Shown here: in pieces, positions 1 through 49,765 of the stretch | Position numbering within the stretch: the first letter of the stretch is position 1 | How the letters are laid out: each line of letters begins with the position of its first letter | Sequence record: OL539444.1 | DNA length: 49,765 bases | From: Escherichia phage_vB_EcoD_Punny | Direction: 5' to 3' (one strand) | Position numbers and translations under genes: made by a program | Notes under the pieces: generated by a model | Told to the model about the DNA's origin: nothing | Databases searched by the model: none | What the model saw: the letters and a program-made list of their open reading frames with translations, nothing else

Positions 1-16
1 TGCAACGCAAAAAGAT

Positions 17-40
17 AACCCGCCTTGCGCGGGTTTTTTT
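17..40 (+). terminator. rho-independent terminator
   Basis: Inverted repeat AACCCGC/GCGGGTT with 5-nt loop, then run of 7 T. Near-identical to the terminator at 16219-16242. Confidence 0.6.
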
Positions 41-62
41 GTGTCTGTAATTTAGCTATAAT
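25..62 (+). promoter_or_regulatory. possible late promoter overlapping terminator loop
   Basis: TTGCGC in terminator loop, then TGTAAT (46-51) and TATAAT (57-62). Spacing is not canonical, so weak. Confidence 0.25.
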
Positions 63-89
63 CATGCCTCAACAATGGAGGATTCTATT

Positions 90-614
90 ATGTCGAAAAA
101 AACAGAAGCGCCAGCGGCTGAAAGCCTGAATTTTAAGAAACTATGGAATAAGCAATATTCAGATCTCATTGGCACTAAACTTGATAAGCGCACAACGCTA
201 ACGCCAGAGCAGGTTATGAATTTGATTGTTCAGTATTTTGAATGGGCTGAATCAAACGCAATAAAGGCTGGTGAAACTGCCACATTTCAGGGGCGTGTTT
301 ATCAGGACACGATTCACAAGCCACGCATTTTCACATGGGAAGCGTTGAAGTTGTTTTGTGGTTTTTCCGGCACAGCACTAGCGAAATGGAAATTAAAGCC
401 TGGTTATGATGTTGTAATTGAATTTGCTGAATCGGTAATTAAAGAACAAAAATACCAGTTAGCGGCAAACGGAATGATTAACAGCACAATGATCGCAAAA
501 GAGCTTGGAATTGATAAGGGCGACACGTTCAATATTAGCGCCAATGCTGAAACGGAAGTTAACACGGAAGAAGCAATGAAAAACGCCGTCGCAAGCGTTC
601 TAAGTAAAATTTAA
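90..614 (+). CDS. terminase small subunit (putative)
   Basis: ORF directly upstream of and coupled to the large terminase; GGAGG RBS at 78-82 favours ATG 90 over ATG 75. Assignment is by position only. Confidence 0.5.
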   Translation: MSKKTEAPAAESLNFKKLWNKQYSDLIGTKLDKRTTLTPEQVMNLIVQYFEWAESNAIKAGETATFQGRVYQDTIHKPRIFTWEALKLFCGFSGTALAKWKLKPGYDVVIEFAESVIKEQKYQLAANGMINSTMIAKELGIDKGDTFNISANAETEVNTEEAMKNAVASVLSKI

Positions 615-616
615 AG

Positions 617-2197
617 GTGAATGCTATGTTGATTTGGGAAGATTTAACAAAACTTGAAAAGCTGGCTATTAAGGAATTAAGCACACACGATTTTGATACT
701 TTCGTTAAAATCTGGTTCCCGATCCAGCAGGGCGAAAAATGGATTCCTAACTGGCACCACCTTTATATTGCAAGGGCAATTGATGAAATTATTGAAGGTG
801 TGCGCAAAGATACCATTTTTAACGTAACGCCAGGTTCAGGCAAAACCGAATTACTTTCGATCCACTTTCCGCCTTATTCATATTTGAAATTGAACAAGGT
901 GCGAAATCTGAATATTTCGTTTGCTGATACACTGGTTAAACGTAACAGCAAGCGTGTGCGCGATCTGGTTAACTCGCGAGAATGGCAAGAGCTTTACCCC
1001 GCAAAAACTGGTACAAGCAAGGATGATGAATTCCAGATCCTTAATGACGCTGGCAAAGTTCGCCTGGAAATGATTAGTAAATCAATGGGCGGTCAGATTA
1101 CTGGTAGTCGTGGCGGTTACATCACTCCTGGTGTTTATTCAGGTTGTGTGACGCTTGATGATCCAGAAAAGCCTGATGATATGTTTTCGAAGGTGAAACG
1201 TGAGCGCGGTCAAATGATCGCAAAGAACACAATTCGATCACGTCGCGCACATTCAGAAACGCCGATTATCGTTATTCAGCAGCGTCTACACGCGCAGGAT
1301 ATGACCTGGTTTCTGATGAATGGCGGAATGGGTATTGAATTTGATCAGATATCAATTCCGGCGATGGTTACAGAGGAATACGGGAAATCGCTTCCTGATT
1401 GGTTACAGCCTCATTTTGAAAAAGATGTGCTTTCGTCTGAATACATCGTTATTGACGGCGTGAAGTATTATTCTTTCTGGCCTAGCAAGGAAAGCATTCA
1501 TGATCTTAAAGCGCTACGCGATGCGGATTTGTACACGTTCCTTTCTCAGTATCAGCAAGAGCCAATTGCTCTTGGCGGTAACGCAATTAACGTTGGATGG
1601 TTCCAGTATTACGGAACCGGAGAAAAATCAACGATGCCAAAACCGGATCGCTTTGATTATACGTTTATTACAGCAGATACCGCTCAGAAAGAAGGTGAGC
1701 TAAACGACTACAGCGTTTTATGTTATTGGGGCATGTTCAAAGGCCGTATATATTTTATTGACGGTGTGCGCGGAAAATGGGAGGCGCCAATGTTAGAAAC
1801 ACAGTTTAAAGCGTTTGTTAAACAGTGCTGGAACCGTAACAAAGAATGCGGAAACTTGCGTAAAATTTACGTGGAAGATAAAGCGAGCGGTACAGGTTTG
1901 ATCCAGAATTGCCGCAAAGCATTTCCGATAGAAATTACGCCAGTGCAACGCGATAAAGACAAAGTAACGCGCTGCATGGACGCTCAGCCAGTGATCAAGA
2001 ATGGTTATGTTGTATTGCCTGAATCGCATCACATGCTTGCTGAATTTCTGGCAGAGGCGGCGGCATTCACTTATGATGATAGCCATCCTCATGATGATAT
2101 TATGGATAACCTTTTTGATGCTGTTAATATTGAGCTTAACCTTGCTGATAATGCGGTTGATAGAATGAAGCGTTTAGCTGGATTAGCGAAGCGTTAA
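617..2197 (+). CDS. terminase large subunit
   Basis: 526 aa with Walker A-like TPGSGKT near the N-terminus and an acidic nuclease-like C-terminal half; follows the small subunit. Start is GTG 617 or ATG 626. Confidence 0.8.
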   Translation: MNAMLIWEDLTKLEKLAIKELSTHDFDTFVKIWFPIQQGEKWIPNWHHLYIARAIDEIIEGVRKDTIFNVTPGSGKTELLSIHFPPYSYLKLNKVRNLNISFADTLVKRNSKRVRDLVNSREWQELYPAKTGTSKDDEFQILNDAGKVRLEMISKSMGGQITGSRGGYITPGVYSGCVTLDDPEKPDDMFSKVKRERGQMIAKNTIRSRRAHSETPIIVIQQRLHAQDMTWFLMNGGMGIEFDQISIPAMVTEEYGKSLPDWLQPHFEKDVLSSEYIVIDGVKYYSFWPSKESIHDLKALRDADLYTFLSQYQQEPIALGGNAINVGWFQYYGTGEKSTMPKPDRFDYTFITADTAQKEGELNDYSVLCYWGMFKGRIYFIDGVRGKWEAPMLETQFKAFVKQCWNRNKECGNLRKIYVEDKASGTGLIQNCRKAFPIEITPVQRDKDKVTRCMDAQPVIKNGYVVLPESHHMLAEFLAEAAAFTYDDSHPHDDIMDNLFDAVNIELNLADNAVDRMKRLAGLAKR

Positions 2198-2211
2198 TGT
2201 GTAAAATCAAA

Positions 2212-2235
2212 GGCTGGAATATTCCGGCCTTTTTA
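2212..2235 (+). terminator. rho-independent terminator
   Basis: Stem GGCTGG/CCGGCC around palindrome GGAATATTCC, then TTTTT. Confidence 0.55.
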
Positions 2236-2249
2236 TTATGGGGGTATTT

Positions 2250-3545
2250 ATGAGCGACAAGGTAAAGGCCATTACTAAAGAAGATGGTTACAACGAAATT
2301 TTCGGATCTAAAGATGGAACGTTTAGGCCAAATGCTTTTTACATGCAAAGTGCGGCATTTAAAACGTTATCGCAATTTTATGAAGAAGATGGAATGGCGC
2401 GGCGCATTGTCGATGTTATTCCCGAAGAAATGGTAACGCCTGGTTTTAAAGTTGACGGCGTGAAAAATGAAAAGTCTTTTAAATCGCGTTGGGATGAATT
2501 GCGATTAAACGCTAAAATTATTGATGCGCTTTCATGGTCGCGTTTATTTGGCGGTTCTGCAATTCTTGCTGTTGTTTCTGATAACAGAATGCTGAAATCA
2601 CCTGTAAAGCCTGGTGCACAACTTGAAGATATTCGCGTATATGATCGCTATCAGATCACCATTCAGGAACGTGAAACTAATGCGCGGAGTGTTCGTTACG
2701 GTGAGCCAAAACTTTATAAGATCTCACCTGGCGGAGATATACCGGAATTCTTTGTTCATTACTCGCGTATTTGCATCATTGATGGTGAGCGCGTATCTAA
2801 TGAAAAACGCCGTCAAAATGATGGTTGGGGCGCAAGCATTTTAAACAAGCGTTTGATTGAGGCGATTATTGATTATAACTATTGCCAAGAATTAGCAACG
2901 CAATTGCTACGCAGAAAACAACAAGCAGTATGGAAAGCGCGTGATCTGGCTTTGATGTGCGACGATGAAGAAGGGCGCTATGCGGCGCGTTTGCGTTTGG
3001 CTCAGGTTGATGACGAAAGCGGAGTTGGTAAGGCAATTGGTATTGATGCAACCGATGAAGAATATGAGGTTCTCAATTCTGACGTTTCCGGCGTTCCAGA
3101 GTTCTTGCAGGAAAAGATTGATCGAATTGTTGCACTAACTGGCATTCATGAAATCATCCTCAAAAATAAGAACACTGGCGGCGTTTCAGCGAGTCAAAAC
3201 ACGGCGCTAGAGACTTTCTATAAGTTAATTGATCGCAAGCGCGGAGAGGATTACAAGCCGATTCTTGAATTCCTTTTGCCGTTCATGATCTCAGAAGCGG
3301 AATGGTCGATTGAATTCGAGCCGTTAAGCGTTCCGAGTGATAAGGATAAAGCTGAAATCATGGCTAAAAACGTTGAGTCAATCGTTAAGCTGAAAGCAGA
3401 GCAAGCGATCGATCTTAAAGAAACGCGAGATACTTTGCGATCAATCTGCCCTGACATTAAAATTAGTGATGGTGACAACATTGAACTACCAGATCCAGAA
3501 GAACAGGAACCGGAACCAGGAACGGAGGAATTAAACAATGAATGA
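2250..3545 (+). CDS. portal protein
   Basis: About 430 aa ORF immediately after the large terminase, acidic C-terminus; conserved synteny. ATG 2250 preferred over 2238, which lies in the terminator T-run. Confidence 0.75.
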   Translation: MSDKVKAITKEDGYNEIFGSKDGTFRPNAFYMQSAAFKTLSQFYEEDGMARRIVDVIPEEMVTPGFKVDGVKNEKSFKSRWDELRLNAKIIDALSWSRLFGGSAILAVVSDNRMLKSPVKPGAQLEDIRVYDRYQITIQERETNARSVRYGEPKLYKISPGGDIPEFFVHYSRICIIDGERVSNEKRRQNDGWGASILNKRLIEAIIDYNYCQELATQLLRRKQQAVWKARDLALMCDDEEGRYAARLRLAQVDDESGVGKAIGIDATDEEYEVLNSDVSGVPEFLQEKIDRIVALTGIHEIILKNKNTGGVSASQNTALETFYKLIDRKRGEDYKPILEFLLPFMISEAEWSIEFEPLSVPSDKDKAEIMAKNVESIVKLKAEQAIDLKETRDTLRSICPDIKISDGDNIELPDPEEQEPEPGTEELNNE

Positions 3546-4278
3546 TGTCTCATGGAGATTTCCAGAGGCAACGAGGCGCGACGTTGATCGCGCCTTACAA
3601 TTGCTTGTGAGGGATCTTGTTGTAAGAATGCGCCGTAACACAAAGCGCCTTAAATTTGATGATCAGGTTAGTGAGGCGGCGGCAGATAATGAATTATACG
3701 CAGAGGAATTAATTTCCGCATTCATCGCGCTACTGCCAACTTTCGCGCTATCCATCTATAAATTCAACTCAAAGGAATTTATCAGGATCGCAAATAAGAC
3801 AGGAGGCAAGAATAATTTAGCCGTCCTGTTGCTGATTGGTCGAGGGGCTAACGCTGGTGAATCGTGGTACGCGCCTAAATATCACGTATGGCGGCAAATG
3901 GTGCGCGACTCTATCAGAAAGATGGTTGACAATATTCTTGACGATTGGGAAATGCAAGTAAGGTTAGCCGAATTGCACGAAGCGGATCAGAAAAGATTAA
4001 ACGCAATTATCGAAAGGCGATTTAAGGTCTATAAAAATTGGGCGTCACGCCGCACTTCTGGTATAGTTGGCGCTTGGAATAGCGTGTTAATGTATCAGCG
4101 TTGTGTTGATGCTGGCGTTACCCATTATATTTGGCGCGGTCAGTTAGATGATCGCGAGCGTGAAAAACATTTGATGTGGGAAAAGAAACGGATCGCCTTA
4201 ACATCTAATCACGTTTTTCCTGGTGAGGAATTTAATTGTCGTTGTTGGGCGCAACCGGATTGGGAGACAGCAAAATGA
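3538..4278 (+). CDS. head morphogenesis / minor head protein (Mu F / SPP1 gp7-like)
   Basis: 246 aa ORF overlapping the portal stop (ATGAATGA); the position is typical for this family. Confidence 0.5.
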   Translation: MNDVSWRFPEATRRDVDRALQLLVRDLVVRMRRNTKRLKFDDQVSEAAADNELYAEELISAFIALLPTFALSIYKFNSKEFIRIANKTGGKNNLAVLLLIGRGANAGESWYAPKYHVWRQMVRDSIRKMVDNILDDWEMQVRLAELHEADQKRLNAIIERRFKVYKNWASRRTSGIVGAWNSVLMYQRCVDAGVTHYIWRGQLDDREREKHLMWEKKRIALTSNHVFPGEEFNCRCWAQPDWETAK

Positions 4279-5384
4279 AAAAGGTGCAACGTTTTGATAG
4301 CGTAAGAGTAAAGGCGCATTTTGATGAACATGGTTTTTTAGTTGATCGGCCTATTGTAGCGCGGATTGGTTTGCAGATTTACCAAACGCCATTTGGAGAG
4401 CGTAGAGAGTTCAGGCCAGCAAGCGAAGTATTCAAGGCTGATTCACTGGCAACCTATGCAGGAAAACCAATCACAGTAGGTCACGTCACCGTAACGCCGG
4501 AAAATGCGCGTAATGTCGTTGTTGGTACTTGTTCAGGCGCTGGAATCCCGAACGGGATCGGAGTTGAAGCGCCTTTGAATATTTACGCAAAGGATGCAAT
4601 TGAAAGCGCGAAGAAAAAACAAACGGCTGAAATCAGCGTTGGCTATACTTCAATTGATATTGATAAGCCAGGCTGGGGGTCTAATGAAACGGGCGAATAC
4701 ATCTTTGAAGAAGATCTAAAAGATGGTGAGAAGCCGCCGAAAGATTGGGTTAAGTTTGATGCGCTACAAACAAACATTAGCGTAAACCATATCGCGCTTG
4801 TTTTTAAAGGTCGTGCCGGAATTGCAAAATTGAATCTTGATAGCGAGCAGGAATTCCCGTATGATACTGACGTTAAACTAAATAAAGAGGACGAAGTTAT
4901 GACCGTTAAAATTAAACTTGATGGTGCTGTTGAGTTTGACGTGCCAAAAGAAGTTGCCACCTTTATCGAAACCGTAAAGGCAGATGCTGAAAAAGCCAAA
5001 ACCAAAGCCGACAGCCTGGAGGCAGAGCGTGACGCGCTACAGGCGAAAGTTGACGGCATTCCGGCGCAGATTGAAGAAGCTGTGAAAAAAGCAAAAGCTG
5101 ACGCTGATGAACATGCCGCACTGGTCGCTACCGCTTCCGAAGTTGGCGTAAAATGCGACGGCCTAACAGCCAAAGAAATTAAGATCGCATATGTGAAAGA
5201 GGTCATGGGTAATGACATTAGCGCAAAGGCTGATGCATATATTGATACCGCTTTTGATATCGCGAAAGAATCTGATAAAATGGCGGCTCAACGTATCGCA
5301 TTAAAAGGCGATGCAGCAAAAAACAAACAGGATGCAGCGGAAACCATTCTTGATCCTTCCGCACGTCTGAATAAAGCTAAGTAA
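4275..5384 (+). CDS. scaffolding / prohead core protein (putative)
   Basis: ATG 4275 overlaps the upstream stop (ATGA). C-terminal half is Ala/Lys/Glu-rich and coiled-coil-like; lies between portal and capsid genes. Confidence 0.45.
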   Translation: MKKVQRFDSVRVKAHFDEHGFLVDRPIVARIGLQIYQTPFGERREFRPASEVFKADSLATYAGKPITVGHVTVTPENARNVVVGTCSGAGIPNGIGVEAPLNIYAKDAIESAKKKQTAEISVGYTSIDIDKPGWGSNETGEYIFEEDLKDGEKPPKDWVKFDALQTNISVNHIALVFKGRAGIAKLNLDSEQEFPYDTDVKLNKEDEVMTVKIKLDGAVEFDVPKEVATFIETVKADAEKAKTKADSLEAERDALQAKVDGIPAQIEEAVKKAKADADEHAALVATASEVGVKCDGLTAKEIKIAYVKEVMGNDISAKADAYIDTAFDIAKESDKMAAQRIALKGDAAKNKQDAAETILDPSARLNKAK

Positions 5385-5396
5385 GGAGAAAATATT

Positions 5397-5876
5397 ATGG
5401 CTCAGATTTCAGCAAGTTATCATGTTGCAATGGCTCGCGCCTTGCCTGGTCAAGTTTCTGACACTTCCGCGTATAACATCGACGGCGCTTGTGTTCTTGA
5501 TGGTGATGCAGGATCAACAATTTATGTTGGCGTTGGTGTTCAACATGGCGGAGTTAGCGCAAGCGGTGAGAAATTAATTAAGGCTATGGCAGCGTCTGGT
5601 AATGCTTATGGTGTTGCTATTCGATCCAACTTCCAGACCACATCTAAAGATGGTCGCATGGTTTATGAGGCTGGTAGCGGAATTAACGTAATGACTAAAG
5701 GGCGCGTTTGGATGGTATCTGTAGAATCGGAAGCGCCAGCATTCAAAACAGCTATCAAACTTGATAATTCAGGACAGGTTGATTTAACGTCTGGATTAAT
5801 TGAAACCACTTGGATCGCAACTGGAGACTTTACGGAATTCCAAGGTCTAAAACTCGTTGAGGTTCAACTGGTATAA
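5397..5876 (+). CDS. capsid-associated protein, paralog 1 (decoration-like position)
   Basis: 159 aa; shares YNIDG, NV.TKGR.W and a similar C-terminal ...VQL end with the next ORF; occupies the slot between scaffold and major capsid. Confidence 0.35.
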   Translation: MAQISASYHVAMARALPGQVSDTSAYNIDGACVLDGDAGSTIYVGVGVQHGGVSASGEKLIKAMAASGNAYGVAIRSNFQTTSKDGRMVYEAGSGINVMTKGRVWMVSVESEAPAFKTAIKLDNSGQVDLTSGLIETTWIATGDFTEFQGLKLVEVQLV

Positions 5877-5881
5877 TAATA

Positions 5882-5905
5882 AGGCCGGATTATTCCGGCC
5901 TTTTA
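5882..5905 (+). terminator. rho-independent terminator between the two paralogs
   Basis: Stem AGGCCGGA/TCCGGCCT, loop TTAT, then TTTT. Confidence 0.6.
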
Positions 5906-5919
5906 TATATGGTGGTTTT

Positions 5920-6360
5920 ATGTCTGATTACGGTTCTATAATAGGTATAGTTGAAAATGGGTGCTTGGTAGATTCAAGCCTTTATAATATAGATGGCTCG
6001 CCAGTTATGGATGTTTCAGCCGTGATAGGTAAGGCCGTATGTGTTGATCGCATATCTTGCGGTTACAAAATAATCAGCCACAATTTTAATGAAAACTCAA
6101 ATCATTACGGAATCGTTACGCGTGATTATATGGATTTTTGCAAAGAATATTACGACGCCGGAGATCCGGTTAACGTAATAACTCATGGTCGAATTTGGGT
6201 AATCACTCAGGACGAACATGATATTCCATCGTATAAAGATCCTGTTTTTGTTAAAGACAATGGCTCTATATCAACAAGTGGATTTCCTACTAGTTGGTTT
6301 TTTACTGGCGAATACGTAAGATATTCACACGGATATATTTTACTATCAGTTCAGTTGTAG
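5920..6360 (+). CDS. capsid-associated protein, paralog 2
   Basis: ATG 5920 after the terminator; paralog of 5397-5876 (YNIDG, VNVITHGRIWV, C-terminal SVQL). Confidence 0.35.
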   Translation: MSDYGSIIGIVENGCLVDSSLYNIDGSPVMDVSAVIGKAVCVDRISCGYKIISHNFNENSNHYGIVTRDYMDFCKEYYDAGDPVNVITHGRIWVITQDEHDIPSYKDPVFVKDNGSISTSGFPTSWFFTGEYVRYSHGYILLSVQL

Positions 6361-6380
6361 CGTGCTAACACAAAAAACAC

Positions 6381-6409
6381 TTGAACGTTTAACAAAAAAT
6401 GCTATATTA
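6381..6409 (+). promoter_or_regulatory. sigma70-like promoter upstream of major capsid gene
   Basis: TTGAAC, 17-bp spacer, TATATT; followed by hairpin AAGCCGT/ACGGCTT at 6410-6430. Confidence 0.45.
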
Positions 6410-6449
6410 AAGCCGTTATTGTGACGGCTTTTCTATGAGGGGAAATATT

Positions 6450-7427
6450 ATGTCTAAAGAAAAAATTAAATTTGATGAATTTGAAGCGTCTGTGATTTCT
6501 AATCACCTGCAACTGCAAGGCGCTAAAAACGATGCGTCTGATATGGGGATTTGGACGGCTCAAGAGCTACACAAAATTAAGTCTCAGGCTTATGAGAAAG
6601 AATATCCGGCAGGTTCCGCACTGCGTGTATTCCCTGTAACGTCCGAGCTTTCCGATACTGACAAAACTTTTGAATACCAGACTTTCGACAAAGTAGGTCA
6701 CGCAAAAATCATCGCTGATTATACTGATGATCTGCCAACTGTTGACGCGATGATGACTTCTGAATTTGGTAAAGTGTTCCGCCTGGGTAATGCGTTCCTG
6801 ATTTCCATTGACGAAATCAAAGCAGGTCAACGCACTGGCAAGAGCCTTTCCACTCGCAAGGCAAACGCCGCACAGAATGCGCATGATCAGCTTGTCAATC
6901 ACCTGGTTTTCAAAGGCTCTAAGCCGCACAAAATTATCAGTGTGTTTGAACATCCGAACATCACAACTATCAACTCCGCAGGTTGGAACAACGCCGCAGG
7001 TACTGGTAAAAAGCCGAAAACAGCACAGGATGAATTAGAGCAAGCGATTGAAAAAATCGAAACGCTGACCAACGGGCAGCACCGCGCTACTCACATTCTG
7101 ATCCCGCCGTCAATGCGTAAGGTTTTGAGCGTTCGTATGCCGGAAACCACCATGAGCTATCTTGATTACTTCAAGCAGCAGAATGGAGGTATCACTATCG
7201 AATCCATTTCCGAGCTTGAAGATATCGACGGCGCAGGGACTAAAGCGGCGCTGGTTTACGAAAAAGATCCGATGAACATGAGCATTGAGATTCCAGAAGC
7301 GTTTAACATGCTGACCGCGCAACCTAAAGACCTGCATTTCAAAGTGCCTTGCACCTCTAAATGTACTGGCCTGACGATTTACCGTCCGTTGACGCTGGTT
7401 CTGATTAAAGGTCTTGTAGTAGGCTGA
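6450..7427 (+). CDS. major capsid protein
   Basis: About 325 aa ORF with GAGGGG RBS, own promoter and strong terminator immediately downstream; position after scaffold. Confidence 0.6.
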   Translation: MSKEKIKFDEFEASVISNHLQLQGAKNDASDMGIWTAQELHKIKSQAYEKEYPAGSALRVFPVTSELSDTDKTFEYQTFDKVGHAKIIADYTDDLPTVDAMMTSEFGKVFRLGNAFLISIDEIKAGQRTGKSLSTRKANAAQNAHDQLVNHLVFKGSKPHKIISVFEHPNITTINSAGWNNAAGTGKKPKTAQDELEQAIEKIETLTNGQHRATHILIPPSMRKVLSVRMPETTMSYLDYFKQQNGGITIESISELEDIDGAGTKAALVYEKDPMNMSIEIPEAFNMLTAQPKDLHFKVPCTSKCTGLTIYRPLTLVLIKGLVVG

Positions 7428-7443
7428 TAATTCAATTAATATA

Positions 7444-7470
7444 GGGAACCGTTAAAAGGTTCCCTTTTTT
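7444..7470 (+). terminator. rho-independent terminator
   Basis: Stem GGGAACC/GGTTCCC, 7-nt loop, then TTTTTT. Confidence 0.75.
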
Positions 7471-7488
7471 ATATATGGAGAAAAACAA

Positions 7489-7761
7489 ATGGCTAAAGAA
7501 AAAGAAATTACACTGGTTAACACTGGCGTTGCACTGATTATTATTGATCGCGTTGACGTTATGCCAGGTAAAGAAATTACCGTTGCGGAAAGCGTGTTAG
7601 AGCGGCAAGGCACTAAAGCACTTATGGCAGAAGGTAAGCTAACAATCAAAGATAACAGCGATCTCAATGCTGAAATCGTTGAAGCGTTTAAGAGCAAGCG
7701 CAAAAAAGATCCGAACGAAGGCAAGACAAAAAAAGAGCTTGAGGACGGCGGCGAGTATTAA
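7489..7761 (+). CDS. hypothetical protein, monocistronic between two terminators
   Basis: 90 aa ORF with basic C-terminus, flanked by terminators at 7444-7470 and 7769-7793. Confidence 0.5.
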   Translation: MAKEKEITLVNTGVALIIIDRVDVMPGKEITVAESVLERQGTKALMAEGKLTIKDNSDLNAEIVEAFKSKRKKDPNEGKTKKELEDGGEY

Positions 7762-7768
7762 TTAATAA

Positions 7769-7793
7769 AGGCGCTTATTTAGCGCCTTTTTTA
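7769..7793 (+). terminator. rho-independent terminator
   Basis: Stem AGGCGCT/AGCGCCT, loop TATTT, then TTTTTT. Confidence 0.7.
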
Positions 7794-7807
7794 TTGGGGG
7801 GTAAATC

Positions 7808-8212
7808 ATGAATGATATTGAGATCTTAGAGCAAATTTATAAACTTGCTCCAGCATTTAAAAAAGTAGATCCTGAATTGATTCAGGCATGGATCGAATTA
7901 GCAAAAGATTTCGTTTGCGTTAACCACTTCAAAGACAAGTACAATCGCGCTGTTGCTCTTTATACGTTGCACCTGATGACTCTTGACGGCGCAATGAAAC
8001 AGGAAGGTGAAAGCGTAGAAAGCTACTCGCATCGTATAGCGTCATTTTCCCTGACTGGTGAGTTTTCTCAGACATTCAGCAAAGTTAGTGACGACACAAG
8101 CGGTAACACGTTGCGCCAAACGCCGTGGGGTAAAATGTATGAAGTTCTTAACAAGAAAAAAGGCGGCGGATTTGGCCTTACAACTGCCTTTCGTCGGAGG
8201 TGCTCACGATGA
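7808..8212 (+). CDS. head-tail connector / adaptor protein (putative)
   Basis: 134 aa ORF in the head-tail joining slot; assignment by synteny only. Confidence 0.35.
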
Positions 8213-8580
8213 ATTATGAACAAATCAGATCTATGGCATCGGCTGGAATTAATTTTTTTAGCGATGGAACTGGTGAATTTGATTGCATTACTCAACCTGG
8301 AAGCGTTGAAATTGTTGGCGGTATTGAGGTTGAAAAACCTGAAATAAAGGTGAAGATTAAAGGTCTTGTGAGAGCACCACGGACGCGAGAAGTTGACGGA
8401 GAGACAATTAGAGTTACCGACAAGTTAGGCGTTTTTAATGCTGATGTAGAGCTTAAAAACGGATATCAGATTGATATCGACGGCGAGCGTTATGTTATGG
8501 TTGAAACAAGACCAATCAGACCAACAAGCATTACCGTTGCTTACCGTCCAATAATGCGGAGGGTTGCGGTTCATGGCTGA
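8209..8580 (+). CDS. head closure / head-tail joining protein (putative)
   Basis: ATG overlaps the upstream stop (ATGA); synteny. Confidence 0.35.
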
Positions 8581-9013
8581 TTATTCGATCCGAGAATTTC
8601 ATGGCAATGTTGATAAATGGATCGAGCAAGTAGAAAGCGGATTGAATGACGTGATTCAGATTTTTGGTGAAAAGGTTCACGGCGCATTAGTTGATATTGC
8701 GCCAGTGGACACAGGACGATTCAAAGCCAATATGCAGATCACAGCAAACAAGCCGCCTCTTTACGCGCTCAATCAATATGATCCTGATGGTGAGAAAACA
8801 AAGGCGGAAGGTCGCAGGACGCTTTATGCTTTATTGCATGGCGGCGGCGCTATTAAATCAATATACTTTTCCAATATGCTGATTTACGCTAATGCTCTTG
8901 AATATGGTCATTCAAAGCAAGCGCCAGCGGGGGTATTTGGTATCGTTGCGATCCGGTTGCGCTCTTACATGGCGGAAGCGATAAGGGAGGCGAGAAAGAA
9001 AAATGCACTATGA
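8564..9013 (+). CDS. tail completion protein (putative)
   Basis: 149 aa ORF, translationally coupled; synteny. Confidence 0.35.
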   Translation: MRFMADYSIREFHGNVDKWIEQVESGLNDVIQIFGEKVHGALVDIAPVDTGRFKANMQITANKPPLYALNQYDPDGEKTKAEGRRTLYALLHGGGAIKSIYFSNMLIYANALEYGHSKQAPAGVFGIVAIRLRSYMAEAIREARKKNAL

Positions 9014-9395
9014 ATTATCTGTTGCGGTAAGAATGGCTCTGGCTCAAGAATACGAAAGCGAATATATGATCGCTTATGAAAACGTTGAATTTACGCCACC
9101 AAAAGGCGGCGGCATTTGGCTTAAATATGACTACAAAGAAGCAGATACAATAATTCATGATCTGAAAAGGAAATGCATTAGCTATATTGGAATGGTTCAG
9201 ATCGGAATTGAATTCCCGCCAGGATCAGGAATTGACAAGGCTCGCAAGCTGGCAAAAAATATTGCTGATTTCTTTGAAGATGGTAAAATGCTTTCGAATG
9301 GCTATATTTCAGAAGGTGCAAAAGTGCATCAAGTTCAGAAATCAGAATCAGGCTGGTTTTATCCAGTACGTTTTTATGTTCGTTATGATGGTTAA
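9003..9395 (+). CDS. tail terminator / completion protein (putative)
   Basis: 130 aa ORF directly upstream of the major tail protein; synteny. Confidence 0.35.
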   Translation: MHYELSVAVRMALAQEYESEYMIAYENVEFTPPKGGGIWLKYDYKEADTIIHDLKRKCISYIGMVQIGIEFPPGSGIDKARKLAKNIADFFEDGKMLSNGYISEGAKVHQVQKSESGWFYPVRFYVRYDG

Positions 9396-9409
9396 TAAAG
9401 GGGGCTATT

Positions 9410-10072
9410 ATGCACTTACCTAACGGAGCACAGATTTTTATTGAGAATACTCGCGCACAGGCAGTAAGCGCAACCAACGTTAGCAACGCTGAAAAACCGG
9501 AGTTCACTGTTGCAAGTGGCGGAACTGACTTTAAAAAGGGTGATTACATTATCGTTACCGCCTCAAGTTGGGGTAAATTGCTTGATCGCGTTCTGCGTGT
9601 GACGGCGGCTGAAGAAACTAAGGTTACTGTTGAAGGTATCGACACAACCGATACTAACGTTTTCCCGGCTGGCGCTGTAACTGCGAGCTTTGCGAAAATC
9701 AACGGTTGGACAGAGATCCCATGCGTACAGGACTTGGGGCAGGACGGAGGCGAGCAACAGTATTACAATTACCAGTGCTTGAGCGATGACCAGGAGCAGC
9801 AGTTACCAACCTATAAGAGCGCGGTATCACTGACTTACACATTTGCGCATGAATACGATAACCCGATTTATCCGCTATTGCGTAAGGCTGACGAATCCGG
9901 CGACGTTAAAGCATTGCGCATGTATGTACCAAAAGCGAAAGAAATGCGCCTTTGGGCTGGTGTGCTTTCTTTCAACGAGATCCCACAAACGGCGGTAAAC
10001 GAAATGGAAACCGTTTCTTTGTCGGTATCCCTGAAAGGTCGCTTTACTTTCCTCCCTGCTAACCAGGATTAA
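9410..10072 (+). CDS. major tail protein
   Basis: 220 aa ORF immediately upstream of the G/GT chaperone pair and tape measure gene (conserved order), followed by a terminator. Confidence 0.6.
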   Translation: MHLPNGAQIFIENTRAQAVSATNVSNAEKPEFTVASGGTDFKKGDYIIVTASSWGKLLDRVLRVTAAEETKVTVEGIDTTDTNVFPAGAVTASFAKINGWTEIPCVQDLGQDGGEQQYYNYQCLSDDQEQQLPTYKSAVSLTYTFAHEYDNPIYPLLRKADESGDVKALRMYVPKAKEMRLWAGVLSFNEIPQTAVNEMETVSLSVSLKGRFTFLPANQD

Positions 10073-10078
10073 TATTAA

Positions 10079-10102
10079 GGGGCGCATTGCGTCCCTTTTT
10101 TA
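10079..10102 (+). terminator. rho-independent terminator
   Basis: Stem GGGGCGC/GCGTCCC (one G-U pair), loop ATT, then TTTTTT. Confidence 0.55.
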
Positions 10103-10143
10103 TTTGATGTAATATCACCTCAATATTTAACCACTCAGGAGAA

Positions 10144-10464
10144 ATGACAATGGCTAAAATGAAATTGACTCTTGCCCCGCTTCCAGATTTCAAACTTCCA
10201 GTTAAATTTGTATTGCCGGATGGTAACGAGCAAAAAATTGTGTTTACCGTTAAGCATAAAAAGGCCAGCGAGATTCAAGAGCTTTACCAGAAAGAAGGTA
10301 TTAAAGATCCTGAATTCATCATGAATGTTGCCGTGGGTTGGGATCTGGAGGAAGAATTCAACGAAGAAAACGCGCAACTGTTAGTTGATTATTATCCTGG
10401 CGCGGCGCTGGCTCTTATGGGATCTTATTTAAGTGCGCTGGCAGGGCAACGCGTAAAAAACTAA
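10144..10464 (+). CDS. tail assembly chaperone (G-like)
   Basis: 106 aa ORF upstream of the tape measure gene; ends just after slippery heptamer A_AAA_AAC (10455-10461). Confidence 0.7.
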   Translation: MTMAKMKLTLAPLPDFKLPVKFVLPDGNEQKIVFTVKHKKASEIQELYQKEGIKDPEFIMNVAVGWDLEEEFNEENAQLLVDYYPGAALALMGSYLSALAGQRVKN

Positions 10465-10781
10465 AACGGGCGGTTTATCTGTATTATCAGAAACCGCCGA
10501 CAGATGCAGAATTGCAAGCCGTAGGATTAACCCGCGCAGACTATGAAGGAGAAGATCCGCCAGAGGTCATATTTGATGAAAGTATGATGCAATCATGGGA
10601 TATATTTTGCGCGATGGGTACACAGTGGCGTAGTGCTGGCGCTGGTGCTTACGGTTTTGATTATAATGTTTTGCCTATGTTATTCAGAATCTATAAAATA
10701 GACGATGAAGAAATGGCCTTAAATGACTTGCGCATCATGGAACAAAAAGCACTGGAAATGATGCAAGCAAATAACAAATAA
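10144..10781 (+). CDS. tail assembly chaperone GT-like fusion via -1 programmed frameshift
   Basis: The -1 frame from heptamer 10455-10461 is open into ORF 10512-10781; hairpin GGCGGTTT...AAACCGCC begins 6 nt downstream of the heptamer. Confidence 0.6.
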
Positions 10782-10804
10782 AGCGCCTACGGGCGCTTTT
10801 TTTA
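10782..10804 (+). terminator. rho-independent terminator / attenuator before tape measure gene
   Basis: Stem AGCGCC/GGCGCT, loop TACG, then TTTTTTT. Confidence 0.65.
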
Positions 10805-10818
10805 TGAGGGTAAAATAT

Positions 10819-13728
10819 ATGGCTGAACAATTTGCAGGTTTAACACTTGGCGTGAACGTCGAGCAGTTAAACAAAGCTGTTAAGTCGTTACAGGACTTTA
10901 AAAAAGCCAACGACGAAGCAAAGAAAGGCGTTGAGAGCTTTGTTAACGAGGAAGAAGTTGCAAAGCAAAAGGCTAAACAGTTAGCCGATGAATTAGCGAA
11001 ACAGAGCCGTGAATTTAAGAGAATTCAGGATACAGTTGATCCGACAGCGGCAAAAATGCGCAAGCTGTCACAGGCAGCAAGTGATCTTGATAAGCTATGG
11101 CAAAAAGGGATTGTACCTGATGAAACATTCTTCCAATTAGGGAGCATGTTGGAAACTCAGATCAGTAAATTGGAGCGCAACAAAAAGGCGCTTACGGAAG
11201 AAGGCCGCGCAGCGTTGGAAGAATCACGCGCCAAAGAGAAAGCAGCGGCAGCAGGAAAGAGCTTCCTTGCGGATCTAGAATCACAAGCGGCGGCTCTTGG
11301 AAAAACCAAATCTGAATTACTGGAAATGAAAGCCGCGCAACTTGGCGTAAGTGCTCAGGCCGCGCCATTCATTGCACAGCTTAAAGCGCAAGAGCGCCAG
11401 ATGAAATTAACCGGAATTAGCGCAGGGCAATATAACCAGGCAATGCGAATGCTTCCGGCTCAGATCACTGACGTTGTAACGTCGCTGGCTTCCGGTATGC
11501 CTGTTTGGTTGGTTGCAATCCAGCAGGGTGGACAGATTAAAGATTCTTTCGGCGGTGTTGGTAATACGTTTAAAGTGCTGTTGTCGTTTCTGAATCCGGT
11601 AAACGTTGGCCTTGCCGCATTAGCCGTTTCAATGGGTGCTCTTGTTAAGGCTGGTTATGATGCGTATAAGTCGCAACGTGACTTGCAAGAGGCGTTAGTG
11701 CTGACTGGTGGATATGCTGGCACAAACGGCGCACAGTTTGACAAGATGGCGCAGGATATTAATAACAGCACTGATGCGACCATTGGCAGCATTCGCGGCA
11801 TTGCAACAGAGCTTGCAAAATCTGGAAAATACACCATTGATCAGATTAAAGCCATTACGAAAACTACCGCTCAGTGGTCAACGGTAACGGGTGAATCAAG
11901 CGATAAGATTACTGGTTACTTTGATAAGATTGCTGGCGATCCGGTTAAAGGTCTTGCAGAGCTAAACGAGCAATTCAACTTTTTAAGCGAAGGGCAGTTA
12001 ACTTATATTGCAGACCTTGAGAAAACGAAAGGAAAAACGGAAGCAGTGACGGCGGCGACAAAGTTATTTGCTGATGTTATGGATCAGAGATTAGCTAAAC
12101 TGGCAGACTCCGCAACTCCATTAGAAAAGATGTGGACGAACATTAAAAAATGGGCGTCAGATGCTTGGGGATGGGTTGGAGATCATACGCTGGCGGCTCT
12201 TAACCTGATTATCGACGTTGTAGCCGGAACGGTTGAGCAGGTTAGATACTTGCTTAATCAGGGTGATATTCTCATTGGTGAATTTATTGTGTCGGCAACT
12301 AAGACGATGCAAAAAATCCCAGGTCTTGATAATGTTGGCGATTCTGTAATTTCGCAACAACAGAAGATCATTAATAACGCCAAAGAGAACAACAAGGAGT
12401 TATTAAAATCAATTGCCGAACGTAACGAGCGAGTCAAAAAAGGCGAGCAGGGTTACATTGACATGATGAAAAATCGTGCGGCGGTTGAACAGCAATATGC
12501 TACTAAAACAAAGGAGAATATCAGGAAGGAAGCCGAGGAATTAGCCAAACGCGATAAAAAGCAAAAGGCTGAAAAAGTTAAGGTATCGGCTGGCGATAAG
12601 CTGGAAGAACAATATCAGCGTGATATCCTGGCGTTAGAAACTCAATTAAGAGTTTTGAAAGAGCATAAGACGATCACTGATACCATAAGCCAGCAACGTA
12701 AATCTTTATGGGCTGAACAGGCTAAAATTCAGATTCTGCAAGAAGCCTCAACAAAGCGGCAACTTACTGATGAAGAAAAAAGCATTTTAGCCAACAAAGA
12801 TAAGATCCTAGCGATGGCTGAACAAAAAGCTATTTTAGGAGATCAGATTGTTGCACAAACGCGCCTTAATCAGTTGCAAGATAGCTCAATCAAGTTTATC
12901 CAGCAGCAGAAAGCAGCAACAGAAGCACTAGCCAAAACCAGAGGGTTAAGTGAACGTGAAGCAGCAAGAGCGGCGGAACGTGCAAAGGTTGAGGCTGATT
13001 ATCTTGCCAAAGGAGGCAAGGAAGGAGATCCGCAACTCACCGCAATGATGGATGCATTAGACAATCGCTATAAAGAGGAAGATGCTAAACGTGCTGATTG
13101 GTTGGCTGGCGCTAAAAATGCCTTTGCGGAGTACGGCGAGGAAGCAATGAACATGTATGATAATATCGGCAACATTGCTAGCCAGGCGCTAAACGGCCTA
13201 TCGCAACAAATGGCTGATTTTTTGACTACTGGACAAGCAAACTTCAAAGACTTTGCAAAATCGATCATTAGCCTTATTGTTCAGATGATCACAAAGATGG
13301 TTATCTTCAATAGCATTTCCGGCATGATGGGCGGCTCAACCTGGACGCTTGGAAGCCTTTTAAGCGGTGCTGGTTTTGCTGGCGGCGGTTATACTGGCGA
13401 CGGTGGCAAATATGATCCGGCTGGCGTTGTTCATAAGGGTGAGTTTGTTTTCACCAAAGAGGCAACGCAAAGAATCGGAGCTAAAAACCTGTATCGCATG
13501 ATGCGAGGTTATGCAAACGGCGGTCAAGTAGGAAGCGTGACAACTGGCGGCGCTGGCATCAATCGCGGTGCATCGCAATTTGCATTTGGTGATATCAACG
13601 TTAACATTGACAACGGTCAAGATCCAAAAGGGATGGAAACTGGTATCAAGATGATTTTCACTGAAATGATTCAACGGTCATGCTCGCAAGGTGGCGAGGT
13701 TTATAATTTTGTTCATGGGAGGGCTTAA
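10819..13728 (+). CDS. tail tape measure protein
   Basis: About 970 aa, long coiled-coil N-terminal region, Gly-rich hydrophobic segments near the C-terminus; follows G/GT. ATG 10819 preferred. Confidence 0.85.
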   Translation: MAEQFAGLTLGVNVEQLNKAVKSLQDFKKANDEAKKGVESFVNEEEVAKQKAKQLADELAKQSREFKRIQDTVDPTAAKMRKLSQAASDLDKLWQKGIVPDETFFQLGSMLETQISKLERNKKALTEEGRAALEESRAKEKAAAAGKSFLADLESQAAALGKTKSELLEMKAAQLGVSAQAAPFIAQLKAQERQMKLTGISAGQYNQAMRMLPAQITDVVTSLASGMPVWLVAIQQGGQIKDSFGGVGNTFKVLLSFLNPVNVGLAALAVSMGALVKAGYDAYKSQRDLQEALVLTGGYAGTNGAQFDKMAQDINNSTDATIGSIRGIATELAKSGKYTIDQIKAITKTTAQWSTVTGESSDKITGYFDKIAGDPVKGLAELNEQFNFLSEGQLTYIADLEKTKGKTEAVTAATKLFADVMDQRLAKLADSATPLEKMWTNIKKWASDAWGWVGDHTLAALNLIIDVVAGTVEQVRYLLNQGDILIGEFIVSATKTMQKIPGLDNVGDSVISQQQKIINNAKENNKELLKSIAERNERVKKGEQGYIDMMKNRAAVEQQYATKTKENIRKEAEELAKRDKKQKAEKVKVSAGDKLEEQYQRDILALETQLRVLKEHKTITDTISQQRKSLWAEQAKIQILQEASTKRQLTDEEKSILANKDKILAMAEQKAILGDQIVAQTRLNQLQDSSIKFIQQQKAATEALAKTRGLSEREAARAAERAKVEADYLAKGGKEGDPQLTAMMDALDNRYKEEDAKRADWLAGAKNAFAEYGEEAMNMYDNIGNIASQALNGLSQQMADFLTTGQANFKDFAKSIISLIVQMITKMVIFNSISGMMGGSTWTLGSLLSGAGFAGGGYTGDGGKYDPAGVVHKGEFVFTKEATQRIGAKNLYRMMRGYANGGQVGSVTTGGAGINRGASQFAFGDINVNIDNGQDPKGMETGIKMIFTEMIQRSCSQGGEVYNFVHGRA

Positions 13729-14075
13729 TGTTAGATGAATTTACCTGGTGTACGCAGATTCAGAGCGGCGGCGGTGTAATGACAACCACCAATAACGACA
13801 GGGAAGTTGTTTTTGGTAACGGCTATCGCCAAAAGGCATCTTCTGGATTTAACACGGAAAGGAGGGAGTTTTCTATTGTATATGTTGGCAATGATTATAA
13901 GGCTGTTAAAGCATTTATGACGGATCACAGGTTAAAGCCTTTCTTGTGGAAAACTCCAGACGGTAGTTTTGGGTTGTTTACCGTAAAAGCCGGAACGGTT
14001 GGACTAACGCCAATTAGCCGAACCGCTCAGGAAGTCAAAGCAACTTTTACGGAAGAATTTACATCAATGCGATAA
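13728..14075 (+). CDS. minor tail protein (lambda M-like)
   Basis: 115 aa ORF coupled to the tape measure stop; first gene of an M-L-K-I-J-like order. Confidence 0.5.
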   Translation: MLDEFTWCTQIQSGGGVMTTTNNDREVVFGNGYRQKASSGFNTERREFSIVYVGNDYKAVKAFMTDHRLKPFLWKTPDGSFGLFTVKAGTVGLTPISRTAQEVKATFTEEFTSMR

Positions 14076-14080
14076 ATCAA

Positions 14081-14103
14081 AGCCGCCTTGTGCGGCTTTT
14101 TTA
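14081..14103 (+). terminator. rho-independent terminator
   Basis: Stem AGCCGC/GCGGCT, loop CTTGT, then TTTTTT. Confidence 0.65.
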
Positions 14104-14116
14104 TTGTGTCTATAAT
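14088..14116 (+). promoter_or_regulatory. sigma70-like promoter with -35 inside terminator loop
   Basis: TTGTGC, 17-bp spacer, TATAAT; drives 14142. Confidence 0.45.
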
Positions 14117-14141
14117 GGTGCTTTATTGGAGGGCATAGAAT

Positions 14142-14900
14142 ATGGCTGAAAAACAGATCAAAAAGACTTTTGAAAATTGTCTGCAATCGCTTTTTCCTGG
14201 TGAGATTATTACTCTTATCGAAGTTGACGGCACGAAATTTGGTGCTCAGGTTTACCGATTTCACGCTGAAAATATCGCATACACGCCAGAGGAATTAATG
14301 CAAGCGCGTGAAACTGGAATATTGCCTCCGAAAGATATTAAGTTTCGCGGTGAAATTTACGGGGCGCGTCCTTTTGGCATCACAGGGATCGGATTTACCA
14401 GTAACGGGAAAGCAGAAAAACCACAATTAGCGCTTTCTAATTTAGATAGCCGTGTATCTGCTTTAATCAGATCCTATAATGGCATGATGCAAGCAAAGGT
14501 TACAATATGGGTTACATCGGCTGATTTAATTGATGATGAAGGTAATGTGGAGGACGGCGCATATAGAAAGTTGGTTTATTATATTGAGCGTCCGAATTTT
14601 GTTAATCAGACAGTTGCACGTTTCGAATTAACATCCCCTTATGATATGGATGGAATTATGATCCCGCCGCGACTCACTCAAAGCGTTTGTTATTGGGCGC
14701 AACGCGGATGGTATAGAAGCGGTAAAGGTTGCGGATATAACGGATCAGCAATGTTTGATAAAGACAATAATCCGGTAACAGATCCGAGTAAGGATTATTG
14801 CGCCGGAACGGTAACAGCTTGCAAATTGCGCTTTGGTGAACAAAATGAATTAGACTTTGGCGGTTGTGCTGTTGCTTCACTGTTGAGGAAAAACCAATGA
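14142..14900 (+). CDS. minor tail protein (lambda L-like)
   Basis: 252 aa ORF with Cys-rich C-terminus, in the L position. Confidence 0.5.
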   Translation: MAEKQIKKTFENCLQSLFPGEIITLIEVDGTKFGAQVYRFHAENIAYTPEELMQARETGILPPKDIKFRGEIYGARPFGITGIGFTSNGKAEKPQLALSNLDSRVSALIRSYNGMMQAKVTIWVTSADLIDDEGNVEDGAYRKLVYYIERPNFVNQTVARFELTSPYDMDGIMIPPRLTQSVCYWAQRGWYRSGKGCGYNGSAMFDKDNNPVTDPSKDYCAGTVTACKLRFGEQNELDFGGCAVASLLRKNQ

Positions 14901-15619
14901 TTAATGCAAAAATTAAACTTGAAATTATGCGACACGCTAATGATGTTTATCCTAATGAATGTTGCGGCCTGGTAACTCAAAAGTCGCGCGTTCAGAAATA
15001 TCACCGGATTGATAACGTTAGCAGTGAGCCGGAAAAGCATTTTGAAATGGACGCGATCCAATATGCAGATGTTGAGGATAGCGGCGCGGATATTATCGCC
15101 ATAGTTCACAGCCACACAGGGGAAGGGGCAACCACAATCCCTAGCGCACACGATTTATGCATGTGCGATGAAACTGGTGTTTCATGGATTATCGTGTCTA
15201 TTCCAGAGGGTGACATGCGAATTATAGAGCCTGAATCACGGCCTTTGATTGGTCGCCCATGGTCGCTTGGCGCTTATGATTGTTGGGGGCTGATTATGGC
15301 CTGGCATAAAGAGCAAGGCGTGATCCTGAATGATTTCCGAAAGCCGTATGAATGGTGGAAGCCGGAACATGGTGAAAACCTTTATCAAGATAATTACTTG
15401 AAAGAAGGTTTTATAGAAACAGGAGAGCCACCAAAGCCAGGTGATATGATCATAATGCAGTTGCAAGCGCCAGTATGGAACCACGCAGGAATTTATTTAG
15501 GCAACAATCAACTATTGCATCATGCATTCGGCAAGTTGTCGCGAGTTGATTTATATTCTGGATGGTATCAGGAACACACAACAATGATTTGCAGACATAA
15601 GGATCTGAAAAATGAATAA
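14897..15619 (+). CDS. tail assembly protein (lambda K-like; MPN/JAB + NlpC/P60)
   Basis: HSHTGEG...HDLCMCD JAMM-like motif and a downstream Cys...His (NHAGIYLG) NlpC/P60-like region. ATG overlaps upstream stop. Confidence 0.7.
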   Translation: MINAKIKLEIMRHANDVYPNECCGLVTQKSRVQKYHRIDNVSSEPEKHFEMDAIQYADVEDSGADIIAIVHSHTGEGATTIPSAHDLCMCDETGVSWIIVSIPEGDMRIIEPESRPLIGRPWSLGAYDCWGLIMAWHKEQGVILNDFRKPYEWWKPEHGENLYQDNYLKEGFIETGEPPKPGDMIIMQLQAPVWNHAGIYLGNNQLLHHAFGKLSRVDLYSGWYQEHTTMICRHKDLKNE

Positions 15620-16211
15620 GGTTATAAACGTAAAATTATCAGGCTCATTAGGTCGCCGCTTTGGTGTTTTTCATAAATACGCCGTTGAGAGTTGGCCTGA
15701 ATGCGTAAGGGCATTATCAAGCCAGGTTGAAGGATTCAAAGAATTTATGCAAAGTGAAATCGGATCAAAGATGAAATTTGCAATTTTCGTTGATGGTAAA
15801 AATGTTGGCTTGAATAATGATAGCGCATGGCGTTGCGCTCGCGAGGTTCGAATTGTTCCGGTTCCAACAGGTTCAAAATCTGGTGGTTTATTTCAGGTTG
15901 TTTTGGGTGCTGTTATTATGGTCACTGCGTTTTTCACTGGTGGTGCATCGCTGGCGGCTATGGGTGCTTTTTCATCGGCTGCATTTATGATGGGTGGCGC
16001 AATGGCTCTTGGCGGAGTAATGCAGATGATTAGCCCACAACAAGGAGGAATGAGAATGGAGAGCCAGAGCGCAGCAAATAAACCATCATATGCGTTTGGT
16101 GGTGCTGTTAATACTACGGCGGCAGGTTATCCGGTATGTTTGCCATATGGTTATAGAACGGTTGGAGGCGCTGTATTCAGTGCTGGCTCATACGCAGAAG
16201 ATAAACTTTAA
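15612..16211 (+). CDS. tail assembly protein (lambda I-like)
   Basis: 199 aa with Gly/Ala-rich hydrophobic C-terminal half; in the I position. Confidence 0.5.
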   Translation: MNKVINVKLSGSLGRRFGVFHKYAVESWPECVRALSSQVEGFKEFMQSEIGSKMKFAIFVDGKNVGLNNDSAWRCAREVRIVPVPTGSKSGGLFQVVLGAVIMVTAFFTGGASLAAMGAFSSAAFMMGGAMALGGVMQMISPQQGGMRMESQSAANKPSYAFGGAVNTTAAGYPVCLPYGYRTVGGAVFSAGSYAEDKL

Positions 16212-16218
16212 TTATGTA

Positions 16219-16242
16219 AACCCGCCGTTGCGCGGGTTTTTT
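16219..16242 (+). terminator. rho-independent terminator
   Basis: Stem AACCCGC/GCGGGTT then TTTTTT; nearly identical to 17-40. Confidence 0.6.
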
Positions 16243-16256
16243 GTTACATGTACAAT
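16228..16256 (+). promoter_or_regulatory. sigma70-like promoter with -35 inside terminator loop
   Basis: TTGCGC, 17-bp spacer, TACAAT; drives 16293. Confidence 0.4.
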
Positions 16257-16292
16257 GGCAGCACGTTTAAATAGCACAAAAGGTTAAAAGCT

Positions 16293-19200
16293 ATGATCAA
16301 AAATATGATAACTGGCAGTAAGGGCGGTTCTTCAAAGCCTCATACACCTGTTGAAATGGAAGATAACCTAATTTCAATTAACAGGATCAGAATTCTTTTA
16401 GCCGTTTCTGATGGTGAAGTTGATCCAGACTTTTCATTGAAAGATTTATATTTTGATGACGTTCCGGTTATGAATCAGGATGGTTCACTAAACTTTCAGA
16501 ATGTTAAAGCAGAATTCAGACCAGGGACGCAAACGCAGGATTATATTCAGGGGTTCACTGATACAGCCAGCGAAATTACTGTTGCTCGCGATCTGACGGC
16601 TGCAACTCCTTATATTATTTCCGTGACTAATAAAAACCTTTCCGCGATCCGTATTAAAATTTTAATGCCGCGAGGGTTTACGCAGGAGGATAACGGAGAT
16701 TTAACAGGCGTTCGCGTTGAATATGCTGTTGATATGGCTGTTGATGGTGCTGAATATAAAGAGGTTTTGTATGATGTAATTGAAGGTAAAACAATGAGCG
16801 GTTACGACAGAAGCCGCCGAATTGATTTACCTGATTTCAATGAGCGTGTTTTATTGCGCGTCCGTCGCCTGACAGATAGCACGTCAGCAAGGGTAACGGA
16901 TCTGATTAAAATGCAAAGCTATGCTGAAGTTGTAGACGCTAAATTTCGTTACCCACTGACTGGTTTAGTATATGTTGAGTTTGACAGCGAATTATTCCCT
17001 AATGCGTTGCCGAATATCAGCATTAAGAAAAAATGGAAAATCATTAATGTTCCGTCAAATTATGATCCTATTTCACGCACTTACTCAGGGTCATGGGATG
17101 GAACCTGGAAAAAGGCATGGAGTAATAACCCTGCTTTTGTTCTGTATGATTTGATTACCAATCAGCGTTACGGACTCGATCAAAGAGAATTAGGAATCGC
17201 GCTTGATAAATGGAGCATTTACGAATGTGCGCAGTATTGCGATCAGATGGTTCCAGACGGTAAAGGCGGAACAGAGCCGCGCTATCTTTGCGACGTTGTG
17301 ATCCAGAGCCAGGTAGAAGCGTATCAGCTTGTGCGTGATATTTGTTCAATCTTTCGAGGAATGAGTTTTTGGAACGGTGAGAGCCTTTCAATTGTGATCG
17401 ATAAGCCGCGCGATGCGTCATACATCTTTACTAATGACAACGTGGTTAATGGTGAGTTTACTTACACGTTTGCCAGCGAGAAAAGCATGTACACGCAATG
17501 TAACGTGACTTTCGACGACGAACAAAACATGTATCAACAGGACGTTGAAGGGGTTTTTGAAACAGAGGCGGCATTACGCTTTGGATATAACAGCACGTCA
17601 ATAACTGCTATCGGTTGCACACGACGCAGCGAGGCTAATCGCCGTGGGCGCTGGATTCTGAAAACCAACGTCAAGAGCACAACAGTAAACTTTGCTACTG
17701 GCCTGGAAGGTATGATCCCAACGGTAGGCGATGTAATTGTTGTTTCGGATAACTTCTGGTCAAGCGCTTTGACGCTGAATCTATCAGGTCGATTGATGGA
17801 GGTTAACGGGTTGCAGGTGTTCACGCCGTTTAAGGTTGACGCAAGAGCGGGTGATCGCATTCTGGTAAATAAGCCTGATGGTAAGCCAGTTGGTCGAACC
17901 ATTGCGCGTGTGAGCGATGACGGCAAAACGCTAACGCTAAACACAACGTTTGGCTTTGACGTTCAGCCTGACACCATTTTTGCAATCGAGCGAACCGATA
18001 TTGCACAGCAACGATATGTTGTAACTGGAATCACTAAGGGTGACGGTGATGAAGAATTTACCTACAACATAACGGCTGTTGAATACGATCCGAACAAATA
18101 CGATGAAATTGATTATGGCGTAAACATTGATGACCGTCCGACTTCAATCGTGCAGCCTGACATTTTGCCAGCACCGCAAAACGTCAAGATCGAATCTTAT
18201 TCGCGAGTTGTCCAGGGCGCGAGCGTGGAAACAATGCATGTTTCATGGGATAAGGTTGAATATGCAAGCCTTTATGAAATGCAGTGGAGAAAAGACAATG
18301 GCAACTGGAACAACACGCCGCGCACAGCCAACAAGGAAACGGAAGTTGAAGGAATTTATGCTGGTAACTATCACGTAAGGGTTAGATCTGTTGCAGCGAA
18401 TGGTTCAGCGTCTGGATGGTCTGCAATCGTAAGCGCAGGATTAACCGGAAAAGTTGGAGAGCCGGAAAAGCCAATTAACCTTACTGCGTCTGACAATGAA
18501 GTTTTCGGAATTCGCGTAAAATGGGGTATGCCAGAAGGAAGCGGAGACACGGCCTATATAGAGTTGCATCAAGCGCCAAACGGTGCTGATGGTCATCCTA
18601 TAGTTGACGAAGCAACGCTATTAACGCTTGTTCCGTTCCCGCAATATGAGTATTGGCATTCAATACTGCCAGCGGGTCATGTTGTCTGGTACAAGGCAAG
18701 GGCAGTTGACAAAATCGGTAACGTTTCTGATTGGACTGATTTTGTGCGCGGCATGGCTTCCGACGATACGAGCATTATCACGGATCATATTAAGGTCGAT
18801 ATTGAAAATTCTGATGGCTATAAGTGGTTGCAGGAAAACGCAATAAAGGCCAATGATAAGATCCACAGCACAGCGGAATCAGTGATTGAAAACGCATTAG
18901 CTAATGATAAAGATGTTCGACGTATGCGAGTTGAAAACGGAAAGCGTAAAGCGGAGTTCTTGCAATCGCTGAAACTCATTGCAGACGAAACAGAAGCTAG
19001 GGTAACGCAGGTCACTCAAATGAGTGCGCAATTTGACGAGAAATTAACGGCTCAAAATAGCGAATTGAGAGAGGTAATTGCTAACAGCACTGAAACCATT
19101 AGCCAAAGGATTGATCAGCTTACAGCTACGTTTGAGAGCGAAATTGATGGTGTTAAGCAGGATATCAAAGCACAGATAACTGATGTTAACCAGGCAATCA

Positions 19201-20069
19201 CCAATGAAGCGGAAGCGCGAGCGTCAGCGGATAGGGCGTTATCAACTCAAATTGGTGATACCCAATCAGCGGTTAACCAGAAACTTGATTCATGGGTTAA
19301 CGGAACAAGCGTTGGTGCGATGTACGGCGTTAAGTTGGGGATCAGGTATAACGGGCAGGAATATAGCGCAGGTATGGCGCTTTCTCTTGTCGCTGATGGT
19401 AGCGGAGTTAAATCACAATTCCTGTTTGATGCTGGACGATTTGCGATCATCAATAATGCTCAAAGCGGAGGTTTTACACTACCGTTTGTTGTTGAGAATA
19501 ATCAGGTGTTTATCAACAGCTTACTTGTGAAAAATGGCTCTATTGGTAACGCTCAGATTGCGGATCAGATTAACTCTAACAACTGGAGCAGCGGCGCGGC
19601 TGGATGGATGATTAATAAGAATGGTTATGCTGAATTTAACCAGATAACGGTAAGGGGTACAGTGTACGCAAACGCCGGATCATTCACTGGTAACGTTTAC
19701 GCTACTGATGGTTGGTTTAGGGGTACTGTTTACGCTGAAAAAATCGAGGGCGACGTTGCAAAGGCTGTTGTGCTTGGGTTTAACGGATCGGTTCACATTC
19801 CGGCAGTAAACTACAACAGACACCTTGTGATCCCTTATGTTGGTATTCACGGGTACACATATTCAGGTGGTACATGGGGCGGCGGTACTGTTTGGGTTAA
19901 TTCAACATATGGCGGTCGCCTTGCTAACGTTCAGGCAACTGCAATGCATGGCGGATCAAGTGGTTATGTTCTGTTGCCAGCGGGTAACGCAACTACGCTT
20001 TCATATGGTGGAAATCTAAACCACGCAAACGCAGTACCGATCTTAACAGTTCTGCTATTCAAAGCATAA
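16293..20069 (+). CDS. host specificity / tip attachment protein (lambda J-like)
   Basis: 1258 aa ORF in the J position, with fibronectin-III-like segments in the middle and a Gly-rich C-terminal domain. Confidence 0.85.
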   Translation: MIKNMITGSKGGSSKPHTPVEMEDNLISINRIRILLAVSDGEVDPDFSLKDLYFDDVPVMNQDGSLNFQNVKAEFRPGTQTQDYIQGFTDTASEITVARDLTAATPYIISVTNKNLSAIRIKILMPRGFTQEDNGDLTGVRVEYAVDMAVDGAEYKEVLYDVIEGKTMSGYDRSRRIDLPDFNERVLLRVRRLTDSTSARVTDLIKMQSYAEVVDAKFRYPLTGLVYVEFDSELFPNALPNISIKKKWKIINVPSNYDPISRTYSGSWDGTWKKAWSNNPAFVLYDLITNQRYGLDQRELGIALDKWSIYECAQYCDQMVPDGKGGTEPRYLCDVVIQSQVEAYQLVRDICSIFRGMSFWNGESLSIVIDKPRDASYIFTNDNVVNGEFTYTFASEKSMYTQCNVTFDDEQNMYQQDVEGVFETEAALRFGYNSTSITAIGCTRRSEANRRGRWILKTNVKSTTVNFATGLEGMIPTVGDVIVVSDNFWSSALTLNLSGRLMEVNGLQVFTPFKVDARAGDRILVNKPDGKPVGRTIARVSDDGKTLTLNTTFGFDVQPDTIFAIERTDIAQQRYVVTGITKGDGDEEFTYNITAVEYDPNKYDEIDYGVNIDDRPTSIVQPDILPAPQNVKIESYSRVVQGASVETMHVSWDKVEYASLYEMQWRKDNGNWNNTPRTANKETEVEGIYAGNYHVRVRSVAANGSASGWSAIVSAGLTGKVGEPEKPINLTASDNEVFGIRVKWGMPEGSGDTAYIELHQAPNGADGHPIVDEATLLTLVPFPQYEYWHSILPAGHVVWYKARAVDKIGNVSDWTDFVRGMASDDTSIITDHIKVDIENSDGYKWLQENAIKANDKIHSTAESVIENALANDKDVRRMRVENGKRKAEFLQSLKLIADETEARVTQVTQMSAQFDEKLTAQNSELREVIANSTETISQRIDQLTATFESEIDGVKQDIKAQITDVNQAITNEAEARASADRALSTQIGDTQSAVNQKLDSWVNGTSVGAMYGVKLGIRYNGQEYSAGMALSLVADGSGVKSQFLFDAGRFAIINNAQSGGFTLPFVVENNQVFINSLLVKNGSIGNAQIADQINSNNWSSGAAGWMINKNGYAEFNQITVRGTVYANAGSFTGNVYATDGWFRGTVYAEKIEGDVAKAVVLGFNGSVHIPAVNYNRHLVIPYVGIHGYTYSGGTWGGGTVWVNSTYGGRLANVQATAMHGGSSGYVLLPAGNATTLSYGGNLNHANAVPILTVLLFKA

Positions 20070-20082
20070 AAGGAGGTAAATC

Positions 20083-20117
20083 AATGCCCTGGCTTAACGG
20101 TCGGGGCATTTTGTTTT
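20083..20117 (+). terminator. terminator-like hairpin after J gene
   Basis: AATGCCC/GGGCATT stem with a long loop, then T-rich run. Confidence 0.4.
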
Positions 20118-20170
20118 CTTTTGTTCTACGGTGTTCACAACTTAATCCGGCGTAAAATAATAAACGTTTG

Positions 20171-20245
20171 CACAACAAAAAGAACAAATAAAATATCTAT
20201 ATAATACATACACTTAAAGAATAATTATTATTATATATCTATATT
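20171..20245. repeat. conserved AT-rich intergenic element, copy A
   Basis: AAAATATCTATATAATACAT and ATAATTATTATTATATATCTATATT are identical to 40685-40704 and 40716-40740; followed by a GT-rich TGATTGATGG tract. Confidence 0.7.
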
Positions 20246-20472
20246 TGTATTCTTATTGTTTCTATTGTTCTCTATGGTTTGTGGTGGTTGTGTGTTTTGT
20301 ATTGATTGATGGTTATATATCACATGGTATGTATTTATATATGGTATGCAGCGTAAATGCGTGAACAATGGAACGCAAAAACAACAATTAGTAAAATCAT
20401 AAACTTACGATGTGATTTTGTTTAAACGCTAGTTGCAAACGTATGCAAGACAAAAAGAACGCTTAAATGGTA

Positions 20473-20500
20473 TTGACTACATGAAACATTCACATATAAT
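20473..20500 (+). promoter_or_regulatory. sigma70-like promoter for recombination module
   Basis: TTGACT, 16-bp spacer, TATAAT; about 28 nt upstream of ATG 20529. Confidence 0.6.
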
Positions 20501-20528
20501 GCAGACATACCAACGAGAGGATGACTAA

Positions 20529-21584
20529 ATGAGCGATTTTAAAGTTTACACCTTTGACCAGTTAACCAACGGTGAATATCACGATCCGAAAGGCTGGGCG
20601 GCTGAATACGTTAGCGGTTCAAGCCTGGCAGAAATCTTTGCAAGTTGTCCGGCAGCATGGAAATACAGACCACGCGAGGAAAGCAAAGCGCTTGTTTTCG
20701 GTACGCAGTCACACACAAACTTCCAGAGTAGTGAGCTATTCGCAAAAGAGTACCGCAGAGCGCCAGCGCCGGAAGATTATGAAAACCTGATTACGAGCCA
20801 GGCAGCATTGGCAGCGAAATTAAAATCTTTTGGCCTGACTGGTACAAACGGGAAAACGTATCCAGATCTGATTAAGATGATGGTTGATTGTGGTGAGGAT
20901 CTAAATGTGCAATGGCTAATTGAAATGATCGCAGAAAGCCAGGCGCGAGCGGATAACGTTGAATTGGTTCCGGCTAAAGATTACGACGCTTGCGTTACCA
21001 TGCGCCGCGTACTGGAAAGCATACCTGAACACAACGCTTGCATGAATAGCCCAACAGCACAACGCGAGCTATCAATTTTCGGCACTATAAAAGGCGTGAA
21101 AGTCAAAGTAAGGCTTGACCATGTTGATATTTGCAAGGATGTGCTTGCAACGGTGATTTCCGGCTATGACGGTGAAGGGAATCCGGTTTATGAAACCACG
21201 CGATTTGATGAAGCGATTGTGATCACTGATTACAAAACAACGTCAAGCGCTAACCCAACGGAGTTTTCACGGCTGGCATTTAATCATGGTTACTACTTAA
21301 AAATGGCATTGCAGCACGACCTATTCAAGAAAGCGTATCCAGAAGAAAAACGACCTGTTGTTGTTCGACTTCTGGCGCAAGAAAAGAAAGAGCCGTTTTT
21401 ACCTATCGCATACCGCATGACAGACGAGCAATTGAAGATCGGACGTCTGCAATACATGAGCGTTATCAACCAGTTTGCAGAATGCCAGGCTAATGACGTT
21501 TGGCCTTCATATGCAAACGGTGAGCCGGAAATTGACCTGCAAACGCCTGATTGGGTACGCAGACAATACAAAGGTTTTTTATAA
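20529..21584 (+). CDS. PD-(D/E)XK family nuclease (recombination exonuclease, putative)
   Basis: VRLDHVD ... IVITDYKTT resembles a D...D/E-x-K nuclease core; adjacent to Erf-like and SSB genes. Confidence 0.5.
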   Translation: MSDFKVYTFDQLTNGEYHDPKGWAAEYVSGSSLAEIFASCPAAWKYRPREESKALVFGTQSHTNFQSSELFAKEYRRAPAPEDYENLITSQAALAAKLKSFGLTGTNGKTYPDLIKMMVDCGEDLNVQWLIEMIAESQARADNVELVPAKDYDACVTMRRVLESIPEHNACMNSPTAQRELSIFGTIKGVKVKVRLDHVDICKDVLATVISGYDGEGNPVYETTRFDEAIVITDYKTTSSANPTEFSRLAFNHGYYLKMALQHDLFKKAYPEEKRPVVVRLLAQEKKEPFLPIAYRMTDEQLKIGRLQYMSVINQFAECQANDVWPSYANGEPEIDLQTPDWVRRQYKGFL

Positions 21585-21627
21585 ATAGCACTTTTTGCTA
21601 AAACAGCCATTCGATGCGTGGTATACT
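21585..21627 (+). promoter_or_regulatory. dyad-motif promoter unit P1
   Basis: ATAGCACTTTTTGCTAAAAC, 17-nt gap, TGgTATACT in the loop of GATGCGTG/CACGCATC; upstream stop abuts the motif. Confidence 0.55.
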
Positions 21628-21658
21628 ACACGCATCAACCAACAAGAGAGGAAATAAA

Positions 21659-21950
21659 AATGGAACAGCAATTCAATGAACAAGACACTCAAGACGTGCG
21701 CGATCATGTAGGCGGATTTGTAAACGCATTAGGCATTATGCAACGCCAGTTCTTACGAGTAATTGATCCAAGCGAATCACCGGAAACTATTGAATACGTT
21801 CGCAAGGTTGCATATTCGATTGATAACGTTGTGTTAACAGTTCTTCAAATGGAGAATAACGAAGAACACCGCAAGATGATTAATCAGGCAAGTGAAATCA
21901 TGATCCAGAATTTGATTGATTATCACAACGAGAACAAAGAAAAGCATTAA
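21659..21950 (+). CDS. hypothetical protein
   Basis: 97 aa ORF with GAGAGGA RBS, 31 nt downstream of the P1 -10. Confidence 0.5.
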
Positions 21951-21996
21951 TTAACACGGCGGCGCAAGCCGCCATTATTAAACCGGAGTCAATGAA

Positions 21997-22659
21997 ATGA
22001 AATTTTCCGATCAAAACGCAAACGTAATTAAGGCATTGTTTGAGGCGCGTCAGTTATTCACAAAAGTAAAAAAGGATAAGCAAAACACGCACCTTAAAAA
22101 CAAATATGCAACTCTTGACAGCGTTCTTGATGCTATTATGCCTGGCCTTACTGATAAGGGTTTATTCCTTACTCAAGATCAGAAAGTTGGCGAAGATTTG
22201 AAATCAATGACGGTTTTAACTCGCTTCATTCACGTTGAATCAAATGAATGGGTTGAATATAGTTTCACGTTGCCAATGCAGAAATTAGATCCACAAGGCG
22301 GCGGCTCAACAAACAGCTATGCGAGACGTTATGCTCTTTGCACGGCTCTTGGCCTGGCAACGGCTGACGATGACGCAAATCTTGCCACCAAAAACGCGCA
22401 GGATTGGAAAAAAGATCTTGATGCTTGCGATAACCTTACAGACTTGCAAGAAACGTTTAAAACGGCTTACAAGCAATCTGACGCGGCTAACAGGAGAATC
22501 ATTAAAGAGCATTACGACAAGCTAAAAGCAAAAATGGAAATCGGAAAGGCTCGCGGTTTTAATCCGGCAGCGCCAGCGGCTAATGTTGCGAAGAAGGAAA
22601 ATGTTGAAAACGAGCCGCAACAGGAAGTAAAATCTCAATCTATCACAGACTTTGAATAA
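21997..22659 (+). CDS. Erf-like single-strand annealing protein
   Basis: N-terminal region (KNKYATLDSVLDAIMP...) resembles the ERF family; adjacent to SSB. Confidence 0.55.
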   Translation: MKFSDQNANVIKALFEARQLFTKVKKDKQNTHLKNKYATLDSVLDAIMPGLTDKGLFLTQDQKVGEDLKSMTVLTRFIHVESNEWVEYSFTLPMQKLDPQGGGSTNSYARRYALCTALGLATADDDANLATKNAQDWKKDLDACDNLTDLQETFKTAYKQSDAANRRIIKEHYDKLKAKMEIGKARGFNPAAPAANVAKKENVENEPQQEVKSQSITDFE

Positions 22660-22697
22660 ATTAACGTGGGGCGGTAACGCCCCAATAAGGATTAAGA

Positions 22698-23123
22698 ATG
22701 CACGTAATCACCGGAGAAATTCGCAAAGAGCCATTTGTAAAGCAAGGCGCAAACGGCACATTATACATCGTTGAGCTTTCGGAGTCATTTAAAGATCGTG
22801 AAGGTAATCGACAATACACCAATTACAAATTCTTCTTTAATGCTAAAAGCGACGGCATGAATAATTGGTATCGTGAAGCATTTCAGCAGGGTAAAGTTAT
22901 TTCTGTATCATGCGATCAGTTACGCATTGATAGCCAGGAATACAACGGGCAGATTTATAACACATTGACGGCGGCGGGCTTTCCTAATCTTTTATTCAGT
23001 CAACGCGGAGAAGGGCAGGCGCCACAACAGCAGCAACCTCGACAGCAACAACAATCGCCACGCCAGCAAGCGCCTCAAAACAACGAGCCGCCTATGGATT
23101 TTGATGATGATATCCCATTCTGA
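22698..23123 (+). CDS. ssb: single-stranded DNA-binding protein
   Basis: OB-fold-like N-terminus, Gln/Pro-rich linker and acidic C-terminal tail DFDDDIPF typical of SSB. Confidence 0.8.
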   Translation: MHVITGEIRKEPFVKQGANGTLYIVELSESFKDREGNRQYTNYKFFFNAKSDGMNNWYREAFQQGKVISVSCDQLRIDSQEYNGQIYNTLTAAGFPNLLFSQRGEGQAPQQQQPRQQQQSPRQQAPQNNEPPMDFDDDIPF

Positions 23124-23126
23124 TAA

Positions 23127-23155
23127 AATAAAACCCCGCAATGCGGGGTTTTTTA
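23127..23155. terminator. bidirectional rho-independent terminator
   Basis: CCCCGC/GCGGGG stem, 3-nt loop, flanked by an A-run and a T-run; sits between convergent SSB and tail fibre genes. Confidence 0.75.
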
Positions 23156-25438
23156 TTACTTAGTAAGCTGAACAAGCATTGCTTGCATTTCCGCAATTGC
23201 GGCTTTCATTTCTGCGATCTCGTTTTTCAACTCTTTAATTTCCTCCTGTTGAGCCTGAATAGTTTTATTCTGCTTATCTGAATCATCAATCATTTCATTG
23301 ATCGCGTTAACCAAAAGAGCAGTAATACCGCCATAGCTAACACCTAAATATTCTGAATCTGAAATCTTGTAAACCGCTTCCGGTAAAACAGTTTGCACGT
23401 CTTGAGCTATTACACCAGCCTCCTCCGAATAGAAAGAATATTCATCTTCATCAAGATTGTTGCGCTTAAAATAAGTGTAACCTTTTATTGATTTCACTTT
23501 TTCTTTAGCGCTTTCAATCTCTTTTAGGTTTGTTTTCAGGCGAATATCGGAAGTGTTAACCCATTGCACAGCAGACGCATAACCAGCATCGTTAAACCCA
23601 TAAACAGCGCCCCTTACATTAAAATGAGCCTCGCAACCTCCAGCGCCATATCTGGCAACATCTATACCAAAAGCCCAATCACCACCCCACCTTACAACCT
23701 TAACAACGTTAACGGCTACATCATCGCTTGGAAGTTCAACAAGCATACCAGCGGCGCGATCACGCCATGCAGTAAAAGCACCACCCTCAACATTTCCACC
23801 TATAAAGCAATTAGCGACACCGCGTCTAACTCCTTCAACATAAGCGAATCTAGCATCTTCTGGAGCAAGTGATTGAATAGTTCTGTATGCAATATTGCCA
23901 CTTTTTGTAAATGCAAACATCACTTGACTATCAGCAATTGCTTGAAGAATCCCATCTCCATTTTGCCTAAATCCAGTGTCTGTATCACCAATTACTAACG
24001 CATTACTTCCAAGCGCATTACCAATACCCCTACCGATAACTATTGAATTGTAATTTATCGCGTTACCGCTTTCATCAAATTGATAATAGTTTGTATCACC
24101 TCCTTCCCTAGTGACTTGTATTGTTGTTTTTGCTAATCCACCTTGAATTTCGTTGTAAATTCTTGAGTATGAAAGCTGTACATCTTCTGGACTTTTGTTT
24201 ATTAAATAAAGAATTCCAGAGTTTACAGAGTTTTTTTCTGTTAGTCTTATTCCTCTAAAAACAGGTATATCAGCCTCACCAATGCCAAAATTATTCCTTG
24301 CTTGGCTTACGTTTGCTGCACCTGTGCCGCCCTGTAGAATTCCAAGAGGAATATACTGTTGCGATGCGATATTCCAGTAACCCCAACCATCGTTACCAAC
24401 TGTAAGGTATTTGATCTTATCCGGCGACCGAATAAACGTTTCACCATCGCCCTGATCAAATCGGTCAATCTGGAAATTAATTCTTGCTTGCGTTACGTTT
24501 TCCGCACCAGTACCGCCAGCACCAACAGAAAGAGCGGATGTGCTGTTATCGCTATTTCTTGCAACTCGCCACTCGCCGTTGTTTGCGATCCGTAATTCAT
24601 AAGTCCATGCAGGGTTACGAAATGAGTTATAATCACCTGGATTTTGACCCTTAACTGAATTAACAGCCTCAACTTTCAGCGCCTCCCTTGCTAAATCTTT
24701 ATTAGCAAGATCATTAAGATTCTGATCCTTATGCAGAAGGTTTTCAGGGTTAACTTGTTGTGCCCATTGGCGAGCTTCATCACGCGCAGTTTCAGCGCCT
24801 TGTTTAGCGTTTCCGGCTGCATCGCGAGCATTAACAGCCTCGTTTTTAATTGATCCAATTTCAGCAACGGCGCTATCTTTTATTTGTTGCGTCTGCGTTT
24901 TTATTGCGTCAGTGTCTGCCTTAATCTGATTGGTTTCATTGACGGCAGCATCCTTAATCTGTTGAGTCTCAGATACAGCAGAATCCTTAATCTGTTGCGT
25001 TTCATTTTTTAGTTGCTCAGTTGCTGCTTTGTCGTTTGCTACCTGTTGAGCATCAGCATTAACCTTGTTAACTAAATCTTGCAATGTTTTCAGATCGAAG
25101 TTTTTAAAGAATTCAATTGCTTCCTCGATAACTGTTTCTTTACTTTGGTAATAACGCAGAGTTTCCGCTACATCTTGCGCCATTCCATCGACAGTTAACG
25201 AGTCATTCAACAGGATCACATAATTTCCGTTTTCTACTGGATCTCCGTCAGTCTGGATCGCTTTCATTTCCGTGTCGCTTACAATATCGCTGATAACCGC
25301 CAGCTTTAAAGGCGTGGTTAAAAAAACGATTGTTGCGCCAGTGCGAATAAGAGAAAGCGGCTCACGCCATTTTGTGCCAGTACCAGTGATAACGCCTTGC
25401 GCGTCCATCGCGGCGGTTCCAGTGCGATATAAAGCCAT
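23156..25438 (-). CDS. tail fibre with C-terminal intramolecular chaperone (S74-like) domain
   Basis: 760 aa; N-terminal 11-aa tandem repeats ([10 protein letters not shown]); C-terminal [12 protein letters not shown] region resembling self-cleaving chaperone domains. Confidence 0.7.
24872..25016 (-). repeat. 33-bp tandem coding repeats in tail fibre
   Basis: About four imperfect copies of ATCCTTAATCTGTTG..., encoding QQIKD-type repeats. Confidence 0.55.
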
Positions 25439-25474
25439 AATTTCACCTCATTGCTTGTTTAAAATAGTGTAGTG

Positions 25475-25503
25475 ATTATGCGACATTGCTATGTTACATG
25501 CAA
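25475..25503 (-). promoter_or_regulatory. sigma70-like promoter for tail fibre gene
   Basis: On the minus strand TTGCAT, 17-bp spacer, CATAAT; about 35 nt upstream of the start at 25438. Confidence 0.6.
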
Positions 25504-25528
25504 TAAAAAAACCCCGCATAGCGGGGTT
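25504..25528 (-). terminator. rho-independent terminator after primase gene
   Basis: On the minus strand AACCCCGC/GCGGGGTT then TTTTTTT. Confidence 0.65.
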
Positions 25529-25592
25529 CGTCAACGACAACGAGAAGTCAATGAAACAGATTCATCGAAAAGTGTTAGTAGCATGATGAATA

Positions 25593-26519
25593 TTATAATA
25601 AGTCACTTGCCTTGTAAAGCCTCCGCTCTATTCCATTTTTGAATTTACCGTTAATTGGTAACATTACGTCTAATTCGCGATCATCAGCAGCAATCAAAGT
25701 ATCGCGATCATTAGCATGGCACACAACGCGCATTTTGCGATCTCCTTTGTATCTGTATGCAACAATTTCAAGATTTGAAGGTGAGAAACACGCCCATACT
25801 TCTTGCCCCGTCGCCAGGTGTATATGTTGCGCATCAATCCAATCAACGCAAAGGTAAATTGTTTTGTCAGTCTTGCCAGTTACTGCAACGCTTCCGCGCG
25901 TGTAATCTTTCGCGTAAAAACTGCTTTTACCTTCCTCATTGACGAAAAGAATATTGCACATGTCATCATCCAATTCATCACTATGCACCAGGTGGCAAGG
26001 AATAGCGTGTATATGCTCGCAATATCCATTGTCATGAGTTTTTACGCCAACTTGATACGATTCGCCGTCTAATGGATAAAACGCCTCAAAAACGCTTAGA
26101 TTTGTTATTTCCATGCGTTCAGTTTTATCCATCACCTCAACACATTTTTCATGTGGTGCTTGCGATCCGAAATTGTAACCGGAGTCACGTTTTGCCGCTT
26201 TGTTAGCCTTGTTGACAACCTCAACCGGAACCAGGTTTAACCATTCGCCTAGAGTGTCGATTGCTTCACTGTAATTTTCACCACGTATTCGCATGAATAA
26301 TCCGATCCCTGAATCATTCCCGCATTGGTTGCAAATGTTGCCGCCGTCGCCTTTCTCGTTGATTTTGTCAGTCCAACGAAAGCGATCTTTACCTCCGCAA
26401 TAAGGGCAAGGTTGATGCTTTCCGTTAAAGGTTAATTGAGGAATATCGCAAAGTTTCATTAATGCCGCTTGCCACATGCCGCGCATCTTTGGGATCACTT
26501 CTTCTTTTTGATAATGCAT
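25593..26519 (-). CDS. DNA primase (zinc-ribbon + TOPRIM-like), putative
   Basis: N-terminal CPYCGG...CNQCGN zinc ribbon, acidic DxD-like segments downstream; sits in the replication block. Confidence 0.5.
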   Translation of the reverse strand: MHYQKEEVIPKMRGMWQAALMKLCDIPQLTFNGKHQPCPYCGGKDRFRWTDKINEKGDGGNICNQCGNDSGIGLFMRIRGENYSEAIDTLGEWLNLVPVEVVNKANKAAKRDSGYNFGSQAPHEKCVEVMDKTERMEITNLSVFEAFYPLDGESYQVGVKTHDNGYCEHIHAIPCHLVHSDELDDDMCNILFVNEEGKSSFYAKDYTRGSVAVTGKTDKTIYLCVDWIDAQHIHLATGQEVWACFSPSNLEIVAYRYKGDRKMRVVCHANDRDTLIAADDRELDVMLPINGKFKNGIERRLYKASDLL

Positions 26520-26577
26520 TTCTCAACCTCCAAATAAAAAACCTGGCACGATGATAAACCATGCCAGGCCGTAATTT

Positions 26578-27186
26578 TTAGCAATCAGTGCTATCGACGG
26601 AAATCACAACGCGTTTCTTCTGATTGGCTTCCTTTGCTTTGCGCCGTTCTTCTTTCGCCTTGTCGCGTTCAGCTTTGCGCCGCGCTTTCTCCTTCTCGCG
26701 TTCTTCTGGAGGCATAGACCGTAACGGATCGTAAGGCCGGACAAATCCGCGAGCCTCCGCTTCTTCTTTTGTGACAAATCGCATGAGCTTTCTGTTGCTG
26801 CAACGATTCTCTAATGGCTTGCCGTTGTTGTCAAAGCGCAAATCTGGACGGCAATATGAAGCGCGGAAACCGTTAAAACCTTTGCGGCGGTAATCCTTTT
26901 GGATCAGTTCAGCGCCTTTAGCTGAAATCATGCCGCGCTCTTTCCATCCCCACACTGTTTTAAGGTTAACGCCAATCTCACGCGCCAACGCAGCACAGCC
27001 GCCATAAGCGCTAACCACTTCATCAAGCCTAGCTTTTAATCCTGCCCTTACTTCTTCCTTTAGTACCAGATAACCGCTAACAGGTGCGCGGCGCTTCCGG
27101 TCTTTACCACGCCTTACGCCGTTGTTACCATTGATTGTGCGTTTGTCGATTTCGCCCGTTGAGGCCGCAATTTTGATTTCGCTCAT
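26578..27186 (-). CDS. HTH DNA-binding protein with basic C-terminal tail
   Basis: GGCAALAREIGVNLKTVWGWK resembles a Cro/YdaS-type helix-turn-helix; Lys/Arg/Glu-rich C-terminus. Trimmed to ATG 27186 (GGTGA RBS) because the longer ORF translates the dyad motif. Confidence 0.45.
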   Translation of the reverse strand: MSEIKIAASTGEIDKRTINGNNGVRRGKDRKRRAPVSGYLVLKEEVRAGLKARLDEVVSAYGGCAALAREIGVNLKTVWGWKERGMISAKGAELIQKDYRRKGFNGFRASYCRPDLRFDNNGKPLENRCSNRKLMRFVTKEEAEARGFVRPYDPLRSMPPEEREKEKARRKAERDKAKEERRKAKEANQKKRVVISVDSTDC

Positions 27187-27196
27187 ATTTTCACCT

Positions 27197-27239
27197 ATAG
27201 CACTTTTTGCTAAAACTATTGAGTAAGTTTGTGTATGAT
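27197..27239 (+). promoter_or_regulatory. dyad-motif promoter unit P2
   Basis: ATAGCACTTTTTGCTAAAAC, 17-nt gap, TATGAT; no clear hairpin; drives 27275. Confidence 0.45.
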
Positions 27240-27274
27240 ATGGTGCAAATGGCATTTAGTCAAAAGGATAAGTA

Positions 27275-28162
27275 ATGATTCCTAACATTGAAAAACAGAT
27301 TGAAGAACTTGGAGCGGAAAAGATAAAGGCAATACAAAAACGCTTCACAGTTGGTGAAATTGTGCCTTACGAATATCAATGCGTTGCATACGCTGAAATC
27401 GCAAAGCGCTTGAGTAAGTATGTTGATCCGTTTTTCGTAAAAGCGGCGGTATCGGCTGGTAAAACAATCATCTTTGCTATGGTTGCGGCTCAGTGCCGTA
27501 AAATGGGGTTGAAAGCGTTATTTCTGGCGCGTCAATCTGAAATTGTGGATCAGGATTCAAAAGAGATTAGCGCCTTTGGTGTTCCGAATTCCGTTTATTG
27601 CGCTGGCCTGAATACCAAAAGCGCTTATTTCCCGATTGTTGTCGGATCGGAAGGCACTGTAATTGGTGGATTGAATAAAGCGTTGGGTGATTACGTCCCA
27701 CAAGTTTTAGGTATAGACGAATGTCATCAAGTCAACTGGAATGATATTGTTGAAGCCGAGGAAAACGGCGAAAGCATAGAGCAAATGATGACACCGAAAG
27801 GTGAACCAGTTGAAGGGAATCCGTTGCTGATTGGTTCAGGCCGCGCACAATACACCATTATCATTGCAGAAATGCGCCGCCGTTGCCTTGAGACTTACGG
27901 TCATCAGTTGCGCATATTTGGAATGACAGGATCGGAATATCGCGGAATTGAGCCGATACTTGTCGAAGATAAAAGAATTCCTGGGTTTTGGCGTGAGCAG
28001 ATCACAAACATTGATACTGATTACCTGGTAAAATTTGGTTCAGTTGTTCCCACTTATTTTGGCAATGTTGGTGATTTGGGTTACGACTTATCAGAATTTA
28101 CGCCAGTGAATGAATTTGGCGTTGCTGATTATGACCAGAAGCAATATAAAGGCCATGAGTGA
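27275..28162 (+). CDS. helicase ATPase domain protein (SF2-like, Walker A and DECH)
   Basis: AAVSAGKT Walker A and GIDECHQ motif II. Confidence 0.6.
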   Translation: MIPNIEKQIEELGAEKIKAIQKRFTVGEIVPYEYQCVAYAEIAKRLSKYVDPFFVKAAVSAGKTIIFAMVAAQCRKMGLKALFLARQSEIVDQDSKEISAFGVPNSVYCAGLNTKSAYFPIVVGSEGTVIGGLNKALGDYVPQVLGIDECHQVNWNDIVEAEENGESIEQMMTPKGEPVEGNPLLIGSGRAQYTIIIAEMRRRCLETYGHQLRIFGMTGSEYRGIEPILVEDKRIPGFWREQITNIDTDYLVKFGSVVPTYFGNVGDLGYDLSEFTPVNEFGVADYDQKQYKGHE

Positions 28163-29249
28163 CAAGATTCACCAATCAGGAACCATGACGCAGAAAATAA
28201 TGCAGATGGTTCACGAGGTGATGAAAAACCGCTTGTGCGCTCTTGTTACTTGCGCTGACGAAAGGCACTGCAAAGAGGCGGCGGCGGCGCTTCCGCCTGG
28301 CACGAAATATCACATTATCACCGGAAAAACTGGAGAGAAACAGCGGCGCTTATGGCTTGAGGATGCATATGAAGGGCGCGTTAAATACATCTTCCAGGTT
28401 CAGGCGCTAACAACTGGCGTGAACGTTCCTCCGTGGGATACTTCTGTTATTTTGCGCAAGATCGGAAGCCTGACGCTATTAACTCAGCTTTTGGGGCGCG
28501 GTATGCGTCAATTAAAAACTTACCATAAAGAAGTATTGGGAATGCACAAAACAGATCATCTTGTTTTGGACTTTTCCGGCACGATGTTTGAAATGGGTAA
28601 TTTGTATTTCGATCCAATGCTTGAGCAAGCGCAATTCCAGTTGCGTAAATCGCAGGATAAAGATCCGAAATTTTGCCCGATTTGCGGCACAGAAAATTCA
28701 TTCTATGCTCGCCGTTGCATTAATGAAGATGAAAATGGAAATCGTTGTGAGCACTTTTGGACGTTTCAAACGTGTGAGGATCAGATTGATGACCACACAA
28801 AGAAAGTTATTGTAAAAGGTTGCGGCGCAAAAAATGACGTTGCAGCGCGTGTATGCCGTTGCTGTAATGTTCAGTTACGCGATCCAAATGATAATTTATC
28901 CGGCAAGATGTACCGCAAAAATGATTGGTGCGACGTGTTAGATTTTAATGTGACGCTGACAAAAAACCAGGCTGGCGTAATATTCTGCTACACGTTGCGC
29001 GATAGTGGCGGCGTAGAATTCAGGGCATACGAAAAATATTTCCCTGAATCAGAACACAAGATATGCAAAACGCTTTGGACAAAGGCTGTTAGAACACACG
29101 TTATAGATCGCCAGGCCGCAAATTATATGATCACTTGCCGCAACGCAATTAAGATCATGAGTTATGCTGGACAAATATTGCCACCAAAGCGCGTTACGCA
29201 TCGCAAGAACACAAAGAAAGAAGATTTAATAGCACAGAAGGAATTTTAA
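28155..29249 (+). CDS. helicase C-terminal domain protein with zinc ribbons
   Basis: QLLGRGMRQ motif VI-like, then CPICG...RRC and CRCCN Cys clusters. ATG overlaps upstream stop in ATGAGTGA. Confidence 0.5.
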   Translation: MSDKIHQSGTMTQKIMQMVHEVMKNRLCALVTCADERHCKEAAAALPPGTKYHIITGKTGEKQRRLWLEDAYEGRVKYIFQVQALTTGVNVPPWDTSVILRKIGSLTLLTQLLGRGMRQLKTYHKEVLGMHKTDHLVLDFSGTMFEMGNLYFDPMLEQAQFQLRKSQDKDPKFCPICGTENSFYARRCINEDENGNRCEHFWTFQTCEDQIDDHTKKVIVKGCGAKNDVAARVCRCCNVQLRDPNDNLSGKMYRKNDWCDVLDFNVTLTKNQAGVIFCYTLRDSGGVEFRAYEKYFPESEHKICKTLWTKAVRTHVIDRQAANYMITCRNAIKIMSYAGQILPPKRVTHRKNTKKEDLIAQKEF

Positions 29250-29250
29250 T

Positions 29251-29658
29251 ATGGTTACTGATAAAGGCGATTATCTGGAGTATTACGACAAGTCAGATCC
29301 AGACGATAGGAAGGAGGAAGCGCACCAGGTTGATTCTTATTCATGGTTAACATATGAGTTTCCAATGTGGCTTGTTTGGCACACTAAAAACGAAGGGAAG
29401 AAAACAATAGGCACAGCAGTAAAGGATCAGCAAGCAGGTGTAAAAAAGGGAGTAAGCGACATTCTAATCCTGACTGGTTTTATTGGCTGCAAATATGCAT
29501 TCATTGCAATTGAGCTTAAACGAGCCAACAAGAAAGGAACGAAAGTAAGCCAGGAACAAAGGGAATTCTTGCGCCGCGTTAGGGAATGCGGAGGATTTGC
29601 CGCCGTATGCTATGGAGTAGAGCAAGTAAAATTGGCTATCGCAGACGCTACAAAATAG
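29251..29658 (+). CDS. VRR-NUC domain nuclease (putative)
   Basis: DILIL...IAIELK...EQ arrangement resembles the VRR-NUC D/E-K core; stop codon is the TAG of the next dyad motif. Confidence 0.5.
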   Translation: MVTDKGDYLEYYDKSDPDDRKEEAHQVDSYSWLTYEFPMWLVWHTKNEGKKTIGTAVKDQQAGVKKGVSDILILTGFIGCKYAFIAIELKRANKKGTKVSQEQREFLRRVRECGGFAAVCYGVEQVKLAIADATK

Positions 29659-29698
29659 CACTTTTTGTTAAAACAGGCGCAACGGAATGCGCCATAAT
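29655..29698 (+). promoter_or_regulatory. dyad-motif promoter unit P3
   Basis: ATAGCACTTTTTGTTAAAAC, 18-nt gap containing GGCGCA/TGCGCC hairpin, CATAAT. Confidence 0.55.
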
Positions 29699-29729
29699 GC
29701 ACCCATCAGAACGAAACGGAGAATTAACC

Positions 29730-30008
29730 ATGAAAAAGATGTTATCAGTAGTTGCTTTATCACTTGCTCTTGTCGGTTGCATGGATAAACCCAAAACATA
29801 TATTTGCGGAAATGAAGCGTTTGAGGTTACAAGCGAATATATGAAAGTTGTGCAAGGCAAAAGCACAGGCGTTGTAATGGATAATATCAGCAAAAATCAA
29901 TATAAGTTGTTTACGCCAATTGGAACGGCTTTCTACACAGTTAATGAAAACACAATTGATATTAAAGTTGGCGTTTATCAGAACACTCTAACTTGCGAGG
30001 TAAAATAA
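29730..30008 (+). CDS. lipoprotein (possible Cor/Llp-like superinfection exclusion protein)
   Basis: Signal peptide MKKMLSVVALSLALVG-C with lipobox; about 92 aa. Track ORF from 29586 rejected because it spans the promoter unit. Confidence 0.55.
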   Translation: MKKMLSVVALSLALVGCMDKPKTYICGNEAFEVTSEYMKVVQGKSTGVVMDNISKNQYKLFTPIGTAFYTVNENTIDIKVGVYQNTLTCEVK

Positions 30009-30009
30009 A

Positions 30010-30747
30010 ATGGCTAAAGACATTCAGGACAAAACCACAATTGACACTTTCGCACAGGAAATGGATTTTCATGAGCTACAACACGGCAGATATTCAGATA
30101 TTGCGTTGCGTTCAGGTGGTCATTATCAGCCAGTTAGAGAAAATACTTTCCTTAAAGTTAGCGGCAACCGATACGCCGGAAGTAAAACGCCTGACGTAGT
30201 GCGCGATTTGTGGGAAACGCCAGATGAAATTGTTGAATATCTTGCTGAACGTTACGGGAAATATGATCTTGATGCAGCAGCAAGCGAAAACAACAAAAAA
30301 TGCGATAAGTTTTACAGCAAAGAGACAAACTGCTTAAAGCGTTGGTGGGGTAGCAATAAGCATGTTTGGTTAAATCCACCATACAGCAATCCAGATCCAT
30401 TTATCAAAAAAGCAATTGAGCAGATGGAGCACGGAAACCAGATTGATATTTTACTTCCGGCTGATAATTCAACTGCATGGTTTAGCGATGCGCAAAAGAA
30501 TGCAGCGGAAATAATCTGGATCACTGGCGAAACATGGGAGGATGACGGCAAGGAATATTCCCGCACTGGTCGATTAGCGTTTATTTCTGGCCTGACAGGT
30601 GAACCAGTACAAGGCAACAATAAAGGCAGTGTTATTTTTATCATGCGTCAACTTAAAGAAGGTGAGCAACAGCAAACACATTATGTGAAGATTAGCGATA
30701 TTTGCCCTTCTGTAAAAAATAAACGAGCCAAAGCGCGGAGTATTTAA
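30010..30747 (+). CDS. DNA N6-adenine methyltransferase (Dam-like)
   Basis: WLNPPYS matches the (D/N)PPY catalytic motif of amino-methyltransferases; 245 aa. Confidence 0.65.
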   Translation: MAKDIQDKTTIDTFAQEMDFHELQHGRYSDIALRSGGHYQPVRENTFLKVSGNRYAGSKTPDVVRDLWETPDEIVEYLAERYGKYDLDAAASENNKKCDKFYSKETNCLKRWWGSNKHVWLNPPYSNPDPFIKKAIEQMEHGNQIDILLPADNSTAWFSDAQKNAAEIIWITGETWEDDGKEYSRTGRLAFISGLTGEPVQGNNKGSVIFIMRQLKEGEQQQTHYVKISDICPSVKNKRAKARSI

Positions 30748-30749
30748 TA

Positions 30750-31007
30750 ATGGAAAATATGACAGTTTATTTAATTGAATTTGGAGAGTGGTTGCTTTAT
30801 CGCGGCCTTGTGTGTGAAATGATCACAAAAGAGGGTCATCTAGAAAAGATCGATTGTGATTTATGGGAATTTACCGAATCTCTTGATATGAGTTTTGACG
30901 AAATAAAGGAATTACCGATTGAAGAATGGCCGATTAAAGTAAAAGCTGATCTTGATGAATTCGTTAAAGACTGGGAAATGAGAAACGGAATGATGAGAGC
31001 AGAATAG
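30750..31007 (+). CDS. hypothetical protein
   Basis: 85 aa acidic ORF; stop is the TAG inside the next dyad motif. Confidence 0.45.
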   Translation: MENMTVYLIEFGEWLLYRGLVCEMITKEGHLEKIDCDLWEFTESLDMSFDEIKELPIEEWPIKVKADLDEFVKDWEMRNGMMRAE

Positions 31008-31047
31008 CACTTTTTGTTAAAAATGCCCCGCGAAAGTGGGGCATAAT
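31004..31047 (+). promoter_or_regulatory. dyad-motif promoter unit P4
   Basis: ATAGCACTTTTTGTTAAAAA, 18-nt gap with TGCCCCGC-GAAA-GTGGGGCA hairpin (GNRA loop), CATAAT, leader CAACGAAACGAAA. Confidence 0.55.
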
Positions 31048-31079
31048 CATTTCAACGAAACGAAATTAGGATTTGCAAA

Positions 31080-31244
31080 ATGAAAATTGTTAATGTTGAA
31101 TATTTCAAAGATGCTCAATGGTTGTCTAAAGAATCCTTATTCATGCTTGATCGCAAAAATCCAAAGGTTATTGCACAAATACTTTGGAATGACGCAATGG
31201 AGTTACTTAAAAAGGCTTACGGTTATGAAAGTGAAGAAAGGTAA
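31080..31244 (+). CDS. hypothetical small protein (54 aa)
   Basis: ATG 32 nt after the P4 -10; below the ORF-track length cut-off. Confidence 0.35.
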   Translation: MKIVNVEYFKDAQWLSKESLFMLDRKNPKVIAQILWNDAMELLKKAYGYESEER

Positions 31245-31467
31245 AAAGGAAACTTGGGAGCTTGCTAAAAAAGGCGGTCTTGATGAAGGGATCGCCAAAA
31301 TAGCAAAGTATTTCGATATTAAAGACGTGTGCGTTATTGCTGGTGACGAAATGGCGTATGTTGAAGAAAAGCCGCGACGTGTTCACCGTGTTCCAGCAAT
31401 ACCAACAACAATCGACTATAAAGCAGTTATTAACAAAACCAAAGAGCAGAAGAAATATTACAAATGA
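31225..31467 (+). CDS. hypothetical protein (80 aa)
   Basis: MKVKKGKK... ORF overlapping the 3' end of 31080-31244 in another frame. Confidence 0.35.
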   Translation: MKVKKGKKETWELAKKGGLDEGIAKIAKYFDIKDVCVIAGDEMAYVEEKPRRVHRVPAIPTTIDYKAVINKTKEQKKYYK

Positions 31468-31550
31468 GATACATTTCTGTTATTTTGTTGCCGCCTGTTA
31501 TCGCTTGGGTTATTATGTACGCCGTTGTTATGAATTAAGAGGATGTTAAA

Positions 31551-32666
31551 ATGAGTTTAAAAAAGATTACCGACGAGCAATTGATCGCTGAACGTGAGGC
31601 GGGTTTAAAACTGCGTGAGATTGCGGAGAAATACGGAATGAGCTTGCGCCAGGTTGAGCACCGCCACAGCAAATTAGCAAAGCGTGGCGAGATCTCAACT
31701 ATCGGATCACCTGGCTTTGCGGTAATTGGCGAGTCAAAGTTAGTTGATAAAAACGGCAATACTAAACTAACCTGGATTAAGACGCACAAAGATAAAGACC
31801 AGTTAGAGGCAATAATGCAAGCGGCTATGGCTGCATTTTCTGACGAATTGCCACGCCTGGAACCACAGCCGGAAAAGATTACTGACTACTCGAAAACCCT
31901 TGCGCTATATCCGATCTTTGATATTCATATTGGTGCAATGGCTCATAAGCATGAAAGCGGCGAGAATTACGACACGGCAACGGCAGAAAAGATCATGAAT
32001 GAATTCTTTGATTATGCCGTCGATAAAGCACCGAATAGCGAAAAAGCTGTATTGTTGATTGGTGGTGATATGATTCACAGTGACGGCCTGGAGGCGGTAA
32101 CACCTGCAAGCGGTCACGTTTTGGATCAGGATTCGCGATATGCGAAACTTGTTTATGTTGCCATTCGAGCCACGCGCCGAGCGGTAAGCCGAATGCTTGA
32201 TAAACACAAAGAAGTTGAGATCCAGATTATTGAGGGTAATCACGACCAATCAGGCATGATCTGGTTACGTGCTGCAATGGCTGCGGCTTATGAAGATGAA
32301 CAGCGCGTTCATGTTGACGTTTCGCCGCGCGTAGTGCATCACACGCAGTACGGAAAAACCTTCCTTGCTTATCATCACGGTCACACAGTGCGCAAGCCTG
32401 AAACACTTATGATGATGTGCGCAGCAGATTGGCGGGAGGATTTCGGAAACTCCAATTCAATGTATGCGCATGTAGGGCATTGGCATCATCAGACAGTCAC
32501 AGAAACGAGCCTGGGCATTGTTGAGGTGCATAGCACTATGGCAGCAAAAGACGCTTACGCCGCGCGTGGTGGCTGGCGTTCACGTCGCAGAGCTGCGGTA
32601 ATTATTTACGATAAGGAATATGGAGAAATAGGGCGCTTTATGTTTTACCCTGAAATGATTGCTTAA
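31551..32666 (+). CDS. HTH domain + calcineurin-like metallophosphoesterase
   Basis: N-terminal LKLREIAEKYGMSLRQV HTH-like segment; phosphoesterase motifs DIHIG, GGDMIH, GNHD. Confidence 0.55.
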   Translation: MSLKKITDEQLIAEREAGLKLREIAEKYGMSLRQVEHRHSKLAKRGEISTIGSPGFAVIGESKLVDKNGNTKLTWIKTHKDKDQLEAIMQAAMAAFSDELPRLEPQPEKITDYSKTLALYPIFDIHIGAMAHKHESGENYDTATAEKIMNEFFDYAVDKAPNSEKAVLLIGGDMIHSDGLEAVTPASGHVLDQDSRYAKLVYVAIRATRRAVSRMLDKHKEVEIQIIEGNHDQSGMIWLRAAMAAAYEDEQRVHVDVSPRVVHHTQYGKTFLAYHHGHTVRKPETLMMMCAADWREDFGNSNSMYAHVGHWHHQTVTETSLGIVEVHSTMAAKDAYAARGGWRSRRRAAVIIYDKEYGEIGRFMFYPEMIA

Positions 32667-32777
32667 TTAAATTATCAAGAAAAAGGCTGGCTAAGTGCTG
32701 GCTTTTTTTTGTTTTTGTGGTTAACATATTCACACTAATTTTGGCATTGACATTTTAATTTAATTGAGGATCAGATT

Positions 32778-33002
32778 ATGAGAGACTTTCTTTTAATGGC
32801 GCAAAACTCTTTCGGAGGTGCAACGGTAGTTGGATCTTTTACTGGTGAGTTTTTGCTTGCACTTGCTACGTTTATTTTGTTCGCTATTTTCGGCTGTTGG
32901 GGCGCATGGCTGAAATGGCGTGATAGTAAAGCGATCCGAGAGGCTTTAGATTCAGGGGATTTAAAAACGGCGCTTAATCTACGGCAGAAAGAGAGGGTGT
33001 AA
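32778..33002 (+). CDS. holin (possibly pinholin)
   Basis: 74 aa with two hydrophobic helices and a charged C-terminus; GAGGA RBS; immediately upstream of the lysozyme. Confidence 0.5.
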
Positions 33003-33493
33003 TGACAATCAAGAAAGGTATAGCCGCCACCGTCACAGGGGCGGCTTTAATGTTGGCATCGCCTTTGATTGAAGAAATTGAGGGCGTAAAGTATAAGCCT
33101 TACAAGGATATTGCTGGAATCTGGACGGTATGCCACGGCATCACCGGAAAGGACGTGATTCTTGGAAAGGAATATACCAGGCGAGAATGTGACGCGCTAT
33201 TAGCAAAGCATATGAAAGTAGCGGCTGACGCTGTTGATAAGGCGGTTAAGGTTGAAATTCCTTTATCAATGCGAGCGGCTCTATACTCATTTACTTTCAA
33301 TGCTGGTACTGGTGCGTTTCGTAAGTCAACCATGCTGAAAAAGATCAACAATGGTGATTTATGGGGCGGTTGTGGTGAGCTATGGAACTGGACATATTAC
33401 CGGAACCCTAAAACTGGTAAAAAGGAAAAATCAAGAGGATTGAAGAACCGCCGCGCCGTCGAATATAAATATTGCGTAAGGGATCTTAAATGA
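33002..33493 (+). CDS. endolysin (lysozyme-like, possible SAR type)
   Basis: EEIEG...KPYKD...GIWTVCHG resembles the phage lysozyme catalytic region; the Gly/Ala-rich hydrophobic N-terminus could be a signal-arrest-release segment. Confidence 0.65.
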
Positions 33494-33879
33494 AAAAGAA
33501 ATTAATGGCTGTTTTGATGTGCGTTATGCTTTCCGGTTGTTCTGCTTCGAGCTTGTTACCTGGCCTGATTGGTAGCAAGCCCGATATAACAGCACAGGCA
33601 GGATCTGAAAATGTGAAACAAACTGTTGGTGTAACTGCAAAGCATGATACATCAAGCAAGCAGGAAACCACATTTAAAGAATCGGCTGTTGGAAAGGTTG
33701 ACACGTCGAATAAAAAACAGGTTAGCACTTCAAGCATTAAGGCAGATAACATCACAGCGGAAAGAATAGAGATCCGAAATAATGATGGTCTTAATGTTCC
33801 GGCAATCGCAATGGGTATATTGATGTTTATTGCTGGTATGCTGGCAGGGTGGGCACTTAAACGTAACAAGGCGGCATAA
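33490..33879 (+). CDS. unimolecular spanin (lipoprotein with C-terminal transmembrane domain)
   Basis: Lipobox LSGC after the signal peptide plus C-terminal [22 protein letters not shown]; single gene after the endolysin, as in T1-type lysis cassettes. Confidence 0.6.
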
Positions 33880-33892
33880 GCCGCCTTTTCTT

Positions 33893-34114
33893 TTAAAAAA
33901 TATTGTTCATTAAGTCTTGGAAACTATTACCGCTATAATCCTTTTCCTCAATAATGTGAGCGCCTTTCTTTTTTATATCCCACAGCATTTTTTCATATTC
34001 GCAGCGGTTAATGCCAAACGTACTACCATCATCAACATATGCGGTTCCTTTGTTGTTGAAAACGTCAAATGTAACATTAACAACGCGAATTGTTTTGATA
34101 GTGCATTTTAACAT
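33893..34114 (-). CDS. hypothetical protein
   Basis: 73 aa ORF 36 nt downstream of the M1 -10. Confidence 0.45.
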   Translation of the reverse strand: MLKCTIKTIRVVNVTFDVFNNKGTAYVDDGSTFGINRCEYEKMLWDIKKKGAHIIEEKDYSGNSFQDLMNNIF

Positions 34115-34150
34115 TTTGTTTTCCTTTTGTTGCTACGTTTCGTTAAAACA

Positions 34151-34194
34151 AATATACCCGATACAAGATCGGGTGTTTTAACAAAAAGTGCTAT
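34151..34194 (-). promoter_or_regulatory. dyad-motif promoter unit M1
   Basis: On the minus strand ATAGCACTTTTTGTTAAAAC, 18-nt gap with ACCCGAT/ATCGGGT hairpin, TATATT, leader AACGAAACG. Confidence 0.55.
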
Positions 34195-34388
34195 TCAAAG
34201 CGCCTTACGTGAATTAGTAGTTCACCGTCATCATTTGTTAACTGGTGCTCATTATCTTCAAACGCTCGCATATCACTGTAAAGCAACAACATTAGTGCAT
34301 AGACAAAATCATCATGCGAAATTTGCATTACTGAACTTTCTTTCAAAATAAGATCTATCAAATGCTGGCTTGCTGAATAATTCTTCAT
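34191..34388 (-). CDS. hypothetical small protein (uncertain)
   Basis: 65 aa ORF whose stop is the TAG inside M1, matching the punctuation pattern, but it overlaps 34312-34704 by 77 nt and has a weak RBS. Confidence 0.2.
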   Translation of the reverse strand: MKNYSASQHLIDLILKESSVMQISHDDFVYALMLLLYSDMRAFEDNEHQLTNDDGELLIHVRRFE

Positions 34389-34704
34389 CGCTCATTTTCT
34401 CAATGTTCATCATCTCCCACACATAACGATTGGAATCACCTTCCAGGCTATGCAACTCAAAATTAAACGGCCTTTTCATCTTGTTTTTGCACCAGTACAC
34501 GCAATGAACGCCGTCAAGATATCCATAACCCATCATTCTCGCTATAAACTCTTTGCTTGAGCTTGAAGCGAAATAGCGGGGAGTTACCACCGCATTTTTG
34601 GCGAGCCTTTCACATTCACGGTGACGGAATATAAATCTTGCTAACTCTTGGCGGTTGAATTTCTCGCGAGACTCGCAAAAGCGATACAGATCTAATAAGA
34701 ACAT
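34312..34704 (-). CDS. hypothetical protein
   Basis: 130 aa ORF coupled to the upstream NTPase gene. Confidence 0.45.
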   Translation of the reverse strand: MFLLDLYRFCESREKFNRQELARFIFRHRECERLAKNAVVTPRYFASSSSKEFIARMMGYGYLDGVHCVYWCKNKMKRPFNFELHSLEGDSNRYVWEMMNIEKMSDEELFSKPAFDRSYFERKFSNANFA

Positions 34705-34706
34705 GA

Positions 34707-36287
34707 TTACCCCATTAACGCCGGATTGACATAAACAAATTTACCCACGCTGCAAACATAATTCTTTTCTTCAAGCATTGGCAATAATTGTTCCTCAATT
34801 CGTTTCATCACGCCTGATTGACCTGTAAACGGCTTAACCTTACGCGCACTTTCATAGATAGCTCTTGCATTGGTAACGCCTTTATTTTGACGTGAGATCT
34901 TAATGATGATTTCAATTAACTTGCTCATTTCGGCATCATCGCCAGCGTGACCGGAAGCATTCGCGGCGTTGATATATGTTTTGCTTAATTCGCTGAACAT
35001 CACCAAAGCCTCTTGCATTGTCTCAACTTCAATTTCTCGCGACTTTTGCGGCGTACCGTTTGGATTAAACCAATTGCGGATCGTGTGCAATACTGACGCA
35101 ATGCGGATCACTTGTTTATCCATTTTACCCAAAGCACCACGCAACATTGTATGTGAATATTTTCCGCCGTCTGCTAAATCCGGCTCTAATTGCTGGCGAG
35201 CAATATTAAGAACACGCATTGCAGAACGTGACGGCTTCAATACAACATTTTGCTCAGTCATGATGTTATGAATCAACTGGAAATATTGCGCCTTTAATTC
35301 TTTATCAACTGGCGTGTAATCAAGATCACCATTTTCATCAATAAATACACGCTCGCCTAACATTGTTTTTTCACGTACAAGCAAAAAACGTTCACTAACA
35401 CCGATACCCCGCGCCCCTGCATCCATGATCCCTTTTATCGTTTCATCCTGGGCAATTACGCTCATGCAGCCCAACGCAACAAAACTCATATTGTTTTCAG
35501 AGTTGGCGCGAGCTATTGAAACGTGTCCGGCGTCCCATGCTTTTAGAACCAATTCGCTGTTAGTCTTGCGATCACTATTAGCGTAAGTCAATCCGAGTAA
35601 GCTGTTGATGCTTGTTGCTTCATCGGAAATGACAGCAAAGTTACCCTGGCGATTGTTGATCTTTGCTAACCCTTCCGGCGTGGTGTCTGATACCGGAAAA
35701 ACGATATCGCACATTTTTTCTAACTTTTCCTCTAATTCCTCCTTTTCCTCAAACAACGCCGCTAACTCAGTGCCTGAACGTTCAGCTTTCAATTCCTTTT
35801 CAACGCCTTTTAATTTCGCTGAGATCTTCTTTCGCTCTTTCTTGCGTTGTTCGTTGATTCGCTCAACTTCACAGACCATTGGCGCAATAGCCAGGCTGTT
35901 GATTGCTGATTTACCAGTTGATGGCGGCTGACTGGTTACAACATAAAGCGCCGTTGGTTGTTCAGTGCCGTGGTACTCAACTTGGAAGCGTCCAACCATA
36001 GCGGCGGAAACGCAACCTATGAAATGCATATAGGCCGATGATTCAGGAAATTGAACAGATTGCGCAATGCTACGTGACAGTTTACCCACAACATCAACAT
36101 CATTACCCAAAGAGATCACAGGATAACGGTCATTAGCGCCGTTGATATCCTTCACAGGTTCCCAAAAGCTGGACGATTGGCGGTAGCCGTTCGACTGAAT
36201 AGCAACGCGAAGCGGCGATGTTCCCTGCGATTCTGCAATGGCTATAACTTGTTGAGGTGTCAATTTGTTGGTGTCAAAGTCAAACAT
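34707..36287 (-). CDS. P-loop NTPase-like protein (Walker A/B), function unknown
   Basis: 526 aa; PPSTGKS Walker A-like and VISDEAT Walker B-like motifs; charged coiled-coil insert. Confidence 0.4.
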   Translation of the reverse strand: MFDFDTNKLTPQQVIAIAESQGTSPLRVAIQSNGYRQSSSFWEPVKDINGANDRYPVISLGNDVDVVGKLSRSIAQSVQFPESSAYMHFIGCVSAAMVGRFQVEYHGTEQPTALYVVTSQPPSTGKSAINSLAIAPMVCEVERINEQRKKERKKISAKLKGVEKELKAERSGTELAALFEEKEELEEKLEKMCDIVFPVSDTTPEGLAKINNRQGNFAVISDEATSINSLLGLTYANSDRKTNSELVLKAWDAGHVSIARANSENNMSFVALGCMSVIAQDETIKGIMDAGARGIGVSERFLLVREKTMLGERVFIDENGDLDYTPVDKELKAQYFQLIHNIMTEQNVVLKPSRSAMRVLNIARQQLEPDLADGGKYSHTMLRGALGKMDKQVIRIASVLHTIRNWFNPNGTPQKSREIEVETMQEALVMFSELSKTYINAANASGHAGDDAEMSKLIEIIIKISRQNKGVTNARAIYESARKVKPFTGQSGVMKRIEEQLLPMLEEKNYVCSVGKFVYVNPALMG

Positions 36288-36314
36288 CTGAAAATCTCCT
36301 TCTTGTTGCCGCTA

Positions 36315-36358
36315 ATTATAACGGCAACATTCTACAGCCTTTTAGCAATTCGTGCTAT
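36315..36358 (-). promoter_or_regulatory. dyad-motif promoter unit M2
   Basis: On the minus strand ATAGCACGAATTGCTAAAAG, 18-nt gap, TATAAT inside GTTGCCG/CGGCAAC hairpin. Confidence 0.55.
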
Positions 36359-36603
36359 TTTATCGGCTCAACCCTGGCTAATAACTTTCCGTCTATAATG
36401 CTATGACATTCAAGAGTTTTAGGATCGAATGCAAGCGAACGATGGAACGTATGACCAATCAGCAAATATGAATGCTTATCCCTGATGCGATAGACCGTTT
36501 CACCTTCCTTTAATGACGATATCGCACTAAAAACAACCTTGTAACGGTATTTTTGCATGGCCTCAGAACGGTGAGGAATGTAATCTTTTTCCGGTAAACT
36601 CAT
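36355..36603 (-). CDS. hypothetical protein
   Basis: 82 aa ORF; stop is the TAG inside M2. Confidence 0.45.
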   Translation of the reverse strand: MSLPEKDYIPHRSEAMQKYRYKVVFSAISSLKEGETVYRIRDKHSYLLIGHTFHRSLAFDPKTLECHSIIDGKLLARVEPIK

Positions 36604-36962
36604 GAGTATTTGGCCTCAAACAGATAAGCACCGCCAGCGGCAGAGAATCCAACTTCTTCCCGATACAGCGTGAAACGGTCGCCGTTTTCGTCGAACACGT
36701 ATCCAGCAACAGCACCTAACACGCGGCCTTGTTCGATCTGGTAACGCTTATCAGCTTTGAAAGTTTTCTTGATCTGCATGGAATGGTTTACCCATGTGCA
36801 TTTAATGGTTTTGGTCTTAACATTTCGGAATGTTAATCCGGTTAAGTTGGCGTGAATCCATTTCCCATCTAACTTAACGAAAGTATCATCATTTTCGTCT
36901 ACCCGCGCTTTGTATAGGCGGTTATCAGATCCGATAAGTTTGATTGATTTGAATTTAGCCAT
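36600..36962 (-). CDS. hypothetical protein
   Basis: 120 aa ORF 32 nt downstream of the M3 -10; AAGGAGA RBS. Confidence 0.5.
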   Translation of the reverse strand: MAKFKSIKLIGSDNRLYKARVDENDDTFVKLDGKWIHANLTGLTFRNVKTKTIKCTWVNHSMQIKKTFKADKRYQIEQGRVLGAVAGYVFDENGDRFTLYREEVGFSAAGGAYLFEAKYS

Positions 36963-36994
36963 TTGATTTATCTCCTTTTGTTTTCGTTGAAATC

Positions 36995-37038
36995 ATTATG
37001 CCGGATACGTGATCCGGCGTTTTAACAAAAAGTGCTAT
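36995..37038 (-). promoter_or_regulatory. dyad-motif promoter unit M3
   Basis: On the minus strand ATAGCACTTTTTGTTAAAAC, 18-nt gap with CCGGAT/ATCCGG hairpin, CATAAT, leader TTCAACGAAAAC. Confidence 0.55.
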
Positions 37039-37730
37039 TTCTGATTTGCCAGGCATACAGCAAGCGCAAAGCCGCGCGGAGTGAGTGAGCGGATCAGCTT
37101 TGTTCGCTTAGACTTGCCGCCGAGCTTTTGCCAGCCTGGATTGTTGTTCCCTGTTGGCAATACTGCGTTTGTATCCGGCATTACAAAGCCGTTACCCGTC
37201 CAAAGACAAGTTTTTTTGGTGTACGCATCGCGAGCGGGAATGATTTCAGGAAAGTGAGGATGTTTATCATCTTCCGGCAACAGATCTCCAAACGCGCAAG
37301 GATGAAAGATAAAATCAGGTTGCCGCCACATTGACGACAGAACACTAACAGGATTCTCAATTATGTATGGAACGTTAAACCGATCCGCAATATTGGCAGC
37401 AATCTTTGCCGTTTCAACCGCCTTTTTCTGGAAGTCTGGATCACGTTCACGCTTTGCTGCAAAGTGACGCGATCCGCTAACAGCTAAATCAGTGCATGGA
37501 GGGAATGCAATAATAAAATCTGGAGTGCCAAAGACGCGCATCATTGCGTTATGCTGGAATGATAATCCGATCCACTCATTCAAATAAACGATGTTGGGAT
37601 GAGTCACGCGCACTGATTGGTAATCACCATGATCAGCACCGTCGAAATTAAAGCACAGCACCTTGTGACCACGTTCAGCCCACGGCAACGCAGCATAACC
37701 AGAACCATCAAATAGTGAGAAAATAAGCAT
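37035..37730 (-). CDS. DNA cytosine-C5 methyltransferase-like protein with divergent motifs
   Basis: LFDGSG (motif I-like), FPPCTDLAVSG (PCQ-box-like but Thr for Gln), IENP (ENV-like). Short at about 231 aa. Start ATG 37730 with AAGGA RBS. Confidence 0.4.
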   Translation of the reverse strand: MLIFSLFDGSGYAALPWAERGHKVLCFNFDGADHGDYQSVRVTHPNIVYLNEWIGLSFQHNAMMRVFGTPDFIIAFPPCTDLAVSGSRHFAAKRERDPDFQKKAVETAKIAANIADRFNVPYIIENPVSVLSSMWRQPDFIFHPCAFGDLLPEDDKHPHFPEIIPARDAYTKKTCLWTGNGFVMPDTNAVLPTGNNNPGWQKLGGKSKRTKLIRSLTPRGFALAVCLANQK

Positions 37731-37928
37731 GTTTAAATCCTTTCTGTATGACCTTGTAAGGCGTTTTGTTTGTAGGTGTGGCAATCGTATTGGTTACGGC
37801 CTGAAATCGCGACATAATGCGAAACAGGCCGCTATTTTTTACTTACAGAATGGGCATGTTGTTTTATCCCAGCTTCCTCCGTGTTTTGGACAGCAAATTT
37901 TTTCGATAGGTGTCATTTTAAATACTCC

Positions 37929-38153
37929 TTAGAATGGGAAACAACGCTTGCAAGATGGATCGAAGTTACAACCGCAATCATTGATTATTGCGTTAGGATC
38001 AGCAAGCATCACGCTACTTTCTTGATCCATATCCATAGCGCCTAATGCGTCATCAAGCGTTATTTCAAGATAGGCAACTTTAAGCGCCCATTCCTTGTTG
38101 AGTCCAGCCGCCTCCGCTTCATGTAGGCGAGCAAAGAAAGCATCTTGAACCAT
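37929..38153 (-). CDS. hypothetical Cys-containing small protein
   Basis: About 74 aa, C-terminal CGCNFDPSCKRC. Confidence 0.4.
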   Translation of the reverse strand: MVQDAFFARLHEAEAAGLNKEWALKVAYLEITLDDALGAMDMDQESSVMLADPNAIINDCGCNFDPSCKRCFPF

Positions 38154-38154
38154 A

Positions 38155-38376
38155 TCAACCCCACTTCTCAATAAACATGCTCATTTCGTCAATCATCGCG
38201 TAAGCATCGCTTTCAGTCATGCGACGGATTCTTCCGCCTGGGTGTTCGCCAACAGCGTAACCAGTTTTTACGCGGGTAATCGTTAACTGATGGAATCAAG
38301 AATCGCGATCCATTTTCAAAACTACTTTCCCGTGAGCTTTGACAATGTTCATGATGGATTCAGTTTTCAGTTTCAT
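38155..38376 (-). pseudogene. small ORF interrupted by an in-frame TGA
   Basis: ATG 38376 with GGAGA RBS 31 nt after the M4 -10; reading frame open for 73 codons except a TGA at 38296-38298. Confidence 0.3.
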
Positions 38377-38407
38377 TTTTGATTCTCCATTTTGTTTATG
38401 TGAAAGT

Positions 38408-38451
38408 ATGATACCAATCAGAGCGATATCGTTTTTAGCAATTCGTGCTAT
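38408..38451 (-). promoter_or_regulatory. dyad-motif promoter unit M4
   Basis: On the minus strand ATAGCACGAATTGCTAAAAA, 18-nt gap, TGgTATCAT. Confidence 0.5.
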
Positions 38452-38598
38452 TTACGGCGATAAACGGATATCCTGTTAAATCTGCATTTCTATAACGTGC
38501 AGACCTAACCCAACAGCCGCCTTTGCTCATAATTAAAGCGTTTTTATGGTGAATGTTCACGCGGTAAATTCTTCCGGTTTTTATGTTTTTGAAGTAGG

Positions 38599-38832
38599 TC
38601 ATAATTTAACCTCATGATACTCTATAAACTCTTGCACATATGCGCATTCGCGCGGCGACTCCTGGCCTTTTATCACCTCACAGCCACCATTAAACAGATA
38701 GCAGTGCTGGCAAAGGTTGCCACCTGCGTTTTCCTCAGCGATCTGAATTCCGGTACACAAACCGCCACCAAACCTATGAGGAAAATCGTAAGCCTGGCAG
38801 CGGCACGTTGCTTGATTCCGCTTACGTTTCAT
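38599..38832 (-). CDS. Cys-rich small protein (possible zinc-binding)
   Basis: 77 aa with CRC, C...C..C and CQHC clusters. Confidence 0.4.
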   Translation of the reverse strand: MKRKRNQATCRCQAYDFPHRFGGGLCTGIQIAEENAGGNLCQHCYLFNGGCEVIKGQESPRECAYVQEFIEYHEVKL

Positions 38833-39113
38833 TAGATGTTCTCGCTAATAAACTGGATAACCTGGCGAAGATGTTTTTCATCTTTAATTAATGCTGGCAA
38901 TTCTTCCATAACTTCTTTTTTAAGATAAATGTTTGCATTCCAGGTGAATGAGCCATCACCATTTACGCGGTAAGAGCAAAGCCATTCGCAATCATTATCA
39001 GATTCCCAAATGCACAGCGTTTCAAATTCTTCAAACTTGTTGTAACCCGTTTCAATGCTTAACTCAATGCCACGTTTGCCAGCGAAGTTAGTAGTTGTTT
39101 TTGATACCATCAT
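38832..39113 (-). CDS. hypothetical protein
   Basis: 93 aa ORF 31 nt downstream of the M5 -10; GGAGA RBS. Confidence 0.5.
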   Translation of the reverse strand: MMVSKTTTNFAGKRGIELSIETGYNKFEEFETLCIWESDNDCEWLCSYRVNGDGSFTWNANIYLKKEVMEELPALIKDEKHLRQVIQFISENI

Positions 39114-39144
39114 TTTTAAATTCTCCGGTTCGTTTTGATGAATG

Positions 39145-39189
39145 CATTATGCCAAAACAAACCGGATCGCTTTTAACAAAAAGTGCTAT
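39145..39189 (-). promoter_or_regulatory. dyad-motif promoter unit M5
   Basis: On the minus strand ATAGCACTTTTTGTTAAAAG, 18-nt gap, TGgCATAAT, leader CATCAAAACGAACCGGAGA. Confidence 0.55.
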
Positions 39190-39290
39190 TTAATTAAAAT
39201 ACGAATACCTTTTCGCACGCTTTCCGTCGCCTCCGTAATGGTCATTAGCAACAGCAAGAATCCAAGCGTTAGGAATAAAAAATAGCTTCA

Positions 39291-39485
39291 TCAATCACTC
39301 TCCATGACAATTACAGGCTCCAGGCGCTCAAGCACCACTTTGAAATCGGAGTAAAAAGTAGGGCGACGTTTTGTTAATTCCTCATATGTATCAGTTGCCA
39401 GGCAAGCGCGATCACCTTCATAGCACACAACTCGCTTACCATTTGCGCGACTGATTGCAACGACGCGATAAGTATTATTGATCAT
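39291..39485 (-). CDS. hypothetical protein
   Basis: 64 aa ORF coupled to its neighbours. Confidence 0.4.
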   Translation of the reverse strand: MINNTYRVVAISRANGKRVVCYEGDRACLATDTYEELTKRRPTFYSDFKVVLERLEPVIVMESD

Positions 39486-39718
39486 TTCATCACCTCAATT
39501 GAATAAATACTTTCAACGCCTGGCGCGTATAACCGCTTTCCATCTTCAGTTATGCAAAGACAAAGGGCAAGGCCGCGATTGTCTGAAATATGCAAGTCAT
39601 TTTGTCTATCCATCAAAATTTCATATTCGCGATCTTCATCAAAGCGCCAAACTCTTAACATGCACTTTCCAGATGATTTAACTTTTACTTTCTTTCCGAT
39701 GAAATTTAAACGACTCAT
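39482..39718 (-). CDS. hypothetical protein
   Basis: 78 aa ORF overlapping its neighbours by 4 nt. Confidence 0.4.
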   Translation of the reverse strand: MSRLNFIGKKVKVKSSGKCMLRVWRFDEDREYEILMDRQNDLHISDNRGLALCLCITEDGKRLYAPGVESIYSIEVMK

Positions 39719-39933
39719 TGTGCAGCCTCCACAGTTTCAAATACGGTATTGAATGCCAGAAGTTTAAATTTCTTGCCAGGCTCAACCACTGCGATATTCC
39801 AGGTAATGCCGCCGTGATATGCAACCATATCATCAATATCAACAGTAACCTCAGTACCTTTTTTGAACAATCCTTTTTCGTGGCTCGCATCGCGTACAGT
39901 AACCACAGTTTCGAATTGAGTTTGAATTTCCAT
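39715..39933 (-). CDS. hypothetical protein
   Basis: 72 aa ORF. Confidence 0.4.
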   Translation of the reverse strand: MEIQTQFETVVTVRDASHEKGLFKKGTEVTVDIDDMVAYHGGITWNIAVVEPGKKFKLLAFNTVFETVEAAQ

Positions 39934-40007
39934 CGTTAATCTCCTGATTGGTTTCGATGGGGTAACTATATCAAGATACCCCGATCCTTTTTTAGCAATT
40001 CGTGCTA

Positions 40008-40292
40008 TTAGCCAAACGCTTTAATTTCGAAATCTTCTTCTGCCTGATTAGCAACCGCCGTGAACATTTGCTCAAGAGTTTCAAATCCGAAATGTTTAGC
40101 GATCTCATAAGCCGCTTTACCTTCCGTCTGCATGTTTAGCGCTTCGCAATAGTGCATTTCCAGATTGTTCAGGTATTTGTTGCCAGTTGGGATTGCTGCG
40201 TCGATTTTGTCCCACACGATCCAAAAGTTTGTTTTGTCAGCCGCTGCGAGTACAAAGTTTGTCTTGTCTACTGCAATCACTAAGTTTTCCAT
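40008..40292 (-). CDS. hypothetical protein
   Basis: 94 aa ORF 31 nt downstream of the M6 -10; first gene of the leftward cluster. Confidence 0.5.
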   Translation of the reverse strand: MENLVIAVDKTNFVLAAADKTNFWIVWDKIDAAIPTGNKYLNNLEMHYCEALNMQTEGKAAYEIAKHFGFETLEQMFTAVANQAEEDFEIKAFG

Positions 40293-40323
40293 CGTGTAAT
40301 CCTCAGTTCGTTTCGTTGATGTA

Positions 40324-40368
40324 ATTATAGCAATTCGCGTCTGATTGGTTTTAACAAAAAGTGCTATT
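40324..40368 (-). promoter_or_regulatory. dyad-motif promoter unit M6
   Basis: On the minus strand ATAGCACTTTTTGTTAAAAC, 19-nt gap, TGcTATAAT, leader CATCAACGAAACGAA. Confidence 0.55.
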
Positions 40369-40376
40369 CATGCGAT

Positions 40377-40404
40377 AGACCGATTGGTCTAGACCGTTTG
40401 GTCT
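40377..40404. promoter_or_regulatory. tandem palindromes AGACCGNTTGGTCT x2 (operator-like)
   Basis: Two adjacent 14-bp imperfect palindromes immediately upstream of unit M6. Confidence 0.45.
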
Positions 40405-40407
40405 AAT

Positions 40408-40530
40408 GAACGCATCGTTTTGTGTATCGAACGCATTCACGATCACGTTATACGATCACAATATGATCATGTTGATGATTGATGTGTGAGTTGATGTGAT
40501 TTGATTTGATTAGATTTGATTATATTTGAG
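40408..40530. repeat. GATC cluster and GATTT/TGATG iteron-like tract (possible origin or regulatory region)
   Basis: Repeated GAACGCAT, three closely spaced GATC sites, then TGATGATTGATGTG and five GATT(T/A) pentamers; no ORF. Confidence 0.4.
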
Positions 40531-40667
40531 TAGTGAGAGAGCAGAAATAATCACACCTTGCCGATCAGAGAAAACTTTTCCCGCAAAAAATCACTCCAGG
40601 CTCAGCTCGTTTCGTTTTGTTCCTCGCCGTTCCCATCCCGACCTTCCGCAGTTTAGCGCAACGTTAC

Positions 40668-40740
40668 ACAACACGTATAACAACAAAATATCTATATAAT
40701 ACATTGAAAAGTAAGATAATTATTATTATATATCTATATT
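40668..40740. repeat. conserved AT-rich intergenic element, copy B
   Basis: Matches 20171-20245 (two identical blocks of 20 and 25 nt). Confidence 0.7.
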
Positions 40741-40956
40741 GTTATATAACTTGTTTTGCTTGTTTCTCATGATATTGATACCCCTTCACGGATTTATAGA
40801 GTATAAAATTATAAGATAGGTGCTCTTATTTATTATAGGTGGCGGTGATTTTTAGCGAAATGGTGTAACGATTTAGAACATCGTTGATTTGAAAGGATAA
40901 ATTTTCAATTACTGTTACATTGCGTGATGTTTTTGTTGCCTAATCAAAAATAACAC

Positions 40957-40984
40957 TTGACGCATAAGCCAGGTTTGCTAAGAT
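40957..40984 (+). promoter_or_regulatory. sigma70-like early promoter
   Basis: TTGACG, 16-bp spacer, TAAGAT; about 34 nt upstream of ATG 41019. Confidence 0.5.
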
Positions 40985-41018
40985 TTCTGCATCGAGCAAC
41001 AACGGAGGATAACCAATC

Positions 41019-41306
41019 ATGGTAAGGGGCAAAATCGTAAAGCGTGACCTATCCATAGTTGATGCAACGCCAGAAGATGCAACCAAAGATATCATGCGCC
41101 TAATGTACATAGCGCGGATACTGGAGGCTGCAAAACCAAACAGGCTGTATTACATCGACATTAAGGCATCCGGTCGCGACGTTAATTCATTGCGCCAGGC
41201 AATAAACACGATTGCTAAAGAGGATCGCAGAACAATTAAGACAATAACCACTGATAACGGCTATATCGGCTTTGTTATCATCGACGTTAAAGAAGCGTTT
41301 GTGTAA
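41019..41306 (+). CDS. hypothetical early protein
   Basis: 95 aa ORF with GGAGGA RBS; first gene of the rightward early array. Confidence 0.5.
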   Translation: MVRGKIVKRDLSIVDATPEDATKDIMRLMYIARILEAAKPNRLYYIDIKASGRDVNSLRQAINTIAKEDRRTIKTITTDNGYIGFVIIDVKEAFV

Positions 41307-41317
41307 AGAGGTGAATC

Positions 41318-41761
41318 ATGGAACAAATGACAAGTAAAGAGTTTTGCGAAAAATTGCGCGAAGCTGCAAGAGCCGCTGCAACAGGTGAAGTGATAAAGTT
41401 GCCAGTTGCCTATATCACAATGCACGTTCAGGCAGAGGACGCAAAGAAGCTAAATTCCTCATACATTCGCACGATCATGAATCGCGTACCTGAAGTAAAA
41501 GAGGTTGGATCTGTAAGCGTAAAGAAAAAGACAAGTGATGACGGAGCGGAATATTACGAGATCGCAATCAATCGTGACACAAAGCGCCGCATCGTAACAA
41601 TTAATGACCTTCCGGCAATCAAAGAGCATGAGCGCGAAAAACTGATCGAAAAGATTATGCGCATATCGCCGGACTTCTCACACCTGGACGATGAAAAGGC
41701 ACTTGTTGCAATGCGAGCGGTTGCCACGTTCAAAGATCTGATTAAGGAGATCGCGAAGTGA
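41318..41761 (+). CDS. hypothetical early protein
   Basis: 147 aa ORF. Confidence 0.5.
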   Translation: MEQMTSKEFCEKLREAARAAATGEVIKLPVAYITMHVQAEDAKKLNSSYIRTIMNRVPEVKEVGSVSVKKKTSDDGAEYYEIAINRDTKRRIVTINDLPAIKEHEREKLIEKIMRISPDFSHLDDEKALVAMRAVATFKDLIKEIAK

Positions 41762-41865
41762 AAGCATTCGCATTTATCGCTGCAATGTGGTGCGTTGCAA
41801 TCGGTCATCCTGGCGTGGCGCTTGCGTTGTGCGTATTTATTTTGTTGGGGGTGTTTGATGAATAA
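41758..41865 (+). CDS. small hydrophobic peptide (35 aa, GTG start)
   Basis: AAGGAGA RBS 7 nt upstream; start overlaps the upstream stop; single predicted transmembrane helix. Confidence 0.3.
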   Translation: MKAFAFIAAMWCVAIGHPGVALALCVFILLGVFDE

Positions 41866-41971
41866 GAAACTTTTAGATCATGCCGTGGTGTTCTTTATCG
41901 CTGCTGCTGGATTTTCGCTGTTGTCAATTGCTTTTTCAATCCTTGCTTTTGCCGTGTCAATGCTGAAATGA
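41858..41971 (+). CDS. small hydrophobic peptide (37 aa)
   Basis: MNKKLLDHAVVFFIAAAGFSLLSIAFSILAFAVSMLK. Confidence 0.3.
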   Translation: MNKKLLDHAVVFFIAAAGFSLLSIAFSILAFAVSMLK

Positions 41972-41993
41972 CGGATTACATCCTGATTGGCAA

Positions 41994-42037
41994 ATAGCAC
42001 TTTTTGTTAAAACTCGATTGGGGTAGTTTGGCATAAT
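41994..42037 (+). promoter_or_regulatory. dyad-motif promoter unit P5
   Basis: ATAGCACTTTTTGTTAAAAC, 18-nt gap, TGgCATAAT between GGGGTA and TACCCC, leader CATCGAAACGAAACGAGG. Confidence 0.55.
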
Positions 42038-42068
42038 TACCCCATCGAAACGAAACGAGGAAAACACA

Positions 42069-42227
42069 ATGACTACCTTAATCACCTGGGAACACGAAAC
42101 AAGCCAGCCAGTAACCCGCGAGTTTGAAACTCTTAGCCAGGCTTATCTGCTGGCTGCTAACGGTGGTTATTACAAGGCTCAAGTTATTGATGAAATGGGA
42201 GTGATCGTTTATGAATTCCATGCATAA
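42069..42227 (+). CDS. hypothetical small protein (52 aa)
   Basis: ATG 31 nt after the P5 -10; below the track cut-off. Confidence 0.4.
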   Translation: MTTLITWEHETSQPVTREFETLSQAYLLAANGGYYKAQVIDEMGVIVYEFHA

Positions 42228-42492
42228 TTTCCGCAGCTACACGCAGGAAGTGGATTTTGATGGGATCAAGTTACCACTTCCTAACATATACCGCTATATC
42301 ACTCGTGATGAATACGGATTTATAAACGCATGGCGAGATAAGCCAAAAAAGGTTGGCAATGAATACGGCGACGGCTCAGAGATGCCGATCACGTTAGGTC
42401 ATCAAACTGGCGAAAATGTATCGGCTGTAATGCGCAAATATCGCCGCAGCCGCACAAACTCATTAATTTCTATCTTTGGCATACCGGAGTAA
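42211..42492 (+). CDS. hypothetical protein
   Basis: 93 aa ORF. Confidence 0.4.
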   Translation: MNSMHNFRSYTQEVDFDGIKLPLPNIYRYITRDEYGFINAWRDKPKKVGNEYGDGSEMPITLGHQTGENVSAVMRKYRRSRTNSLISIFGIPE

Positions 42493-42497
42493 TAAAA

Positions 42498-42755
42498 ATG
42501 TTTGAACTGAAACGCGTAACTGTTGAGATCCTGAATGATGGCTCTTACGATGGAATGAAACACTTAACCTTCCCGATCCGCATTGAAAATTGCATTGATT
42601 ATGGGATCGAAGTTGGCATGGTTGACGTTCCGCTTGATGCACTTATCGCGGCTGGCTATGACAAAGAGAAAGGCCAATGTGCTGATATACCGGATAGCTA
42701 TGAAAGCGACACACATTTCCCGTTCACATATGGAGAATGCCGGATTGTTGATTGA
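42498..42755 (+). CDS. hypothetical protein
   Basis: 85 aa acidic ORF. Confidence 0.45.
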   Translation: MFELKRVTVEILNDGSYDGMKHLTFPIRIENCIDYGIEVGMVDVPLDALIAAGYDKEKGQCADIPDSYESDTHFPFTYGECRIVD

Positions 42756-42828
42756 GGTGATAAAGTGAGCAGTTGGCACAATGAGCACGTAATGCAATTC
42801 TACCGCCACAGAATAAAGAAAATGCTAA

Positions 42829-42872
42829 ATAGCACGAATTGCTAAAACTAAATCAGGGGAATTTGTTATAGT
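42829..42872 (+). promoter_or_regulatory. dyad-motif promoter unit P6
   Basis: ATAGCACGAATTGCTAAAAC, 18-nt gap, TGtTATAGT flanked by AGGG/CCCT. Confidence 0.5.
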
Positions 42873-42905
42873 GCCCTCGTTGAGTTAAGCAAAGGAGAAT
42901 CAACA

Positions 42906-43460
42906 ATGTTAAGCATCGAAAAAATCAACTTCCCGATCACATTTAAAAATTGCGCTGACGGTAGAAATATTACATATCACAGTGAATACAGCAACGGCGT
43001 TTGGAGTAGCGGCGAGAAAAGCAGTCTTTCATTGCAATATTTCATTAAGCTGCATAATGAGCATAACCAAAGCAATAGTAATGTGTTGAGGTACTATTAC
43101 GAAATGGCAGAAAAACGCGAGGATAACGATCTGTTAGATGCGATGAAATATTTAAATATCAAGCCTGGCCAGGTTAATTTAAACGGTGCTGTGTTTACTG
43201 CGTCAGTAGGTGCTAAAGATTACGATTACATTTGCAAGGTTGAAAATATGCCAGTTGGCGCAACTCTGTTAGGTGTTCAGCGTGAAAATGGCGAATGGGA
43301 CGAGTTGAAATTTAAACCGCGCCGCATTGAAGTACACGACGATGTTATTTGCTTGCTTTCCGGTTATTCTGGAGGTTACAAGAGCGGCAATAATTACGGA
43401 GCTGAAATCAACATTAAGATCGGTACTAACGTAAAAATCAAAAACAGCACGAATTGCTAA
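42906..43460 (+). CDS. hypothetical protein
   Basis: 184 aa ORF with AAGGAGAA RBS; the C-terminal NSTNC and stop are encoded by the next dyad motif. Confidence 0.5.
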   Translation: MLSIEKINFPITFKNCADGRNITYHSEYSNGVWSSGEKSSLSLQYFIKLHNEHNQSNSNVLRYYYEMAEKREDNDLLDAMKYLNIKPGQVNLNGAVFTASVGAKDYDYICKVENMPVGATLLGVQRENGEWDELKFKPRRIEVHDDVICLLSGYSGGYKSGNNYGAEINIKIGTNVKIKNSTNC

Positions 43461-43486
43461 AACAAATTAACGGCCTTGCGATATAG
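43443..43486 (+). promoter_or_regulatory. dyad-motif promoter unit P7
   Basis: ACAGCACGAATTGCTAAAAC, 18-nt gap, TATAGT in the loop of GGCCTT/AAGGCC. Confidence 0.55.
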
Positions 43487-43519
43487 TAAGGCCATACCAA
43501 ACAAACCGGAGAAGTTAAC

Positions 43520-43696
43520 ATGAAATTATATGGTGTCGCTGGAATCGCTTTCTTTTCTTTGTGGATTGCTGCAATCGCTGGCTGGATCATGAATATCGTT
43601 GAAATGTTTGGCGATATCACAACCAACGAATTAATCATTCGCGCAATCGGGATATTCGTTGCACCTGCTGGCGCATTAATGGGCTGGTTCATGTAA
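43520..43696 (+). CDS. small membrane protein (58 aa)
   Basis: Two hydrophobic segments; CCGGAGAA RBS. Confidence 0.4.
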   Translation: MKLYGVAGIAFFSLWIAAIAGWIMNIVEMFGDITTNELIIRAIGIFVAPAGALMGWFM

Positions 43697-43739
43697 TAGC
43701 ACTTTTTGCTAAAACAAAATTTCGGGGTTGCGGTATAGT
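43696..43739 (+). promoter_or_regulatory. dyad-motif promoter unit P8
   Basis: ATAGCACTTTTTGCTAAAAC, 18-nt gap, TATAGT in the loop of GGGGT/ACCCC. Confidence 0.55.
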
Positions 43740-43769
43740 GACCCCACACAAAACAAAGAGGATCAGATA

Positions 43770-44096
43770 ATGGAATTAGCACGTAACGCAATTTATGGTT
43801 TGCACCTCAAAGGCGGAAAAGGTTTTACTTGTGCCCACCTTTTTCATGTGAATGAGCGTGGTCAGATGGATATCGCAATGTTTGTTGACCAAAGGGTTAA
43901 GAAAGGCGGTGAGGGTGATTGTGATACATTCCGACCGGATTTAGTTGAATACGATCACACATACAGTCATGATCACTGGATTGGTCACGGTCGCAAGTTT
44001 GTAATGGTTAATAGCCACGTTACCGACACAAGCAAAATCACTGCATCGCAGTATAAGCGCATGGCTCGCAAGGTTATGAAGTTAGAAGCGCAATAG
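43770..44096 (+). CDS. hypothetical protein
   Basis: 108 aa ORF with AAGAGGA RBS; stop is the TAG in the next motif. Confidence 0.5.
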   Translation: MELARNAIYGLHLKGGKGFTCAHLFHVNERGQMDIAMFVDQRVKKGGEGDCDTFRPDLVEYDHTYSHDHWIGHGRKFVMVNSHVTDTSKITASQYKRMARKVMKLEAQ

Positions 44097-44136
44097 CACG
44101 AAATGTTAAGCGGTCATGTGTGCTGATTGGTACAAT
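44093..44136 (+). promoter_or_regulatory. dyad-motif promoter unit P9 (degenerate motif)
   Basis: ATAGCACGAAATGTTAAGCG, 18-nt gap, TGgTACAAT within GGTCAT/ATGACC hairpin. Confidence 0.45.
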
Positions 44137-44168
44137 GACCTCATCAAACAACAAGAGAGGATAGAAAA

Positions 44169-44276
44169 ATGTCAAAAGAATCAATTAAGCAGTTTCTGAA
44201 ATACGGCTCTATGATTGTGCTCGCTACCGTTGTGCTGGCTGGTATCGCTTACAGTGTCATTGAATTTGTGGGGTAA
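44169..44276 (+). CDS. small hydrophobic peptide (35 aa)
   Basis: MSKESIKQFLKYGSMIVLATVVLAGIAYSVIEFVG; GAGAGGA RBS. Confidence 0.35.
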   Translation: MSKESIKQFLKYGSMIVLATVVLAGIAYSVIEFVG

Positions 44277-44279
44277 TGG

Positions 44280-44843
44280 ATGTTTAAGATCGAATTGTGG
44301 GGCAAGGAATACACTAATCACTACGTTGCAACAAAACAGCGTTTCGTGATTTTCGACCTGGACGGCACATTGTCAAACGGCATTAACCGTTTGCACCTTT
44401 TGCCAACTGTTGATTTACATCTTACTGAAAGCTGGAGTGAGTTTAATCGCGCCGCAAAGGATGATTTACCATTCAGGGATAACATAGCCGTTTGCAATGC
44501 TATGTTTGATGCCGGATACCTGGTTATTATCCTAACAGGACGTAGTGATGAAGTTGAAGCAGAAACGCGATCCTGGTTAGCTGAAAACGGCGTTTCTTTC
44601 GATTGGCTGATTATGCGCCGCGCGGAGGACAACCGGAAAGATACCGTGATCAAAGAGGAAGTTTTACGCGCTATCGGCCTGGAGAATATCGTTGCATGTT
44701 GGGATGACTCACCAAACGTTATTGCACACCTGCGCGGCCTGGGCTTGACTGTTTACCAGGTCATTGACTACGGCGAGCAGTTACACGATCACTTAAAATC
44801 TCACGGCGTGGAGGAATTGAGCGATGACAGCAAAGCTAATTGA
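44280..44843 (+). CDS. HAD-superfamily phosphatase (polynucleotide 3'-phosphatase-like)
   Basis: FVIFDLDGTLSNG (DxDGT motif I), 187 aa. Confidence 0.55.
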   Translation: MFKIELWGKEYTNHYVATKQRFVIFDLDGTLSNGINRLHLLPTVDLHLTESWSEFNRAAKDDLPFRDNIAVCNAMFDAGYLVIILTGRSDEVEAETRSWLAENGVSFDWLIMRRAEDNRKDTVIKEEVLRAIGLENIVACWDDSPNVIAHLRGLGLTVYQVIDYGEQLHDHLKSHGVEELSDDSKAN

Positions 44844-45012
44844 AGATCGTCATGGTGATAACGTGCTTATTTACATCGAAGGGAAATCGGTTTGGATTGA
44901 CTGCAAATATGAGGATGACACACATTTGCAGTTTCGCGGAATCTTTGACAAGAAAGGCGCGTTAGAGTTAGCAGAACACATCAAGCTGCTTGCGGAAGAA
45001 TTACCGGAATAG
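44824..45012 (+). CDS. hypothetical protein
   Basis: 62 aa ORF overlapping the upstream gene end. Confidence 0.4.
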   Translation: MTAKLIEDRHGDNVLIYIEGKSVWIDCKYEDDTHLQFRGIFDKKGALELAEHIKLLAEELPE

Positions 45013-45022
45013 AGGATTTATT

Positions 45023-45208
45023 ATGTTGACTTTTATCTTGATCGCTATAGTTTTAATTCTGTATATTTGCGGCGCTTTCCTGATGCGAGCGCTACTAAAA
45101 GAGGCTGACGCTGATGATAAGGATAGTTGGAAGCCGATTATTTTATGGCCTGGATATATCATCGTGCCGATTTACGAACTAATCCGCGATGGTGAGTTTA
45201 AGTGGTAA
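45023..45208 (+). CDS. small membrane protein (61 aa)
   Basis: N-terminal transmembrane helix; AGAGGA RBS. Confidence 0.4.
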   Translation: MLTFILIAIVLILYICGAFLMRALLKEADADDKDSWKPIILWPGYIIVPIYELIRDGEFKW

Positions 45209-45252
45209 ATAGCACTTTTTGCTAAAACTTGCTAAGGCACATTTGATAAAGT
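45209..45252 (+). promoter_or_regulatory. dyad-motif promoter unit P10
   Basis: ATAGCACTTTTTGCTAAAAC, 18-nt gap, TGaTAAAGT in the loop of AAGGCACA/TGTGCCTT. Confidence 0.55.
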
Positions 45253-45285
45253 GTGCCTTGTCGAGACAAGCAAGGAGAATGACAC

Positions 45286-45582
45286 ATGAAAGTTTTTATG
45301 ATTAAACAGTTTGGACGCGCTGCATATTATATCATCAACGACGAGGGAGATATTTTCATTTCGAACTATCCGACTCTTGAAGTTGGGCGTCATTTCAGAA
45401 GTTCAGTTGACGAAAAAGGAATTATCAATATGGTTGAGTGTGGAATGATGGTTCCCTTCAATAAAGAAGCGGCTGAATTATTCCAGCAATCACAGATCCG
45501 AAAGCGCAACCGCAATATTATTTGCTTTACCGTCGCAATGGTTGTAACTGTTGGCTCAATCTTACTTGGAGTGTGGGCGTGA
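45286..45582 (+). CDS. hypothetical protein with C-terminal transmembrane helix
   Basis: 98 aa ORF with AAGGAGAA RBS. Confidence 0.45.
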   Translation: MKVFMIKQFGRAAYYIINDEGDIFISNYPTLEVGRHFRSSVDEKGIINMVECGMMVPFNKEAAELFQQSQIRKRNRNIICFTVAMVVTVGSILLGVWA

Positions 45583-45764
45583 TGAATCTTGATAATAAAG
45601 TTGAAACGCAAAAGACGATTGATTATCTGCGTGACCTTGCCGACAAGCTGGAGAATAACCAGATTCATTTAAATGAGATCGTTATTGAATCGCGCAACGT
45701 TTGTTGGAACGTTGAAGAAGAAACATTAACCATGCAAGTTTTAAAGGCGGTAGACAATGGCTAA
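45582..45764 (+). CDS. hypothetical protein (60 aa)
   Basis: ATG overlaps the upstream TGA. Confidence 0.35.
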   Translation: MNLDNKVETQKTIDYLRDLADKLENNQIHLNEIVIESRNVCWNVEEETLTMQVLKAVDNG

Positions 45765-46332
45765 AATTATCATCCTTAACGCGCCTCCAGGTGCTGGTAA
45801 AGACACAATCGGCAAGATGATTTCTTTCTATTCGCCTGGTGAGCAATGCCGCATCATTAGCTTTAAAGAGCCAATGTTTGACATTGCATTAGCTATCCTG
45901 GGCAAAGAGAACTATCAGCGTTTCATGCTGGCTTACGATGACAGAGAGCAGAAAGAAAGGCCACAAACGTTCCTGATGGGTATGTCGCCTCGAGAGTTCA
46001 TGATCTGGATTAGCGAGGATGTGATCAAGCCTAAATTCGGCAAGGATTATTTCGGCGTAAGGTTTAACCAGAAAGTAAAAGAGTGTGATGCTCCTGTTGT
46101 TTGCACTGATGGTGGTTTTCCAGATGAAATTATCGCTCTAATCAATGCTGGTAATGAGGTGAAGTTATGCCGATTGCATCGCGACGGGTTCACGTTTGCA
46201 GGTGATAGCCGCAACTACATTCGAATCAATCCCTATTACCAGAAAAACGGATATAGCGAGCACGATTACTTATTAACCAATGAAAAGCCGATGATTACAG
46301 TTAGCGAAATCATTCGCGATCACCTTAAATAG
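45757..46332 (+). CDS. P-loop kinase (nucleotide/polynucleotide kinase-like)
   Basis: N-terminal Walker A NAPPGAGKDT; 191 aa; near the HAD phosphatase. Confidence 0.5.
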   Translation: MAKIIILNAPPGAGKDTIGKMISFYSPGEQCRIISFKEPMFDIALAILGKENYQRFMLAYDDREQKERPQTFLMGMSPREFMIWISEDVIKPKFGKDYFGVRFNQKVKECDAPVVCTDGGFPDEIIALINAGNEVKLCRLHRDGFTFAGDSRNYIRINPYYQKNGYSEHDYLLTNEKPMITVSEIIRDHLK

Positions 46333-46372
46333 CACGAATTGCTAAAACTTGCGCAAGGCCATTTGTTATAGT
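46329..46372 (+). promoter_or_regulatory. dyad-motif promoter unit P11
   Basis: ATAGCACGAATTGCTAAAAC, 18-nt gap, TGtTATAGT in the loop of AAGGCCA/TGGCCTT. Confidence 0.55.
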
Positions 46373-46407
46373 GGCCTTATTCAAGAGAAGCAACCGAGGA
46401 ATAATCG

Positions 46408-46605
46408 ATGAAAATCAAATGCACCAAATCAAACACCATGAATCTGACAGTTGGCGCAATTTACCACATGGAAGATGGTGTAAACGGATTTAGCCCGACT
46501 GTTACGCATGAATACGGCGGTCACTTCTTCTTAAACGGTAAAGACGGATTATCTGTAAATGTTGGCTCTTTCGTTCTGGCAGAATTTGAGATCGTGGAGG
46601 AATAA
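46408..46605 (+). CDS. hypothetical protein
   Basis: 65 aa ORF. Confidence 0.45.
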   Translation: MKIKCTKSNTMNLTVGAIYHMEDGVNGFSPTVTHEYGGHFFLNGKDGLSVNVGSFVLAEFEIVEE

Positions 46606-46606
46606 A

Positions 46607-46771
46607 ATGTTCTGGATTCATTCGCCGCAAGGATTGCTTTATGTGCCTGGCGTTGAATTGGAAGAACGACGCGACGGCGACACGGTAAACATCATAACGA
46701 AGGATTCAAAAGGCCATACACTAAAAACGTATGTTTTTAACACTCCGGTTAAGGTTGAAAAAGATGATTAG
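46607..46771 (+). CDS. hypothetical protein (54 aa)
   Basis: GGAGG RBS. Confidence 0.35.
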   Translation: MFWIHSPQGLLYVPGVELEERRDGDTVNIITKDSKGHTLKTYVFNTPVKVEKDD

Positions 46772-46946
46772 ATTTATTGGTTTTGTGGCATTGCTTTTGT
46801 GCGGCATATTGCTTACTGACAATGACACTTGGCAAAGTGCTGTTGGCGGCTTACTTATTTTTCTTGCTGGTGGCATGGTTGGCAGTGATGACGCAGCAAA
46901 CAAGAATAAACTTTCAGATCATTTACGCAGAGAGACAAAACGATGA
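46764..46946 (+). CDS. small membrane protein (60 aa)
   Basis: Two hydrophobic segments. Confidence 0.35.
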   Translation: MIRFIGFVALLLCGILLTDNDTWQSAVGGLLIFLAGGMVGSDDAANKNKLSDHLRRETKR

Positions 46947-47188
46947 ATAGAAAAATGCTGGTACGAGCATTCGCAAAGATTGCTAAAAGATGGGGTGATT
47001 CAGCTAAAACGCCTTACACGTTTAGCCGATACGGTTATAAAAATGCTCGCGCCTGGGGTCGCTGCATTGCTGATAACTACAACTCCGAAATGATGGAAGA
47101 TTTTGCAAAGTGGATTGATACGCCTTTGAAGGATTGGTGTCAATTTGACTATGACTATTTCGCAGAAGAAGAAATTTCTTGTTGGTAA
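46943..47188 (+). CDS. hypothetical protein
   Basis: 81 aa ORF. Confidence 0.4.
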   Translation: MNRKMLVRAFAKIAKRWGDSAKTPYTFSRYGYKNARAWGRCIADNYNSEMMEDFAKWIDTPLKDWCQFDYDYFAEEEISCW

Positions 47189-47200
47189 GGAGAATAAAAT

Positions 47201-47698
47201 ATGAAAGCTAAAAATGATTTTTATAACTACCTGACAAAAGGCCGTGACTATACCGTTTTGAATAGCATAGATACTCTTTACCTGGTTGTTGCTGATAATG
47301 GCGTTAGAGTTTGGCTTGATAAAACTCTTTTCGAAAGCGAGCACCTAAGCAACGCAAAGCGGATCGCAGATGAAGCAAGCGCATTAGCAGAGCGTGAACG
47401 AATTCGCGATATAGTAGCGGAGCAGGTTAGAAATTCATGTTCGCCTGGTGGCGATATCTTCAAATCAATGCGCGGTGAAATGACGGTTGGAATTCAAGAT
47501 CGCGTAATTTCAAAGTCAGTTGATTCTGTAATTGAGAATGCGCGATTCAATGCGTTGATTAACTCAGAGCATAACGAATACGTCAAAGCATTAGAGCAAC
47601 TGCGTGAAGTGCTGCGAGTGCCGGAAGGTGAAAATATTGTGACTCATGCAAAGGTTGTAAGAGCGTTGGCTGATGCGCTGATTGGTCTGCAAAAATAG
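47201..47698 (+). CDS. hypothetical protein
   Basis: 165 aa ORF with AAGGAGAA RBS; stop is the TAG in the next motif. Confidence 0.5.
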   Translation: MKAKNDFYNYLTKGRDYTVLNSIDTLYLVVADNGVRVWLDKTLFESEHLSNAKRIADEASALAERERIRDIVAEQVRNSCSPGGDIFKSMRGEMTVGIQDRVISKSVDSVIENARFNALINSEHNEYVKALEQLREVLRVPEGENIVTHAKVVRALADALIGLQK

Positions 47699-47738
47699 CA
47701 CTTTTTGTTAAAACTTCCGCGAGGGCATTTGTTAAAGT
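47695..47738 (+). promoter_or_regulatory. dyad-motif promoter unit P12
   Basis: ATAGCACTTTTTGTTAAAAC, 18-nt gap, TGtTAAAGT in the loop of GAGGGCA/TGTCCTC. Confidence 0.55.
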
Positions 47739-47772
47739 GTCCTCATTGAAGCGAAACACGGAGATTTAGGAA

Positions 47773-47982
47773 ATGGCTGTATACACTGGCAAAATGTTTG
47801 AAAGCGAAAACCCGATTTACGGCGGCACTTATGAGCTAATCATTGATGAAGATCGTGTAATCCTGGCTGACGACGATAACCAGGAATATTACGAAGTAGA
47901 AGCCGATAAATGGGATAACGATGTTATGTTTCTTGTTGATAATAGCCACATCAAGTTTTATGCAGTGGAGGAAGAAGAATGA
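47773..47982 (+). CDS. hypothetical protein
   Basis: 69 aa acidic ORF. Confidence 0.45.
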   Translation: MAVYTGKMFESENPIYGGTYELIIDEDRVILADDDNQEYYEVEADKWDNDVMFLVDNSHIKFYAVEEEE

Positions 47983-48230
47983 TCACAATCAACCTATCAG
48001 AAGAACAAGCGAAATCATTGTTGCGCGGCCTGGGCTGGCGAATGGGTAGCGGTAGCGAGGCGGTTGTAAACATCAAAGAGGAAGTAGCAAAAGAGCTTTT
48101 TGCACAGCTTGAGCATAAACTGATGCCAGCATCAACAAGCGCGGCGGAGTTGGCAGTATGGCGGCATGAAAACGGCCTTAATGAAATGGACGTTGAGAAG
48201 TGGAAACGTAAAAAACGGAAAAGCTGTTGA
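47979..48230 (+). CDS. hypothetical protein
   Basis: 83 aa ORF. Confidence 0.4.
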   Translation: MITINLSEEQAKSLLRGLGWRMGSGSEAVVNIKEEVAKELFAQLEHKLMPASTSAAELAVWRHENGLNEMDVEKWKRKKRKSC

Positions 48231-48281
48231 TAAGGTTGGTTTTGTTGGTCGCTGTATTATGGTTAACGTGGAGAAGTTCAG

Positions 48282-48608
48282 ATGATTTATGTTCACAGTT
48301 ACGGCGTTGGCAAGTTTGGCAGCAAGCAGATCAGAAACATTCACGACACGTTAGAAGAAGCGCAAGCACAGCAACGCGTTTTAGGTGGAGTTGTTCAGGC
48401 TTTCGAACCAGTGGAAGATCTGGAAATGCAAGAGGCCATAAAGGAAATCGTTGTTGATGAAGTTTCATGTATAATCGACGAATTGAGCACTGATGCGCCA
48501 GGGTTCGCAAGAACATTTGAACCAGGCTCAACGCAATGGGATTGCTGGAAGGTGAAAACCTTAAACAACATTCGAGCAATCTTGGATGGAAAATTTAACG
48601 AAAATTGA
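48282..48608 (+). CDS. hypothetical protein
   Basis: 108 aa ORF followed by a terminator. Confidence 0.45.
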   Translation: MIYVHSYGVGKFGSKQIRNIHDTLEEAQAQQRVLGGVVQAFEPVEDLEMQEAIKEIVVDEVSCIIDELSTDAPGFARTFEPGSTQWDCWKVKTLNNIRAILDGKFNEN

Positions 48609-48619
48609 TAGCTCAAATA

Positions 48620-48653
48620 GCGCCTCAATCGCATTCTAAGAGGCGCATTTTTT
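48620..48653 (+). terminator. rho-independent terminator
   Basis: Stem GCGCCTC/GAGGCGC, 13-nt loop, then TTTTTT. Confidence 0.6.
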
Positions 48654-48667
48654 AGGAAGGTGATTCT

Positions 48668-48796
48668 ATGCCTGAATACATAAAACCGTCGCAGTGGTGC
48701 GCACAGAAGCAAGAAGAAGCATTAGAGCGCGGCGACACTGACACAGCATTGCACTACTTTGAAATGTTTCAACTTTGGAAATCAAGAGGACTTTAA
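48668..48796 (+). CDS. hypothetical small protein (42 aa)
   Basis: Plus-strand ORF after the terminator. Confidence 0.3.
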   Translation: MPEYIKPSQWCAQKQEEALERGDTDTALHYFEMFQLWKSRGL

Positions 48797-48797
48797 A

Positions 48798-49025
48798 ATG
48801 TTTGGACTTAATGAGGCTGAATACAACATTGTTAAACGCGCTGCAAAAGAGTGCATGAAGGATCTGAAAGTTGAAATTACGAGTGGCAACAAATACGATC
48901 ATATTGCGGCTGGCATTATCACCAAACATCACACGCCAATTTCTACCTTAATCACTCGCACAAAGTTTGTATGGCTTGCTGGTTATATAGCTGGTCGATG
49001 GGGTAAGCCTGGCGAGTACGAATAA
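48798..49025 (+). CDS. hypothetical protein
   Basis: 75 aa ORF starting MFGLNE, AAGAGGA RBS; the track start at 48759 is probably too long. Confidence 0.4.
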   Translation: MFGLNEAEYNIVKRAAKECMKDLKVEITSGNKYDHIAAGIITKHHTPISTLITRTKFVWLAGYIAGRWGKPGEYE

Positions 49026-49047
49026 TAAGCACTTGAATCAATGAAGG

Positions 49048-49076
49048 TTGACGGCGTGTTGTCTGATTGGTAGATT
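49048..49076 (+). promoter_or_regulatory. sigma70-like early promoter
   Basis: TTGACG, 17-bp spacer, TAGATT. Confidence 0.55.
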
Positions 49077-49207
49077 AAACGCCGTGAACATAAGAGGCTC
49101 AATAGAGCAAAGCGCGGCGTGTTAGCCGTAAAACTTAATCGGATTGGATCGCAAGGCGAATGACAATCGCGGGAACCGTAACCCGCAACCATTCAGGAGA
49201 ATTCACA

Positions 49208-49369
49208 ATGCAAAACAAAGAAATCGCAAAGGTAACAATCATCATTGAACGTGACGGCAAGAAAACGCGATACAAAAAGCGATTTAAACAAGGCGAGGCG
49301 GTATTAGGCCGGATCGGTGATTTCATGGTGAAATTGCAAGAGGATAAGCCGGATGGTATTCAAAGTTAA
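49208..49369 (+). CDS. hypothetical small protein (53 aa)
   Basis: AGGAGA RBS; preceded by a leader of about 125 nt. Confidence 0.4.
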   Translation: MQNKEIAKVTIIIERDGKKTRYKKRFKQGEAVLGRIGDFMVKLQEDKPDGIQS

Positions 49370-49535
49370 GTTAACTATCAGGCGCATGGGTCGTAATTGC
49401 GGATCATGCAAACAGGATTTCGAATGCGAGGTTGCAGCATTTGACGAACATCACGCCGTCAACCTTGCAAAGCGTTTATCTGGTGCTAACCCTGAAACAC
49501 ACCAATTTTCAATTAACTATGTGAGGGCTATATAA
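49353..49535 (+). CDS. hypothetical protein
   Basis: 60 aa ORF with a CGSC...CE motif. Confidence 0.35.
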   Translation: MVFKVKLTIRRMGRNCGSCKQDFECEVAAFDEHHAVNLAKRLSGANPETHQFSINYVRAI

Positions 49536-49765
49536 TGCTGATGTTCATTGCGGGTTTTGGTTTTTGTGCGATTATCTGTTTCTTTCTTTATCTTTGTGTT
49601 TCGTGGGGTGTGCAGCGTTGCGTAAAAGACAACGAATTAGTGATCGCCATTTACGAAAACAAAACTGATAAATGGAAGATTACTAAAAACTTTGAAAAGA
49701 TTGCTGATGAAATTGCATTTCGTCGCAAGTTTGGCAAGCCTGGAAGCATCAAGTATATTGATTGA
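49535..49765 (+). CDS. small membrane protein
   Basis: 76 aa with N-terminal transmembrane helix; the stop is the last codon of the window. Confidence 0.4.
   Translation: MLMFIAGFGFCAIICFFLYLCVSWGVQRCVKDNELVIAIYENKTDKWKITKNFEKIADEIAFRRKFGKPGSIKYID

Follow-up and report, generated by a model that had tools for sequence, protein, structure and literature searches.

Gene-boundary hairpins within promoter-like cassettes of a T1-like phage appear to be selected at the RNA level

Introduction

Why do -10-like hexamers of a phage genome lie inside inverted repeats, and does the structure act in the DNA or in the RNA? The question is raised by Escherichia phage vB_EcoD_Punny (OL539444.1), of which a stretch of 49,765 nucleotides, hereafter the window, was analysed. 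The phage is T1-like (Drexlerviridae, Tlsvirus), is 99.9% identical to Citrobacter phage ZerotoHero and has its genes laid out in five blocks of alternating direction. A 21-nt repeat with the consensus aaATAGCACnnnTTGnTAAAA has been published for phage TLS and reported from T1, Rtp and Rogue1 as well; in TLS the repeats are co-oriented with transcription and lie ~76 nt 5′ of start codons (PMC11447400, 2024). The function of the repeat was left open there, with a stoperator, an enhancer site or an UP element suggested, and the same re-annotation gave just three recognisable sigma-70-like promoters and reported no RNA polymerase or sigma gene (PMC11447400). The repeats of the window have the same motif, whereas the fixed-distance -10 hexamer and the inverted repeats described here are not in that paper. 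No transcript 5′ or 3′ ends, including transcription start sites, of any T1-like phage were found in the literature searched, and for this reason both the promoter and the RNA function are deduced from sequence.

Results

Promoter-like cassettes share a fixed order of elements

With a relaxed repeat pattern, 20 promoter-like cassettes were identified in the window, where the 21-nt direct repeat (DR) itself gave 16 matches at no more than 3 mismatches against 0.04 expected. The order is DR, a gap of 20-21 nt, a -10-like hexamer, A at +1 and a conserved A/C-rich leader, and the DR agrees with the TLS consensus, is co-oriented with the gene and lies ~76 nt 5′ of its start codon. On pooling the relatives, the offset from repeat to hexamer was found to be 21 nt in 219 of 303 cassettes, and over 197 cassettes A-11 was conserved in 99%, T-7 in 98%, G-14 in 88% and A+1 in 87%. 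The cassettes have the A-11, the T-7 and the purine start about 7 nt downstream that characterise a sigma-70 -10 element. A full TG at -15/-14, as opposed to G-14 alone, is present in 55% of class A, 11% of class B (classes defined below) and 47% of hairpin-less cassettes. A canonical -35 hexamer is absent at 16-18 bp from the -10; the TTGYTA of the repeat sits 21-22 bp from the hexamer, and a consensus sigma-70 promoter scan of the window did not recover the cassettes. The conserved core of the repeat is a TAGCA-N5-TGYTA palindrome that spans -50 to -34 and is centred at -42, the site used by class II activators. We infer that the cassette DNA is a promoter for the host RNA polymerase, of activator type and without a -35 element. 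The likeness is to class II and extended -10 promoters, in which a palindrome near -42 replaces the -35 and G-14 or TG accompanies a good -10. It may be noted that cassette 41994..42044 has a near-copy (85% identity) annotated as a putative middle promoter in KP27, a T4-like Klebsiella phage, this annotation being a MEME prediction only; the cassette motif differs from the T4 MotA box in lying 8-12 bp further upstream.

Hairpins occur in two classes

All 13 inverted repeats listed in the initial annotation were found where it had placed them, and two more hairpins were identified at 39956-39986 (-) and 26542-26568 (-). A strong hairpin is present in 15 of the 20 cassettes (MFE ≤ -9.3 kcal/mol and z ≤ -2.4 against dinucleotide shuffles), with MFE values spanning -9.3 to -17.6 kcal/mol, and the mean z of all 20 is -2.7. 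All 15 persist when folded in a read-through RNA context of ~185 nt, with a mean pair probability of at least 0.90. Among the relatives, 160 of 235 distinct cassettes have an MFE ≤ -8. The claim that the -10 sits inside the loop in most units holds for 11 of the 20 cassettes, where the hexamer is within the hairpin (class A, arms flanking the hexamer); in 4 others the hairpin fills the gap and only abuts the hexamer (class B), and 5 have no hairpin. A scan of the window against Rfam 15 gave no family at gathering score, and none of its five sub-threshold hits overlapped a cassette.

Class A arms lie at about -24 to -16 and -9 to -1; they are of 4-8 bp in strict Watson-Crick terms (mostly 6-8) with loops of 8-13 nt, and in about half of the cases the 3′ arm ends at -1. 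On the forward strand, the first is 21585..21636, where DR 21585-21601 is followed by hairpin 21613-21636 (GATGCGTG/CACGCATC; MFE -13.0, z -4.2) with TATACT at 21622-21627 in its loop. Cassette 41994..42044 has DR 41994-42010, hairpin 42019-42044 (TGGGGTA/TACCCCA) and hexamer CATAAT at 42032-42037. The hexamer TATAGT recurs in 43444..43493 (DR 43444-43460; hairpin 43472-43493, GGCCTT/AAGGCC; hexamer 43482-43487), in 43696..43745 (DR 43696-43712; hairpin 43724-43745, GGGGT/ACCCC, with a stem lengthened by G·U pairs in RNA; hexamer 43734-43739) and in 46329..46378 (DR 46329-46345; hairpin 46355-46378, AAGGCCA/TGGCCTT; hexamer 46367-46372). Cassette 44093..44142 carries DR 44093-44109, hairpin 44110-44142 and TACAAT at 44131-44136. 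TAAAGT is the hexamer both of 45209..45260 (DR 45209-45225; hairpin 45233-45260, AAGGCACA/TGTGCCTT, 12 bp in RNA, MFE -16.2, z -4.9; hexamer 45247-45252) and of 47695..47744 (DR 47695-47711; hairpin 47721-47744, GAGGGC/GTCCTC with one G·U; hexamer 47733-47738). On the reverse strand, 26542..26594, upstream of the primase gene, has DR 26578-26594 and hairpin 26542-26568 (CCTGGCA/TGCCAGG) followed by a TTTTTT run, with TATCAT at 26551-26556 in the loop; 36306..36358, upstream of a T1p09-like helicase gene, has DR 36342-36358 and hairpin 36306-36327 (TTGCCG/CGGCAA) with TATAAT at 36315-36320 in the loop; and 39956..40008 has DR 39992-40008, its hairpin with the core GGGGTA/TACCCC, and TATAGT at 39965-39970.

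Class B hairpins lie wholly upstream of the hexamer and contact its first base only; UUCG/UNCG and GAAA/GNRA tetraloops are present among them. Two are on the forward strand: 29655..29698 (DR 29655-29671; hairpin 29676-29693, GGCGCA/TGCGCC, the 3′ arm adjoining CATAAT at 29693-29698) and 31004..31047 (DR 31004-31020; hairpin 31023-31044 with a GAAA tetraloop and one G·U, MFE -17.6, z -5.2; CATAAT at 31042-31047). The other two are on the reverse strand: 34151..34194 (DR 34178-34194; hairpin 34156-34174, ACCCGAT/ATCGGGT, scored as terminator-like and with a U-rich tail; TATATT at 34151-34156) and 36995..37038 (DR 37022-37038; hairpin 37000-37018, GCCGGAT/ATCCGGC; CATAAT at 36995-37000).

The hairpin-less cassettes include two that head divergent blocks: 27197..27239 (+) (DR 27197-27213; TATGAT at 27234-27239; MFE -3.0), which heads a + block without an upstream co-directional gene, and 40324..40367 (-) (DR 40351-40367; TATAAT at 40324-40329; MFE -0.6), which heads a - block. 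The remaining three are 38408..38451 (-) (DR 38435-38451; TATCAT at 38408-38413), 39146..39189 (-) (DR 39173-39189; CATAAT at 39146-39151), at which a possible 34-aa ORF ends, and 42829..42872 (+) (DR 42829-42845; TATAGT at 42867-42872), which has a weak 4-bp repeat only (MFE -5.2, z -0.2).

The pairing is kept while the stems change

On swapping the 3′ flanks among the cassettes of the window, the mean MFE rose from -11.0 to -6.4 kcal/mol, and the native mean was reached in 0 of 400 permutations; an arm swap over 247 distinct cassettes of relatives gave -9.74 for native against -6.86 ± 0.09 for swapped arms. The initial annotation had stated that stems differ while the pairing is kept, and had proposed orthologue comparison as a check. 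This was borne out in the helicase-cassette orthologues, where both sides had changed at 7 of 7 pairs. Paired cells made up 93.7% there; shuffling gave 64.7%, with 0 of 500 shuffles attaining the native value, and sliding the partners gave 16-50%. Across divergent phages the primase-cassette orthologues keep the hairpin and the U-run with different stem sequences, and orthologues of the T1p07 cassette (that of hairpin 37000-37018) also have different stems. Phage T1 itself has the same cassette architecture, and some relatives have neither repeat nor hexamer 5′ of the helicase gene but retain a hairpin (GCCCCttcgGGGGC) at that place. From the orthologue covariation, the differing orthologue stems and the architecture shared with T1, the hairpins are under selection. 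We therefore give almost no credence to their being chance or a non-adaptive by-product (e.g. of quasi-palindrome correction), or palindromic operators for a dimeric repressor. It is true that the inner stem of class A comes partly from the promoter consensus, as the T-rich stretch ahead of TG is complementary to the A-rich hexamer end; but the native stability is never reached by the permutations, the covariation stands against chance, the strand asymmetry and upstream-ORF association given below argue for selection, and no common operator can be read from stems that differ among cassettes.

The sense strand is the selected form

In hairpins chosen by a strand-symmetric selection, the stem-internal mismatches were 53 of G·T type against 2 of A·C type, with a composition null of 1.26:1 (p about 1e-11; related sequences are pooled, so the p-values are optimistic and the cluster-level figures, here 13 clusters against 1, are safer). 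Class B alone gave 21 against 0. Sense RNA has the stabler fold in 134 cassettes, antisense RNA in 30; for cassette 47695..47744 the two are -14.2 and -4.5 kcal/mol. This points to the sense single strand as the selected form and favours RNA over a DNA cruciform. The initial annotation had offered, as one possibility, a cruciform or single-strand structure that affects promoter melting, and we consider it very unlikely that supercoil-driven extrusion shows or hides the -10. Horwitz and Loeb reportedly engineered a cruciform-regulated promoter, a comparable case, as are the N4 early promoters; class A arms do flank the -10 and extended -10 exactly, often stopping at -1, and each cassette has a G+C-rich stem of its own. 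Yet neither mismatch type should be favoured by a cruciform or by a protein palindrome, since every G·T corresponds to an A·C in the complementary strand, and the antisense folds are weaker. The two-strand-equal pairing with a short loop that marks a DNA palindrome of N4 or Frpo type was not found, given the 53 against 2 and the loops of 8-13 nt. With arms of only 4-8 bp the mean stability by DNA parameters is low (-5.3 kcal/mol), in class B the hairpin is upstream of the region that melts, promoters at the head of a block have no hairpin, and the dependence on an upstream co-directional ORF (next section) is left unaccounted for, as a melting device would not need such an ORF.

The asymmetry is also compatible with a hairpin in sense-strand single-stranded DNA, on the lagging-strand template, in a recombination intermediate or behind a read-through polymerase, which would signal priming or offer the -10 to sigma-70 in single-stranded form. 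Sigma-70 reads the -10 on the non-template strand, genes for a primase, an Erf-like annealing protein and an exonuclease are present in the phage, and a transcription-coupled version could account for the upstream-ORF dependence. We nevertheless hold this to be highly improbable: the asymmetry follows gene direction through the five alternating blocks and so cannot track a single replication direction, UNCG tetraloops are motifs that stabilise RNA, the -10 is not displayed in class B, and G·T pairs destabilise DNA hairpins.

Hairpin presence follows the upstream gene

An upstream ORF was scored if it was co-directional, of at least 50 aa and ending at the repeat. Hairpins were found in 163 of 210 cassettes with such an ORF against 26 of 65 others (Fisher p = 3.6e-8; by cluster 36 of 65 against 5 of 29, p = 6.5e-4). 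Pooled over the relatives, exceptions amount to 22% of cassettes that have the ORF and no hairpin, and 40% of those without the ORF that have a hairpin. The window divides into 13 of 13 with an upstream ORF and 0 of 5 without, two more hairpin cassettes being unscored. As the stop codon of the upstream gene lies at the repeat, the hairpin falls within the 3′ untranslated region of that gene.

Most hairpins do not look like terminators

At least 5 U in the 8-nt tail was found in only 19 of 160 hairpins (~12%; 4 of 99 in class A, 15 of 61 in class B), so most are not canonical intrinsic terminators. Class A tails are A/C-rich with a mean of 1.2 U in 8, and termination therefore cannot be the general role. 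In the window a U-tract is present solely at 26542-26568 and, marginally, at 34156-34174. It is thus unlikely that each hairpin halts the upstream polymerase as a canonical terminator, with every gene a transcription unit of its own that restarts at its own promoter. The conserved hairpin and U6 run of the primase cassette speak for it, and this hairpin is labelled a terminator in the Sazh annotation and is T57 in the TLS table; T57 and T62 adjoin DR10 and DR12 there, T62 directly 3′ of DR12, and the connection was not drawn (PMC11447400). The U-rich tails of class B, a spacing from stop codon to hairpin that clears the ribosome footprint and the upstream-ORF dependence also fit. Against this, no U-tract follows 95 of the 99 hairpins in class A or 46 of the 61 in class B, and the hybrid at the presumed release site of class A would be G+C-rich. 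With E. coli RNA polymerase, hairpins without U terminate poorly or not at all. As an RNase III target the hairpins were rejected, their stems being far too short. The other possibility in the initial annotation, an RNA hairpin on read-through transcripts for processing or termination, is supported at the sense-RNA level and, for most hairpins, not for these two roles.

Discussion

To rationalize these observations we favour, with a probability of roughly 60%, an RNA hairpin at the cistron boundary that is overprinted on an activator-type promoter without a -35, the hexamer in the loop being a consequence of packing. The ~55 bp of a cassette would hold two overlapping signals, a promoter in the DNA and a hairpin that forms in read-through transcripts of the upstream gene. 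The repeat and leader leave ~34 nt free and the -10 region is unable to form a G+C-rich stem, which leads to two modes of packing. In the first, the arms would be set on the unconstrained spacer (-24 to -16) and discriminator (-9 to -1), with the hexamer left in the loop; in the second, a hairpin of 6-9 bp with a 4-6 nt loop would occupy the stretch between -31 and -12. This logic agrees with the pairing profiles of the two classes, computed position by position in the cassettes of relatives, and the place of the -10 within the loop is best regarded as a by-product of packing rather than a functional display of the hexamer. The most likely role, picked largely by elimination, is that of an exonuclease barrier and insulator: the hairpin would shield the upstream message from 3′-to-5′ exonucleases and insulate adjacent cistrons from each other's decay and folding, and the minority with U-rich tails would in addition partially terminate read-through. 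The G+C-rich discriminators probably also alter promoter kinetics, and there may thus be a side effect at the DNA level.

Class A arms that end at -1 could hint at a coupling to the start site, which is superfluous to the packing explanation. A stop-and-restart relay, in which the -10 serves as promoter and then, on read-through, as a sigma-70-dependent pause site or an A/U-rich endonuclease target, seems to us quite unlikely. Under such a relay a hairpin end at -1, as in about half of class A, would end or cut the upstream RNA where the next transcript begins. If true, it would mean 3′-end formation independent of a U-tract, identical leaders on processed and primary mRNAs, and some 20 such cassettes per genome throughout the Drexlerviridae.

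Returning to the packed boundary hairpin, its relation to known elements may be considered. It resembles intrinsic terminators, including the late-gene ones of T1-like phages, in being a G+C-rich sense-RNA hairpin just after the stop codon, often with a UNCG or GNRA loop, and, for the primase cassette and roughly one in four of class B, with a U-rich tail; it differs in that ~88% lack the U-tract, in being embedded in a promoter and in the long Watson-Crick loops of class A. REP elements and the 3′ hairpins of T7 early mRNAs are intercistronic or 3′ stabiliser structures. The cassette hairpins are like them in being structure-only elements at cistron boundaries, variable in sequence with the pairing kept and the U-tract unnecessary; however, they are not a repeated sequence as REP is, fall short of the length of RNase III substrates and share their DNA with a promoter. 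The early promoters of the N4 virion RNA polymerase and Frpo/ssi of conjugative plasmids depend on a dedicated polymerase or on a stage of single-stranded DNA, and their stems or loops are defined; these too associate a promoter element with an inverted repeat, but the loops of the cassettes are long and their strand asymmetry is against duplex extrusion.

T1-like phages are common laboratory contaminants, and one early-region segment of the window alone matches 940 records of a phage collection. The cassette analysis reveals no new mechanism. It offers an annotation rule for promoters and gene-boundary hairpins in T1-like phages, a warning that annotated terminator hairpins may lie within promoters, and possible use as compact promoter-plus-insulator parts for synthetic biology. 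For T1-like genomes it gives a testable promoter model, with a repeat centred at -42, G-14, a -10 hexamer and A+1, in which the same ~55 bp would carry a second, selected signal at the RNA level, a natural overlap of DNA and RNA codes with two packing solutions.

Repeated units and their promoter-like features

Over 12 kb (20000-32000) the window shares 99.9% identity with Citrobacter phage vB_CfrD_ZerotoHero and 96% with phage Sazh, both Drexlerviridae of the genus Tlsvirus (T1-like), and its genes are ordered in five blocks of alternating direction. The motif ATAGCACTTTTTGYTAAAAC has 16 matches with at most 3 mismatches against 0.04 expected, and a relaxed pattern yielded 20 cassettes (a repeat, a gap of 20-21 nt, a -10-like hexamer, an A at +1 and an A/C-rich leader) plus one degenerate copy at 6389-6405. 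The latter (ATAGCATTTTTTGTTAAAC, minus strand) is antisense within the late structural region, lacks a convincing -10 and corresponds to direct repeat DR7 of phage TLS. The motif is the 21-nt direct repeat already published for TLS (consensus aaATAGCACnnnTTGnTAAAA), where it is oriented as the genes are, about 76 nt 5′ of start codons, and was assigned no function; neither the hexamer nor the inverted repeats are mentioned there (PMC11447400).

Numbered from the predicted +1, the repeat covers -50 to -34 in every cassette (e.g. 21585-21601) and reads as a palindrome, TAGCA-N5-TGYTA, with its centre at -42. It may be noted that Y is the sole variable stem position, and that a G-C or G·U pair is kept there if the palindrome is read as RNA. 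The hexamer lies 21 nt from TTGYTAA in 18 of the 20 cassettes and 20 nt in the other two; among relatives in IMG/VR, 219 of 303 distinct cassettes have the 21-nt offset. Profiling 197 cassettes by position gave T-12 in 78%, A-11 in 99%, T-7 in 98%, G-14 in 88% and A+1 in 87%, with a conserved start of the leader (ATCGAAAC...). From this spacing, the profile and the palindrome at -42 we infer a promoter without a -35 element that would depend on a factor bound at about -42. The TTGYTA of the repeat was ruled out as a -35 element, as 21-22 bp from the hexamer is too far, and a likeness of AGCACG-N2-TTGC to the sigma-54 promoter form, GGCACG-N4-TTGC, was dropped on spacing, by inspection. No transcriptome, start-site, Term-seq or transcript-end data for T1-like phages were found in the literature searched.

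The transcribed leader start CATCGAAACGAAAC, A/C-rich, U-poor and conserved, is present in most cassettes (e.g. 42044-42068) and is common to other "middle promoters" of Klebsiella phage KP27 that have no repeat (KP27 segment L001, 41-60 and 926-945); it could be a translational enhancer or a source of nuclease resistance. In phage T1, 5′ of the small terminase gene (8322-8395), a repeat copy, ATAGCACTAAATGTTAA, comes after a canonical terminator and leads directly into the ribosome-binding site without a -10 hexamer; therefore the repeat can occur apart from the promoter part. Where the minus block and the last plus block diverge, the intergenic region (40368-41018) has no rightward cassette; its matches to the canonical sigma-70-like form, one at 40775-40802 and one, with a TG, at 40957-40984, are possible early promoters.

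Hairpins next to the -10 hexamer

All 13 inverted repeats listed in the initial annotation are present, and two more lie on the minus strand at 39956-39986 and 26542-26568. These hairpins, found in 15 of the 20 cassettes, have minimum free energies of -9.3 to -17.6 kcal/mol and z-scores of -2.4 or lower against dinucleotide shuffles. When the 3′ flanks were exchanged among cassettes of the window, the mean energy rose from -11.0 to -6.4 kcal/mol and the native mean was reached in 0 of 400 permutations; in 247 cassettes of relatives the mean was -9.74 for native flanks against -6.86 ± 0.09 after exchange. On folding read-through RNA of about 185 nt all 15 hairpins were kept, with a mean pair probability of at least 0.90. 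No Rfam family matches them.

Two layouts were observed. Class A (11 cassettes of the window, 99 of 235 in relatives) has its arms at about -24 to -16 and -9 to -1, which places the extended -10 and the hexamer within the inner stem or loop. Class B (4 cassettes, 61 of 235 in relatives) has a stem of 6-9 bp with a loop of 4-6 nt, which occupies -31 to -12 and abuts the hexamer. The claim that most units carry the hexamer inside the loop thus describes the 11 class A cassettes, and not the 4 of class B or the 5 that have no hairpin.

That stems differ while pairing is kept was borne out in orthologues. Stems of the cassette before the helicase (T1p09-like) gene include TTGCCG/CGGCAA, GGGCCGT/ACGGCCC, GTGCGG/CCGCAT, GTTGGCC/GGCCAAC, GTTGCCCT/AGGGCAAC and GTTGACCT/AGGTCAAC, with G·U pairs in some intermediates. 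Since plain MAFFT alignment left subfamilies in different stem registers, a covariance model was used (41 matches, 23 distinct rows); all 7 stem pairs have changed on both sides, and 93.7% of cells are paired against 64.7% in shuffles (reached in 0 of 500) and 16-50% with slid partners. Such an alignment is biased towards structure, yet the slid controls argue for a real signal. Orthologues of the primase cassette retain hairpin and U-run with unrelated stems, stems of the class B cassette of T1p07 vary too, and the same design is seen in phage T1 itself. Orthologue sets came from protein-anchored scans, as a first IMG/VR motif scan gave too few orthologues per cassette.

Sense-strand bias and the upstream genes

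Internal stem mismatches are of the G·T type in 53 cases and of the A·C type in 2, against a composition null of 1.26:1 (p about 1e-11). This count refers to stems chosen by a strand-symmetric Watson-Crick score; an initial one chose hairpins by sense-RNA energy, which is strand-biased, and had the same outcome. Counted once per sequence cluster the numbers are 13 and 1, and in class B, where the promoter consensus contributes nothing to the stems, 21 and 0. In 134 cassettes RNA of the sense strand is the more stable of the two, and in 30 that of the antisense strand. Neither a cruciform nor a protein-bound palindrome would distinguish G·T from A·C, and therefore it is the sense single strand that is selected, most simply as RNA. 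We consider selection at the RNA level probable and give chance, by-product or operator explanations next to no weight. A hairpin in sense-strand DNA, the other single-stranded form, is highly improbable, as the asymmetry tracks gene direction across the alternating blocks and class B loops include tetraloops of RNA type (UUCG/UNCG and GAAA/GNRA).

The 3′ arm ends at about -1, and therefore the hairpin is absent from the predicted transcript of its own cassette and can form only in RNA reading through from upstream. A hairpin is found in 163 of the 210 cassettes that have a co-directional ORF of at least 50 aa ending at the repeat, and in 26 of the 65 others (Fisher p = 3.6e-8); at cluster level the numbers are 36 of 65 and 5 of 29 (p = 6.5e-4), and in the window 13 of 13 and 0 of 5 (18 of the 20 cassettes scored). 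Cassettes 27197 and 40367, at the heads of divergent blocks, both lack a hairpin. Some relatives have neither repeat nor hexamer upstream of the helicase gene, where a hairpin (GCCCCttcgGGGGC) nevertheless remains. A possible unannotated 34-codon ORF (MKLFFIPNAWILAVANDHYGGDGKRAKRYSYFN, 39190-39294, minus strand) terminates at the repeat of cassette 39189, one of those without a hairpin; if real, it is an exception to the rule. Of the two readings offered at first, a DNA cruciform or melting device is improbable: the strand asymmetry, class B, the long loops with low DNA stability and the need for an upstream ORF all contradict it. The sense strand and the upstream-ORF link favour the other, a hairpin of read-through RNA.

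Role of the hairpin

At least 5 U in the 8-nt tail were found in 15 of the 61 class B hairpins and in 4 of the 99 of class A, each of these four from the primase cassette; class A tails are A/C-rich, so canonical termination cannot be the general role. That the hairpins are terminators, as had been proposed for read-through transcripts, holds for a subset and is unlikely as the overall explanation; with the U-tract lacking in 88%, they are not members of the intrinsic terminators. Nor are the cassettes DNA hairpin-promoters, because they fail on symmetry. RNase III sites were ruled out, stems of 5-12 bp being too short. In TLS two repeat-adjoining hairpins appear as terminators T57 and T62 (PMC11447400), and one is annotated as a terminator in Sazh; the repeat is already known, and its neighbouring terminators had not previously been connected with it. 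Nothing specific on promoter-embedded terminators was found in the literature searched. Separately, a perfect 8-bp hairpin at 33868-33887 (AAGGCGGC/GCCGCCTT), which has a U-rich tail on each strand and lies between convergent gene blocks, looks like a bidirectional terminator matching T69/T70 of TLS.

The cassette hairpin would behave much as intercistronic stabiliser hairpins or leaky terminators do. In a role that would suit both classes, it may mark a boundary by structure alone within the upstream cistron's 3′ untranslated region, acting as an exonuclease barrier or as an insulator of decay and folding and, in cassettes with a U-rich tail, also as a partial terminator. Packing would account for the layouts: the stop codon overlaps the repeat, the cassette's own transcript would begin about 34 nt further on, and an A/T-rich -10 cannot join a stable stem, leaving either arms on spacer and discriminator (class A) or a whole hairpin in the 21-nt gap (class B). 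The boundary function by itself we hold tentatively, at somewhat under even odds; to the combined statement of RNA-level selection and boundary function we assign a probability of roughly 0.6.

Candidate repeat-binding factors and exchange with other phages

The T-type repeat TAGCACTTTTTGCTA fits 13 of the 15 positions of the degenerate E. coli Lrp consensus, yAGhAwATTwTdCTr (PMC5554404). With at most 2 mismatches the window has 15 matches where 15.9 are expected, so there is no enrichment, and the consensus also misses the GAA and TGTTA repeat variants; host Lrp was rejected as reader of the repeat and kept only as a weak lead. A candidate is the 225-aa protein encoded at 26578-27255 (minus strand), a T1p23 homologue named "transcriptional regulator" in the Sazh annotation, whose gene is overlapped by a cassette at each end (26578-26594 and 27197-27213). 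Its only Pfam match, to a YdaS/Cro-like HTH, is sub-threshold, and therefore Pfam does not identify the repeat-binding factor.

The small gene at 42069-42200, downstream of cassette 41994, has about 71% DNA identity to Cronobacter phage CR8, a Vequintavirinae myovirus (L002, 597-747), one more indication that unrelated enterobacterial phages exchange genes. T4-like phages (Slopekvirus), among them KP27 (NC_020080, 9119-9188; L001, 601-670) and KP15-like phages, have a site that matches at 83-85% identity the entire cassette at 41993-42063: its repeat, its leader and its hairpin, the loop of which carries TATAGT. In KP27 the site is annotated as "putative middle promoter (MEME)"; only one copy occurs in IMG/VR contigs of KP27-like size. 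This suggests that a gene moved together with its cassette between phage families by horizontal transfer, and the match raises the question of whether a host factor reads the repeat.

Follow-up and report, generated by a model that had tools for sequence, protein, structure and literature searches.

Positions 27275–29249 on the plus strand of the Escherichia phage vB_EcoD_Punny genome (OL539444.1), analysed here as a single window of 49,765 nucleotides, encode a helicase of the SF2 type that is spread over two overlapping open reading frames (ORFs). The locus raises the question of whether the phage builds this enzyme from two translationally coupled polypeptides or whether a single gene has been divided by a frameshift, either in the DNA of the phage or in the sequence that was deposited.

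Two overlapping reading frames

The first frame, ORF1 (27275–28162, plus strand, 295 aa), carries HelA residues 1–290, after which the shifted frame adds five residues (YKGHE) before ending at TGA, and encompasses the first RecA-like domain with motifs I and II as well as the inter-domain linker. The second, ORF2 (28155–29249, plus strand, 364 aa), carries HelA residues 294–657 and opens at the codon for Met294, a conserved residue internal to the intact protein; motif VI and the rest of the second RecA-like domain, both zinc-binding clusters, and the C-terminal domain all lie within it. The Walker A sequence AAVSAGKT and the DECH of motif II fall in ORF1, and QLLGRGMRQ and the cysteine clusters (FCPICG..RRC..NRC..TCE..GCG..VCRCC) fall in ORF2. 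Pfam assigns ORF1 to ResIII (residues 29–156, E 6.8e-9, 36.3 bits against a cut-off of 22.5 bits) and ORF2 to Helicase_C (residues 22–118, E 2.2e-7, 31.6 bits against a cut-off of 23.5 bits), such that the Walker A/DExH domain in one frame and the motif VI (QxxGRxxR) domain in the other together place the pair in the SF2 superfamily. The complementary halves of one enzyme are thus arranged head to tail, which is not a product of chance and points to one gene.

The frames share 8 nt (28155–28162, plus strand), ATGAGTGA, formed by the start codon of ORF2 and the stop of ORF1; ORF1 ends in AAA GGC CAT GAG TGA and ORF2 begins, one frame on, with ATG AGT GAC. The preliminary description of this locus, which reported the two ORFs, the distribution of the motifs, and an 8-nt overlap in different frames, is confirmed on these points by the sequence and by Pfam. 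The longest ORF2 that can be called mechanically opens at an ATG at 28110 and spans 379 aa, and the annotated start is at 28155 (UGO52177.1, 364 aa). Only this C-terminal 364 aa is annotated in OL539444, as a ‘putative DNA helicase’.

Signals that would allow the second frame to be expressed on its own are poor. A Shine-Dalgarno-like AAGG (28149–28152, plus strand) is weak and badly spaced, 2 nt before the ATG at 28155, and the same bases belong to Lys-Ala codons in relatives. Independent initiation of ORF2 from this element would probably be inefficient. A scan for promoters and terminators detected none internal between the two helicase halves and nothing at the junction. The opposite strand contains only short ORFs of up to 84 aa, without support.

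A single gene in relatives and one extra base

The window belongs to the genus Tlsvirus (Drexlerviridae, T1-like), and its nearest relatives by megablast are the Citrobacter phages BlueShadow, ZeroToHero, and Reinasaurus, which are ~99.98% identical to Punny and 99.9% identical in the helicase region. The nucleotide identity of helA to 40 records lies between 95 and 99.9%, and 50 records cover the whole gene (megablast, 100% coverage), with every match measuring 1974 nt as opposed to the 1975 nt of this RadD-like SF2 helicase gene in the window. A single helicase CDS of 657 aa (Tls HelA) is annotated in all five of the records inspected. The comparison with helicases of related phages that had been recommended for this locus therefore finds single genes. 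Tls HelA (YP_001285548) and the gp30/gp31 proteins of BlueShadow, ZeroToHero, and Reinasaurus represent the same gene in the same place as Punny helA, but all four of these copies are unsplit, whereas the Punny copy is interrupted by an extra A at 28146. The Punny locus accordingly resembles the Tlsvirus HelA orthologues in identity and neighbourhood but does not possess their uninterrupted 657-codon ORF.

The neighbourhood in question is a conserved replication/recombination module. Genes for an exonuclease, a recombinase, a protein that binds single-stranded DNA (SSB), a primase, and a regulator lie upstream, the last two on the other strand, and a VRR-NUC nuclease gene and Dam lie downstream, with the gene order being identical in relatives. 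The VRR-NUC gene (29251–29658, plus strand) starts 1 nt after the helicase stop, and PF08774 is recognized on the identical protein in nine contigs.

The extra A (28146, plus strand) reads CAAT[A]TAAAGG where relatives read CAATTAAAGG, a frameshifting lesion outside any homopolymer run; written through, the Punny form is CAATATAAAGG. In the alignment with BlueShadow it is the sole difference across the 1975-nt gene. When the base is deleted in silico, one 657-aa ORF is restored with a product identical to BlueShadow gp30 and with 644 of 657 residues matching Tls HelA. The other possibility raised in the preliminary description, that a frameshift near 28110–28162 separates one gene, is therefore the one upheld, with the responsible base lying inside that interval.

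The consequences of the insertion are unusually compact. The shifted upstream frame reaches a TGA 16 nt past the inserted base and the Met294 codon lies 9 nt downstream of it; only Leu291-Lys292-Ala293 are lost, with YKGHE in their place. Met294 is retained in homologues at 36–69% identity (..KAM.., ..QAM.., ..EKM..), and the bases that open ORF2 in Punny, ATG AGT GAC, encode Met-Ser-Asp inside the single ORF of relatives. The tidy appearance of two ORFs results from a break that falls just before a conserved Met codon and at the linker between the RecA-like domains, and the 8-nt overlap is an accidental consequence of the frameshift. That the locus represents one helA gene, shifted in frame by a single private A and presenting two ORFs by coincidence, is almost certain.

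The single-gene state extends well beyond the nearest relatives. In all 51 phage records that match a 120-nt query over the junction, the aligned stretch is one base shorter and the extra A is absent. A 21-mer with the inserted base was sought in IMG/VR and in the JGI metagenome and GTDB genome contigs and found in none of them; the wild-type 20-mer has eight matches in IMG/VR. In each of nine independent ENA/Logan contigs encoding the identical VRR-NUC protein, the helicase in front of it is one gene of 657 aa. By tblastn, 1496 of 1641 phage records have 80% or more of the protein in one place, and in all of the matches listed, down to 27% identity in Brucella phages, it is recovered as a single tblastn piece. 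A protein homologue search with ORF1 returned 17 matches, mostly fragments, and missed the full-length cluster; consequently, it is tblastn on the phage records that demonstrates the single-ORF norm. In a set of 11 different Tlsvirus sequences of the gene, the sites that vary are distributed over the three codon positions of a single frame as 26/21/197, and the peptide across the junction (..DYDQKQLKAMSDKIH..) is conserved. Judged from these sequence comparisons, more than 1400 phage records carry the helicase as a single-ORF gene that is subject to purifying selection.

Broken copies of the helicase do occur elsewhere, sporadically and at sites other than that of Punny. In Salmonella phage 36, a 1-nt deletion at the window-equivalent position 27617 leaves products of 129 and 521 aa, and a Salmonella TPA contig carries partial products of 332 and 314 aa. 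Two further candidates for helicases annotated as two features, Salmonella phage seszw and Vibrio phage 1240, proved to be single genes with neighbours that overlap trivially.

A helicase that evolved as two translationally coupled genes and represents the normal design of this phage group would agree with the neat ATGAGTGA overlap and with a division falling between the two RecA-like domains. This explanation encounters relatives at 99.9% identity that differ by exactly the base that creates the split, a two-ORF junction in none of the 51 phage records covering the junction and none of the nine metagenome/Logan contigs, a single ORF in other Tlsvirus and in more distant homologues, and broken copies that break elsewhere. 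Its probability is minute, and at the level of sequence the comparison with relatives already refutes it. The genuinely split, translationally coupled helicase entertained in the preliminary description is thus abandoned, as no relative has two ORFs at this site; the same description had allowed that the arrangement might be simply normal if relatives shared it, which they do not.

Programmed +1 ribosomal frameshifting that restores the full-length protein fares no better. A +1 shift anywhere in 28110–28159 would join both frames, and in silico a slip of tRNA-Lys from AAA (28148–28150) to AAG yields ..QKQYKAMSDK.. within a 657-aa protein bearing a single L291Y change. The shift site is itself created by the private insertion, however, and cannot be a conserved recoding signal; RNA structure near the junction is not significant (z = -0.55), and the A/T run is too short for transcriptional slippage. 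The next codon, GGC, is common and not slow-decoding, which likewise counts against a programmed shift. The conserved site and stimulatory elements that characterize a prfB-like +1 frameshift are lacking at this junction. It is exceedingly improbable that frameshifting of this kind accounts for the locus; +1 shifting could at best amount to low-level leakiness, and a programmed event is not credible.

A RadD-like protein divided between its domains

The protein encoded by the repaired gene is related to E. coli RadD (YejH; PDB 6JDE / 7R7J), an SF2 DNA-repair ATPase with which it shares its domain order. The phmmer alignment to RadD (6JDE) spans residues 31–546 with an E value of 2.4e-33 and continues across the junction, taking in both RecA-like domains and the two zinc-binding regions. 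Against the NCBIfam RadD model NF053632 the repaired protein scores 164.6 bits (E 2.8e-48), far below the equivalog cut-off of 720 bits, and it is consequently RadD-like and not a RadD equivalog. The profile alignment extends to position 562 of 573, and so takes in the C-terminal domain, with the ORF2 part covering profile positions 227–562. The repaired protein additionally matches PHROG 16, ‘DNA helicase’.

In RadD, a pair of RecA-like domains is followed by two zinc fingers and then by a C-terminal domain, and the zinc-finger cysteines are C384, C387, C411, and C425 in the first finger and C434, C437, C448, and C451 in the second (PMC9049331). All four cysteines of zinc finger 1 align between the phage protein and RadD (CPIC, NRC, and TCE versus CPAC, RRC, and QCD; phmmer, 6JDE), and three of the four align in zinc finger 2 (GCG, VCR, CCN), where C434 is opposite a Val with an extra Cys adjacent. 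Its identity to RadD is only ~25–30%, and the phage protein has additional residues inserted within domain 1 as well as seven at the junction. As far as homology indicates, the phage helicase is a RadD-like SF2 ATPase, a paralogue-like relative and not RadD itself.

This relationship bears on what a division of the protein would entail. In RadD, the nucleotide is held at the interface of the RecA-like domains, where it is contacted by motifs I and II from domain 1 and by Arg343/motif VI from domain 2 (PMC9049331). Because that ATP site spans both domains, a two-piece enzyme would need two separate chains to re-form its active site. RadD is described as an ATPase stimulated by SSB that accelerates RecA strand exchange (PMC8887467, PMC10238739). 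By RadD homology and gene context, the full-length phage enzyme would probably act on branched recombination or replication intermediates, with an ATP site that would form at the interface of its two RecA-like domains.

The position of the break was considered on an AlphaFold model of P0024, a homologue at 69% identity that spans the junction. The model, of moderate reliability (mean pLDDT 72, from a shallow alignment of 13 sequences), has a confident domain 1 followed by a low-confidence coil of ~35 residues, and the LKAM equivalent to the junction is found within the first helix of domain 2. The break in Punny is thus predicted to coincide with the inter-domain boundary.

Origin of the extra A

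There remains the matter of how an A carried by no other record came to stand at 28146. The Punny sequence (OL539444, run SRR17231382) was generated by Illumina sequencing and assembled de novo in Geneious at default settings with 59–246x coverage, from a phage isolated on E. coli BW25113, plaque-purified, and grown to >1e8 PFU/mL (PMC9119101). Comparison with the three nearest relatives over 47,912 shared nt leaves just two differences private to Punny, a SNP at 19899 and the inserted A.

The extra A is probably an error of the deposited consensus, with the real phage making the full-length helicase. A column added to the alignment during the Geneious de novo assembly would have introduced the spurious A into OL539444. 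A precedent is provided by two further genomes of the same study, Mishu and Devorator, whose 49.7 kb differ in nothing but a single ‘N’ column inserted in Mishu (20220). Such a column cannot be anything but an artefact of consensus calling, and the pipeline of that study is thereby shown to be able to add false columns. Single-base lesions are present among the closest relatives as well, as gp24 of BlueShadow is truncated by a private 1-nt deletion (window-equivalent 21829), the same genome contains one N (44908), and in Reinasaurus a different, small ORF lacks 1 nt, again privately (window-equivalent 43817). These deposited frameshift-broken genes, along with the helicase of Salmonella phage 36 and the N of Mishu, exhibit the same kind of lesion as Punny. 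The Punny lesion, unlike the others, leaves two domain-sized ORFs with a stop/start overlap and for that reason looks designed. Two observations weigh against a consensus error: an indel in the consensus is unusual for Illumina data at 59–246x and at a non-homopolymer site, and the lesion sits where it is least damaging, as it would in a viable real mutant.

Conversely, it is possible, without being probable, that the A is truly in the DNA of Punny as a recent mutation private to the isolate, one that arose either in sewage or in the course of plaque purification. One form of this explanation has the helicase dispensable under laboratory conditions and the gene a fresh pseudogene; a literature search found nothing on the essentiality of this helicase in T1-like phages. 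In another form, the two fragments are each produced and come together non-covalently as an active enzyme, with ORF1 translated from its normal ribosome-binding site and ORF2 by reinitiation at the ATG 5 nt upstream after termination at the TGA (28160–28162). The Illumina coverage of at least 59x and the non-homopolymer context favour a real A, and growth of the plaque-purified phage beyond 1e8 PFU/mL implies that any real lesion must be tolerated. The lesion is also minimally destructive, with three residues lost and a stop/start overlap. The break follows the ~35-residue low-confidence linker and falls in the first helix of RecA-like domain 2 (as modelled by AlphaFold for the 69%-identical homologue), and it coincides with the 7-residue insertion that distinguishes the phage proteins from E. 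coli RadD. Further, the three private indels against ~13 private SNPs estimated for the four sister genomes are not clearly above what natural mutation would produce.

Against a real mutation stands an insertion allele seen nowhere else (51 phage records, IMG/VR, JGI metagenomes, and GTDB genomes), in a gene that is otherwise a single ORF under purifying selection in more than 1400 phage records. The ATP site needs motifs I and II together with motif VI (PMC9049331), such that activity in trans is not assured, and the AAGG is too close to the ORF2 ATG to be of much help. Additionally, the study that produced the Punny record demonstrably deposits spurious inserted columns, as in Mishu. The most demanding version of a real A, in which two polypeptides arise through termination-reinitiation at ATGAGTGA, the ATP site is rebuilt in trans, and growth is normal, appears distinctly unlikely. 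Should it be true, a single natural mutation would have demonstrated that this SF2 core can be cut at the inter-domain linker and still function, and the locus would offer a snapshot of how a split gene could originate.

The cleanness of the split does little to separate a consensus error from a real mutation. When every single-base insertion was simulated in the intact gene, an equally clean split, defined as a loss of at most three residues with an ATG no further than 8 nt from the stop, resulted in 2.5% of cases. The rarity of this outcome was considered as support for a real, selected mutation, but is cancelled by a comparison of per-site error and mutation rates; a real mutation therefore stays under consideration and gains no favour from the argument. 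Logan-derived data are similarly neutral. Proteins private to Punny are listed from NCBI only (cluster tables), and exact look-ups of ORF2 and of the tail fibres gp27 and gp22 in Logan-derived data returned no match, both of which may reflect a Punny run that is absent from Logan or masked. The private alleles of BlueShadow and Reinasaurus also occur in Logan.

With either origin of the A, the two-ORF helicase is a known single gene that carries, in a single GenBank record, a private lesion of one base, and not a new system; a real base would make it a natural case of SF2 enzyme fission, of modest interest. The helicase annotation of OL539444, restricted to the C-terminal 364 aa, merits a check against the reads. 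Broken copies of this kind seed spurious protein families, as in the case of phrog_34481, which matches only the first 123 residues of the helicase, and they can mislead searches for split or recoded genes.

A truly two-piece form of this helicase does exist elsewhere in the Drexlerviridae (phage ES, AN_ECEAS), where the orthologue is organized in the manner of the ‘fractured genes’ with split inteins described by Dassa et al. 2009 (PMC2677866). In Punny, Pfam finds neither an intein nor a Hint domain in either ORF. The order in phage ES is an N-extein with IntN, a free-standing LAGLIDADG endonuclease gene, and IntC with the C-extein. The ES-type split lies inside motif II (DE|CH), with intein halves on both sides, and more than one independent assembly shows it, several in all, whereas Punny breaks at residue 291. 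The wider interest of the locus comes from these relatives, the split-intein helicase of phage ES and a few others, and not from Punny.

Split-intein form of the orthologous helicase

The RadD-like SF2 helicase gene (Tls HelA; window 27275-29249, + strand) has an orthologue in Escherichia phage ES (OR466728, 4001-7135) that is a split-intein 'fractured gene', and the same organization occurs in AN_ECEAS (PP944860) and in protein clusters P0034 and P0029. The first ORF of the fractured locus (269 aa) encodes the N-extein as far as ..AIDE followed by IntN (CLTGDTM..), after which a free-standing LAGLIDADG_2 endonuclease is encoded in a different frame, and the third ORF encodes IntC (..VVAHN) and a C-extein beginning CHMVD... 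Trans-splicing would restore motif II (DECH) of the helicase. Both extein-bearing ORFs are wrongly annotated, the N-extein and IntN ORF as 'minor tail protein' and the IntC and C-extein ORF as 'ssDNA binding protein'.

The PHROG family phrog_34481 ('unknown function', 132 positions) matches the helicase over residues 1-123 only (window 27275-27643; E 1e-74). This family looks as if it was assembled from the truncated N-terminal products of helicase genes broken by a frameshift, SP36_67 in Salmonella phage 36 being one such product.

Private differences among the sister assemblies

Two of the Citrobacter phages nearest to Punny carry private 1-nt deletions of their own. The deletion in BlueShadow (TT to T, at the equivalent of window 21829) cuts gp24 to 72 aa, compared to 96-110 aa elsewhere, and the deletion in Reinasaurus lies within an A-run (equivalent to window 43817) and breaks an ORF of 108-122 aa. 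Combined with the extra A at 28146 that splits the helicase gene of Punny, these lesions amount to one private frameshifting indel apiece in three of the four sister assemblies (Punny, BlueShadow, ZeroToHero, and Reinasaurus). The BlueShadow assembly also has an N at the equivalent of window 44908.

All 151 private differences of ZeroToHero fall in a single 1.4-kb segment (window 46797-48210), suggesting a recombinational mosaic patch, and Reinasaurus lacks a 1.7-kb segment found in the window at 42014-43694.

Tail-fibre genes and isolation hosts

Compared to its three nearest relatives, Punny has a single private substitution, at window 19899 (AAT versus GAT), which places Asn instead of Asp at residue 1203 of the central tail fibre (16293-20069, + strand, 1258 aa). 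This change may bear on the isolation of Punny on E. coli and not Citrobacter, or may be another consensus issue. The second tail-fibre gene (23156-25438, - strand), with a Peptidase_S74 domain at its C-terminal end, varies in length through internal repeats, chiefly at window ~24330-24820. Its product has 760 aa in the window and 774 aa in both ZeroToHero and Reinasaurus; BlueShadow encodes a 712-aa version, annotated as 'DNA primase', and the versions from metagenome contigs range from 611 to 793 aa.

Mishu (OK499984), isolated on E. coli, and Devorator (OL539461), isolated on Citrobacter freundii, differ over 49.7 kb solely by one extra 'N' at Mishu 20220, which is a consensus artefact. Their identity implies either one phage obtained from two host genera or within-laboratory carry-over. 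A comparable case is that of Punny, from E. coli, and BlueShadow, ZeroToHero, and Reinasaurus, from Citrobacter, at ~99.98% identity.

What the first reader, a model, noticed from the sequence alone, without database searches (positions are those of the whole stretch)
29655..47698. Stop codons of upstream genes are embedded in the dyad motif; three ORFs share a motif-encoded NSTNC C-terminus
In at least 13 of 18 units the upstream ORF ends on the TAG of A-TAG-CAC (for example 29251-29658, 30750-31007, 43770-44096, 45757-46332, 47201-47698, 36355-36603, 37035-37730), on a TAA immediately before it (20529-21584, 43520-43696, 45023-45208), or on the TAA of GC-TAA-AAC after reading through the motif. 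Reading through the GAATTG variant gives a C-terminal N-S-T-N-C in 42906-43460 and in the short ORFs 42765-42845 and 38435-38530 (minus). The motif therefore acts as a combined gene end and gene start signal, allowing very tight packing. It also creates artefactual ORF extensions in six-frame tracks (LAKSAI-type peptides).
Basis: seen in the sequence. Interest (0 to 1): 0.5.

Follow-up and report, generated by a model that had tools for sequence, protein, structure and literature searches.

The report
Stop codons inside marbox-type phage promoters
In this T1-like phage, about sixteen genes end inside a repeated 20-base promoter element that matches the binding site of the host's MarA/SoxS/Rob stress regulators, so the overlap most likely reflects extreme genome packing around host-activator-type promoters, not a special gene-end signal.

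Summary
The window is a complete Tlsvirus (T1-like) genome with 20 copies of aaATAGCAC-N3-TTG-N-TAAAA. In 16 of the 18 copies that have a co-directional upstream gene, that gene's stop lies inside or abuts the repeat: TAG 7, in-frame TAA-TAG 2, TAA abutting 3, read-through to the internal TAA 4. The same holds in T1, Rtp, TLS, Rogue1 and Klebsiella phage TSK1, including at non-orthologous sites.

The repeat was published for phage TLS in 2024, with its function listed as an open question.

New here:
- The repeat sits at a fixed 18 nt upstream of a -10 hexamer, often an extended one, with the next start codon about 75 nt downstream. It is therefore a promoter element.
- It matches the published marbox/soxbox consensus AYNGCACNNWNNRYYAAAYN at 13-14 of 14 specified positions, in forward orientation, with the same 20-mer/18-nt/-10 geometry as E. 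coli micF. That makes it a class II MarA/SoxS/Rob-type promoter by sequence.
- With a hairpin in most units, the units resemble the PeSL promoter-terminator cassettes of T4-like phages. Two indels lie exactly between repeat copies.

The NSTNC tails are incidental translations of the repeat. One of the three ORFs that carry them is a genuine, unannotated Stp homologue. Binding by host activators is inferred, not shown.

The parts
21585..21659 (+). Promoter unit: 20-nt marbox-type repeat (21585-21604), 17-nt spacer with hairpin, -10 TATACT, 5' UTR; next start 21660. The upstream exonuclease gene ends with TAA 21582-21584, abutting the repeat.
26520..26594 (-). Promoter unit whose hairpin plus T-run looks like a true intrinsic terminator. 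The regulator gene (26578-27186) reads through the repeat to its internal TAA (26578-26580), giving the tail DSTDC. Next start 26519 (primase).
   Evidence: TLS terminator T57
27197..27274 (+). Promoter unit for the helicase gene, divergent from the regulator gene. No co-directional upstream gene. The ZerotoHero annotation of the regulator translates this repeat in antisense (…LAKSAI…).
29655..29729 (+). Promoter unit. The VRR-NUC gene 29251-29658 ends on the TAG of the repeat. The real downstream start is probably 29730, not the annotated 29697.
31004..31079 (+). Promoter unit with a GCGAAAG-loop hairpin. Gene 30750-31007 ends on the TAG of the repeat.
34115..34194 (-). Promoter unit plus gene 33893-34114, forming a moron-like insertion that is absent from TLS. 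The real upstream gene ends 120 nt away, so this unit is an exception. The annotated ORF 34191-34361 is probably spurious.
36288..36358 (-). Promoter unit with the -10 inside the hairpin loop. Gene 36355-36603 ends on the TAG of the repeat.
36963..37038 (-). Promoter unit. The cytosine methyltransferase gene 37035-37730 ends on the TAG of the repeat.
38377..38451 (-). Promoter unit. Gene 38435-38602 reads through to the internal TAA, giving the tail NSTNC.
39114..39189 (-). Promoter unit. The 33-aa ORF 39190-39291 ends with a TAA abutting the repeat. The unit is conserved in TLS while both of its flanks differ.
39934..40008 (-). Promoter unit. Gene 40008-40292 ends with an in-frame tandem TAA-TAG. 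Stevie carries an unrelated gene in this slot, and that gene also ends at the repeat.
40293..40367 (-). First promoter unit of the leftward early operon. It follows a roughly 650-nt non-coding region and has no upstream gene.
41994..42068 (+). Promoter unit. The likely upstream gene, a 36-aa membrane peptide at 41858-41971, ends about 25 nt before the repeat, so this unit is an exception. In TLS, sequence similar (78%) to this unit and the genes after it (41993-42482) lies inverted in the leftward operon, with the homology break 1 nt before the repeat.
42829..42905 (+). Promoter unit. The 26-aa Stp homologue 42765-42845 reads through to the internal TAA, giving the tail NSTNC. U136B lacks window 42848-43695, and the junction there is the 20-nt repeat itself.
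43444..43519 (+). Promoter unit with the variant ACAGCAC. Gene 42906-43460 reads through to the internal TAA, giving the tail NSTNC.
43696..43769 (+). Promoter unit. Gene 43520-43696 ends with an in-frame tandem TAA-TAG. TLS and Stevie lack 43504-43695, and the two flanking alignments overlap by 61 nt of unit sequence in those genomes.
44093..44168 (+). Degenerate promoter unit (ATAGCACGAAATGTTAAGC) with -10 TACAAT. Gene 43770-44096 ends on its TAG.
45209..45285 (+). Promoter unit. Gene 45023-45208 ends with a TAA abutting the repeat.
46329..46407 (+). Promoter unit. The kinase gene 45757-46332 ends on the TAG of the repeat.
47695..47770 (+). Promoter unit. Gene 47201-47698 ends on the TAG of the repeat.

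Best explanation
**What it is.** The 'dyad motif' is the 21-nt direct repeat already described in T1-like phages. It is the upstream half of about 20 phage promoters.

**Layout of a unit.** Each unit is about 75 nt long and fills the whole intergenic space:
- the upstream gene's stop;
- a 20-nt repeat, at about -50 to -31;
- an 18-nt spacer, usually carrying one arm or all of a hairpin;
- a -10 hexamer, often with an extended TGn;
- a UTR of about 25 nt with a Shine-Dalgarno sequence;
- the next start codon.

**What the repeat matches.** By sequence, orientation and spacing, the repeat is a class II marbox/soxbox. That is the asymmetric site bound by monomers of the host AraC-family activators MarA, SoxS and Rob (RamA in Citrobacter, Klebsiella and Salmonella). 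At such promoters the site overlaps the -35 position and the activator contacts RNA polymerase there.

**How I think it works (inferred).** Host RNA polymerase transcribes the phage early and middle genes from these promoters with help from a host marbox-binding protein. From my own knowledge, Rob is the most plausible candidate, because it is abundant and constitutive.

**Why the stops sit inside it.**
- The genome leaves no spare bases between a gene and the next promoter.
- The fixed letters of the site spell T-A-G at positions 2-4 and T-A-A at positions 15-17.
- Genes in two of the three frames are therefore closed by the site itself.
- Genes in the third frame carry a TAA immediately in front of it.
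- The NSTNC and DSTDC tails are what the site encodes in the read-through frame.

**Cassette behaviour.** The repeated units also serve as homology for cassette gain, loss and exchange. A stop inside the conserved repeat stays intact whichever cassette is joined downstream.

**Shown here:** the anatomy, spacing, conservation across genera, the consensus match, the micF comparison, and indels between repeats.

**Inferred:** promoter activity, activator binding, and compaction as the cause of the overlap.
For: **Stops embedded in the repeat.**
- 16 of 18 units in the window.
- The same in T1, Rtp, TLS, Rogue1 and TSK1.
- 101 of 131 in IMG/VR, against 11 of 71 for repeat matches without the -10.

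**The state is re-established, not inherited once.**
- Orthologous gene ends use different frames in different lineages.
  - The regulator gene uses the internal TAA in the window, TLS and T1, and TAG in TSK1. In Rtp it reads through a degenerate repeat.
  - VRR-NUC uses TAG in four genomes and the internal TAA in Rogue1.
- In Rtp, repeat-plus-HNH cassettes sit exactly on the stop of TerS and tail-L, and a repeat unit with a structural gene sits on the stop of TerL. The protein C-termini are otherwise unchanged to within 1-2 residues.

**Promoter anatomy.**
- The -10 hexamer is at offset 38 in 92 of 107 copies from six genomes, at 39 in 8 and at 37 in 7. The sequence between the repeat and the -10 is not conserved.
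- TGn precedes the -10 in about 12 of the 20 window units (my reading of the sequences).
- Start codons lie at +71 to +80, apart from one annotated start at +42 that I think is wrong.
- Canonical sigma-70 sites are depleted in the region, 27 against 45 expected, and none coincides with a unit.
- TLS has only three canonical promoters (PMC11447400).

**Marbox identity.**
- The published consensus AYNGCACNNWNNRYYAAAYN (PMC2064960, PMC3709825), used as a search pattern, finds 20 sites in the window. All are repeat copies, and 0.13 are expected by chance.
- The ChIP-derived consensus gcannwwntgnnaaa (PMC12052159) gives 21 hits against 2.1 expected.
- Variation among the 107 copies stays within the consensus classes:
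  - position 10 is W in 107 of 107;
  - position 13 is R in 107 of 107;
  - position 14 is Y in 103;
  - position 2 is Y in 105;
  - position 15 is Y in 106.

**Geometry.**
- E. coli micF reads ACAGCACTGAATGTCAAAAC, 18 nt, TAGAAT, 7 nt, +1.
- nfo has 18 nt between marbox and -10, and fumC about 18-19 nt.
- Published criteria: a forward marbox overlapping -35, centred between -36 and -55, and micF centred at -41.5. The repeat centre falls at about -40.5 to -41.5.

**No phage-encoded candidate.** I found no MarA/SoxS homologue and no AraC-domain protein.

**Hairpins.** 15 of 20 units fold at or below -9 kcal/mol, against 14.5% of random windows. The mean z-score is -3.3.

**Cassette behaviour**:
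- U136B lacks 42848-43695, joined at the repeat itself.
- TLS and Stevie lack 43504-43695, where the two flanking alignments overlap by 61 nt of unit sequence.
- Stevie has a different gene in slot 40009-40284.
Against: - **No experiments.** There is no transcription start site, binding or expression data for any T1-like phage in the searchable library. The -10, the TSS and the class II position are all predictions.
- **Weak consensus.** The marbox consensus carries little information, and published work notes thousands of candidate sites in E. coli. The 20 hits are copies of one sequence, so the real test is one consensus against another. My rough estimate is about 7e-6 per register and strand, or about 0.02 after allowing for all the transcription-factor motifs I could have compared. 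The geometry and the pattern of polymorphism add to this.
- **Imperfect fit.** Position 19 is A in 76 of 107 copies, not Y. micF has A there too.
- **Excess conservation.** The repeat is more conserved than a marbox needs to be (A3, T11, T12, and 'aa' at -2/-1). A more specific or additional reader, such as a phage protein, cannot be excluded.
- **Activator availability (my own knowledge).** MarA and SoxS are scarce in unstressed cells, and Rob is largely sequestered. Dependence of a fast lytic phage on them is not obviously sensible.
- **Extended -10.** Promoters of this type can fire without any activator.
- **Recombination evidence is limited.** Breakpoints are enriched in units relative to sequence length: about 12 of about 28, with units covering about 6.7% of the region by my estimate. 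They are not clearly enriched relative to gene junctions in general, of which about a third carry units by my count.
- **Frame bias is weak here.** The preference for the TAG frame is not significant in the window alone (9:4:3, p = 0.14).
Confidence: 0.6

Rival explanations
1. The repeat is the operator of a phage-encoded protein. The obvious candidate is the conserved Cro/YdaS-like HTH 'transcriptional regulator' (26578-27186, minus strand), whose gene is flanked by two repeat copies. It would activate or shut off the roughly 20 promoters, as a 'stoperator' or enhancer in the sense suggested in the TLS paper. The stop overlap would still be a by-product of packing.
For: - The regulator is conserved across Drexlerviridae: 830 phage records, and PHROG 2856 at E = 6e-76. 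It co-occurs with the repeat in all six genomes examined.
- Its gene ends inside one repeat and is divergent from another.
- In TLS, one of only three canonical sigma-70 promoters drives it, which would fit a cascade.
- The repeat is more conserved than the marbox consensus requires.
- The sequence TAGCA-N5-TGCTA is a 5-bp inverted repeat in the copies with C at position 14.
Against: - Conservation is asymmetric. G4 is invariant while its dyad partner, position 14, is C in 62 copies and T in 41. C7 has no complementary partner.
- Orientation and the 18-nt spacing to the -10 are strict. That fits a monomeric two-HTH reader in contact with RNA polymerase better than a symmetric dimer.
- The variable and fixed positions track the marbox consensus.
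- I have no direct evidence about what this protein binds. Pfam gives only a sub-threshold single HTH.
- The regulator and the repeat are both too conserved for a co-variation test.
Confidence: 0.2
2. The motif is itself a combined gene-end and gene-start signal: it is selected because it supplies stop codons, and the promoter role is secondary or absent.
For: - Stops fall in or at the motif in all three frames.
- The TAG frame is over-represented: 82:12:7 in the IMG/VR loci.
- A at position 3 is invariant although the marbox consensus has N there, and it completes the TAG.
Against: - Copies with no upstream gene (27197, 40367) are as well conserved as the rest, A3 included.
- The motif keeps a fixed distance to the -10, not to anything in the upstream gene.
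- Any stop codon would end a gene, so a 20-nt conserved element is not needed for that.
- The variant ACAGCAC loses the TAG and is tolerated in several genomes.
- The IMG/VR counts are inflated by near-identical genomes.
Confidence: 0.07
3. The repeat plus hairpin acts mainly in RNA, at the 3' end of the upstream message. It would be a processing, stabilising or termination module, and the stop codon lies next to it for that reason.
For: - Hairpins are real: 15 of 20 units, mean z = -3.3.
- They show compensatory changes between orthologous units, and several have GCGAAAG loops.
- The T1 and Stevie records annotate several of them as terminators.
- One unit (26594) has a genuine hairpin plus T-run.
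- The stem-loop of one PeSL tested in T4-like phages terminates transcription (PMC2839356).
- The C/T change at position 14 would keep a G-C or G-U pair in an RNA fold of the dyad.
Against: - The position of the hairpin relative to the repeat floats, whereas the spacing from repeat to -10 is fixed.
- Only one unit hairpin in the 29-48.5 kb scan passes a simple intrinsic-terminator test.
- The 5-bp dyad stem would be very weak.
- This reading explains the hairpin, not the 20-nt repeat. It is therefore better seen as a second function of the unit than as a rival.
Confidence: 0.1
4. The coincidence is a chance or annotation artefact. ORF finders simply run every frame on until the stop triplets inside the motif.
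For: - The motif carries stops in two of three frames.
- Some annotated ORFs that touch it are probably spurious, for example 34191-34361, 41878-42000, and the N-terminal extensions at 27255 and 29697.
Against: - Most genes that end in the motif are conserved proteins. Several have known functions: VRR-NUC nuclease, cytosine methyltransferase, a kinase, exonuclease VIII, the regulator and Stp.
- Chance occurrences of the same 19-mer in unrelated viral contigs end an ORF of at least 40 aa in at most 15% of cases, against 77%.
- Genes in the stop-free frame still end exactly at the motif.
Confidence: 0.03

Closest known systems
The 21-nt direct repeat of phage TLS and other T1-like phages (aaATAGCACnnnTTGnTAAAA; Kropinski/Misra 2024, PMC11447400). 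It is also annotated as repeat_region in the Citrobacter phage Stevie record.
   Same: It is the same element, with the same sequence, copy number (18 intergenic copies in TLS), orientation and distance of about 76 nt to the next start codon.
   Different: The paper leaves the function open. It suggests a stoperator, an enhancer site or an UP element, and lists the question among those still unanswered. It does not mention the stop-codon overlap, the fixed spacing to a -10 or any link to marboxes.
Class II marbox/soxbox promoters of the E. coli mar/sox/rob regulon (micF, fumC, nfo)
   Same: - A 20-nt asymmetric site matches AYNGCACNNWNNRYYAAAYN at 13-14 of 14 positions.
- It is in forward orientation.
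- It lies 18 (rarely 17 or 19) nt upstream of the -10, with no usable -35.
- Its centre is at about -41.
- micF has the identical 20-mer/18-nt/-10 layout, and its marbox is 15 of 20 identical to one phage copy.
- The mar operon marbox is 16 of 20 identical to the repeat consensus.
   Different: - These sites are on a virulent phage genome, about 20 copies in 50 kb.
- They are far less degenerate than host marboxes.
- Most carry a hairpin in or around the spacer, and many have an extended -10.
- Position 19 is usually A.
- Binding and activation have not been tested.
PeSLs (promoter-early stem-loops) of T4-like phages (Arbiol et al. 2010, PMC2839356; Comeau et al. 2014, PMC4122927)
   Same: - Both are composite intergenic cassettes that begin at the stop codon of the upstream gene, in an A/T-rich stretch.
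- Both carry a promoter and a stem-loop placed between the -35 and -10 positions or over the -10.
- Both end with a Shine-Dalgarno sequence and the next start codon.
- Both are concentrated among small ORFan genes.
- In both, recombination between copies adds, removes or swaps gene cassettes (here).
   Different: - PeSLs have canonical sigma-70 -35 and -10 boxes. Here the -35 is replaced by a marbox-like repeat 5 bp further upstream.
- The stop lies inside the conserved element itself.
- Terminator activity and mini-circle formation are shown for PeSLs, not here.
Morons and free-standing HNH homing-endonuclease cassettes in phage genomes
   Same: Extra genes arrive with their own promoter between two conserved genes. 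Examples: repeat plus HNH after TerS and tail-L in Rtp, after the repair exonuclease in T1, and after the major capsid gene in Rogue1. The window's unit 34194 plus gene 33893-34114 is another case.
   Different: The promoter is always the same family-wide repeat unit, and the junction sits on the stop codon of the upstream gene.
Stoperators of mycobacteriophage L5
   Same: Many copies of a short asymmetric site, all oriented with transcription. This is the comparison drawn in the TLS paper.
   Different: Stoperators, from my own knowledge, are repressor sites scattered within transcribed regions of a temperate phage. Here the phage is virulent, and every copy sits at a fixed distance from a -10 and a start codon.

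Membership tests
Class II marbox (MarA/SoxS/Rob/RamA-dependent) promoter | A 20-bp asymmetric site matching AYNGCACNNWNNRYYAAAYN, with RE1 GCAC and RE2 YAAA | tested here: met
   - The consensus (first 18 positions) finds 20 sites, all repeat copies, against 0.13 expected.
- The 54 distinct 20-mers from six genomes score 11 to 14 of 14, most often 13.
- Polymorphic positions stay within Y, W and R.
- Position 19 deviates: it is A, as in micF.
Class II marbox (MarA/SoxS/Rob/RamA-dependent) promoter | Forward orientation relative to the direction of transcription | tested here: met
   All 20 window copies, and the copies in five other genomes, read AYNGCAC…AAA towards the -10 and the downstream gene. 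micF has the same orientation. The criterion comes from PMC12052159.
Class II marbox (MarA/SoxS/Rob/RamA-dependent) promoter | The site overlaps the -35 position, is centred near -41.5 (range -36 to -55) and lies about 18-19 bp from the -10 hexamer | tested here: inconclusive
   - Spacing to the predicted -10 is 18 nt in 92 of 107 copies. That equals micF and nfo, and fumC is similar.
- The centre is at about -40.5 to -41.5 if the TSS lies 7-8 nt after the -10.
- The -10 and the TSS are predicted, not mapped.
Class II marbox (MarA/SoxS/Rob/RamA-dependent) promoter | A weak or absent canonical -35 hexamer | tested here: met
   The hexamer 17 nt upstream of the -10 is AAAACN. No unit is found by the sigma-70 two-hexamer scan. 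micF is the same.
Class II marbox (MarA/SoxS/Rob/RamA-dependent) promoter | Bound by MarA, SoxS or Rob and activated by them | not testable with these tools
   This needs EMSA or footprinting, in vitro transcription, and reporter or infection assays in rob marA soxS mutants.
PeSL-type composite promoter-terminator cassette | [quoted passage not shown] | tested here: met
   The stop lies within the repeat in 16 of 18 units. The start codon is at +71 to +80 in 19 of 20 as annotated, and at +75 in the remaining one if its start is corrected.
PeSL-type composite promoter-terminator cassette | A strong canonical sigma-70 promoter with -35 and -10 boxes | tested here: not met
   A -10 is present, but there is no canonical -35 at 16-18 bp.
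PeSL-type composite promoter-terminator cassette | A stable stem-loop between the -35 and -10 positions or overlapping the -10 | tested here: met
   15 of 20 units fold at or below -9 kcal/mol, against 14.5% of random windows. Both placements occur.
PeSL-type composite promoter-terminator cassette | Recombination between copies produces cassette indels and swaps | tested here: met
   There are two clean indels between repeats and one slot replacement. Enrichment of breakpoints over other gene junctions is not significant.
T1-like 21-nt direct repeat (TLS DR1-DR18) | Sequence aaATAGCACnnnTTGnTAAAA, intergenic, co-oriented, about 76 nt before the start codon | tested here: met
Sigma-54 (-24/-12) promoter | TGGCAC-N5-TTGCW with invariant GG and GC 10 bp apart, directly upstream of the start site (consensus from memory) | tested here: not met
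   The repeat has AG instead of GG. It has 3 nt, not 5, between CAC and TTG. It has TTGT in 41 of 107 copies. It lies about 30 nt too far upstream.
T4 MotA-box middle promoter | A TGCTTtA box centred at -30, 11-13 bp from the -10, with phage MotA and AsiA (from memory) | tested here: not met
   The TTGCTAAA part of the repeat ends about 20 nt before the -10. No MotA or AsiA is annotated in the phage.

The most novel reading that the evidence does not exclude
T1-like phages (Drexlerviridae) drive about 20 early and middle promoters through near-perfect class II marboxes. Phage gene expression would then be activated or tuned by the host's MarA/SoxS/Rob/RamA regulators of antibiotic, bile and oxidative stress. 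As the genome replicates, thousands of high-affinity marboxes could also titrate those regulators away from host genes. The same units act as PeSL-like recombination linkers, and their built-in stop codons keep any upstream ORF closed after cassette exchange.
Probability: 0.45. Interest if true: 0.8.

Novelty: new variant of a known kind. Interest (0 to 1): 0.6.

Why it matters
**On its own, the stop-codon overlap is a curiosity of genome packing.** Its practical use is in annotation.
- It explains a class of errors in public T1-like genomes. These are N-terminal extensions that translate the repeat or the UTR, spurious ORFs ending on the repeat's TAG, and a missed 26-aa stp gene.
- It shows that C-terminal tails such as NSTNC carry no functional meaning.

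- Here the repeat is shown to sit at a fixed distance from a -10.
- It is also shown to be indistinguishable, in sequence and geometry, from a class II marbox such as that of micF.
- That turns the open question into simple experiments: gel shifts with MarA, SoxS or Rob, reporter assays, and infections of rob marA soxS mutants.

**If the marbox reading holds,** a whole family of virulent enterobacterial phages would be wired to the host regulators that control multidrug efflux and porins.
- That includes phages studied for therapy and notorious as laboratory contaminants.
- It would bear on how phages and antibiotics interact.
- From my own knowledge, TolC belongs to the mar/sox/rob regulon. 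It is also the receptor of TLS (PMC11447400) and of U136B (my own knowledge).

Tried and rejected
- **Repeat's TTGTTA/TTGCTA as a sigma-70 -35 box.** Rejected. The spacer to the -10 would be 22 nt in nearly all copies, and the two-hexamer scan finds none of the units.
- **Sigma-54 promoter (TGGCAC-N5-TTGC).** Rejected on the GG dinucleotide, the spacing and the position.
- **T4 MotA box.** Rejected on spacing and the absence of MotA and AsiA.
- **Symmetric dimer operator (TAGCA-N5-TGCTA).** Disfavoured by the asymmetric conservation.
- **RNA hairpin formed by the dyad, with G-C or G-U at position 14.** Too weak, and not needed to explain the data.
- **A phage-encoded MarA-like activator.** None found.
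The MarA-against-SoxS control gives 6e-29.
  - There is no AraC or HTH_18 Pfam hit in 20 early proteins or in the regulator.
- **Transcriptome or TSS data for T1-like phages.** None in the searchable library. A PNAS 2026 paper that mentions Drexlerviridae sequenced RNA only for a T5-like phage.
- **Prior literature linking marbox, MarA or SoxS to T1-like phages.** Nothing found. Subscription-only papers, including the 2004 T1 genome paper, could not be searched.
- **Breakpoint enrichment at units.** It is strong relative to sequence length but not relative to gene junctions. I therefore rely only on the individual events that show repeat overlap.
- **Frame bias toward TAG.** Suggestive across IMG/VR (82:12:7), but those loci are not independent. 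In the window alone it is not significant (p = 0.14).
- **Not attempted:** structure prediction of the regulator, and the large protein-homology searches. They would not have decided between the explanations.

Full report
**What the window is.** The window is a complete phage genome, 99.3-99.97% identical to Citrobacter phage vB_CfrD_ZerotoHero (Drexlerviridae, Tempevirinae, Tlsvirus sazh). It is rotated by 76 nt relative to that record. I mapped the 88 annotated genes of that record onto the window and corrected a few of them.

**The observation.** A search for TAGCACTTTTTGTTAAAA with up to 3 mismatches gives 14 hits against 0.29 expected. A looser pattern, ATAGCAC-N3-TTG-N-TAAAA, gives 20 convincing copies. 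All point in the direction of the downstream gene. Two more copies are degenerate and have no promoter context, at 6405(-) and 16271(+). Four hits with three mismatches look like chance.

For each copy I located the co-directional upstream gene.
- Seven genes end on the TAG of A-TAG-CAC: 29251-29658, 30750-31007, 43770-44096, 45757-46332, 47201-47698, 36355-36603(-) and 37035-37730(-).
- Two end on a TAA that is followed in frame by that TAG: 43520-43696 and 40008-40292(-).
- Three end on a TAA directly abutting ATAGCAC: 20529-21584, 45023-45208 and 39190-39291(-).
- Four read through to the TAA of TGCTAAAA: 42906-43460, 38435-38602(-), 42765-42845 and the regulator gene 26578-27186(-).

That makes 16 of the 18 copies that have an upstream gene on the same strand.
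- The two exceptions have stops about 25 nt (unit 41994) and 120 nt (unit 34194) away. Nothing lies in between.
- Copies 27197 and 40367 start transcription units.

**Is it more than chance?**
- A random 20-nt window contains a stop codon with probability of about 0.018, so 16 of 18 has p of about 1e-26. Against a 15% baseline, p is still about 1e-11.
- TAG ends 7 of 16 repeat-linked genes but only 4 of 72 other genes (p = 4e-4).

The obvious objection is that the repeat contains TAG and TAA, so ORFs must stop there. I tested this with a scan of IMG/VR for exact matches.
- Matches with a -10 hexamer at +38, which are T1-like units, end an ORF of at least 40 aa within -3 to +17 in 101 of 131 cases.
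- Matches without such a -10 do so in 11 of 71 cases (p = 1e-17). Most of these are single chance hits in unrelated contigs.
- Genes arriving in the one frame where the repeat has no stop still end exactly at its edge, with their own TAA.

I examined these genomes:
- T1 (Tunavirinae);
- Rtp (Braunvirinae);
- TLS;
- Rogue1 (Rogunavirinae);
- Klebsiella phage TSK1 (Webervirus).

All show the same link. In TLS, 14 of 15 applicable repeats contain the stop.

The state is re-created rather than inherited once.
- The regulator gene ends on the internal TAA in the window, TLS and T1, and on the TAG in TSK1. In Rtp it reads through a degenerate repeat.
- VRR-NUC ends on TAG in four genomes and on the internal TAA in Rogue1.

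Rtp offers natural experiments. Repeat units sit exactly on the stop codons of three conserved structural genes:
- TerS, followed by an HNH homing-endonuclease gene (…ctg TAG CAC);
- TerL, followed by a structural gene;
- tail protein L, followed by an HNH gene.

The C-termini of these proteins are otherwise the same as in T1 and the window, to within 1-2 residues. The coincidence is therefore a family-wide property.

**What the repeat is: prior knowledge.** The element is the 21-nt direct repeat aaATAGCACnnnTTGnTAAAA described for TLS in 2024.
- TLS has 18 intergenic copies, co-oriented with transcription, about 76 nt before start codons.
- The authors found only three canonical sigma-70 promoters.
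- They suggested stoperators, enhancer sites or UP elements.
- They do not mention stop codons or a -10.
- The Stevie GenBank record annotates the copies as repeat_region.

**Anatomy.** I aligned 80 copies from four genomes, then 107 promoter-type copies from six.
- A -10-like hexamer sits at offset 38 from the A of ATAGCAC in 92 of 107 copies, at 39 in 8 and at 37 in 7. The consensus is TnTGnTATAAT.
- The 18 nt in between are not conserved in sequence, only in length.
- Downstream comes a conserved …CCCCATCGAAACGAAAC…GGAG leader.
- The start codon is at +71 to +80. One annotated start at +42 is, I think, wrong.
- Canonical two-hexamer promoters are depleted in 29-48.5 kb, 27 against 45 expected, and none coincides with a unit.

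The repeat is therefore the upstream element of a promoter. It occupies about -50 to -31, and the TAG lies at about -49 to -47.

Fifteen of 20 units also contain a stable hairpin (at or below -9 kcal/mol, against 14.5% of random windows; mean z = -3.3).
- The hairpin lies either between the repeat and the -10 or encloses the -10.
- Orthologous hairpins differ by compensatory changes, and several have GCGAAAG loops.
- One unit (26594) has a genuine hairpin plus T-run.

**The marbox match.** The conserved letters of the repeat match the published 20-bp marbox/soxbox consensus AYNGCACNNWNNRYYAAAYN. This is the site for the host AraC-family activators MarA, SoxS and Rob (PMC2064960, PMC3709825).
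- I used the first 18 positions of that consensus as a search pattern on the window. It returns 20 sites, every one a repeat copy, against 0.13 expected.
- The ChIP-derived form gcannwwntgnnaaa (PMC12052159) returns 21 against 2.1 expected.

The variable positions of the repeat are the degenerate positions of the marbox. Where the repeat varies, it stays inside the consensus class across the 107 copies:
- position 10 is T in 59 and A in 48, never G or C;
- position 14 is C in 62 and T in 41;
- position 13 is G in 104 and A in 3;
- position 2 is T in 101 and C in 4;
- position 15 is T in 101 and C in 5;
- only position 19 deviates, with A in 76 copies.

Orientation and position fit the class II type.
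- The literature defines class II as a forward marbox overlapping the -35, centred between -36 and -55.
- micF is centred at -41.5 (PMC9638938).
- I fetched the E. coli K-12 micF promoter. It reads ACAGCACTGAATGTCAAAAC, 18 nt, TAGAAT, 7 nt, +1.
- That is the same 20-mer/18-nt/-10 layout as the phage units. It also has A at positions 3 and 19, and it is 15 of 20 identical to copy 43444.
- nfo has an 18-nt spacing and fumC about 18-19 nt. That nfo and fumC are class II promoters is from my memory of Martin et al. 1999.
- The mar operon's own marbox is 16 of 20 identical to the repeat.

The phage encodes no recognisable MarA-like protein.

Within the searchable library, no paper connects marboxes or MarA/SoxS with T1-like phages.

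**Caveats on the marbox reading.**
- The consensus is weak, and the 20 hits are copies of one sequence.
- I estimate the match of one conserved 20-mer at about 7e-6 per register and strand, or about 0.02 after allowing for all the motifs I might have compared. The orientation, the exact micF-like spacing and the polymorphism pattern improve on this.
- No TSS, binding or expression data exist.
- The repeat is more conserved than a marbox needs to be.
- Extended -10 promoters can work without an activator.
- The conserved phage HTH regulator, whose gene lies between two repeats, remains a credible alternative or additional reader.

**Why the stops are inside it.** Each unit fills its intergenic space completely. 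The distance from repeat to next start is constant, and the upstream gene ends at the unit's first bases.
- The site's fixed letters give TAG at positions 2-4 and TAA at positions 15-17.
- Genes in the third frame have a TAA at -3 to -1.
- I read this as maximal compaction around an element whose sequence is fixed for another reason. It is not a dedicated gene-end signal.
- Copies with no upstream gene are equally conserved.
- The variant ACAGCAC, which has no TAG, is tolerated.

The read-through frame encodes N-S-T-N-C, or D-S-T-D-C in the regulator.
- The T1 orthologue of the 184-aa protein (ST70) has no repeat after it and ends …VRYEVK. The window protein ends …VKIKNSTNC.
- The PHROG profile ends four residues before the window protein's C-terminus.

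The tails are therefore incidental.

**Cassette behaviour.** The units match, part by part, the published description of the PeSLs of T4-like phages:
- the upstream stop codon lies in an A/T-rich stretch;
- a promoter follows;
- a stem-loop lies between the -35 and -10 positions or over the -10;
- an SD and a start codon close the unit;
- recombination between copies shuffles ORFan cassettes (PMC2839356, PMC4122927).

Comparison with TLS, Stevie and U136B shows such events.
- U136B lacks window 42848-43695 (two genes and one unit), and the junction is the 20-nt repeat itself.
- TLS and Stevie lack 43504-43695, where the two flanking alignments overlap by 61 nt of unit sequence.
- Stevie has an unrelated gene in the slot bounded by one unit's end (40284) and the next repeat's start (40009). 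That gene also ends at the repeat.
- In TLS, sequence 78% identical to unit 41994 and the genes after it lies inverted in the leftward operon, with the break 1 nt before the repeat.

About 12 of about 28 distinct breakpoints fall within units. By my estimate, units make up about 6.7% of the sequence but about a third of gene junctions. The enrichment over other junctions is therefore not established.

A stop codon inside the conserved repeat would survive any such exchange. That is a plausible added reason for the arrangement, but it is inference.

**Verdict.**
- The element is a start signal, but for transcription.
- The gene ends overlap it because of packing.
- The element is already known as a repeat of unknown function.

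What is new is the promoter geometry, the PeSL-like architecture and, above all, the class II marbox identity. That identity is strong on sequence grounds but untested experimentally.

Noticed in passing
window 42765-42845 (+): A 26-aa ORF with a GTG start (VSSWHNEHVMQFYRHRIKKMLNSTNC) is a homologue of T4 Stp, the activator of the host PrrC anticodon nuclease (PHROG 6763, E = 4e-15). It is annotated in TLS, Rtp, Stevie and U136B but not in the ZerotoHero record. Its last five residues (NSTNC) are encoded by the repeat. A polynucleotide kinase gene (44280-44843) lies nearby.
   Followed up: partly
window 27187-27255 (-), 29697-29729 (+), 34191-34361 (-), 41878-42000 (-): These look like annotation artefacts in the closest public record.
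- The regulator's annotated N-terminus translates the antisense of a repeat (…LAKSAI…). The real start is probably M at 27186.
- The lipoprotein-like gene probably starts at 29730 (MKKML…), not inside the -10 at 29697.
- ORF 34191-34361 overlaps a neighbouring gene and an intergenic stretch conserved with TLS.
- The minus-strand ORF 41878-42000 overlaps a more plausible plus-strand 36-aa membrane peptide (41858-41971), which aligns with the region of TLS gp03.
   Followed up: partly
window 6387-6405 (-) and 16271-16289 (+): Two repeat-like copies lie outside any promoter unit.
- One is antisense, just upstream of the major capsid gene. It is conserved at the same place in T1 (15086) and TLS (DR7).
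- The other lies 3 nt before the tail-fibre start codon and is also present in TLS (DR8).

Their function is unknown.
   Followed up: no
window 20070-20530 and 40368-41020: The two large non-coding regions share an AT-rich inverted repeat (AAAATATCTATATAATA … TATTATATATCTATATT; 20190-20245 and about 40680-40758). The second region also carries short tandem repeats (TGATTTGATTT x3, 40487-40527) and adjacent palindromes (TAGACCGATTGGTCTAGACCGTTTGGTCTA, 40376-40405). These are candidate origin or regulatory sequences. I did not analyse them further.
   Followed up: partly
window 27216-27275: On the minus strand there is a near-consensus sigma-70 promoter (TTGACT-17-TATCAT, equivalent to TLS P57) for the regulator gene. 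It faces the repeat promoter of the helicase gene, and their -10 hexamers overlap on opposite strands (TATGATA/TATCATA). This suggests mutually exclusive or autoregulated divergent transcription.
   Followed up: no
L003 (Rtp) 6316-6387 and 21393-21463; L002 (T1) 41956-42027 and 46085-46158; L005 (Rogue1) 12048-12111: Free-standing HNH homing-endonuclease genes are each preceded by a repeat promoter unit placed on the stop codon of a conserved gene. In T1, the HNH gene ST8 instead reads through an entire unit whose internal TAA has mutated to CAA.
   Followed up: partly
window 31022-31045; L002 39998-40024 and 41980-42007; L126 36806-36825 and 45335-45351: Several unit hairpins have GCGAAAG loops (a GAAA tetraloop closed by C-G) and differ between phages by compensatory stem changes. 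That points to selection on the structure, most likely at the RNA level.
   Followed up: no
L133 (E. coli K-12, fumA-fumC intergenic region): The host fumC promoter has the same local order as the phage units: upstream gene end, terminator hairpin with T-run, then immediately a 14-of-14 marbox and a -10 about 18-19 nt downstream.
   Followed up: no

Follow-up and report, generated by a model that had tools for sequence, protein, structure and literature searches.

The 49,765-nucleotide stretch of Escherichia phage vB_EcoD_Punny analysed here (sequence record OL539444.1; hereafter the window) carries at 29730-30008 a real gene for a 92-aa prolipoprotein, which we assign to the TLS gp60 family (PHROG 7420). 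This is an uncharacterised, ordinary accessory gene of one Drexlerviridae lineage, namely Tlsvirus, Webervirus, Nouzillyvirus and unclassified relatives; it is under purifying selection and occupies the first position of an ancestral dam transcription unit. Homology to the exclusion lipoproteins Cor, Llp or Rtp45 is not supported, and a receptor-specific role in superinfection exclusion is likewise unsupported. As a tentative best guess, the protein may bind an envelope component at the periplasmic face of the outer membrane and thereby limit secondary attacks on the infected cell.

A lipoprotein gene with a corrected start codon

The features of the gene itself are as follows.

29730..30008, + strand: coding sequence of the 92-aa prolipoprotein (TLS gp60 family, PHROG 7420), stop codon included
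29718..29721, + strand: Shine-Dalgarno sequence GGAG, 8 nt 5' of the start codon
29730..29780, + strand: type II (lipoprotein) signal peptide, residues 1-17, with lipobox LVGC (sequence reading)
29781..30005, + strand: mature domain, residues 18-92, predicted eight-stranded up-and-down beta-barrel with an invariant Cys26/Cys89 pair

The open reading frame runs from the start codon ATG at 29730 to the stop codon TAA at 30006-30008 and comprises 92 codons, exactly as given in the preliminary description. The GenBank version is longer (103 aa, starting at window position 29697), and the TLS record gives gp60 as a 140-aa ORF. Both are over-extensions that bury the signal peptide, and the short start is the correct one, because the homologues begin at MKK (28 of 28 close and 15 of 15 diverse homologues in the alignments), while the ATG at 29697 lies inside a -10-like hexamer and has no Shine-Dalgarno sequence. 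A purine-rich motif, GGAG or GGAA, is located 7-9 nt upstream of the homologues from KP36, PH1062 and metagenomic contig L004, and the DanielBernoulli copy is already annotated with the short start.

The N-terminus, MKKMLSVVALSLALVGC, contains two lysines, a 12-residue hydrophobic core and the lipobox L14-V15-G16-C17, and its layout (MKK + MLSVVALSLA + LVGC) fits the lipobox pattern [LVI][ASTVI][GAS]C. Cys17, encoded at 29778-29780, is the predicted lipidation site, and neither G16 nor C17 varies among the 28 close and 15 diverse homologues, confirming the lipoprotein signal peptide that had been read from this sequence before. Across the family the +2 residue is M, S, G, N or A, with Asp only in members P0040 and P0044; in the present protein it is Met and not Asp, which by the +2 rule suggests that the protein is lipidated and localised to the outer membrane. 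Pfam LPAM_1 gave weak matches in five family members.

Full-length, stop-free homologues were found by tblastn in 232 phage records at 61-100% identity, together with a few distant matches near 34%. The dN/dS ratio was 0.25 against DanielBernoulli and 0.19 against KP36, where dS exceeded 1, so that the gene is under purifying selection with dN/dS about 0.2. The positions invariant in the family are G16, C17, Y24, C26, G27, Y58 and C89, and every one of the 28 close and 15 diverse homologues retains the two cysteines C26 and C89. An in-house scan for lipoboxes in all six frames of the window returned three loci only, namely the 29730-30008 ORF, the u-spanin gene at 33490-33879, which encodes the sole other genuine lipoprotein in the window, and an antisense ORF within the tape-measure gene; the lipobox pattern by itself could be chance in this window. 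That the gene is real follows from the 232 intact homologues, the invariant MKK, G16-C17, C26 and C89, the dN/dS of 0.19-0.25 and a predicted model with a pLDDT of about 96.

Family and annotation

The window belongs to Tlsvirus (Drexlerviridae, Tempevirinae), and is about 99-100% identical to Citrobacter phage vB_CfrD_ZerotoHero (MW021748), with 99.97% identity over the first half, 99.3% over the second half and a circular permutation of 76 nt. The region 29000-31000 is 100% identical to ZerotoHero and about 94% identical to the archetype phage TLS. The lipoprotein matches the PHROG 7420 profile with E 2e-53, residues 1-92 aligning to profile positions 1-92, and all 15 diverse members match the same profile; the TLS copy, gp60, is 98.9% identical to the window's lipoprotein.

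A word-indexed search of 5.8 billion proteins yielded 34 clusters at 90% identity. Many of the 34 come from contigs of ~50 kb, which matches the genome size of these phages. When 1.84 billion representatives were searched exhaustively with an HMM, only 11 clusters at 50% identity emerged, ten of which are lipoproteins of 88-115 aa; the eleventh, a 3231-aa LapA-repeat RTX adhesin with 13 weak repeat matches, was judged spurious. A search of viral contigs with P0037 gave no match, Pfam, NCBIfam and PADLOC searches returned signal-peptide or lipid-attachment noise only, a PDB sequence search with the family profile found no chain at E<=10, and an Rfam scan of the whole window gave no match. Literature searches on the TLS gp60 / PHROG 7420 family found no experimental data.

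PHROG 7420 is annotated as 'hypothetical protein', with 140 aa in TLS and 103 aa in ZerotoHero, and the lipoprotein nature of the family is mostly unrecorded because the annotated starts hide the signal peptide. The ESCO41 homologue is labelled 'Lipoprotein'; pipelines have also labelled homologues 'Cor superinfection exclusion protein' or 'adhesin', and these names derive from noise at the level of the signal peptide or the fold. With the start codon corrected, the TLS gp60 and KP36 gp58 homologues can be identified as predicted outer-membrane lipoproteins.

The gene is the first cistron of an ancestral dam unit

The neighbouring genes and the elements upstream of the start codon are listed below.

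29251..29658, + strand: VRR-NUC endonuclease gene, the conserved upstream neighbour (Pfam VRR_NUC, E 1.3e-8)
29655..29673, + strand: copy of the 19/21-nt Drexlerviridae direct repeat, ATAGCACnnnTTGnTAAAA (T-type), overlapping the VRR-NUC TAG stop codon at 29656-29658
29676..29693, + strand: GGCGCAacggaaTGCGCC, a perfect dyad (6 bp, 6-nt loop) located after the repeat and before the -10-like hexamer
29693..29698, + strand: -10-like hexamer CATAAT, 22 nt 3' of TTGTTA (sequence reading)
30010..30747, + strand: dam, N6-adenine methyltransferase (Pfam Dam, E 2.3e-63)

The ATG of dam lies 1 nt past the lipoprotein stop codon, which makes dam the next cistron of the same transcription unit. The arrangement VRR-NUC - lipoprotein - dam is found in the window, DanielBernoulli (Tlsvirus), Webervirus KP36, Nouzillyvirus PH1062 and contig L004. 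The VRR-NUC neighbour is also present in L005, L006, L014, L016 and L017 (L005-L006 are short contigs with a truncated downstream gene), and the full order helicase - VRR_NUC - lipoprotein - Dam is seen wherever a contig reaches far enough. The slot is empty in T1, DELF2 and ADB-2 (Tunavirus) and in mar001J1 (Warwickvirus), and in Changchunvirus PHB17 it is filled by a 34-aa hydrophobic transmembrane peptide; the position flanked by the dam repeat unit and dam is thus variable and accommodates small envelope proteins. About 700 phage records contain a Dam of 60% identity or more, against 232 with the lipoprotein, 169 of which are Klebsiella phages. Between the window and KP36, the lipoprotein is 66% and Dam 64% identical.

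As originally described, the lipoprotein gene lies within the replication block. It is 9.7 kb from the end of gpJ and not adjacent to a receptor-binding gene, and the holin-endolysin-spanin cassette follows 3.5 kb downstream. Its placement among replication genes, and not among late lysis genes, suggests expression in the early or middle phase. Apart from its product, the u-spanin is the sole lipoprotein of TLS-type and KP36 genomes.

The gene had also been described as promoter-equipped, with a dyad-motif unit of its own. The unit does exist: the repeat ATAGCACTTTTTGTTAAAA at 29655-29673 belongs to a set of 21 copies in the window, where 0.2 would be expected, and the element ATAGCACnnnTTGnTAAAA matches the 21-nt direct repeat reported for TLS, for which the authors considered a role as stoperator, enhancer or UP-like element (PMC11447400). 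Each intergenic unit consists of the repeat, followed by a dyad, a -10-like hexamer, often a conserved leader (…caacgaaacg…) and a Shine-Dalgarno sequence. However, the unit is not private to the lipoprotein gene, since in T1, DELF2, ADB-2 and mar001J1, all of which are devoid of the lipoprotein gene, it overlaps the VRR-NUC stop codon and directly precedes dam. Between the lipoprotein gene and dam there is no repeat unit, the next one being located at 31004. A private moron-type promoter was rejected in view of those four phages, and the upstream element is the ancestral dam-operon repeat unit; because it heads dam elsewhere and dam follows 1 nt downstream here, the lipoprotein gene is the first cistron of this unit and not a moron.

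Regarding the promoter itself, the -10-like hexamer CATAAT is in place, but the arrangement is not a canonical sigma-70 promoter. The spacer from TTGnTA to the -10 element is 22 nt here and 21-22 nt in four other units counted, and this non-canonical length explains why a consensus sigma-70 scan of 29200-30300 found no promoter. Read as an RNA hairpin, the dyad (GGCGCA-N6-TGCGCC at 29676-29693) is no more stable than shuffled sequence (z -0.85); the equivalent dyad of T1 is annotated in GenBank as a rho-independent terminator.

Predicted structure and proposed role

In the AlphaFold2 model (pLDDT about 96 for residues 21-92), the mature domain folds into eight short antiparallel strands (22-26, 29-33, 37-42, 49-54, 57-62, 65-71, 75-80 and 83-88) and has no C-terminal transmembrane helix. 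Cys26 and Cys89, the pair that closes the barrel, are probably oxidised to a disulfide. Since the first strand begins only 4 residues past the lipid anchor, the barrel would be held at the periplasmic face, against the inner leaflet of the outer membrane. Foldseek against the PDB gave no significant match, the top match being PhiA (probability 0.99, TM 0.50, E 0.11), and against a viral model library it returned TLS gp60 and the ESCO41 'lipoprotein' only. The fold is a generic small barrel that is also used by lysozyme inhibitors, avidins and lipocalins.

Our best guess, which we put forward tentatively and with less than even confidence, is that the lipoprotein is an envelope-directed binder with an exclusion-like function. 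It would attach to the periplasmic rim of some outer-membrane component shared by enterobacterial hosts, and this binding may modify the envelope of the infected cell in such a way that further attack is reduced, be it secondary phage entry or the loss of progeny on debris. In this best-guess reading the protein is probably neither a homologue of Cor, Llp or Rtp45 nor a cognate blocker for the phage's own TolC-binding tail tip. Consistent with a binder of this kind are the real gene with its lipobox, the confident fold, the short tether and the position in the dam operon, the strict synteny across lineages in a slot that is variable for small envelope proteins, and the lack of a cassette of receptor-binding protein (RBP) and exclusion lipoprotein in TLS-type and KP36 genomes. 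There is also precedent in the exclusion lipoproteins acting from the periplasmic face, Llp on FhuA (PMC9586334) and Rtp45 on LptDE (PMC12685063). Against it, the searches turned up neither a partner nor a phenotype nor a homologue with an established function, the small-barrel fold is generic, and the divergence tracks that of core genes (66% vs 64% for Dam) at a dN/dS of about 0.2 with no sign of an arms race; moreover, the gene is dispensable in T1-type and Warwickvirus phages, and PH1062 already has a dedicated Rtp45-type exclusion lipoprotein. In the literature searched, those outer-membrane lipoproteins of enterobacterial siphophages that have characterised functions are either periplasmic-face exclusion factors or spanins.

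Possible, though on the unlikely side, is another role in the envelope or in host takeover, in which the protein would bind a small ligand or lipid in the manner of calycins, or stabilise or remodel the outer membrane during infection. The calycin/avidin/lipocalin-like fold would suit such a role, and the vertical inheritance, the evolutionary pace of a core gene, the purifying selection and the co-transcription with replication genes and not with receptor-binding genes point in the same direction. Yet no ligand-binding family was matched by sequence, a 75-residue barrel leaves little room for a cavity, and the literature searched offered no phage precedent.

We consider it unlikely that the protein is an MliC/PliC-like peptidoglycan hydrolase inhibitor, that is, a membrane-tethered barrel neutralising a periplasm-acting muramidase, which could be the tail lysin of a superinfecting phage, a bacteriocin, environmental lysozyme or, ahead of lysis, the SAR endolysin that the phage itself encodes at 33002-33493. 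This reading draws on PhiA as the top Foldseek match in the PDB (with its non-significant E of 0.11) and on the combination of a lipoprotein, a Y-x-C-[DG] first strand and a C-terminal Cys as in MliC, and the 'adhesin' labels on some homologues may stem from ACP-type matches. Nevertheless, Pfam PF09864 matches none of the 15 members even at E<=10, hhalign against the MliC/PliC profile gave a probability of 0.7%, close to the 0.55% of the Cor-vs-MliC negative control, and the family alignment shows neither of the inhibitory motifs SxSGAxY and YxxxTKG. In addition, the 4-residue tether keeps the barrel at the membrane, whereas the linker of MliC has roughly 17 residues, and T1 has a 61%-identical endolysin (TLS paper) yet no such lipoprotein gene.

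Relation to Cor, Llp and the phage receptor

The preliminary description had proposed superinfection exclusion by a receptor blocker of the Cor/Llp type. The Cor profile PHROG 1119 indeed matches residues 1-44 with E 2.5e-4, as seen in 15 of 15 diverse members, but with mature sequences, from which the signal peptide had been removed, the match was gone even at E<=10; Cor homology via PHROGs was thus rejected as dependent on the signal peptide. Similarly, hhalign of the full-length protein against the Cor alignment reached 96% probability, yet only residues 1-33 were aligned, and with the mature domain the probability was 0.2-0.4% for Cor and 1.5% for Llp, whose sequence had been checked against 8a60_B and 7qjf_A. 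As the positive control, Cor against Llp, was equally weak at 1.8% and hence at noise level, sequence comparison alone cannot settle remote homology. The comparison of folds is informative: T1-type Cor has five strands in its model, Llp has four strands in two sheets plus a short helix and a C11-C58 disulfide by NMR (bioRxiv 10.64898/2026.03.26.714494), and neither resembles the predicted eight-stranded barrel. Foldseek searches of viral models and the PDB returned neither Cor nor Llp among the matches, and Rtp45 (PDB 9RPS chain D) was not matched by the family profile at E<=10. The homology to receptor-blocking lipoproteins was therefore not found, the Cor signal coming from the signal peptide only.

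TLS-type phages use TolC and LPS as receptors (PMC11447400; PMC8594841), so that the assumption of an outer-membrane receptor for this phage group was right, with the TolC channel as the protein concerned. TolC-targeting Drexlerviridae have no locus of RBP and exclusion lipoprotein downstream of gpJ (PMC8594841) and carry a C-terminal gpJ extension instead (PMC8594841; bioRxiv 10.64898/2026.04.02.716166). Accordingly, the 420 bp after gpJ in the window (20070-20488) contain no credible ORF and no lipoprotein ORF, and the cassette is missing downstream of gpJ in TLS-type and KP36 genomes, whereas other Drexlerviridae carry it. This absence makes an exclusion gene located elsewhere attractive, and the lipoprotein could be imagined as a cognate TolC blocker that acts from the periplasmic side and stands in for the missing Cor/Llp/Rtp45-type gene.

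We regard this as very unlikely. It is true that no exclusion factor has been reported for TolC-targeting Drexlerviridae (PMC8594841; PMC9586334), that the TolC phages examined, TLS, DanielBernoulli and U136B, carry the gene, and that LL5 matches the region at 92.7% DNA identity; furthermore, the protein is a predicted outer-membrane lipoprotein held near the membrane, with a cysteine pair linking N- to C-terminal parts as in Llp and Cor. However, it is related to Cor or Llp neither in sequence nor in fold, and the family follows the phage lineage and not the type of receptor. The lipoprotein occurs in 232 records against 52 for the TLS-type distal gpJ domain, a roughly four times wider distribution. 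In KP36, the last 58 gpJ residues are unrelated (17% identical to those of the window) and the lipoprotein is still 66% identical. GH-K3, which is cited as using OmpC (Cai et al. 2018, via PMC6546894), also has a 66% identical copy. Finally, PH1062 carries, convergent with gpJ, homologues of the LptD-binding RBP (9rpt_C, E 6e-67) and of the exclusion lipoprotein Rtp45 (9rps_D, E 1e-34) and bears a lipoprotein of the present family at the dam slot as well. The family hence spans three terminal-receptor systems, TolC (TLS, DanielBernoulli), OmpC (GH-K3) and LptD-type (PH1062). The notion of a Cor replacement that is mutually exclusive with the RBP/exclusion cassette was rejected, as PH1062 has both. 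Taken together, the fold, the gene position, the spread over receptors and the co-occurrence in PH1062 all argue against a Cor/Llp-type receptor blocker, and this part of the preliminary description is not supported.

The reading that the interval from VRR-NUC to dam holds a chance ORF or a remnant without function, which lipobox-like N-termini arising by chance (as in the antisense ORF of the tape-measure gene) and the unoccupied slot of T1-like phages might suggest, has practically no probability left and is effectively refuted already by the intact homologues with invariant cysteines and lipobox, the selection at dS > 1 against KP36, the AlphaFold confidence, and the conserved Shine-Dalgarno sequence and repeat unit upstream.

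Significance

As it stands, the practical value of the finding is modest. Two more far-reaching outcomes, which we consider quite unlikely even when taken jointly, would be an exclusion factor of a new class that jams a non-TonB-dependent channel or a post-adsorption step, or the first phage-encoded, membrane-tethered MliC-like inhibitor. If the former were true, an eight-stranded barrel lying against the inner leaflet would act on TolC in TLS-type phages, the orthologues of Klebsiella phages having acquired other targets, and would take the place of the 'missing' exclusion protein in phages that have their receptor-binding domain within gpJ; if the latter were true, the protein would disarm incoming lysins. 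Phages that target TolC, such as TLS and U136B, are under study as tools for a trade-off between phage resistance and antibiotic efflux, and how lipoproteins could block receptors that are not TonB-dependent is a question raised by the T5 and LptDE structural papers. A lipoprotein acting on TolC or on a common entry step would provide a new fold for this job and a handle on TolC function.

Comparison with known systems

Among the known phage lipoproteins, the spanins (o-spanin/u-spanin) are encoded in the lysis cassette, and the u-spanin has a C-terminal transmembrane helix; the present gene has neither feature. Of the lysozyme-inhibitor barrels MliC, PliC, PhiA and ACP (Pfam PF09864 and relatives), the MliC/PliC barrel has eight strands as in the present model, and the first-strand pattern Y-x-C-[DG]-x3-hydrophobic-x-V of MliC/PliC is alike, the only such likeness in sequence, whereas the SxSGAxY and YxxxTKG motifs of the MliC/PliC alignments have no counterpart in the family.

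Cor (T1, phi80, N15 and HK022) and Llp (T5) are superinfection-exclusion lipoproteins that jam FhuA, and they share with the present protein the small size, the phage origin, the lack of Asp at +2 and a cysteine pair joining the N- and C-terminal ends. Early expression has been reported for them, while for the present gene it is suggested by position only. They differ in having 4-5 strands in place of an eight-stranded barrel, with no similarity in the mature domain, and in being encoded beside receptor-binding genes, downstream of gpJ or pb5, whereas the present gene lies elsewhere and its family is distributed independently of receptor type. Rtp45 of phage Rtp (PDB 9RPS) is likewise a small outer-membrane lipoprotein of a Drexlerviridae phage; it binds LptDE and so targets a TonB-independent receptor from the periplasmic side, but its sequence is unrelated to the present family. 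The direct counterpart is TLS gp60 / PHROG 7420, which belongs to the same family and occupies the same slot between VRR-NUC and dam.

Repeat units and the slot ahead of dam

The ATAGCACnnnTTGnTAAAA repeat occurs at 21 sites in the window, for example at 21585, 27197, 29655, 31004, 41994 and 47695, and on the minus strand at 34176 and 36340. In its full form the unit headed by this repeat continues with a dyad, a -10-like hexamer, often the conserved leader 'caacgaaacg', and a Shine-Dalgarno sequence. The dyads vary in sequence between units while their symmetry is usually kept; the dyad precedes the hexamer in many TTT-type units and brackets it in the GAA-type and some of the TTT-type units. 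In the five units counted, the -35-like and -10-like elements lie 21-22 nt apart, a non-canonical spacing. At the junction with dam in phage T1, the corresponding dyad is annotated in the GenBank record as a rho-independent terminator. The units may serve as promoters, as terminators or as sites of processing.

In Escherichia phage PHB17 (Changchunvirus), the same slot that separates dam from its repeat unit holds, at 1385-1489, a gene for a 34-aa hydrophobic peptide, MKYIFNMAASVVLGAAVTAFFLWVISLAGNFNGF, in place of the lipoprotein gene. This substitution suggests that the slot collects small envelope-targeted proteins.

Annotation of homologues, and a further T1 lipoprotein

Homologues of the lipoprotein are named 'Cor superinfection exclusion protein' or '(putative) adhesin' in public records (OY978799.1, OL539465.1, OL539462.1, OM687893.1). 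Neither label is supported: the similarity to Cor depends on the signal peptide, and the adhesin names, we infer, may trace to matches with LapA repeats or an ACP-type fold.

Separately, the T1 gene ST72 (2099-2272), in the early region, has a 57-aa product that carries a good lipobox (…LVVSGC) and belongs to phrog_8628, a family of unknown function. Cor and the spanin apart, it is a second small Drexlerviridae lipoprotein that is uncharacterised.

Sequence differences from phage ZerotoHero

The window and the genome of ZerotoHero (MW021748) are not the same sequence, and their starts are permuted by 76 nt. Identity is 99.97% over the first half of the window; the second half (24816-49765), where 143 mismatches and 27 gap openings occur, is 99.3% identical. 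One difference, an extra A at about 28146 (GCAATATAAAGG vs GCAAT-TAAAGG in MW021748), breaks the reading frame of the 657-aa ATP-dependent helicase, so that two overlapping ORFs take the place of one. Either the isolate has a true frameshift here, or the extra base is an error of sequencing or assembly.

27275-28162, first helicase ORF
28110-29249, second helicase ORF

The region after gpJ in related phages

A stretch of 420 bp in the window (20070-20488), with gpJ on one side and the exonuclease VIII gene on the other, carries no credible ORFs. At exactly this position T1 has gp32-gp31-cor and Escherichia phage PH1062 has genes for an LptD-type receptor-binding protein and an Rtp45-type lipoprotein. 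The PH1062 genes form an unannotated cassette, where the GenBank record has several small ORFs instead, most of them on the minus strand.

47940-49146, plus strand, PH1062 cassette encoding an 80-aa Rtp45-type exclusion lipoprotein (match to 9rps_D, E 1e-34) and a receptor-binding protein of about 320 aa (match to 9rpt_C, E 6e-67)

Because the cassette encodes both proteins, LptD is the predicted receptor of PH1062. As T1 too retains about 530 bp of non-coding DNA ahead of its exonuclease gene, the ORF-free stretch of the window may be a regulatory region.

Follow-up and report, generated by a model that had tools for sequence, protein, structure and literature searches.

Phage K42, a KarlJaspers-type member of the Drexlerviridae, carries a 711-bp 'dcm' gene that was disrupted in four of four escapers described in a preprint on retron Ec86. 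Expression of K42 dcm was toxic only in the presence of the retron. By LC-MS, the wild-type K42 Dcm produced high levels of 5-methylcytosine (5mC) on the msDNA of Ec86, which a C82A/E128A/K175A/K176A quadruple mutant did not raise, and mutation of the CCTGG site in the msDNA abolished Ec86 defence. The CCWGG specificity of the enzyme was taken over from the name 'Dcm' in that study, the mutated retron site being its one support. The methylation work has since been cited in ten later papers, and one later paper treats K42 Dcm as the accepted trigger of Ec86; being the phage factor sensed by this retron (Ec86/Eco1) is the family's published role.

Two further systems bear on the protein analysed here. 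Klebsiella phage KP36 was the subject of a 2013 study, in which its DNA, with 155 CCWGG sites, was completely resistant to EcoRII; the phage was said to be without a cytosine methyltransferase, and the methylation was credited to the host. CmoX, a phage enzyme of the C5 type, makes 5-carboxymethylcytosine, its cofactor carboxy-SAM being selected by an arginine at the position of HhaI Asn304.

We analysed a stretch of 49,765 nucleotides from Escherichia phage vB_EcoD_Punny (OL539444.1), referred to as the window. Over positions 36000-39000 it shares 99.9% identity with Citrobacter phage vB_CfrD_BlueShadow and ~99% with phage Stevie, two members of Tlsvirus (T1-like, Drexlerviridae). The window phage belongs there too, and the gene order is that of the annotated Stevie genome, with an offset of ~163 bases in the methyltransferase region. 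The open reading frame that a first-pass annotation, made from the letters alone, had singled out as a short C5-cytosine methyltransferase-like protein is present and intact, and lies on the minus strand, a detail that annotation had not given (Table 1). Its start codon is an ATG at 37730 and its stop codon a TAG. An in-frame TTG upstream, at 37784, would extend it to 249 aa, and the BlueShadow GenBank record starts there; the ATG is preferred, since a Shine-Dalgarno sequence precedes it and the homologues and the Stevie annotation begin at it. We infer that this gene probably codes for an active DNA cytosine-5 methyltransferase, orphan and SAM-dependent, from a family of compact phage enzymes (~230 aa), most likely with CCWGG as target. 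GenBank already lists an identical protein, named a putative DNA cytosine methyltransferase, and the role of its family has been published; therefore no novelty is claimed for the identification.

The 236-aa 'Dcm-like C5 cytosine methyltransferase' of KarlJaspers is 64% identical to the window protein over its full length and syntenic with it, lying upstream of the same helicase. Residues C82, E128, K175 and K176 of K42 Dcm, those mutated in the retron work, are C79, E125, K172 and K173 of the window protein. The K42/KarlJaspers enzyme and the window protein thus share family, the slot beside a DUF3987-type helicase, the mutated residues and a Dam gene in the genome, but the former comes from a Hanrivervirus rather than a Tlsvirus, with another host range, and is five residues longer. 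Formation of 5mC, triggering of the retron and resistance to EcoRII would carry over to the window protein by analogy with these published relatives.

Table 1. Features of the methyltransferase locus in the window and in related genomes.
Feature	Sequence	Position	Strand	Remarks
Compact Dcm-like DNA cytosine-5 methyltransferase CDS	window	37035..37730	-	231 aa; PHROG 757
Shine-Dalgarno AAGGA	window	37738..37742	-	7 nt 5' of ATG; RBS annotated at the same place in Stevie
Motif I, SAM-binding loop, L6-F-D-G-S-G11	window	37698..37715	-	HMMER alignment to motif I of DNMT3B and M.HaeIII
Motif IV, F76-PPCTDLAVSG-86	window	37473..37505	-	putative catalytic Cys79, codon 37494-37496
Motif VI, E125-N126-P127, ENV-type glutamate	window	37350..37358	-	family conservation
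22-bp repeat copy	window	37019-37040	-	overlaps methyltransferase stop codon; followed by GC-rich hairpin GCCGGATCACGTATCCGGC
22-bp repeat, other copies	window	21583, 27195, 29653, 31002, 34175, 39170		
22-bp repeat, other copies	window	40348, 41992, 43694, 45207, 47693		
Phage Dam-type N6-adenine methyltransferase	window	30010..30747	+	intact 245-aa ORF; PF05869, E=2.3e-63
gp74, family member	KP36 (L055)	47552-48244	-	46% identity, E=7e-68
188-aa HNH-endonuclease ORF	L035	6147-6713	+	exactly replaces Dcm-like gene of L037 (8303-8971)

The neighbours of the methyltransferase gene in the window are small proteins of unknown function and the helicase. A chromosomal E. coli copy of the family sits in a lambdoid prophage, near a Dam gene, NinG, RusA and Q. 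No restriction endonuclease partner was found adjoining the methyltransferase gene, either in the window or at the prophage copy, and the enzyme is therefore an orphan. A scan for promoters and terminators around the gene returned nothing above chance. Also present in the window is a 22-bp repeat, AAATAGCACTTTTTGTTAAAAC, in 12 copies (at most 3 mismatches; 0 expected by chance), each at a gene boundary and in the orientation of the local operon; the Stevie annotation lists it as repeat_region. These repeats look like putative regulatory or transcription-unit punctuation signals. The second enzyme named in the first-pass annotation, a Dam-like methyltransferase, is borne out by an intact reading frame and its Pfam match (Table 1).

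A profile search, the check proposed with that annotation, places the protein end to end in PHROG 757, 'DNA methyltransferase' (E=7.4e-85; query residues 1-230 against positions 15-219 of the 247-position profile); scans of Pfam and NCBIfam gave no match to the query even at E<=10. The family is large, with 5063 homologous protein clusters at E<=1e-3 (clustered at 90% identity), 2068 representatives at 50% identity and tblastn matches in 1538 phage records, and it spans Drexlerviridae, Dhillonvirus, Vequintavirinae and others; a reading frame with so many homologues is no chance one. Nearly all members measure 210-260 aa and cover the whole profile; the short length is therefore the native architecture and does not reflect truncation. 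Against PF00145 (cut-off 22), three members with 59-60% identity to the query reach 24.7-28.5 bits, over the N-terminal ~100 residues only, and a match to PF00145 at E<0.01 is seen in only 2 of 116 diverged members. Searched against PDB sequences, the single protein returned chance matches only; a profile of the close family found marginal matches to DNMT3B and HaeIII (E ~0.04, motifs I-IV only), which were lost with a 116-sequence profile, the only C5-methyltransferase that this wider profile touched being DNMT2, at a non-significant E of 0.47. Because Pfam and NCBIfam are blank for the query, its assignment to the superfamily rests on the fold and on short motifs.

The AlphaFold2 model, built on a 24-sequence alignment, is of high confidence (pLDDT 89.7, pTM 0.88) and has the class I SAM-methyltransferase fold of the C5 type. 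The first 50 Foldseek matches are all C5-methyltransferases, DNMT3B being the best and CmoX the second-best, which upholds the original C5-cytosine-methyltransferase-type reading. The catalytic domains of known enzymes align with about 175-189 of the 231 residues, and the ~45 left over form short loops, at about 143-173 and 180-207. So small a remainder cannot make up the classical small domain; there is therefore no separate target-recognition domain, as had been suspected from length. The best fold match, DNMT3B, is the enzyme with the smallest target-recognition region.

Set beside known enzymes, the window protein is distinct from each. Identity to the catalytic domain of DNMT3A/DNMT3B, the de novo C5-methyltransferases of eukaryotes, is only 14-17%, and the window protein is ~55 residues shorter; DNMT3 reads CpG, forms a tetramer with DNMT3L and has ENV, whereas the window protein has ENP and appears to protect CCWGG. 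Unlike M.HhaI and M.HaeIII (PF00145), it fails the PF00145 model and is without a separate small domain between motifs VIII and IX. CmoX (PDB 8yf3) is a 333-aa enzyme with a GC target that uses carboxy-SAM and is encoded beside CmoA, in contrast to the 5mC made by the orthologue of the window protein. With E. coli Dcm and M.EcoRII it would share target, product and protection against EcoRII, but it is half the size of Dcm (472 aa), without the large target-recognition domain and without a vsr partner. Orthology with Dcm was considered and rejected: when the family profile was compared with K-12 Dcm by hhalign, 26 columns around the PC motif aligned at a probability of 1%, which is not real homology. 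'Dcm-like' therefore refers to function only.

Evidence on specificity comes from site counts. The window holds 115 CCWGG sites, against 59 expected from base composition and 98 under a Markov model; GATC occurs 290 times, with 185 expected. Palindromes are otherwise very strongly avoided in it: 22 of the 64 six-base palindromes are absent (GGATCC, CTGCAG, GGTACC and AAGCTT among them), and observed/expected counts are 0/59 for GGWCC, 0/44 for GGSCC, 1/44 for CCSGG and 17/185 for CTAG. Since CCSGG and GGWCC are still avoided, they are apparently not protected by phage methylation. The two words over-represented despite this avoidance, GATC and CCWGG, are those that the phage's own two methyltransferases would cover.

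We compared 49 loci, namely 46 related loci anchored on the helicase plus T1, KarlJaspers and JeanPiccard, and scored both methyltransferase genes in each by tblastn; 35 carry the Dcm-like gene. Among T1-like phages, each gene comes and goes independently of the other. An unbiased scan scored several hundred words: every word of 4 or 5 bases, palindromic 6-mers and interrupted palindromes. For the presence of Dam, GATC words came first, as expected of a positive control: GATC observed/expected ratios are mostly 1.1-1.7 in Dam carriers (range 0.67-1.72) and mostly 0.18-0.64 in loci without Dam, with three loci (L014, L017, L026) showing no Dam match yet ratios of 1.1-1.5. That GATC tracks Dam indicates that the approach works. 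For the Dcm-like gene, CCWGG was the top word by excess of carriers over non-carriers in observed/expected ratio (Mann-Whitney p=4.9e-6, a statistic that ignores shared ancestry), and the difference held with Dam as covariate (t=5.5 over the 49 loci, again ignoring shared ancestry). JeanPiccard (L006, 30000-47149; Braunvirinae) has neither gene in the syntenic region, and 25 GATC against 64 expected.

The Dcm-like carriers have CCWGG ratios of 1.16-2.29, and none is depleted. Non-carriers are more varied. Observed against expected counts are 0 vs 28 in L047, 7 vs 30 in L045 and 1 vs 19 in L029, the last counted as a non-carrier with only ~50 bases available upstream of the helicase, the gene's usual place; several others, T1 included, have near-normal CCWGG (ratios of 0.8-1.45). 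The purge is clearest in Escherichia phage vB_EcoS_IME347 (L047/L053, NC_047960), whose whole genome holds 4 CCWGG against 95 expected and, searched throughout, no trace of a member of the Dcm-like family; Dam is present there, with 284 GATC against 195 expected. We infer that the window protein most likely targets CCWGG.

One locus without the gene and with normal CCWGG, L035, was considered as a counter-example and set aside: its Dcm-like gene has recently been swapped for an HNH endonuclease (Table 1), the genome being otherwise 93-98% identical to that of a sibling, L037, which keeps the gene. L035 is a metagenomic, Webervirus-like genome. Phage T1 (L005, NC_005833), which has Dam and is without the Dcm-like gene, likewise has an HNH gene there. 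The slot of the Dcm-like gene seems to be a hotspot of homing-endonuclease traffic. Also of note, the T1-like phages IME347 and L027 (tentatively IME542) were apparently isolated on E. coli BL21(DE3), and both are without the gene. BL21(DE3) carries retron Ec86 natively, and the absence of the gene from phages isolated on this strain fits counter-selection by the retron (n=2).

The KP36 case can be read anew in this light. Our recount of its genome (NC_029099) gave 155 CCWGG, the published number, and 302 GATC, and its gp74 is a member of the family (Table 1). The host of KP36 has Dcm too, so that resistance to EcoRII is no proof of a phage-encoded activity; even so, gp74 is more likely the source of that resistance than the host Dcm.

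An active C5-methyltransferase whose specificity differs from CCWGG or is broader, such as a CCW/CWG core or additional sites, is unlikely, although several observations speak for it. The protein has no target-recognition domain, its closest fold match, DNMT3B, reads only 2 bp, and its residues 186-200 are the most variable segment of the family. MG1655, the strain of the K42 study, has its own dcm, but there was little 5mC on msDNA in the absence of the phage enzyme, and only the latter raised it and triggered Ec86; the phage enzyme could therefore have another or a wider target. However, CCWGG came first among the several hundred words of 4-6 bases that could have separated carriers from non-carriers, the neighbouring words CCSGG and GGWCC remain strongly avoided in the window, and KP36 DNA is wholly EcoRII-resistant, all of which argue for CCWGG itself.

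The motifs quoted in the first-pass annotation, LFDGSG, FPPCTDLAVSG and ENP, are all present exactly as given, and follow in the order I (SAM loop), IV (Pro-Cys) and VI (Glu-Asn-x), as in the C5-methyltransferase superfamily. Motif IV aligns with the PC motif of DNMT3B (PCNDLS) and with that of E. coli Dcm. Conservation was assessed in 116 diverged representatives of the family, only 31-54% identical to the query. Motif IV is well kept (P77 in 107/116, C79 in 108/116, T80 in 100/116, G86 in 115/116), as is motif VI (E125 in 113/116, N126 in 108/116, P127 in 114/116), and positions also kept in at least 90% are P77, G86, K93, D168, Y170, K172, T174, W177, R214, P218 and G220. The close family shows no variation at G9, S10 and G11 of motif I, and distant members have (F/Y)D-x-(T/S)-G; the first of these glycines, G9, is usually replaced by an aromatic residue (Y/R/H/F) in the wider family. 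Towards the C-terminus, a Y-x-K-K-T-C-L-W segment appears to replace QxRxR, and R-S the GN of motif X; neither the close-family nor the 116-sequence profile gave a sequence mapping of K172-K173 and R214-S215 to motifs VIII and X.

A catalytically dead decoy, or a DNA-binding anti-restriction protein that has retained the methyltransferase fold, is very improbable. The first-pass annotation had raised it because threonine stands for glutamine in the PC box and ENP for ENV, and one could add the missing Pfam match and Asn28, which ends strand 2 at a position that is mostly aspartate in distant members (Asp in 103 of 116 members, Asn in the clade of the query). The substitutions do not bear this out. 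T80 and P127 are near-invariant, and are therefore a family signature, reflecting purifying selection on the active site rather than decay; DNMT3B, which does make 5mC, is likewise without the glutamine, its PC box (PCNDLS) continuing with Asp-Leu. The cysteine, the glutamate and the SAM loop are conserved across thousands of homologues, and the 64%-identical orthologue raised 5mC, an effect that, like its effect on the retron, was gone in the quadruple mutant of the cysteine, the glutamate and two lysines. Carriers also keep CCWGG, as expected of chemically protected sites.

The suggestion of altered chemistry, or of a product other than 5mC, fares no better, and a non-methyl product such as 5-carboxymethylcytosine, made from carboxy-SAM in the manner of CmoX, is hardly plausible. 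In its favour, the near-invariant Arg214-Ser215 may occupy the position of HhaI Asn304, in a putative alignment, and E. coli CmoA could supply carboxy-SAM. Against it, the annotation of the near-identical phage Stevie lists neither CmoA nor a CmoY ligase gene, whereas CmoX genes typically adjoin CmoA. DNMT3 enzymes, which make 5mC, also carry Arg-Ser (GRS) in the corresponding motif. The orthologue yielded 5mC by LC-MS, with the effect lost in the quadruple mutant, and the EcoRII resistance of KP36 fits ordinary Dcm-type methylation. An RNA (tRNA) cytosine-5 methyltransferase of the Dnmt2 kind can be dismissed as barely credible, for although DNMT2 was the only C5-methyltransferase touched by the wide-family profile, and that non-significantly, DNA enzymes outscore it (DNMT3B, 13.6), the orthologue put 5mC on msDNA, and a DNA word, CCWGG, tracks the presence of the gene.

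For a DNA cytosine-5 methyltransferase, we envision the following course of events. SAM would be held by the LFDGSG loop, Cys79 in the PC motif would attack a flipped-out cytosine at C6, Glu125 in the ENP motif would protonate N3, and the methyl group of SAM would pass to C5 of the cytosine. The target would most likely be the inner cytosine of CCWGG, a site shared with the host Dcm. The phage Dam, acting on GATC, and the Dcm-like enzyme may together methylate replicating phage DNA as an anti-restriction pair, such that progeny would be shielded from EcoRII-type restriction regardless of the dcm status of the host. The cost would be that Dcm-like activity is sensed by retron Ec86/Eco1.

A further reading is quite possible, if short of probable: with its ~230 aa, the family may represent a minimal C5-methyltransferase of distinct structure, invisible to PF00145, that reads the 5-bp CCWGG without a target-recognition domain. 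In that event CCWGG may be read through conserved loops (D168-A-Y-x-K-K-T-C-L-W177, P144 and H157-P158) or through dimerisation, a mode of CCWGG recognition that, if real, would be absent from the solved structures of C5-methyltransferases. That the conserved Arg214 also lets the family accept carboxy-SAM is far less likely.

Since Pfam and NCBIfam miss a very common phage enzyme, it is often left 'hypothetical', and it was overlooked in KP36. At ~230 aa it is among the smallest sequence-specific C5-methyltransferases, of potential interest to structural biologists and tool builders. In T1-like phages, the presence or absence of the gene predicts whether CCWGG is kept or purged and, probably, how sensitive the phage is to EcoRII-type restriction and to retron Eco1, a point that matters for the choice of phage and host in therapy and engineering.
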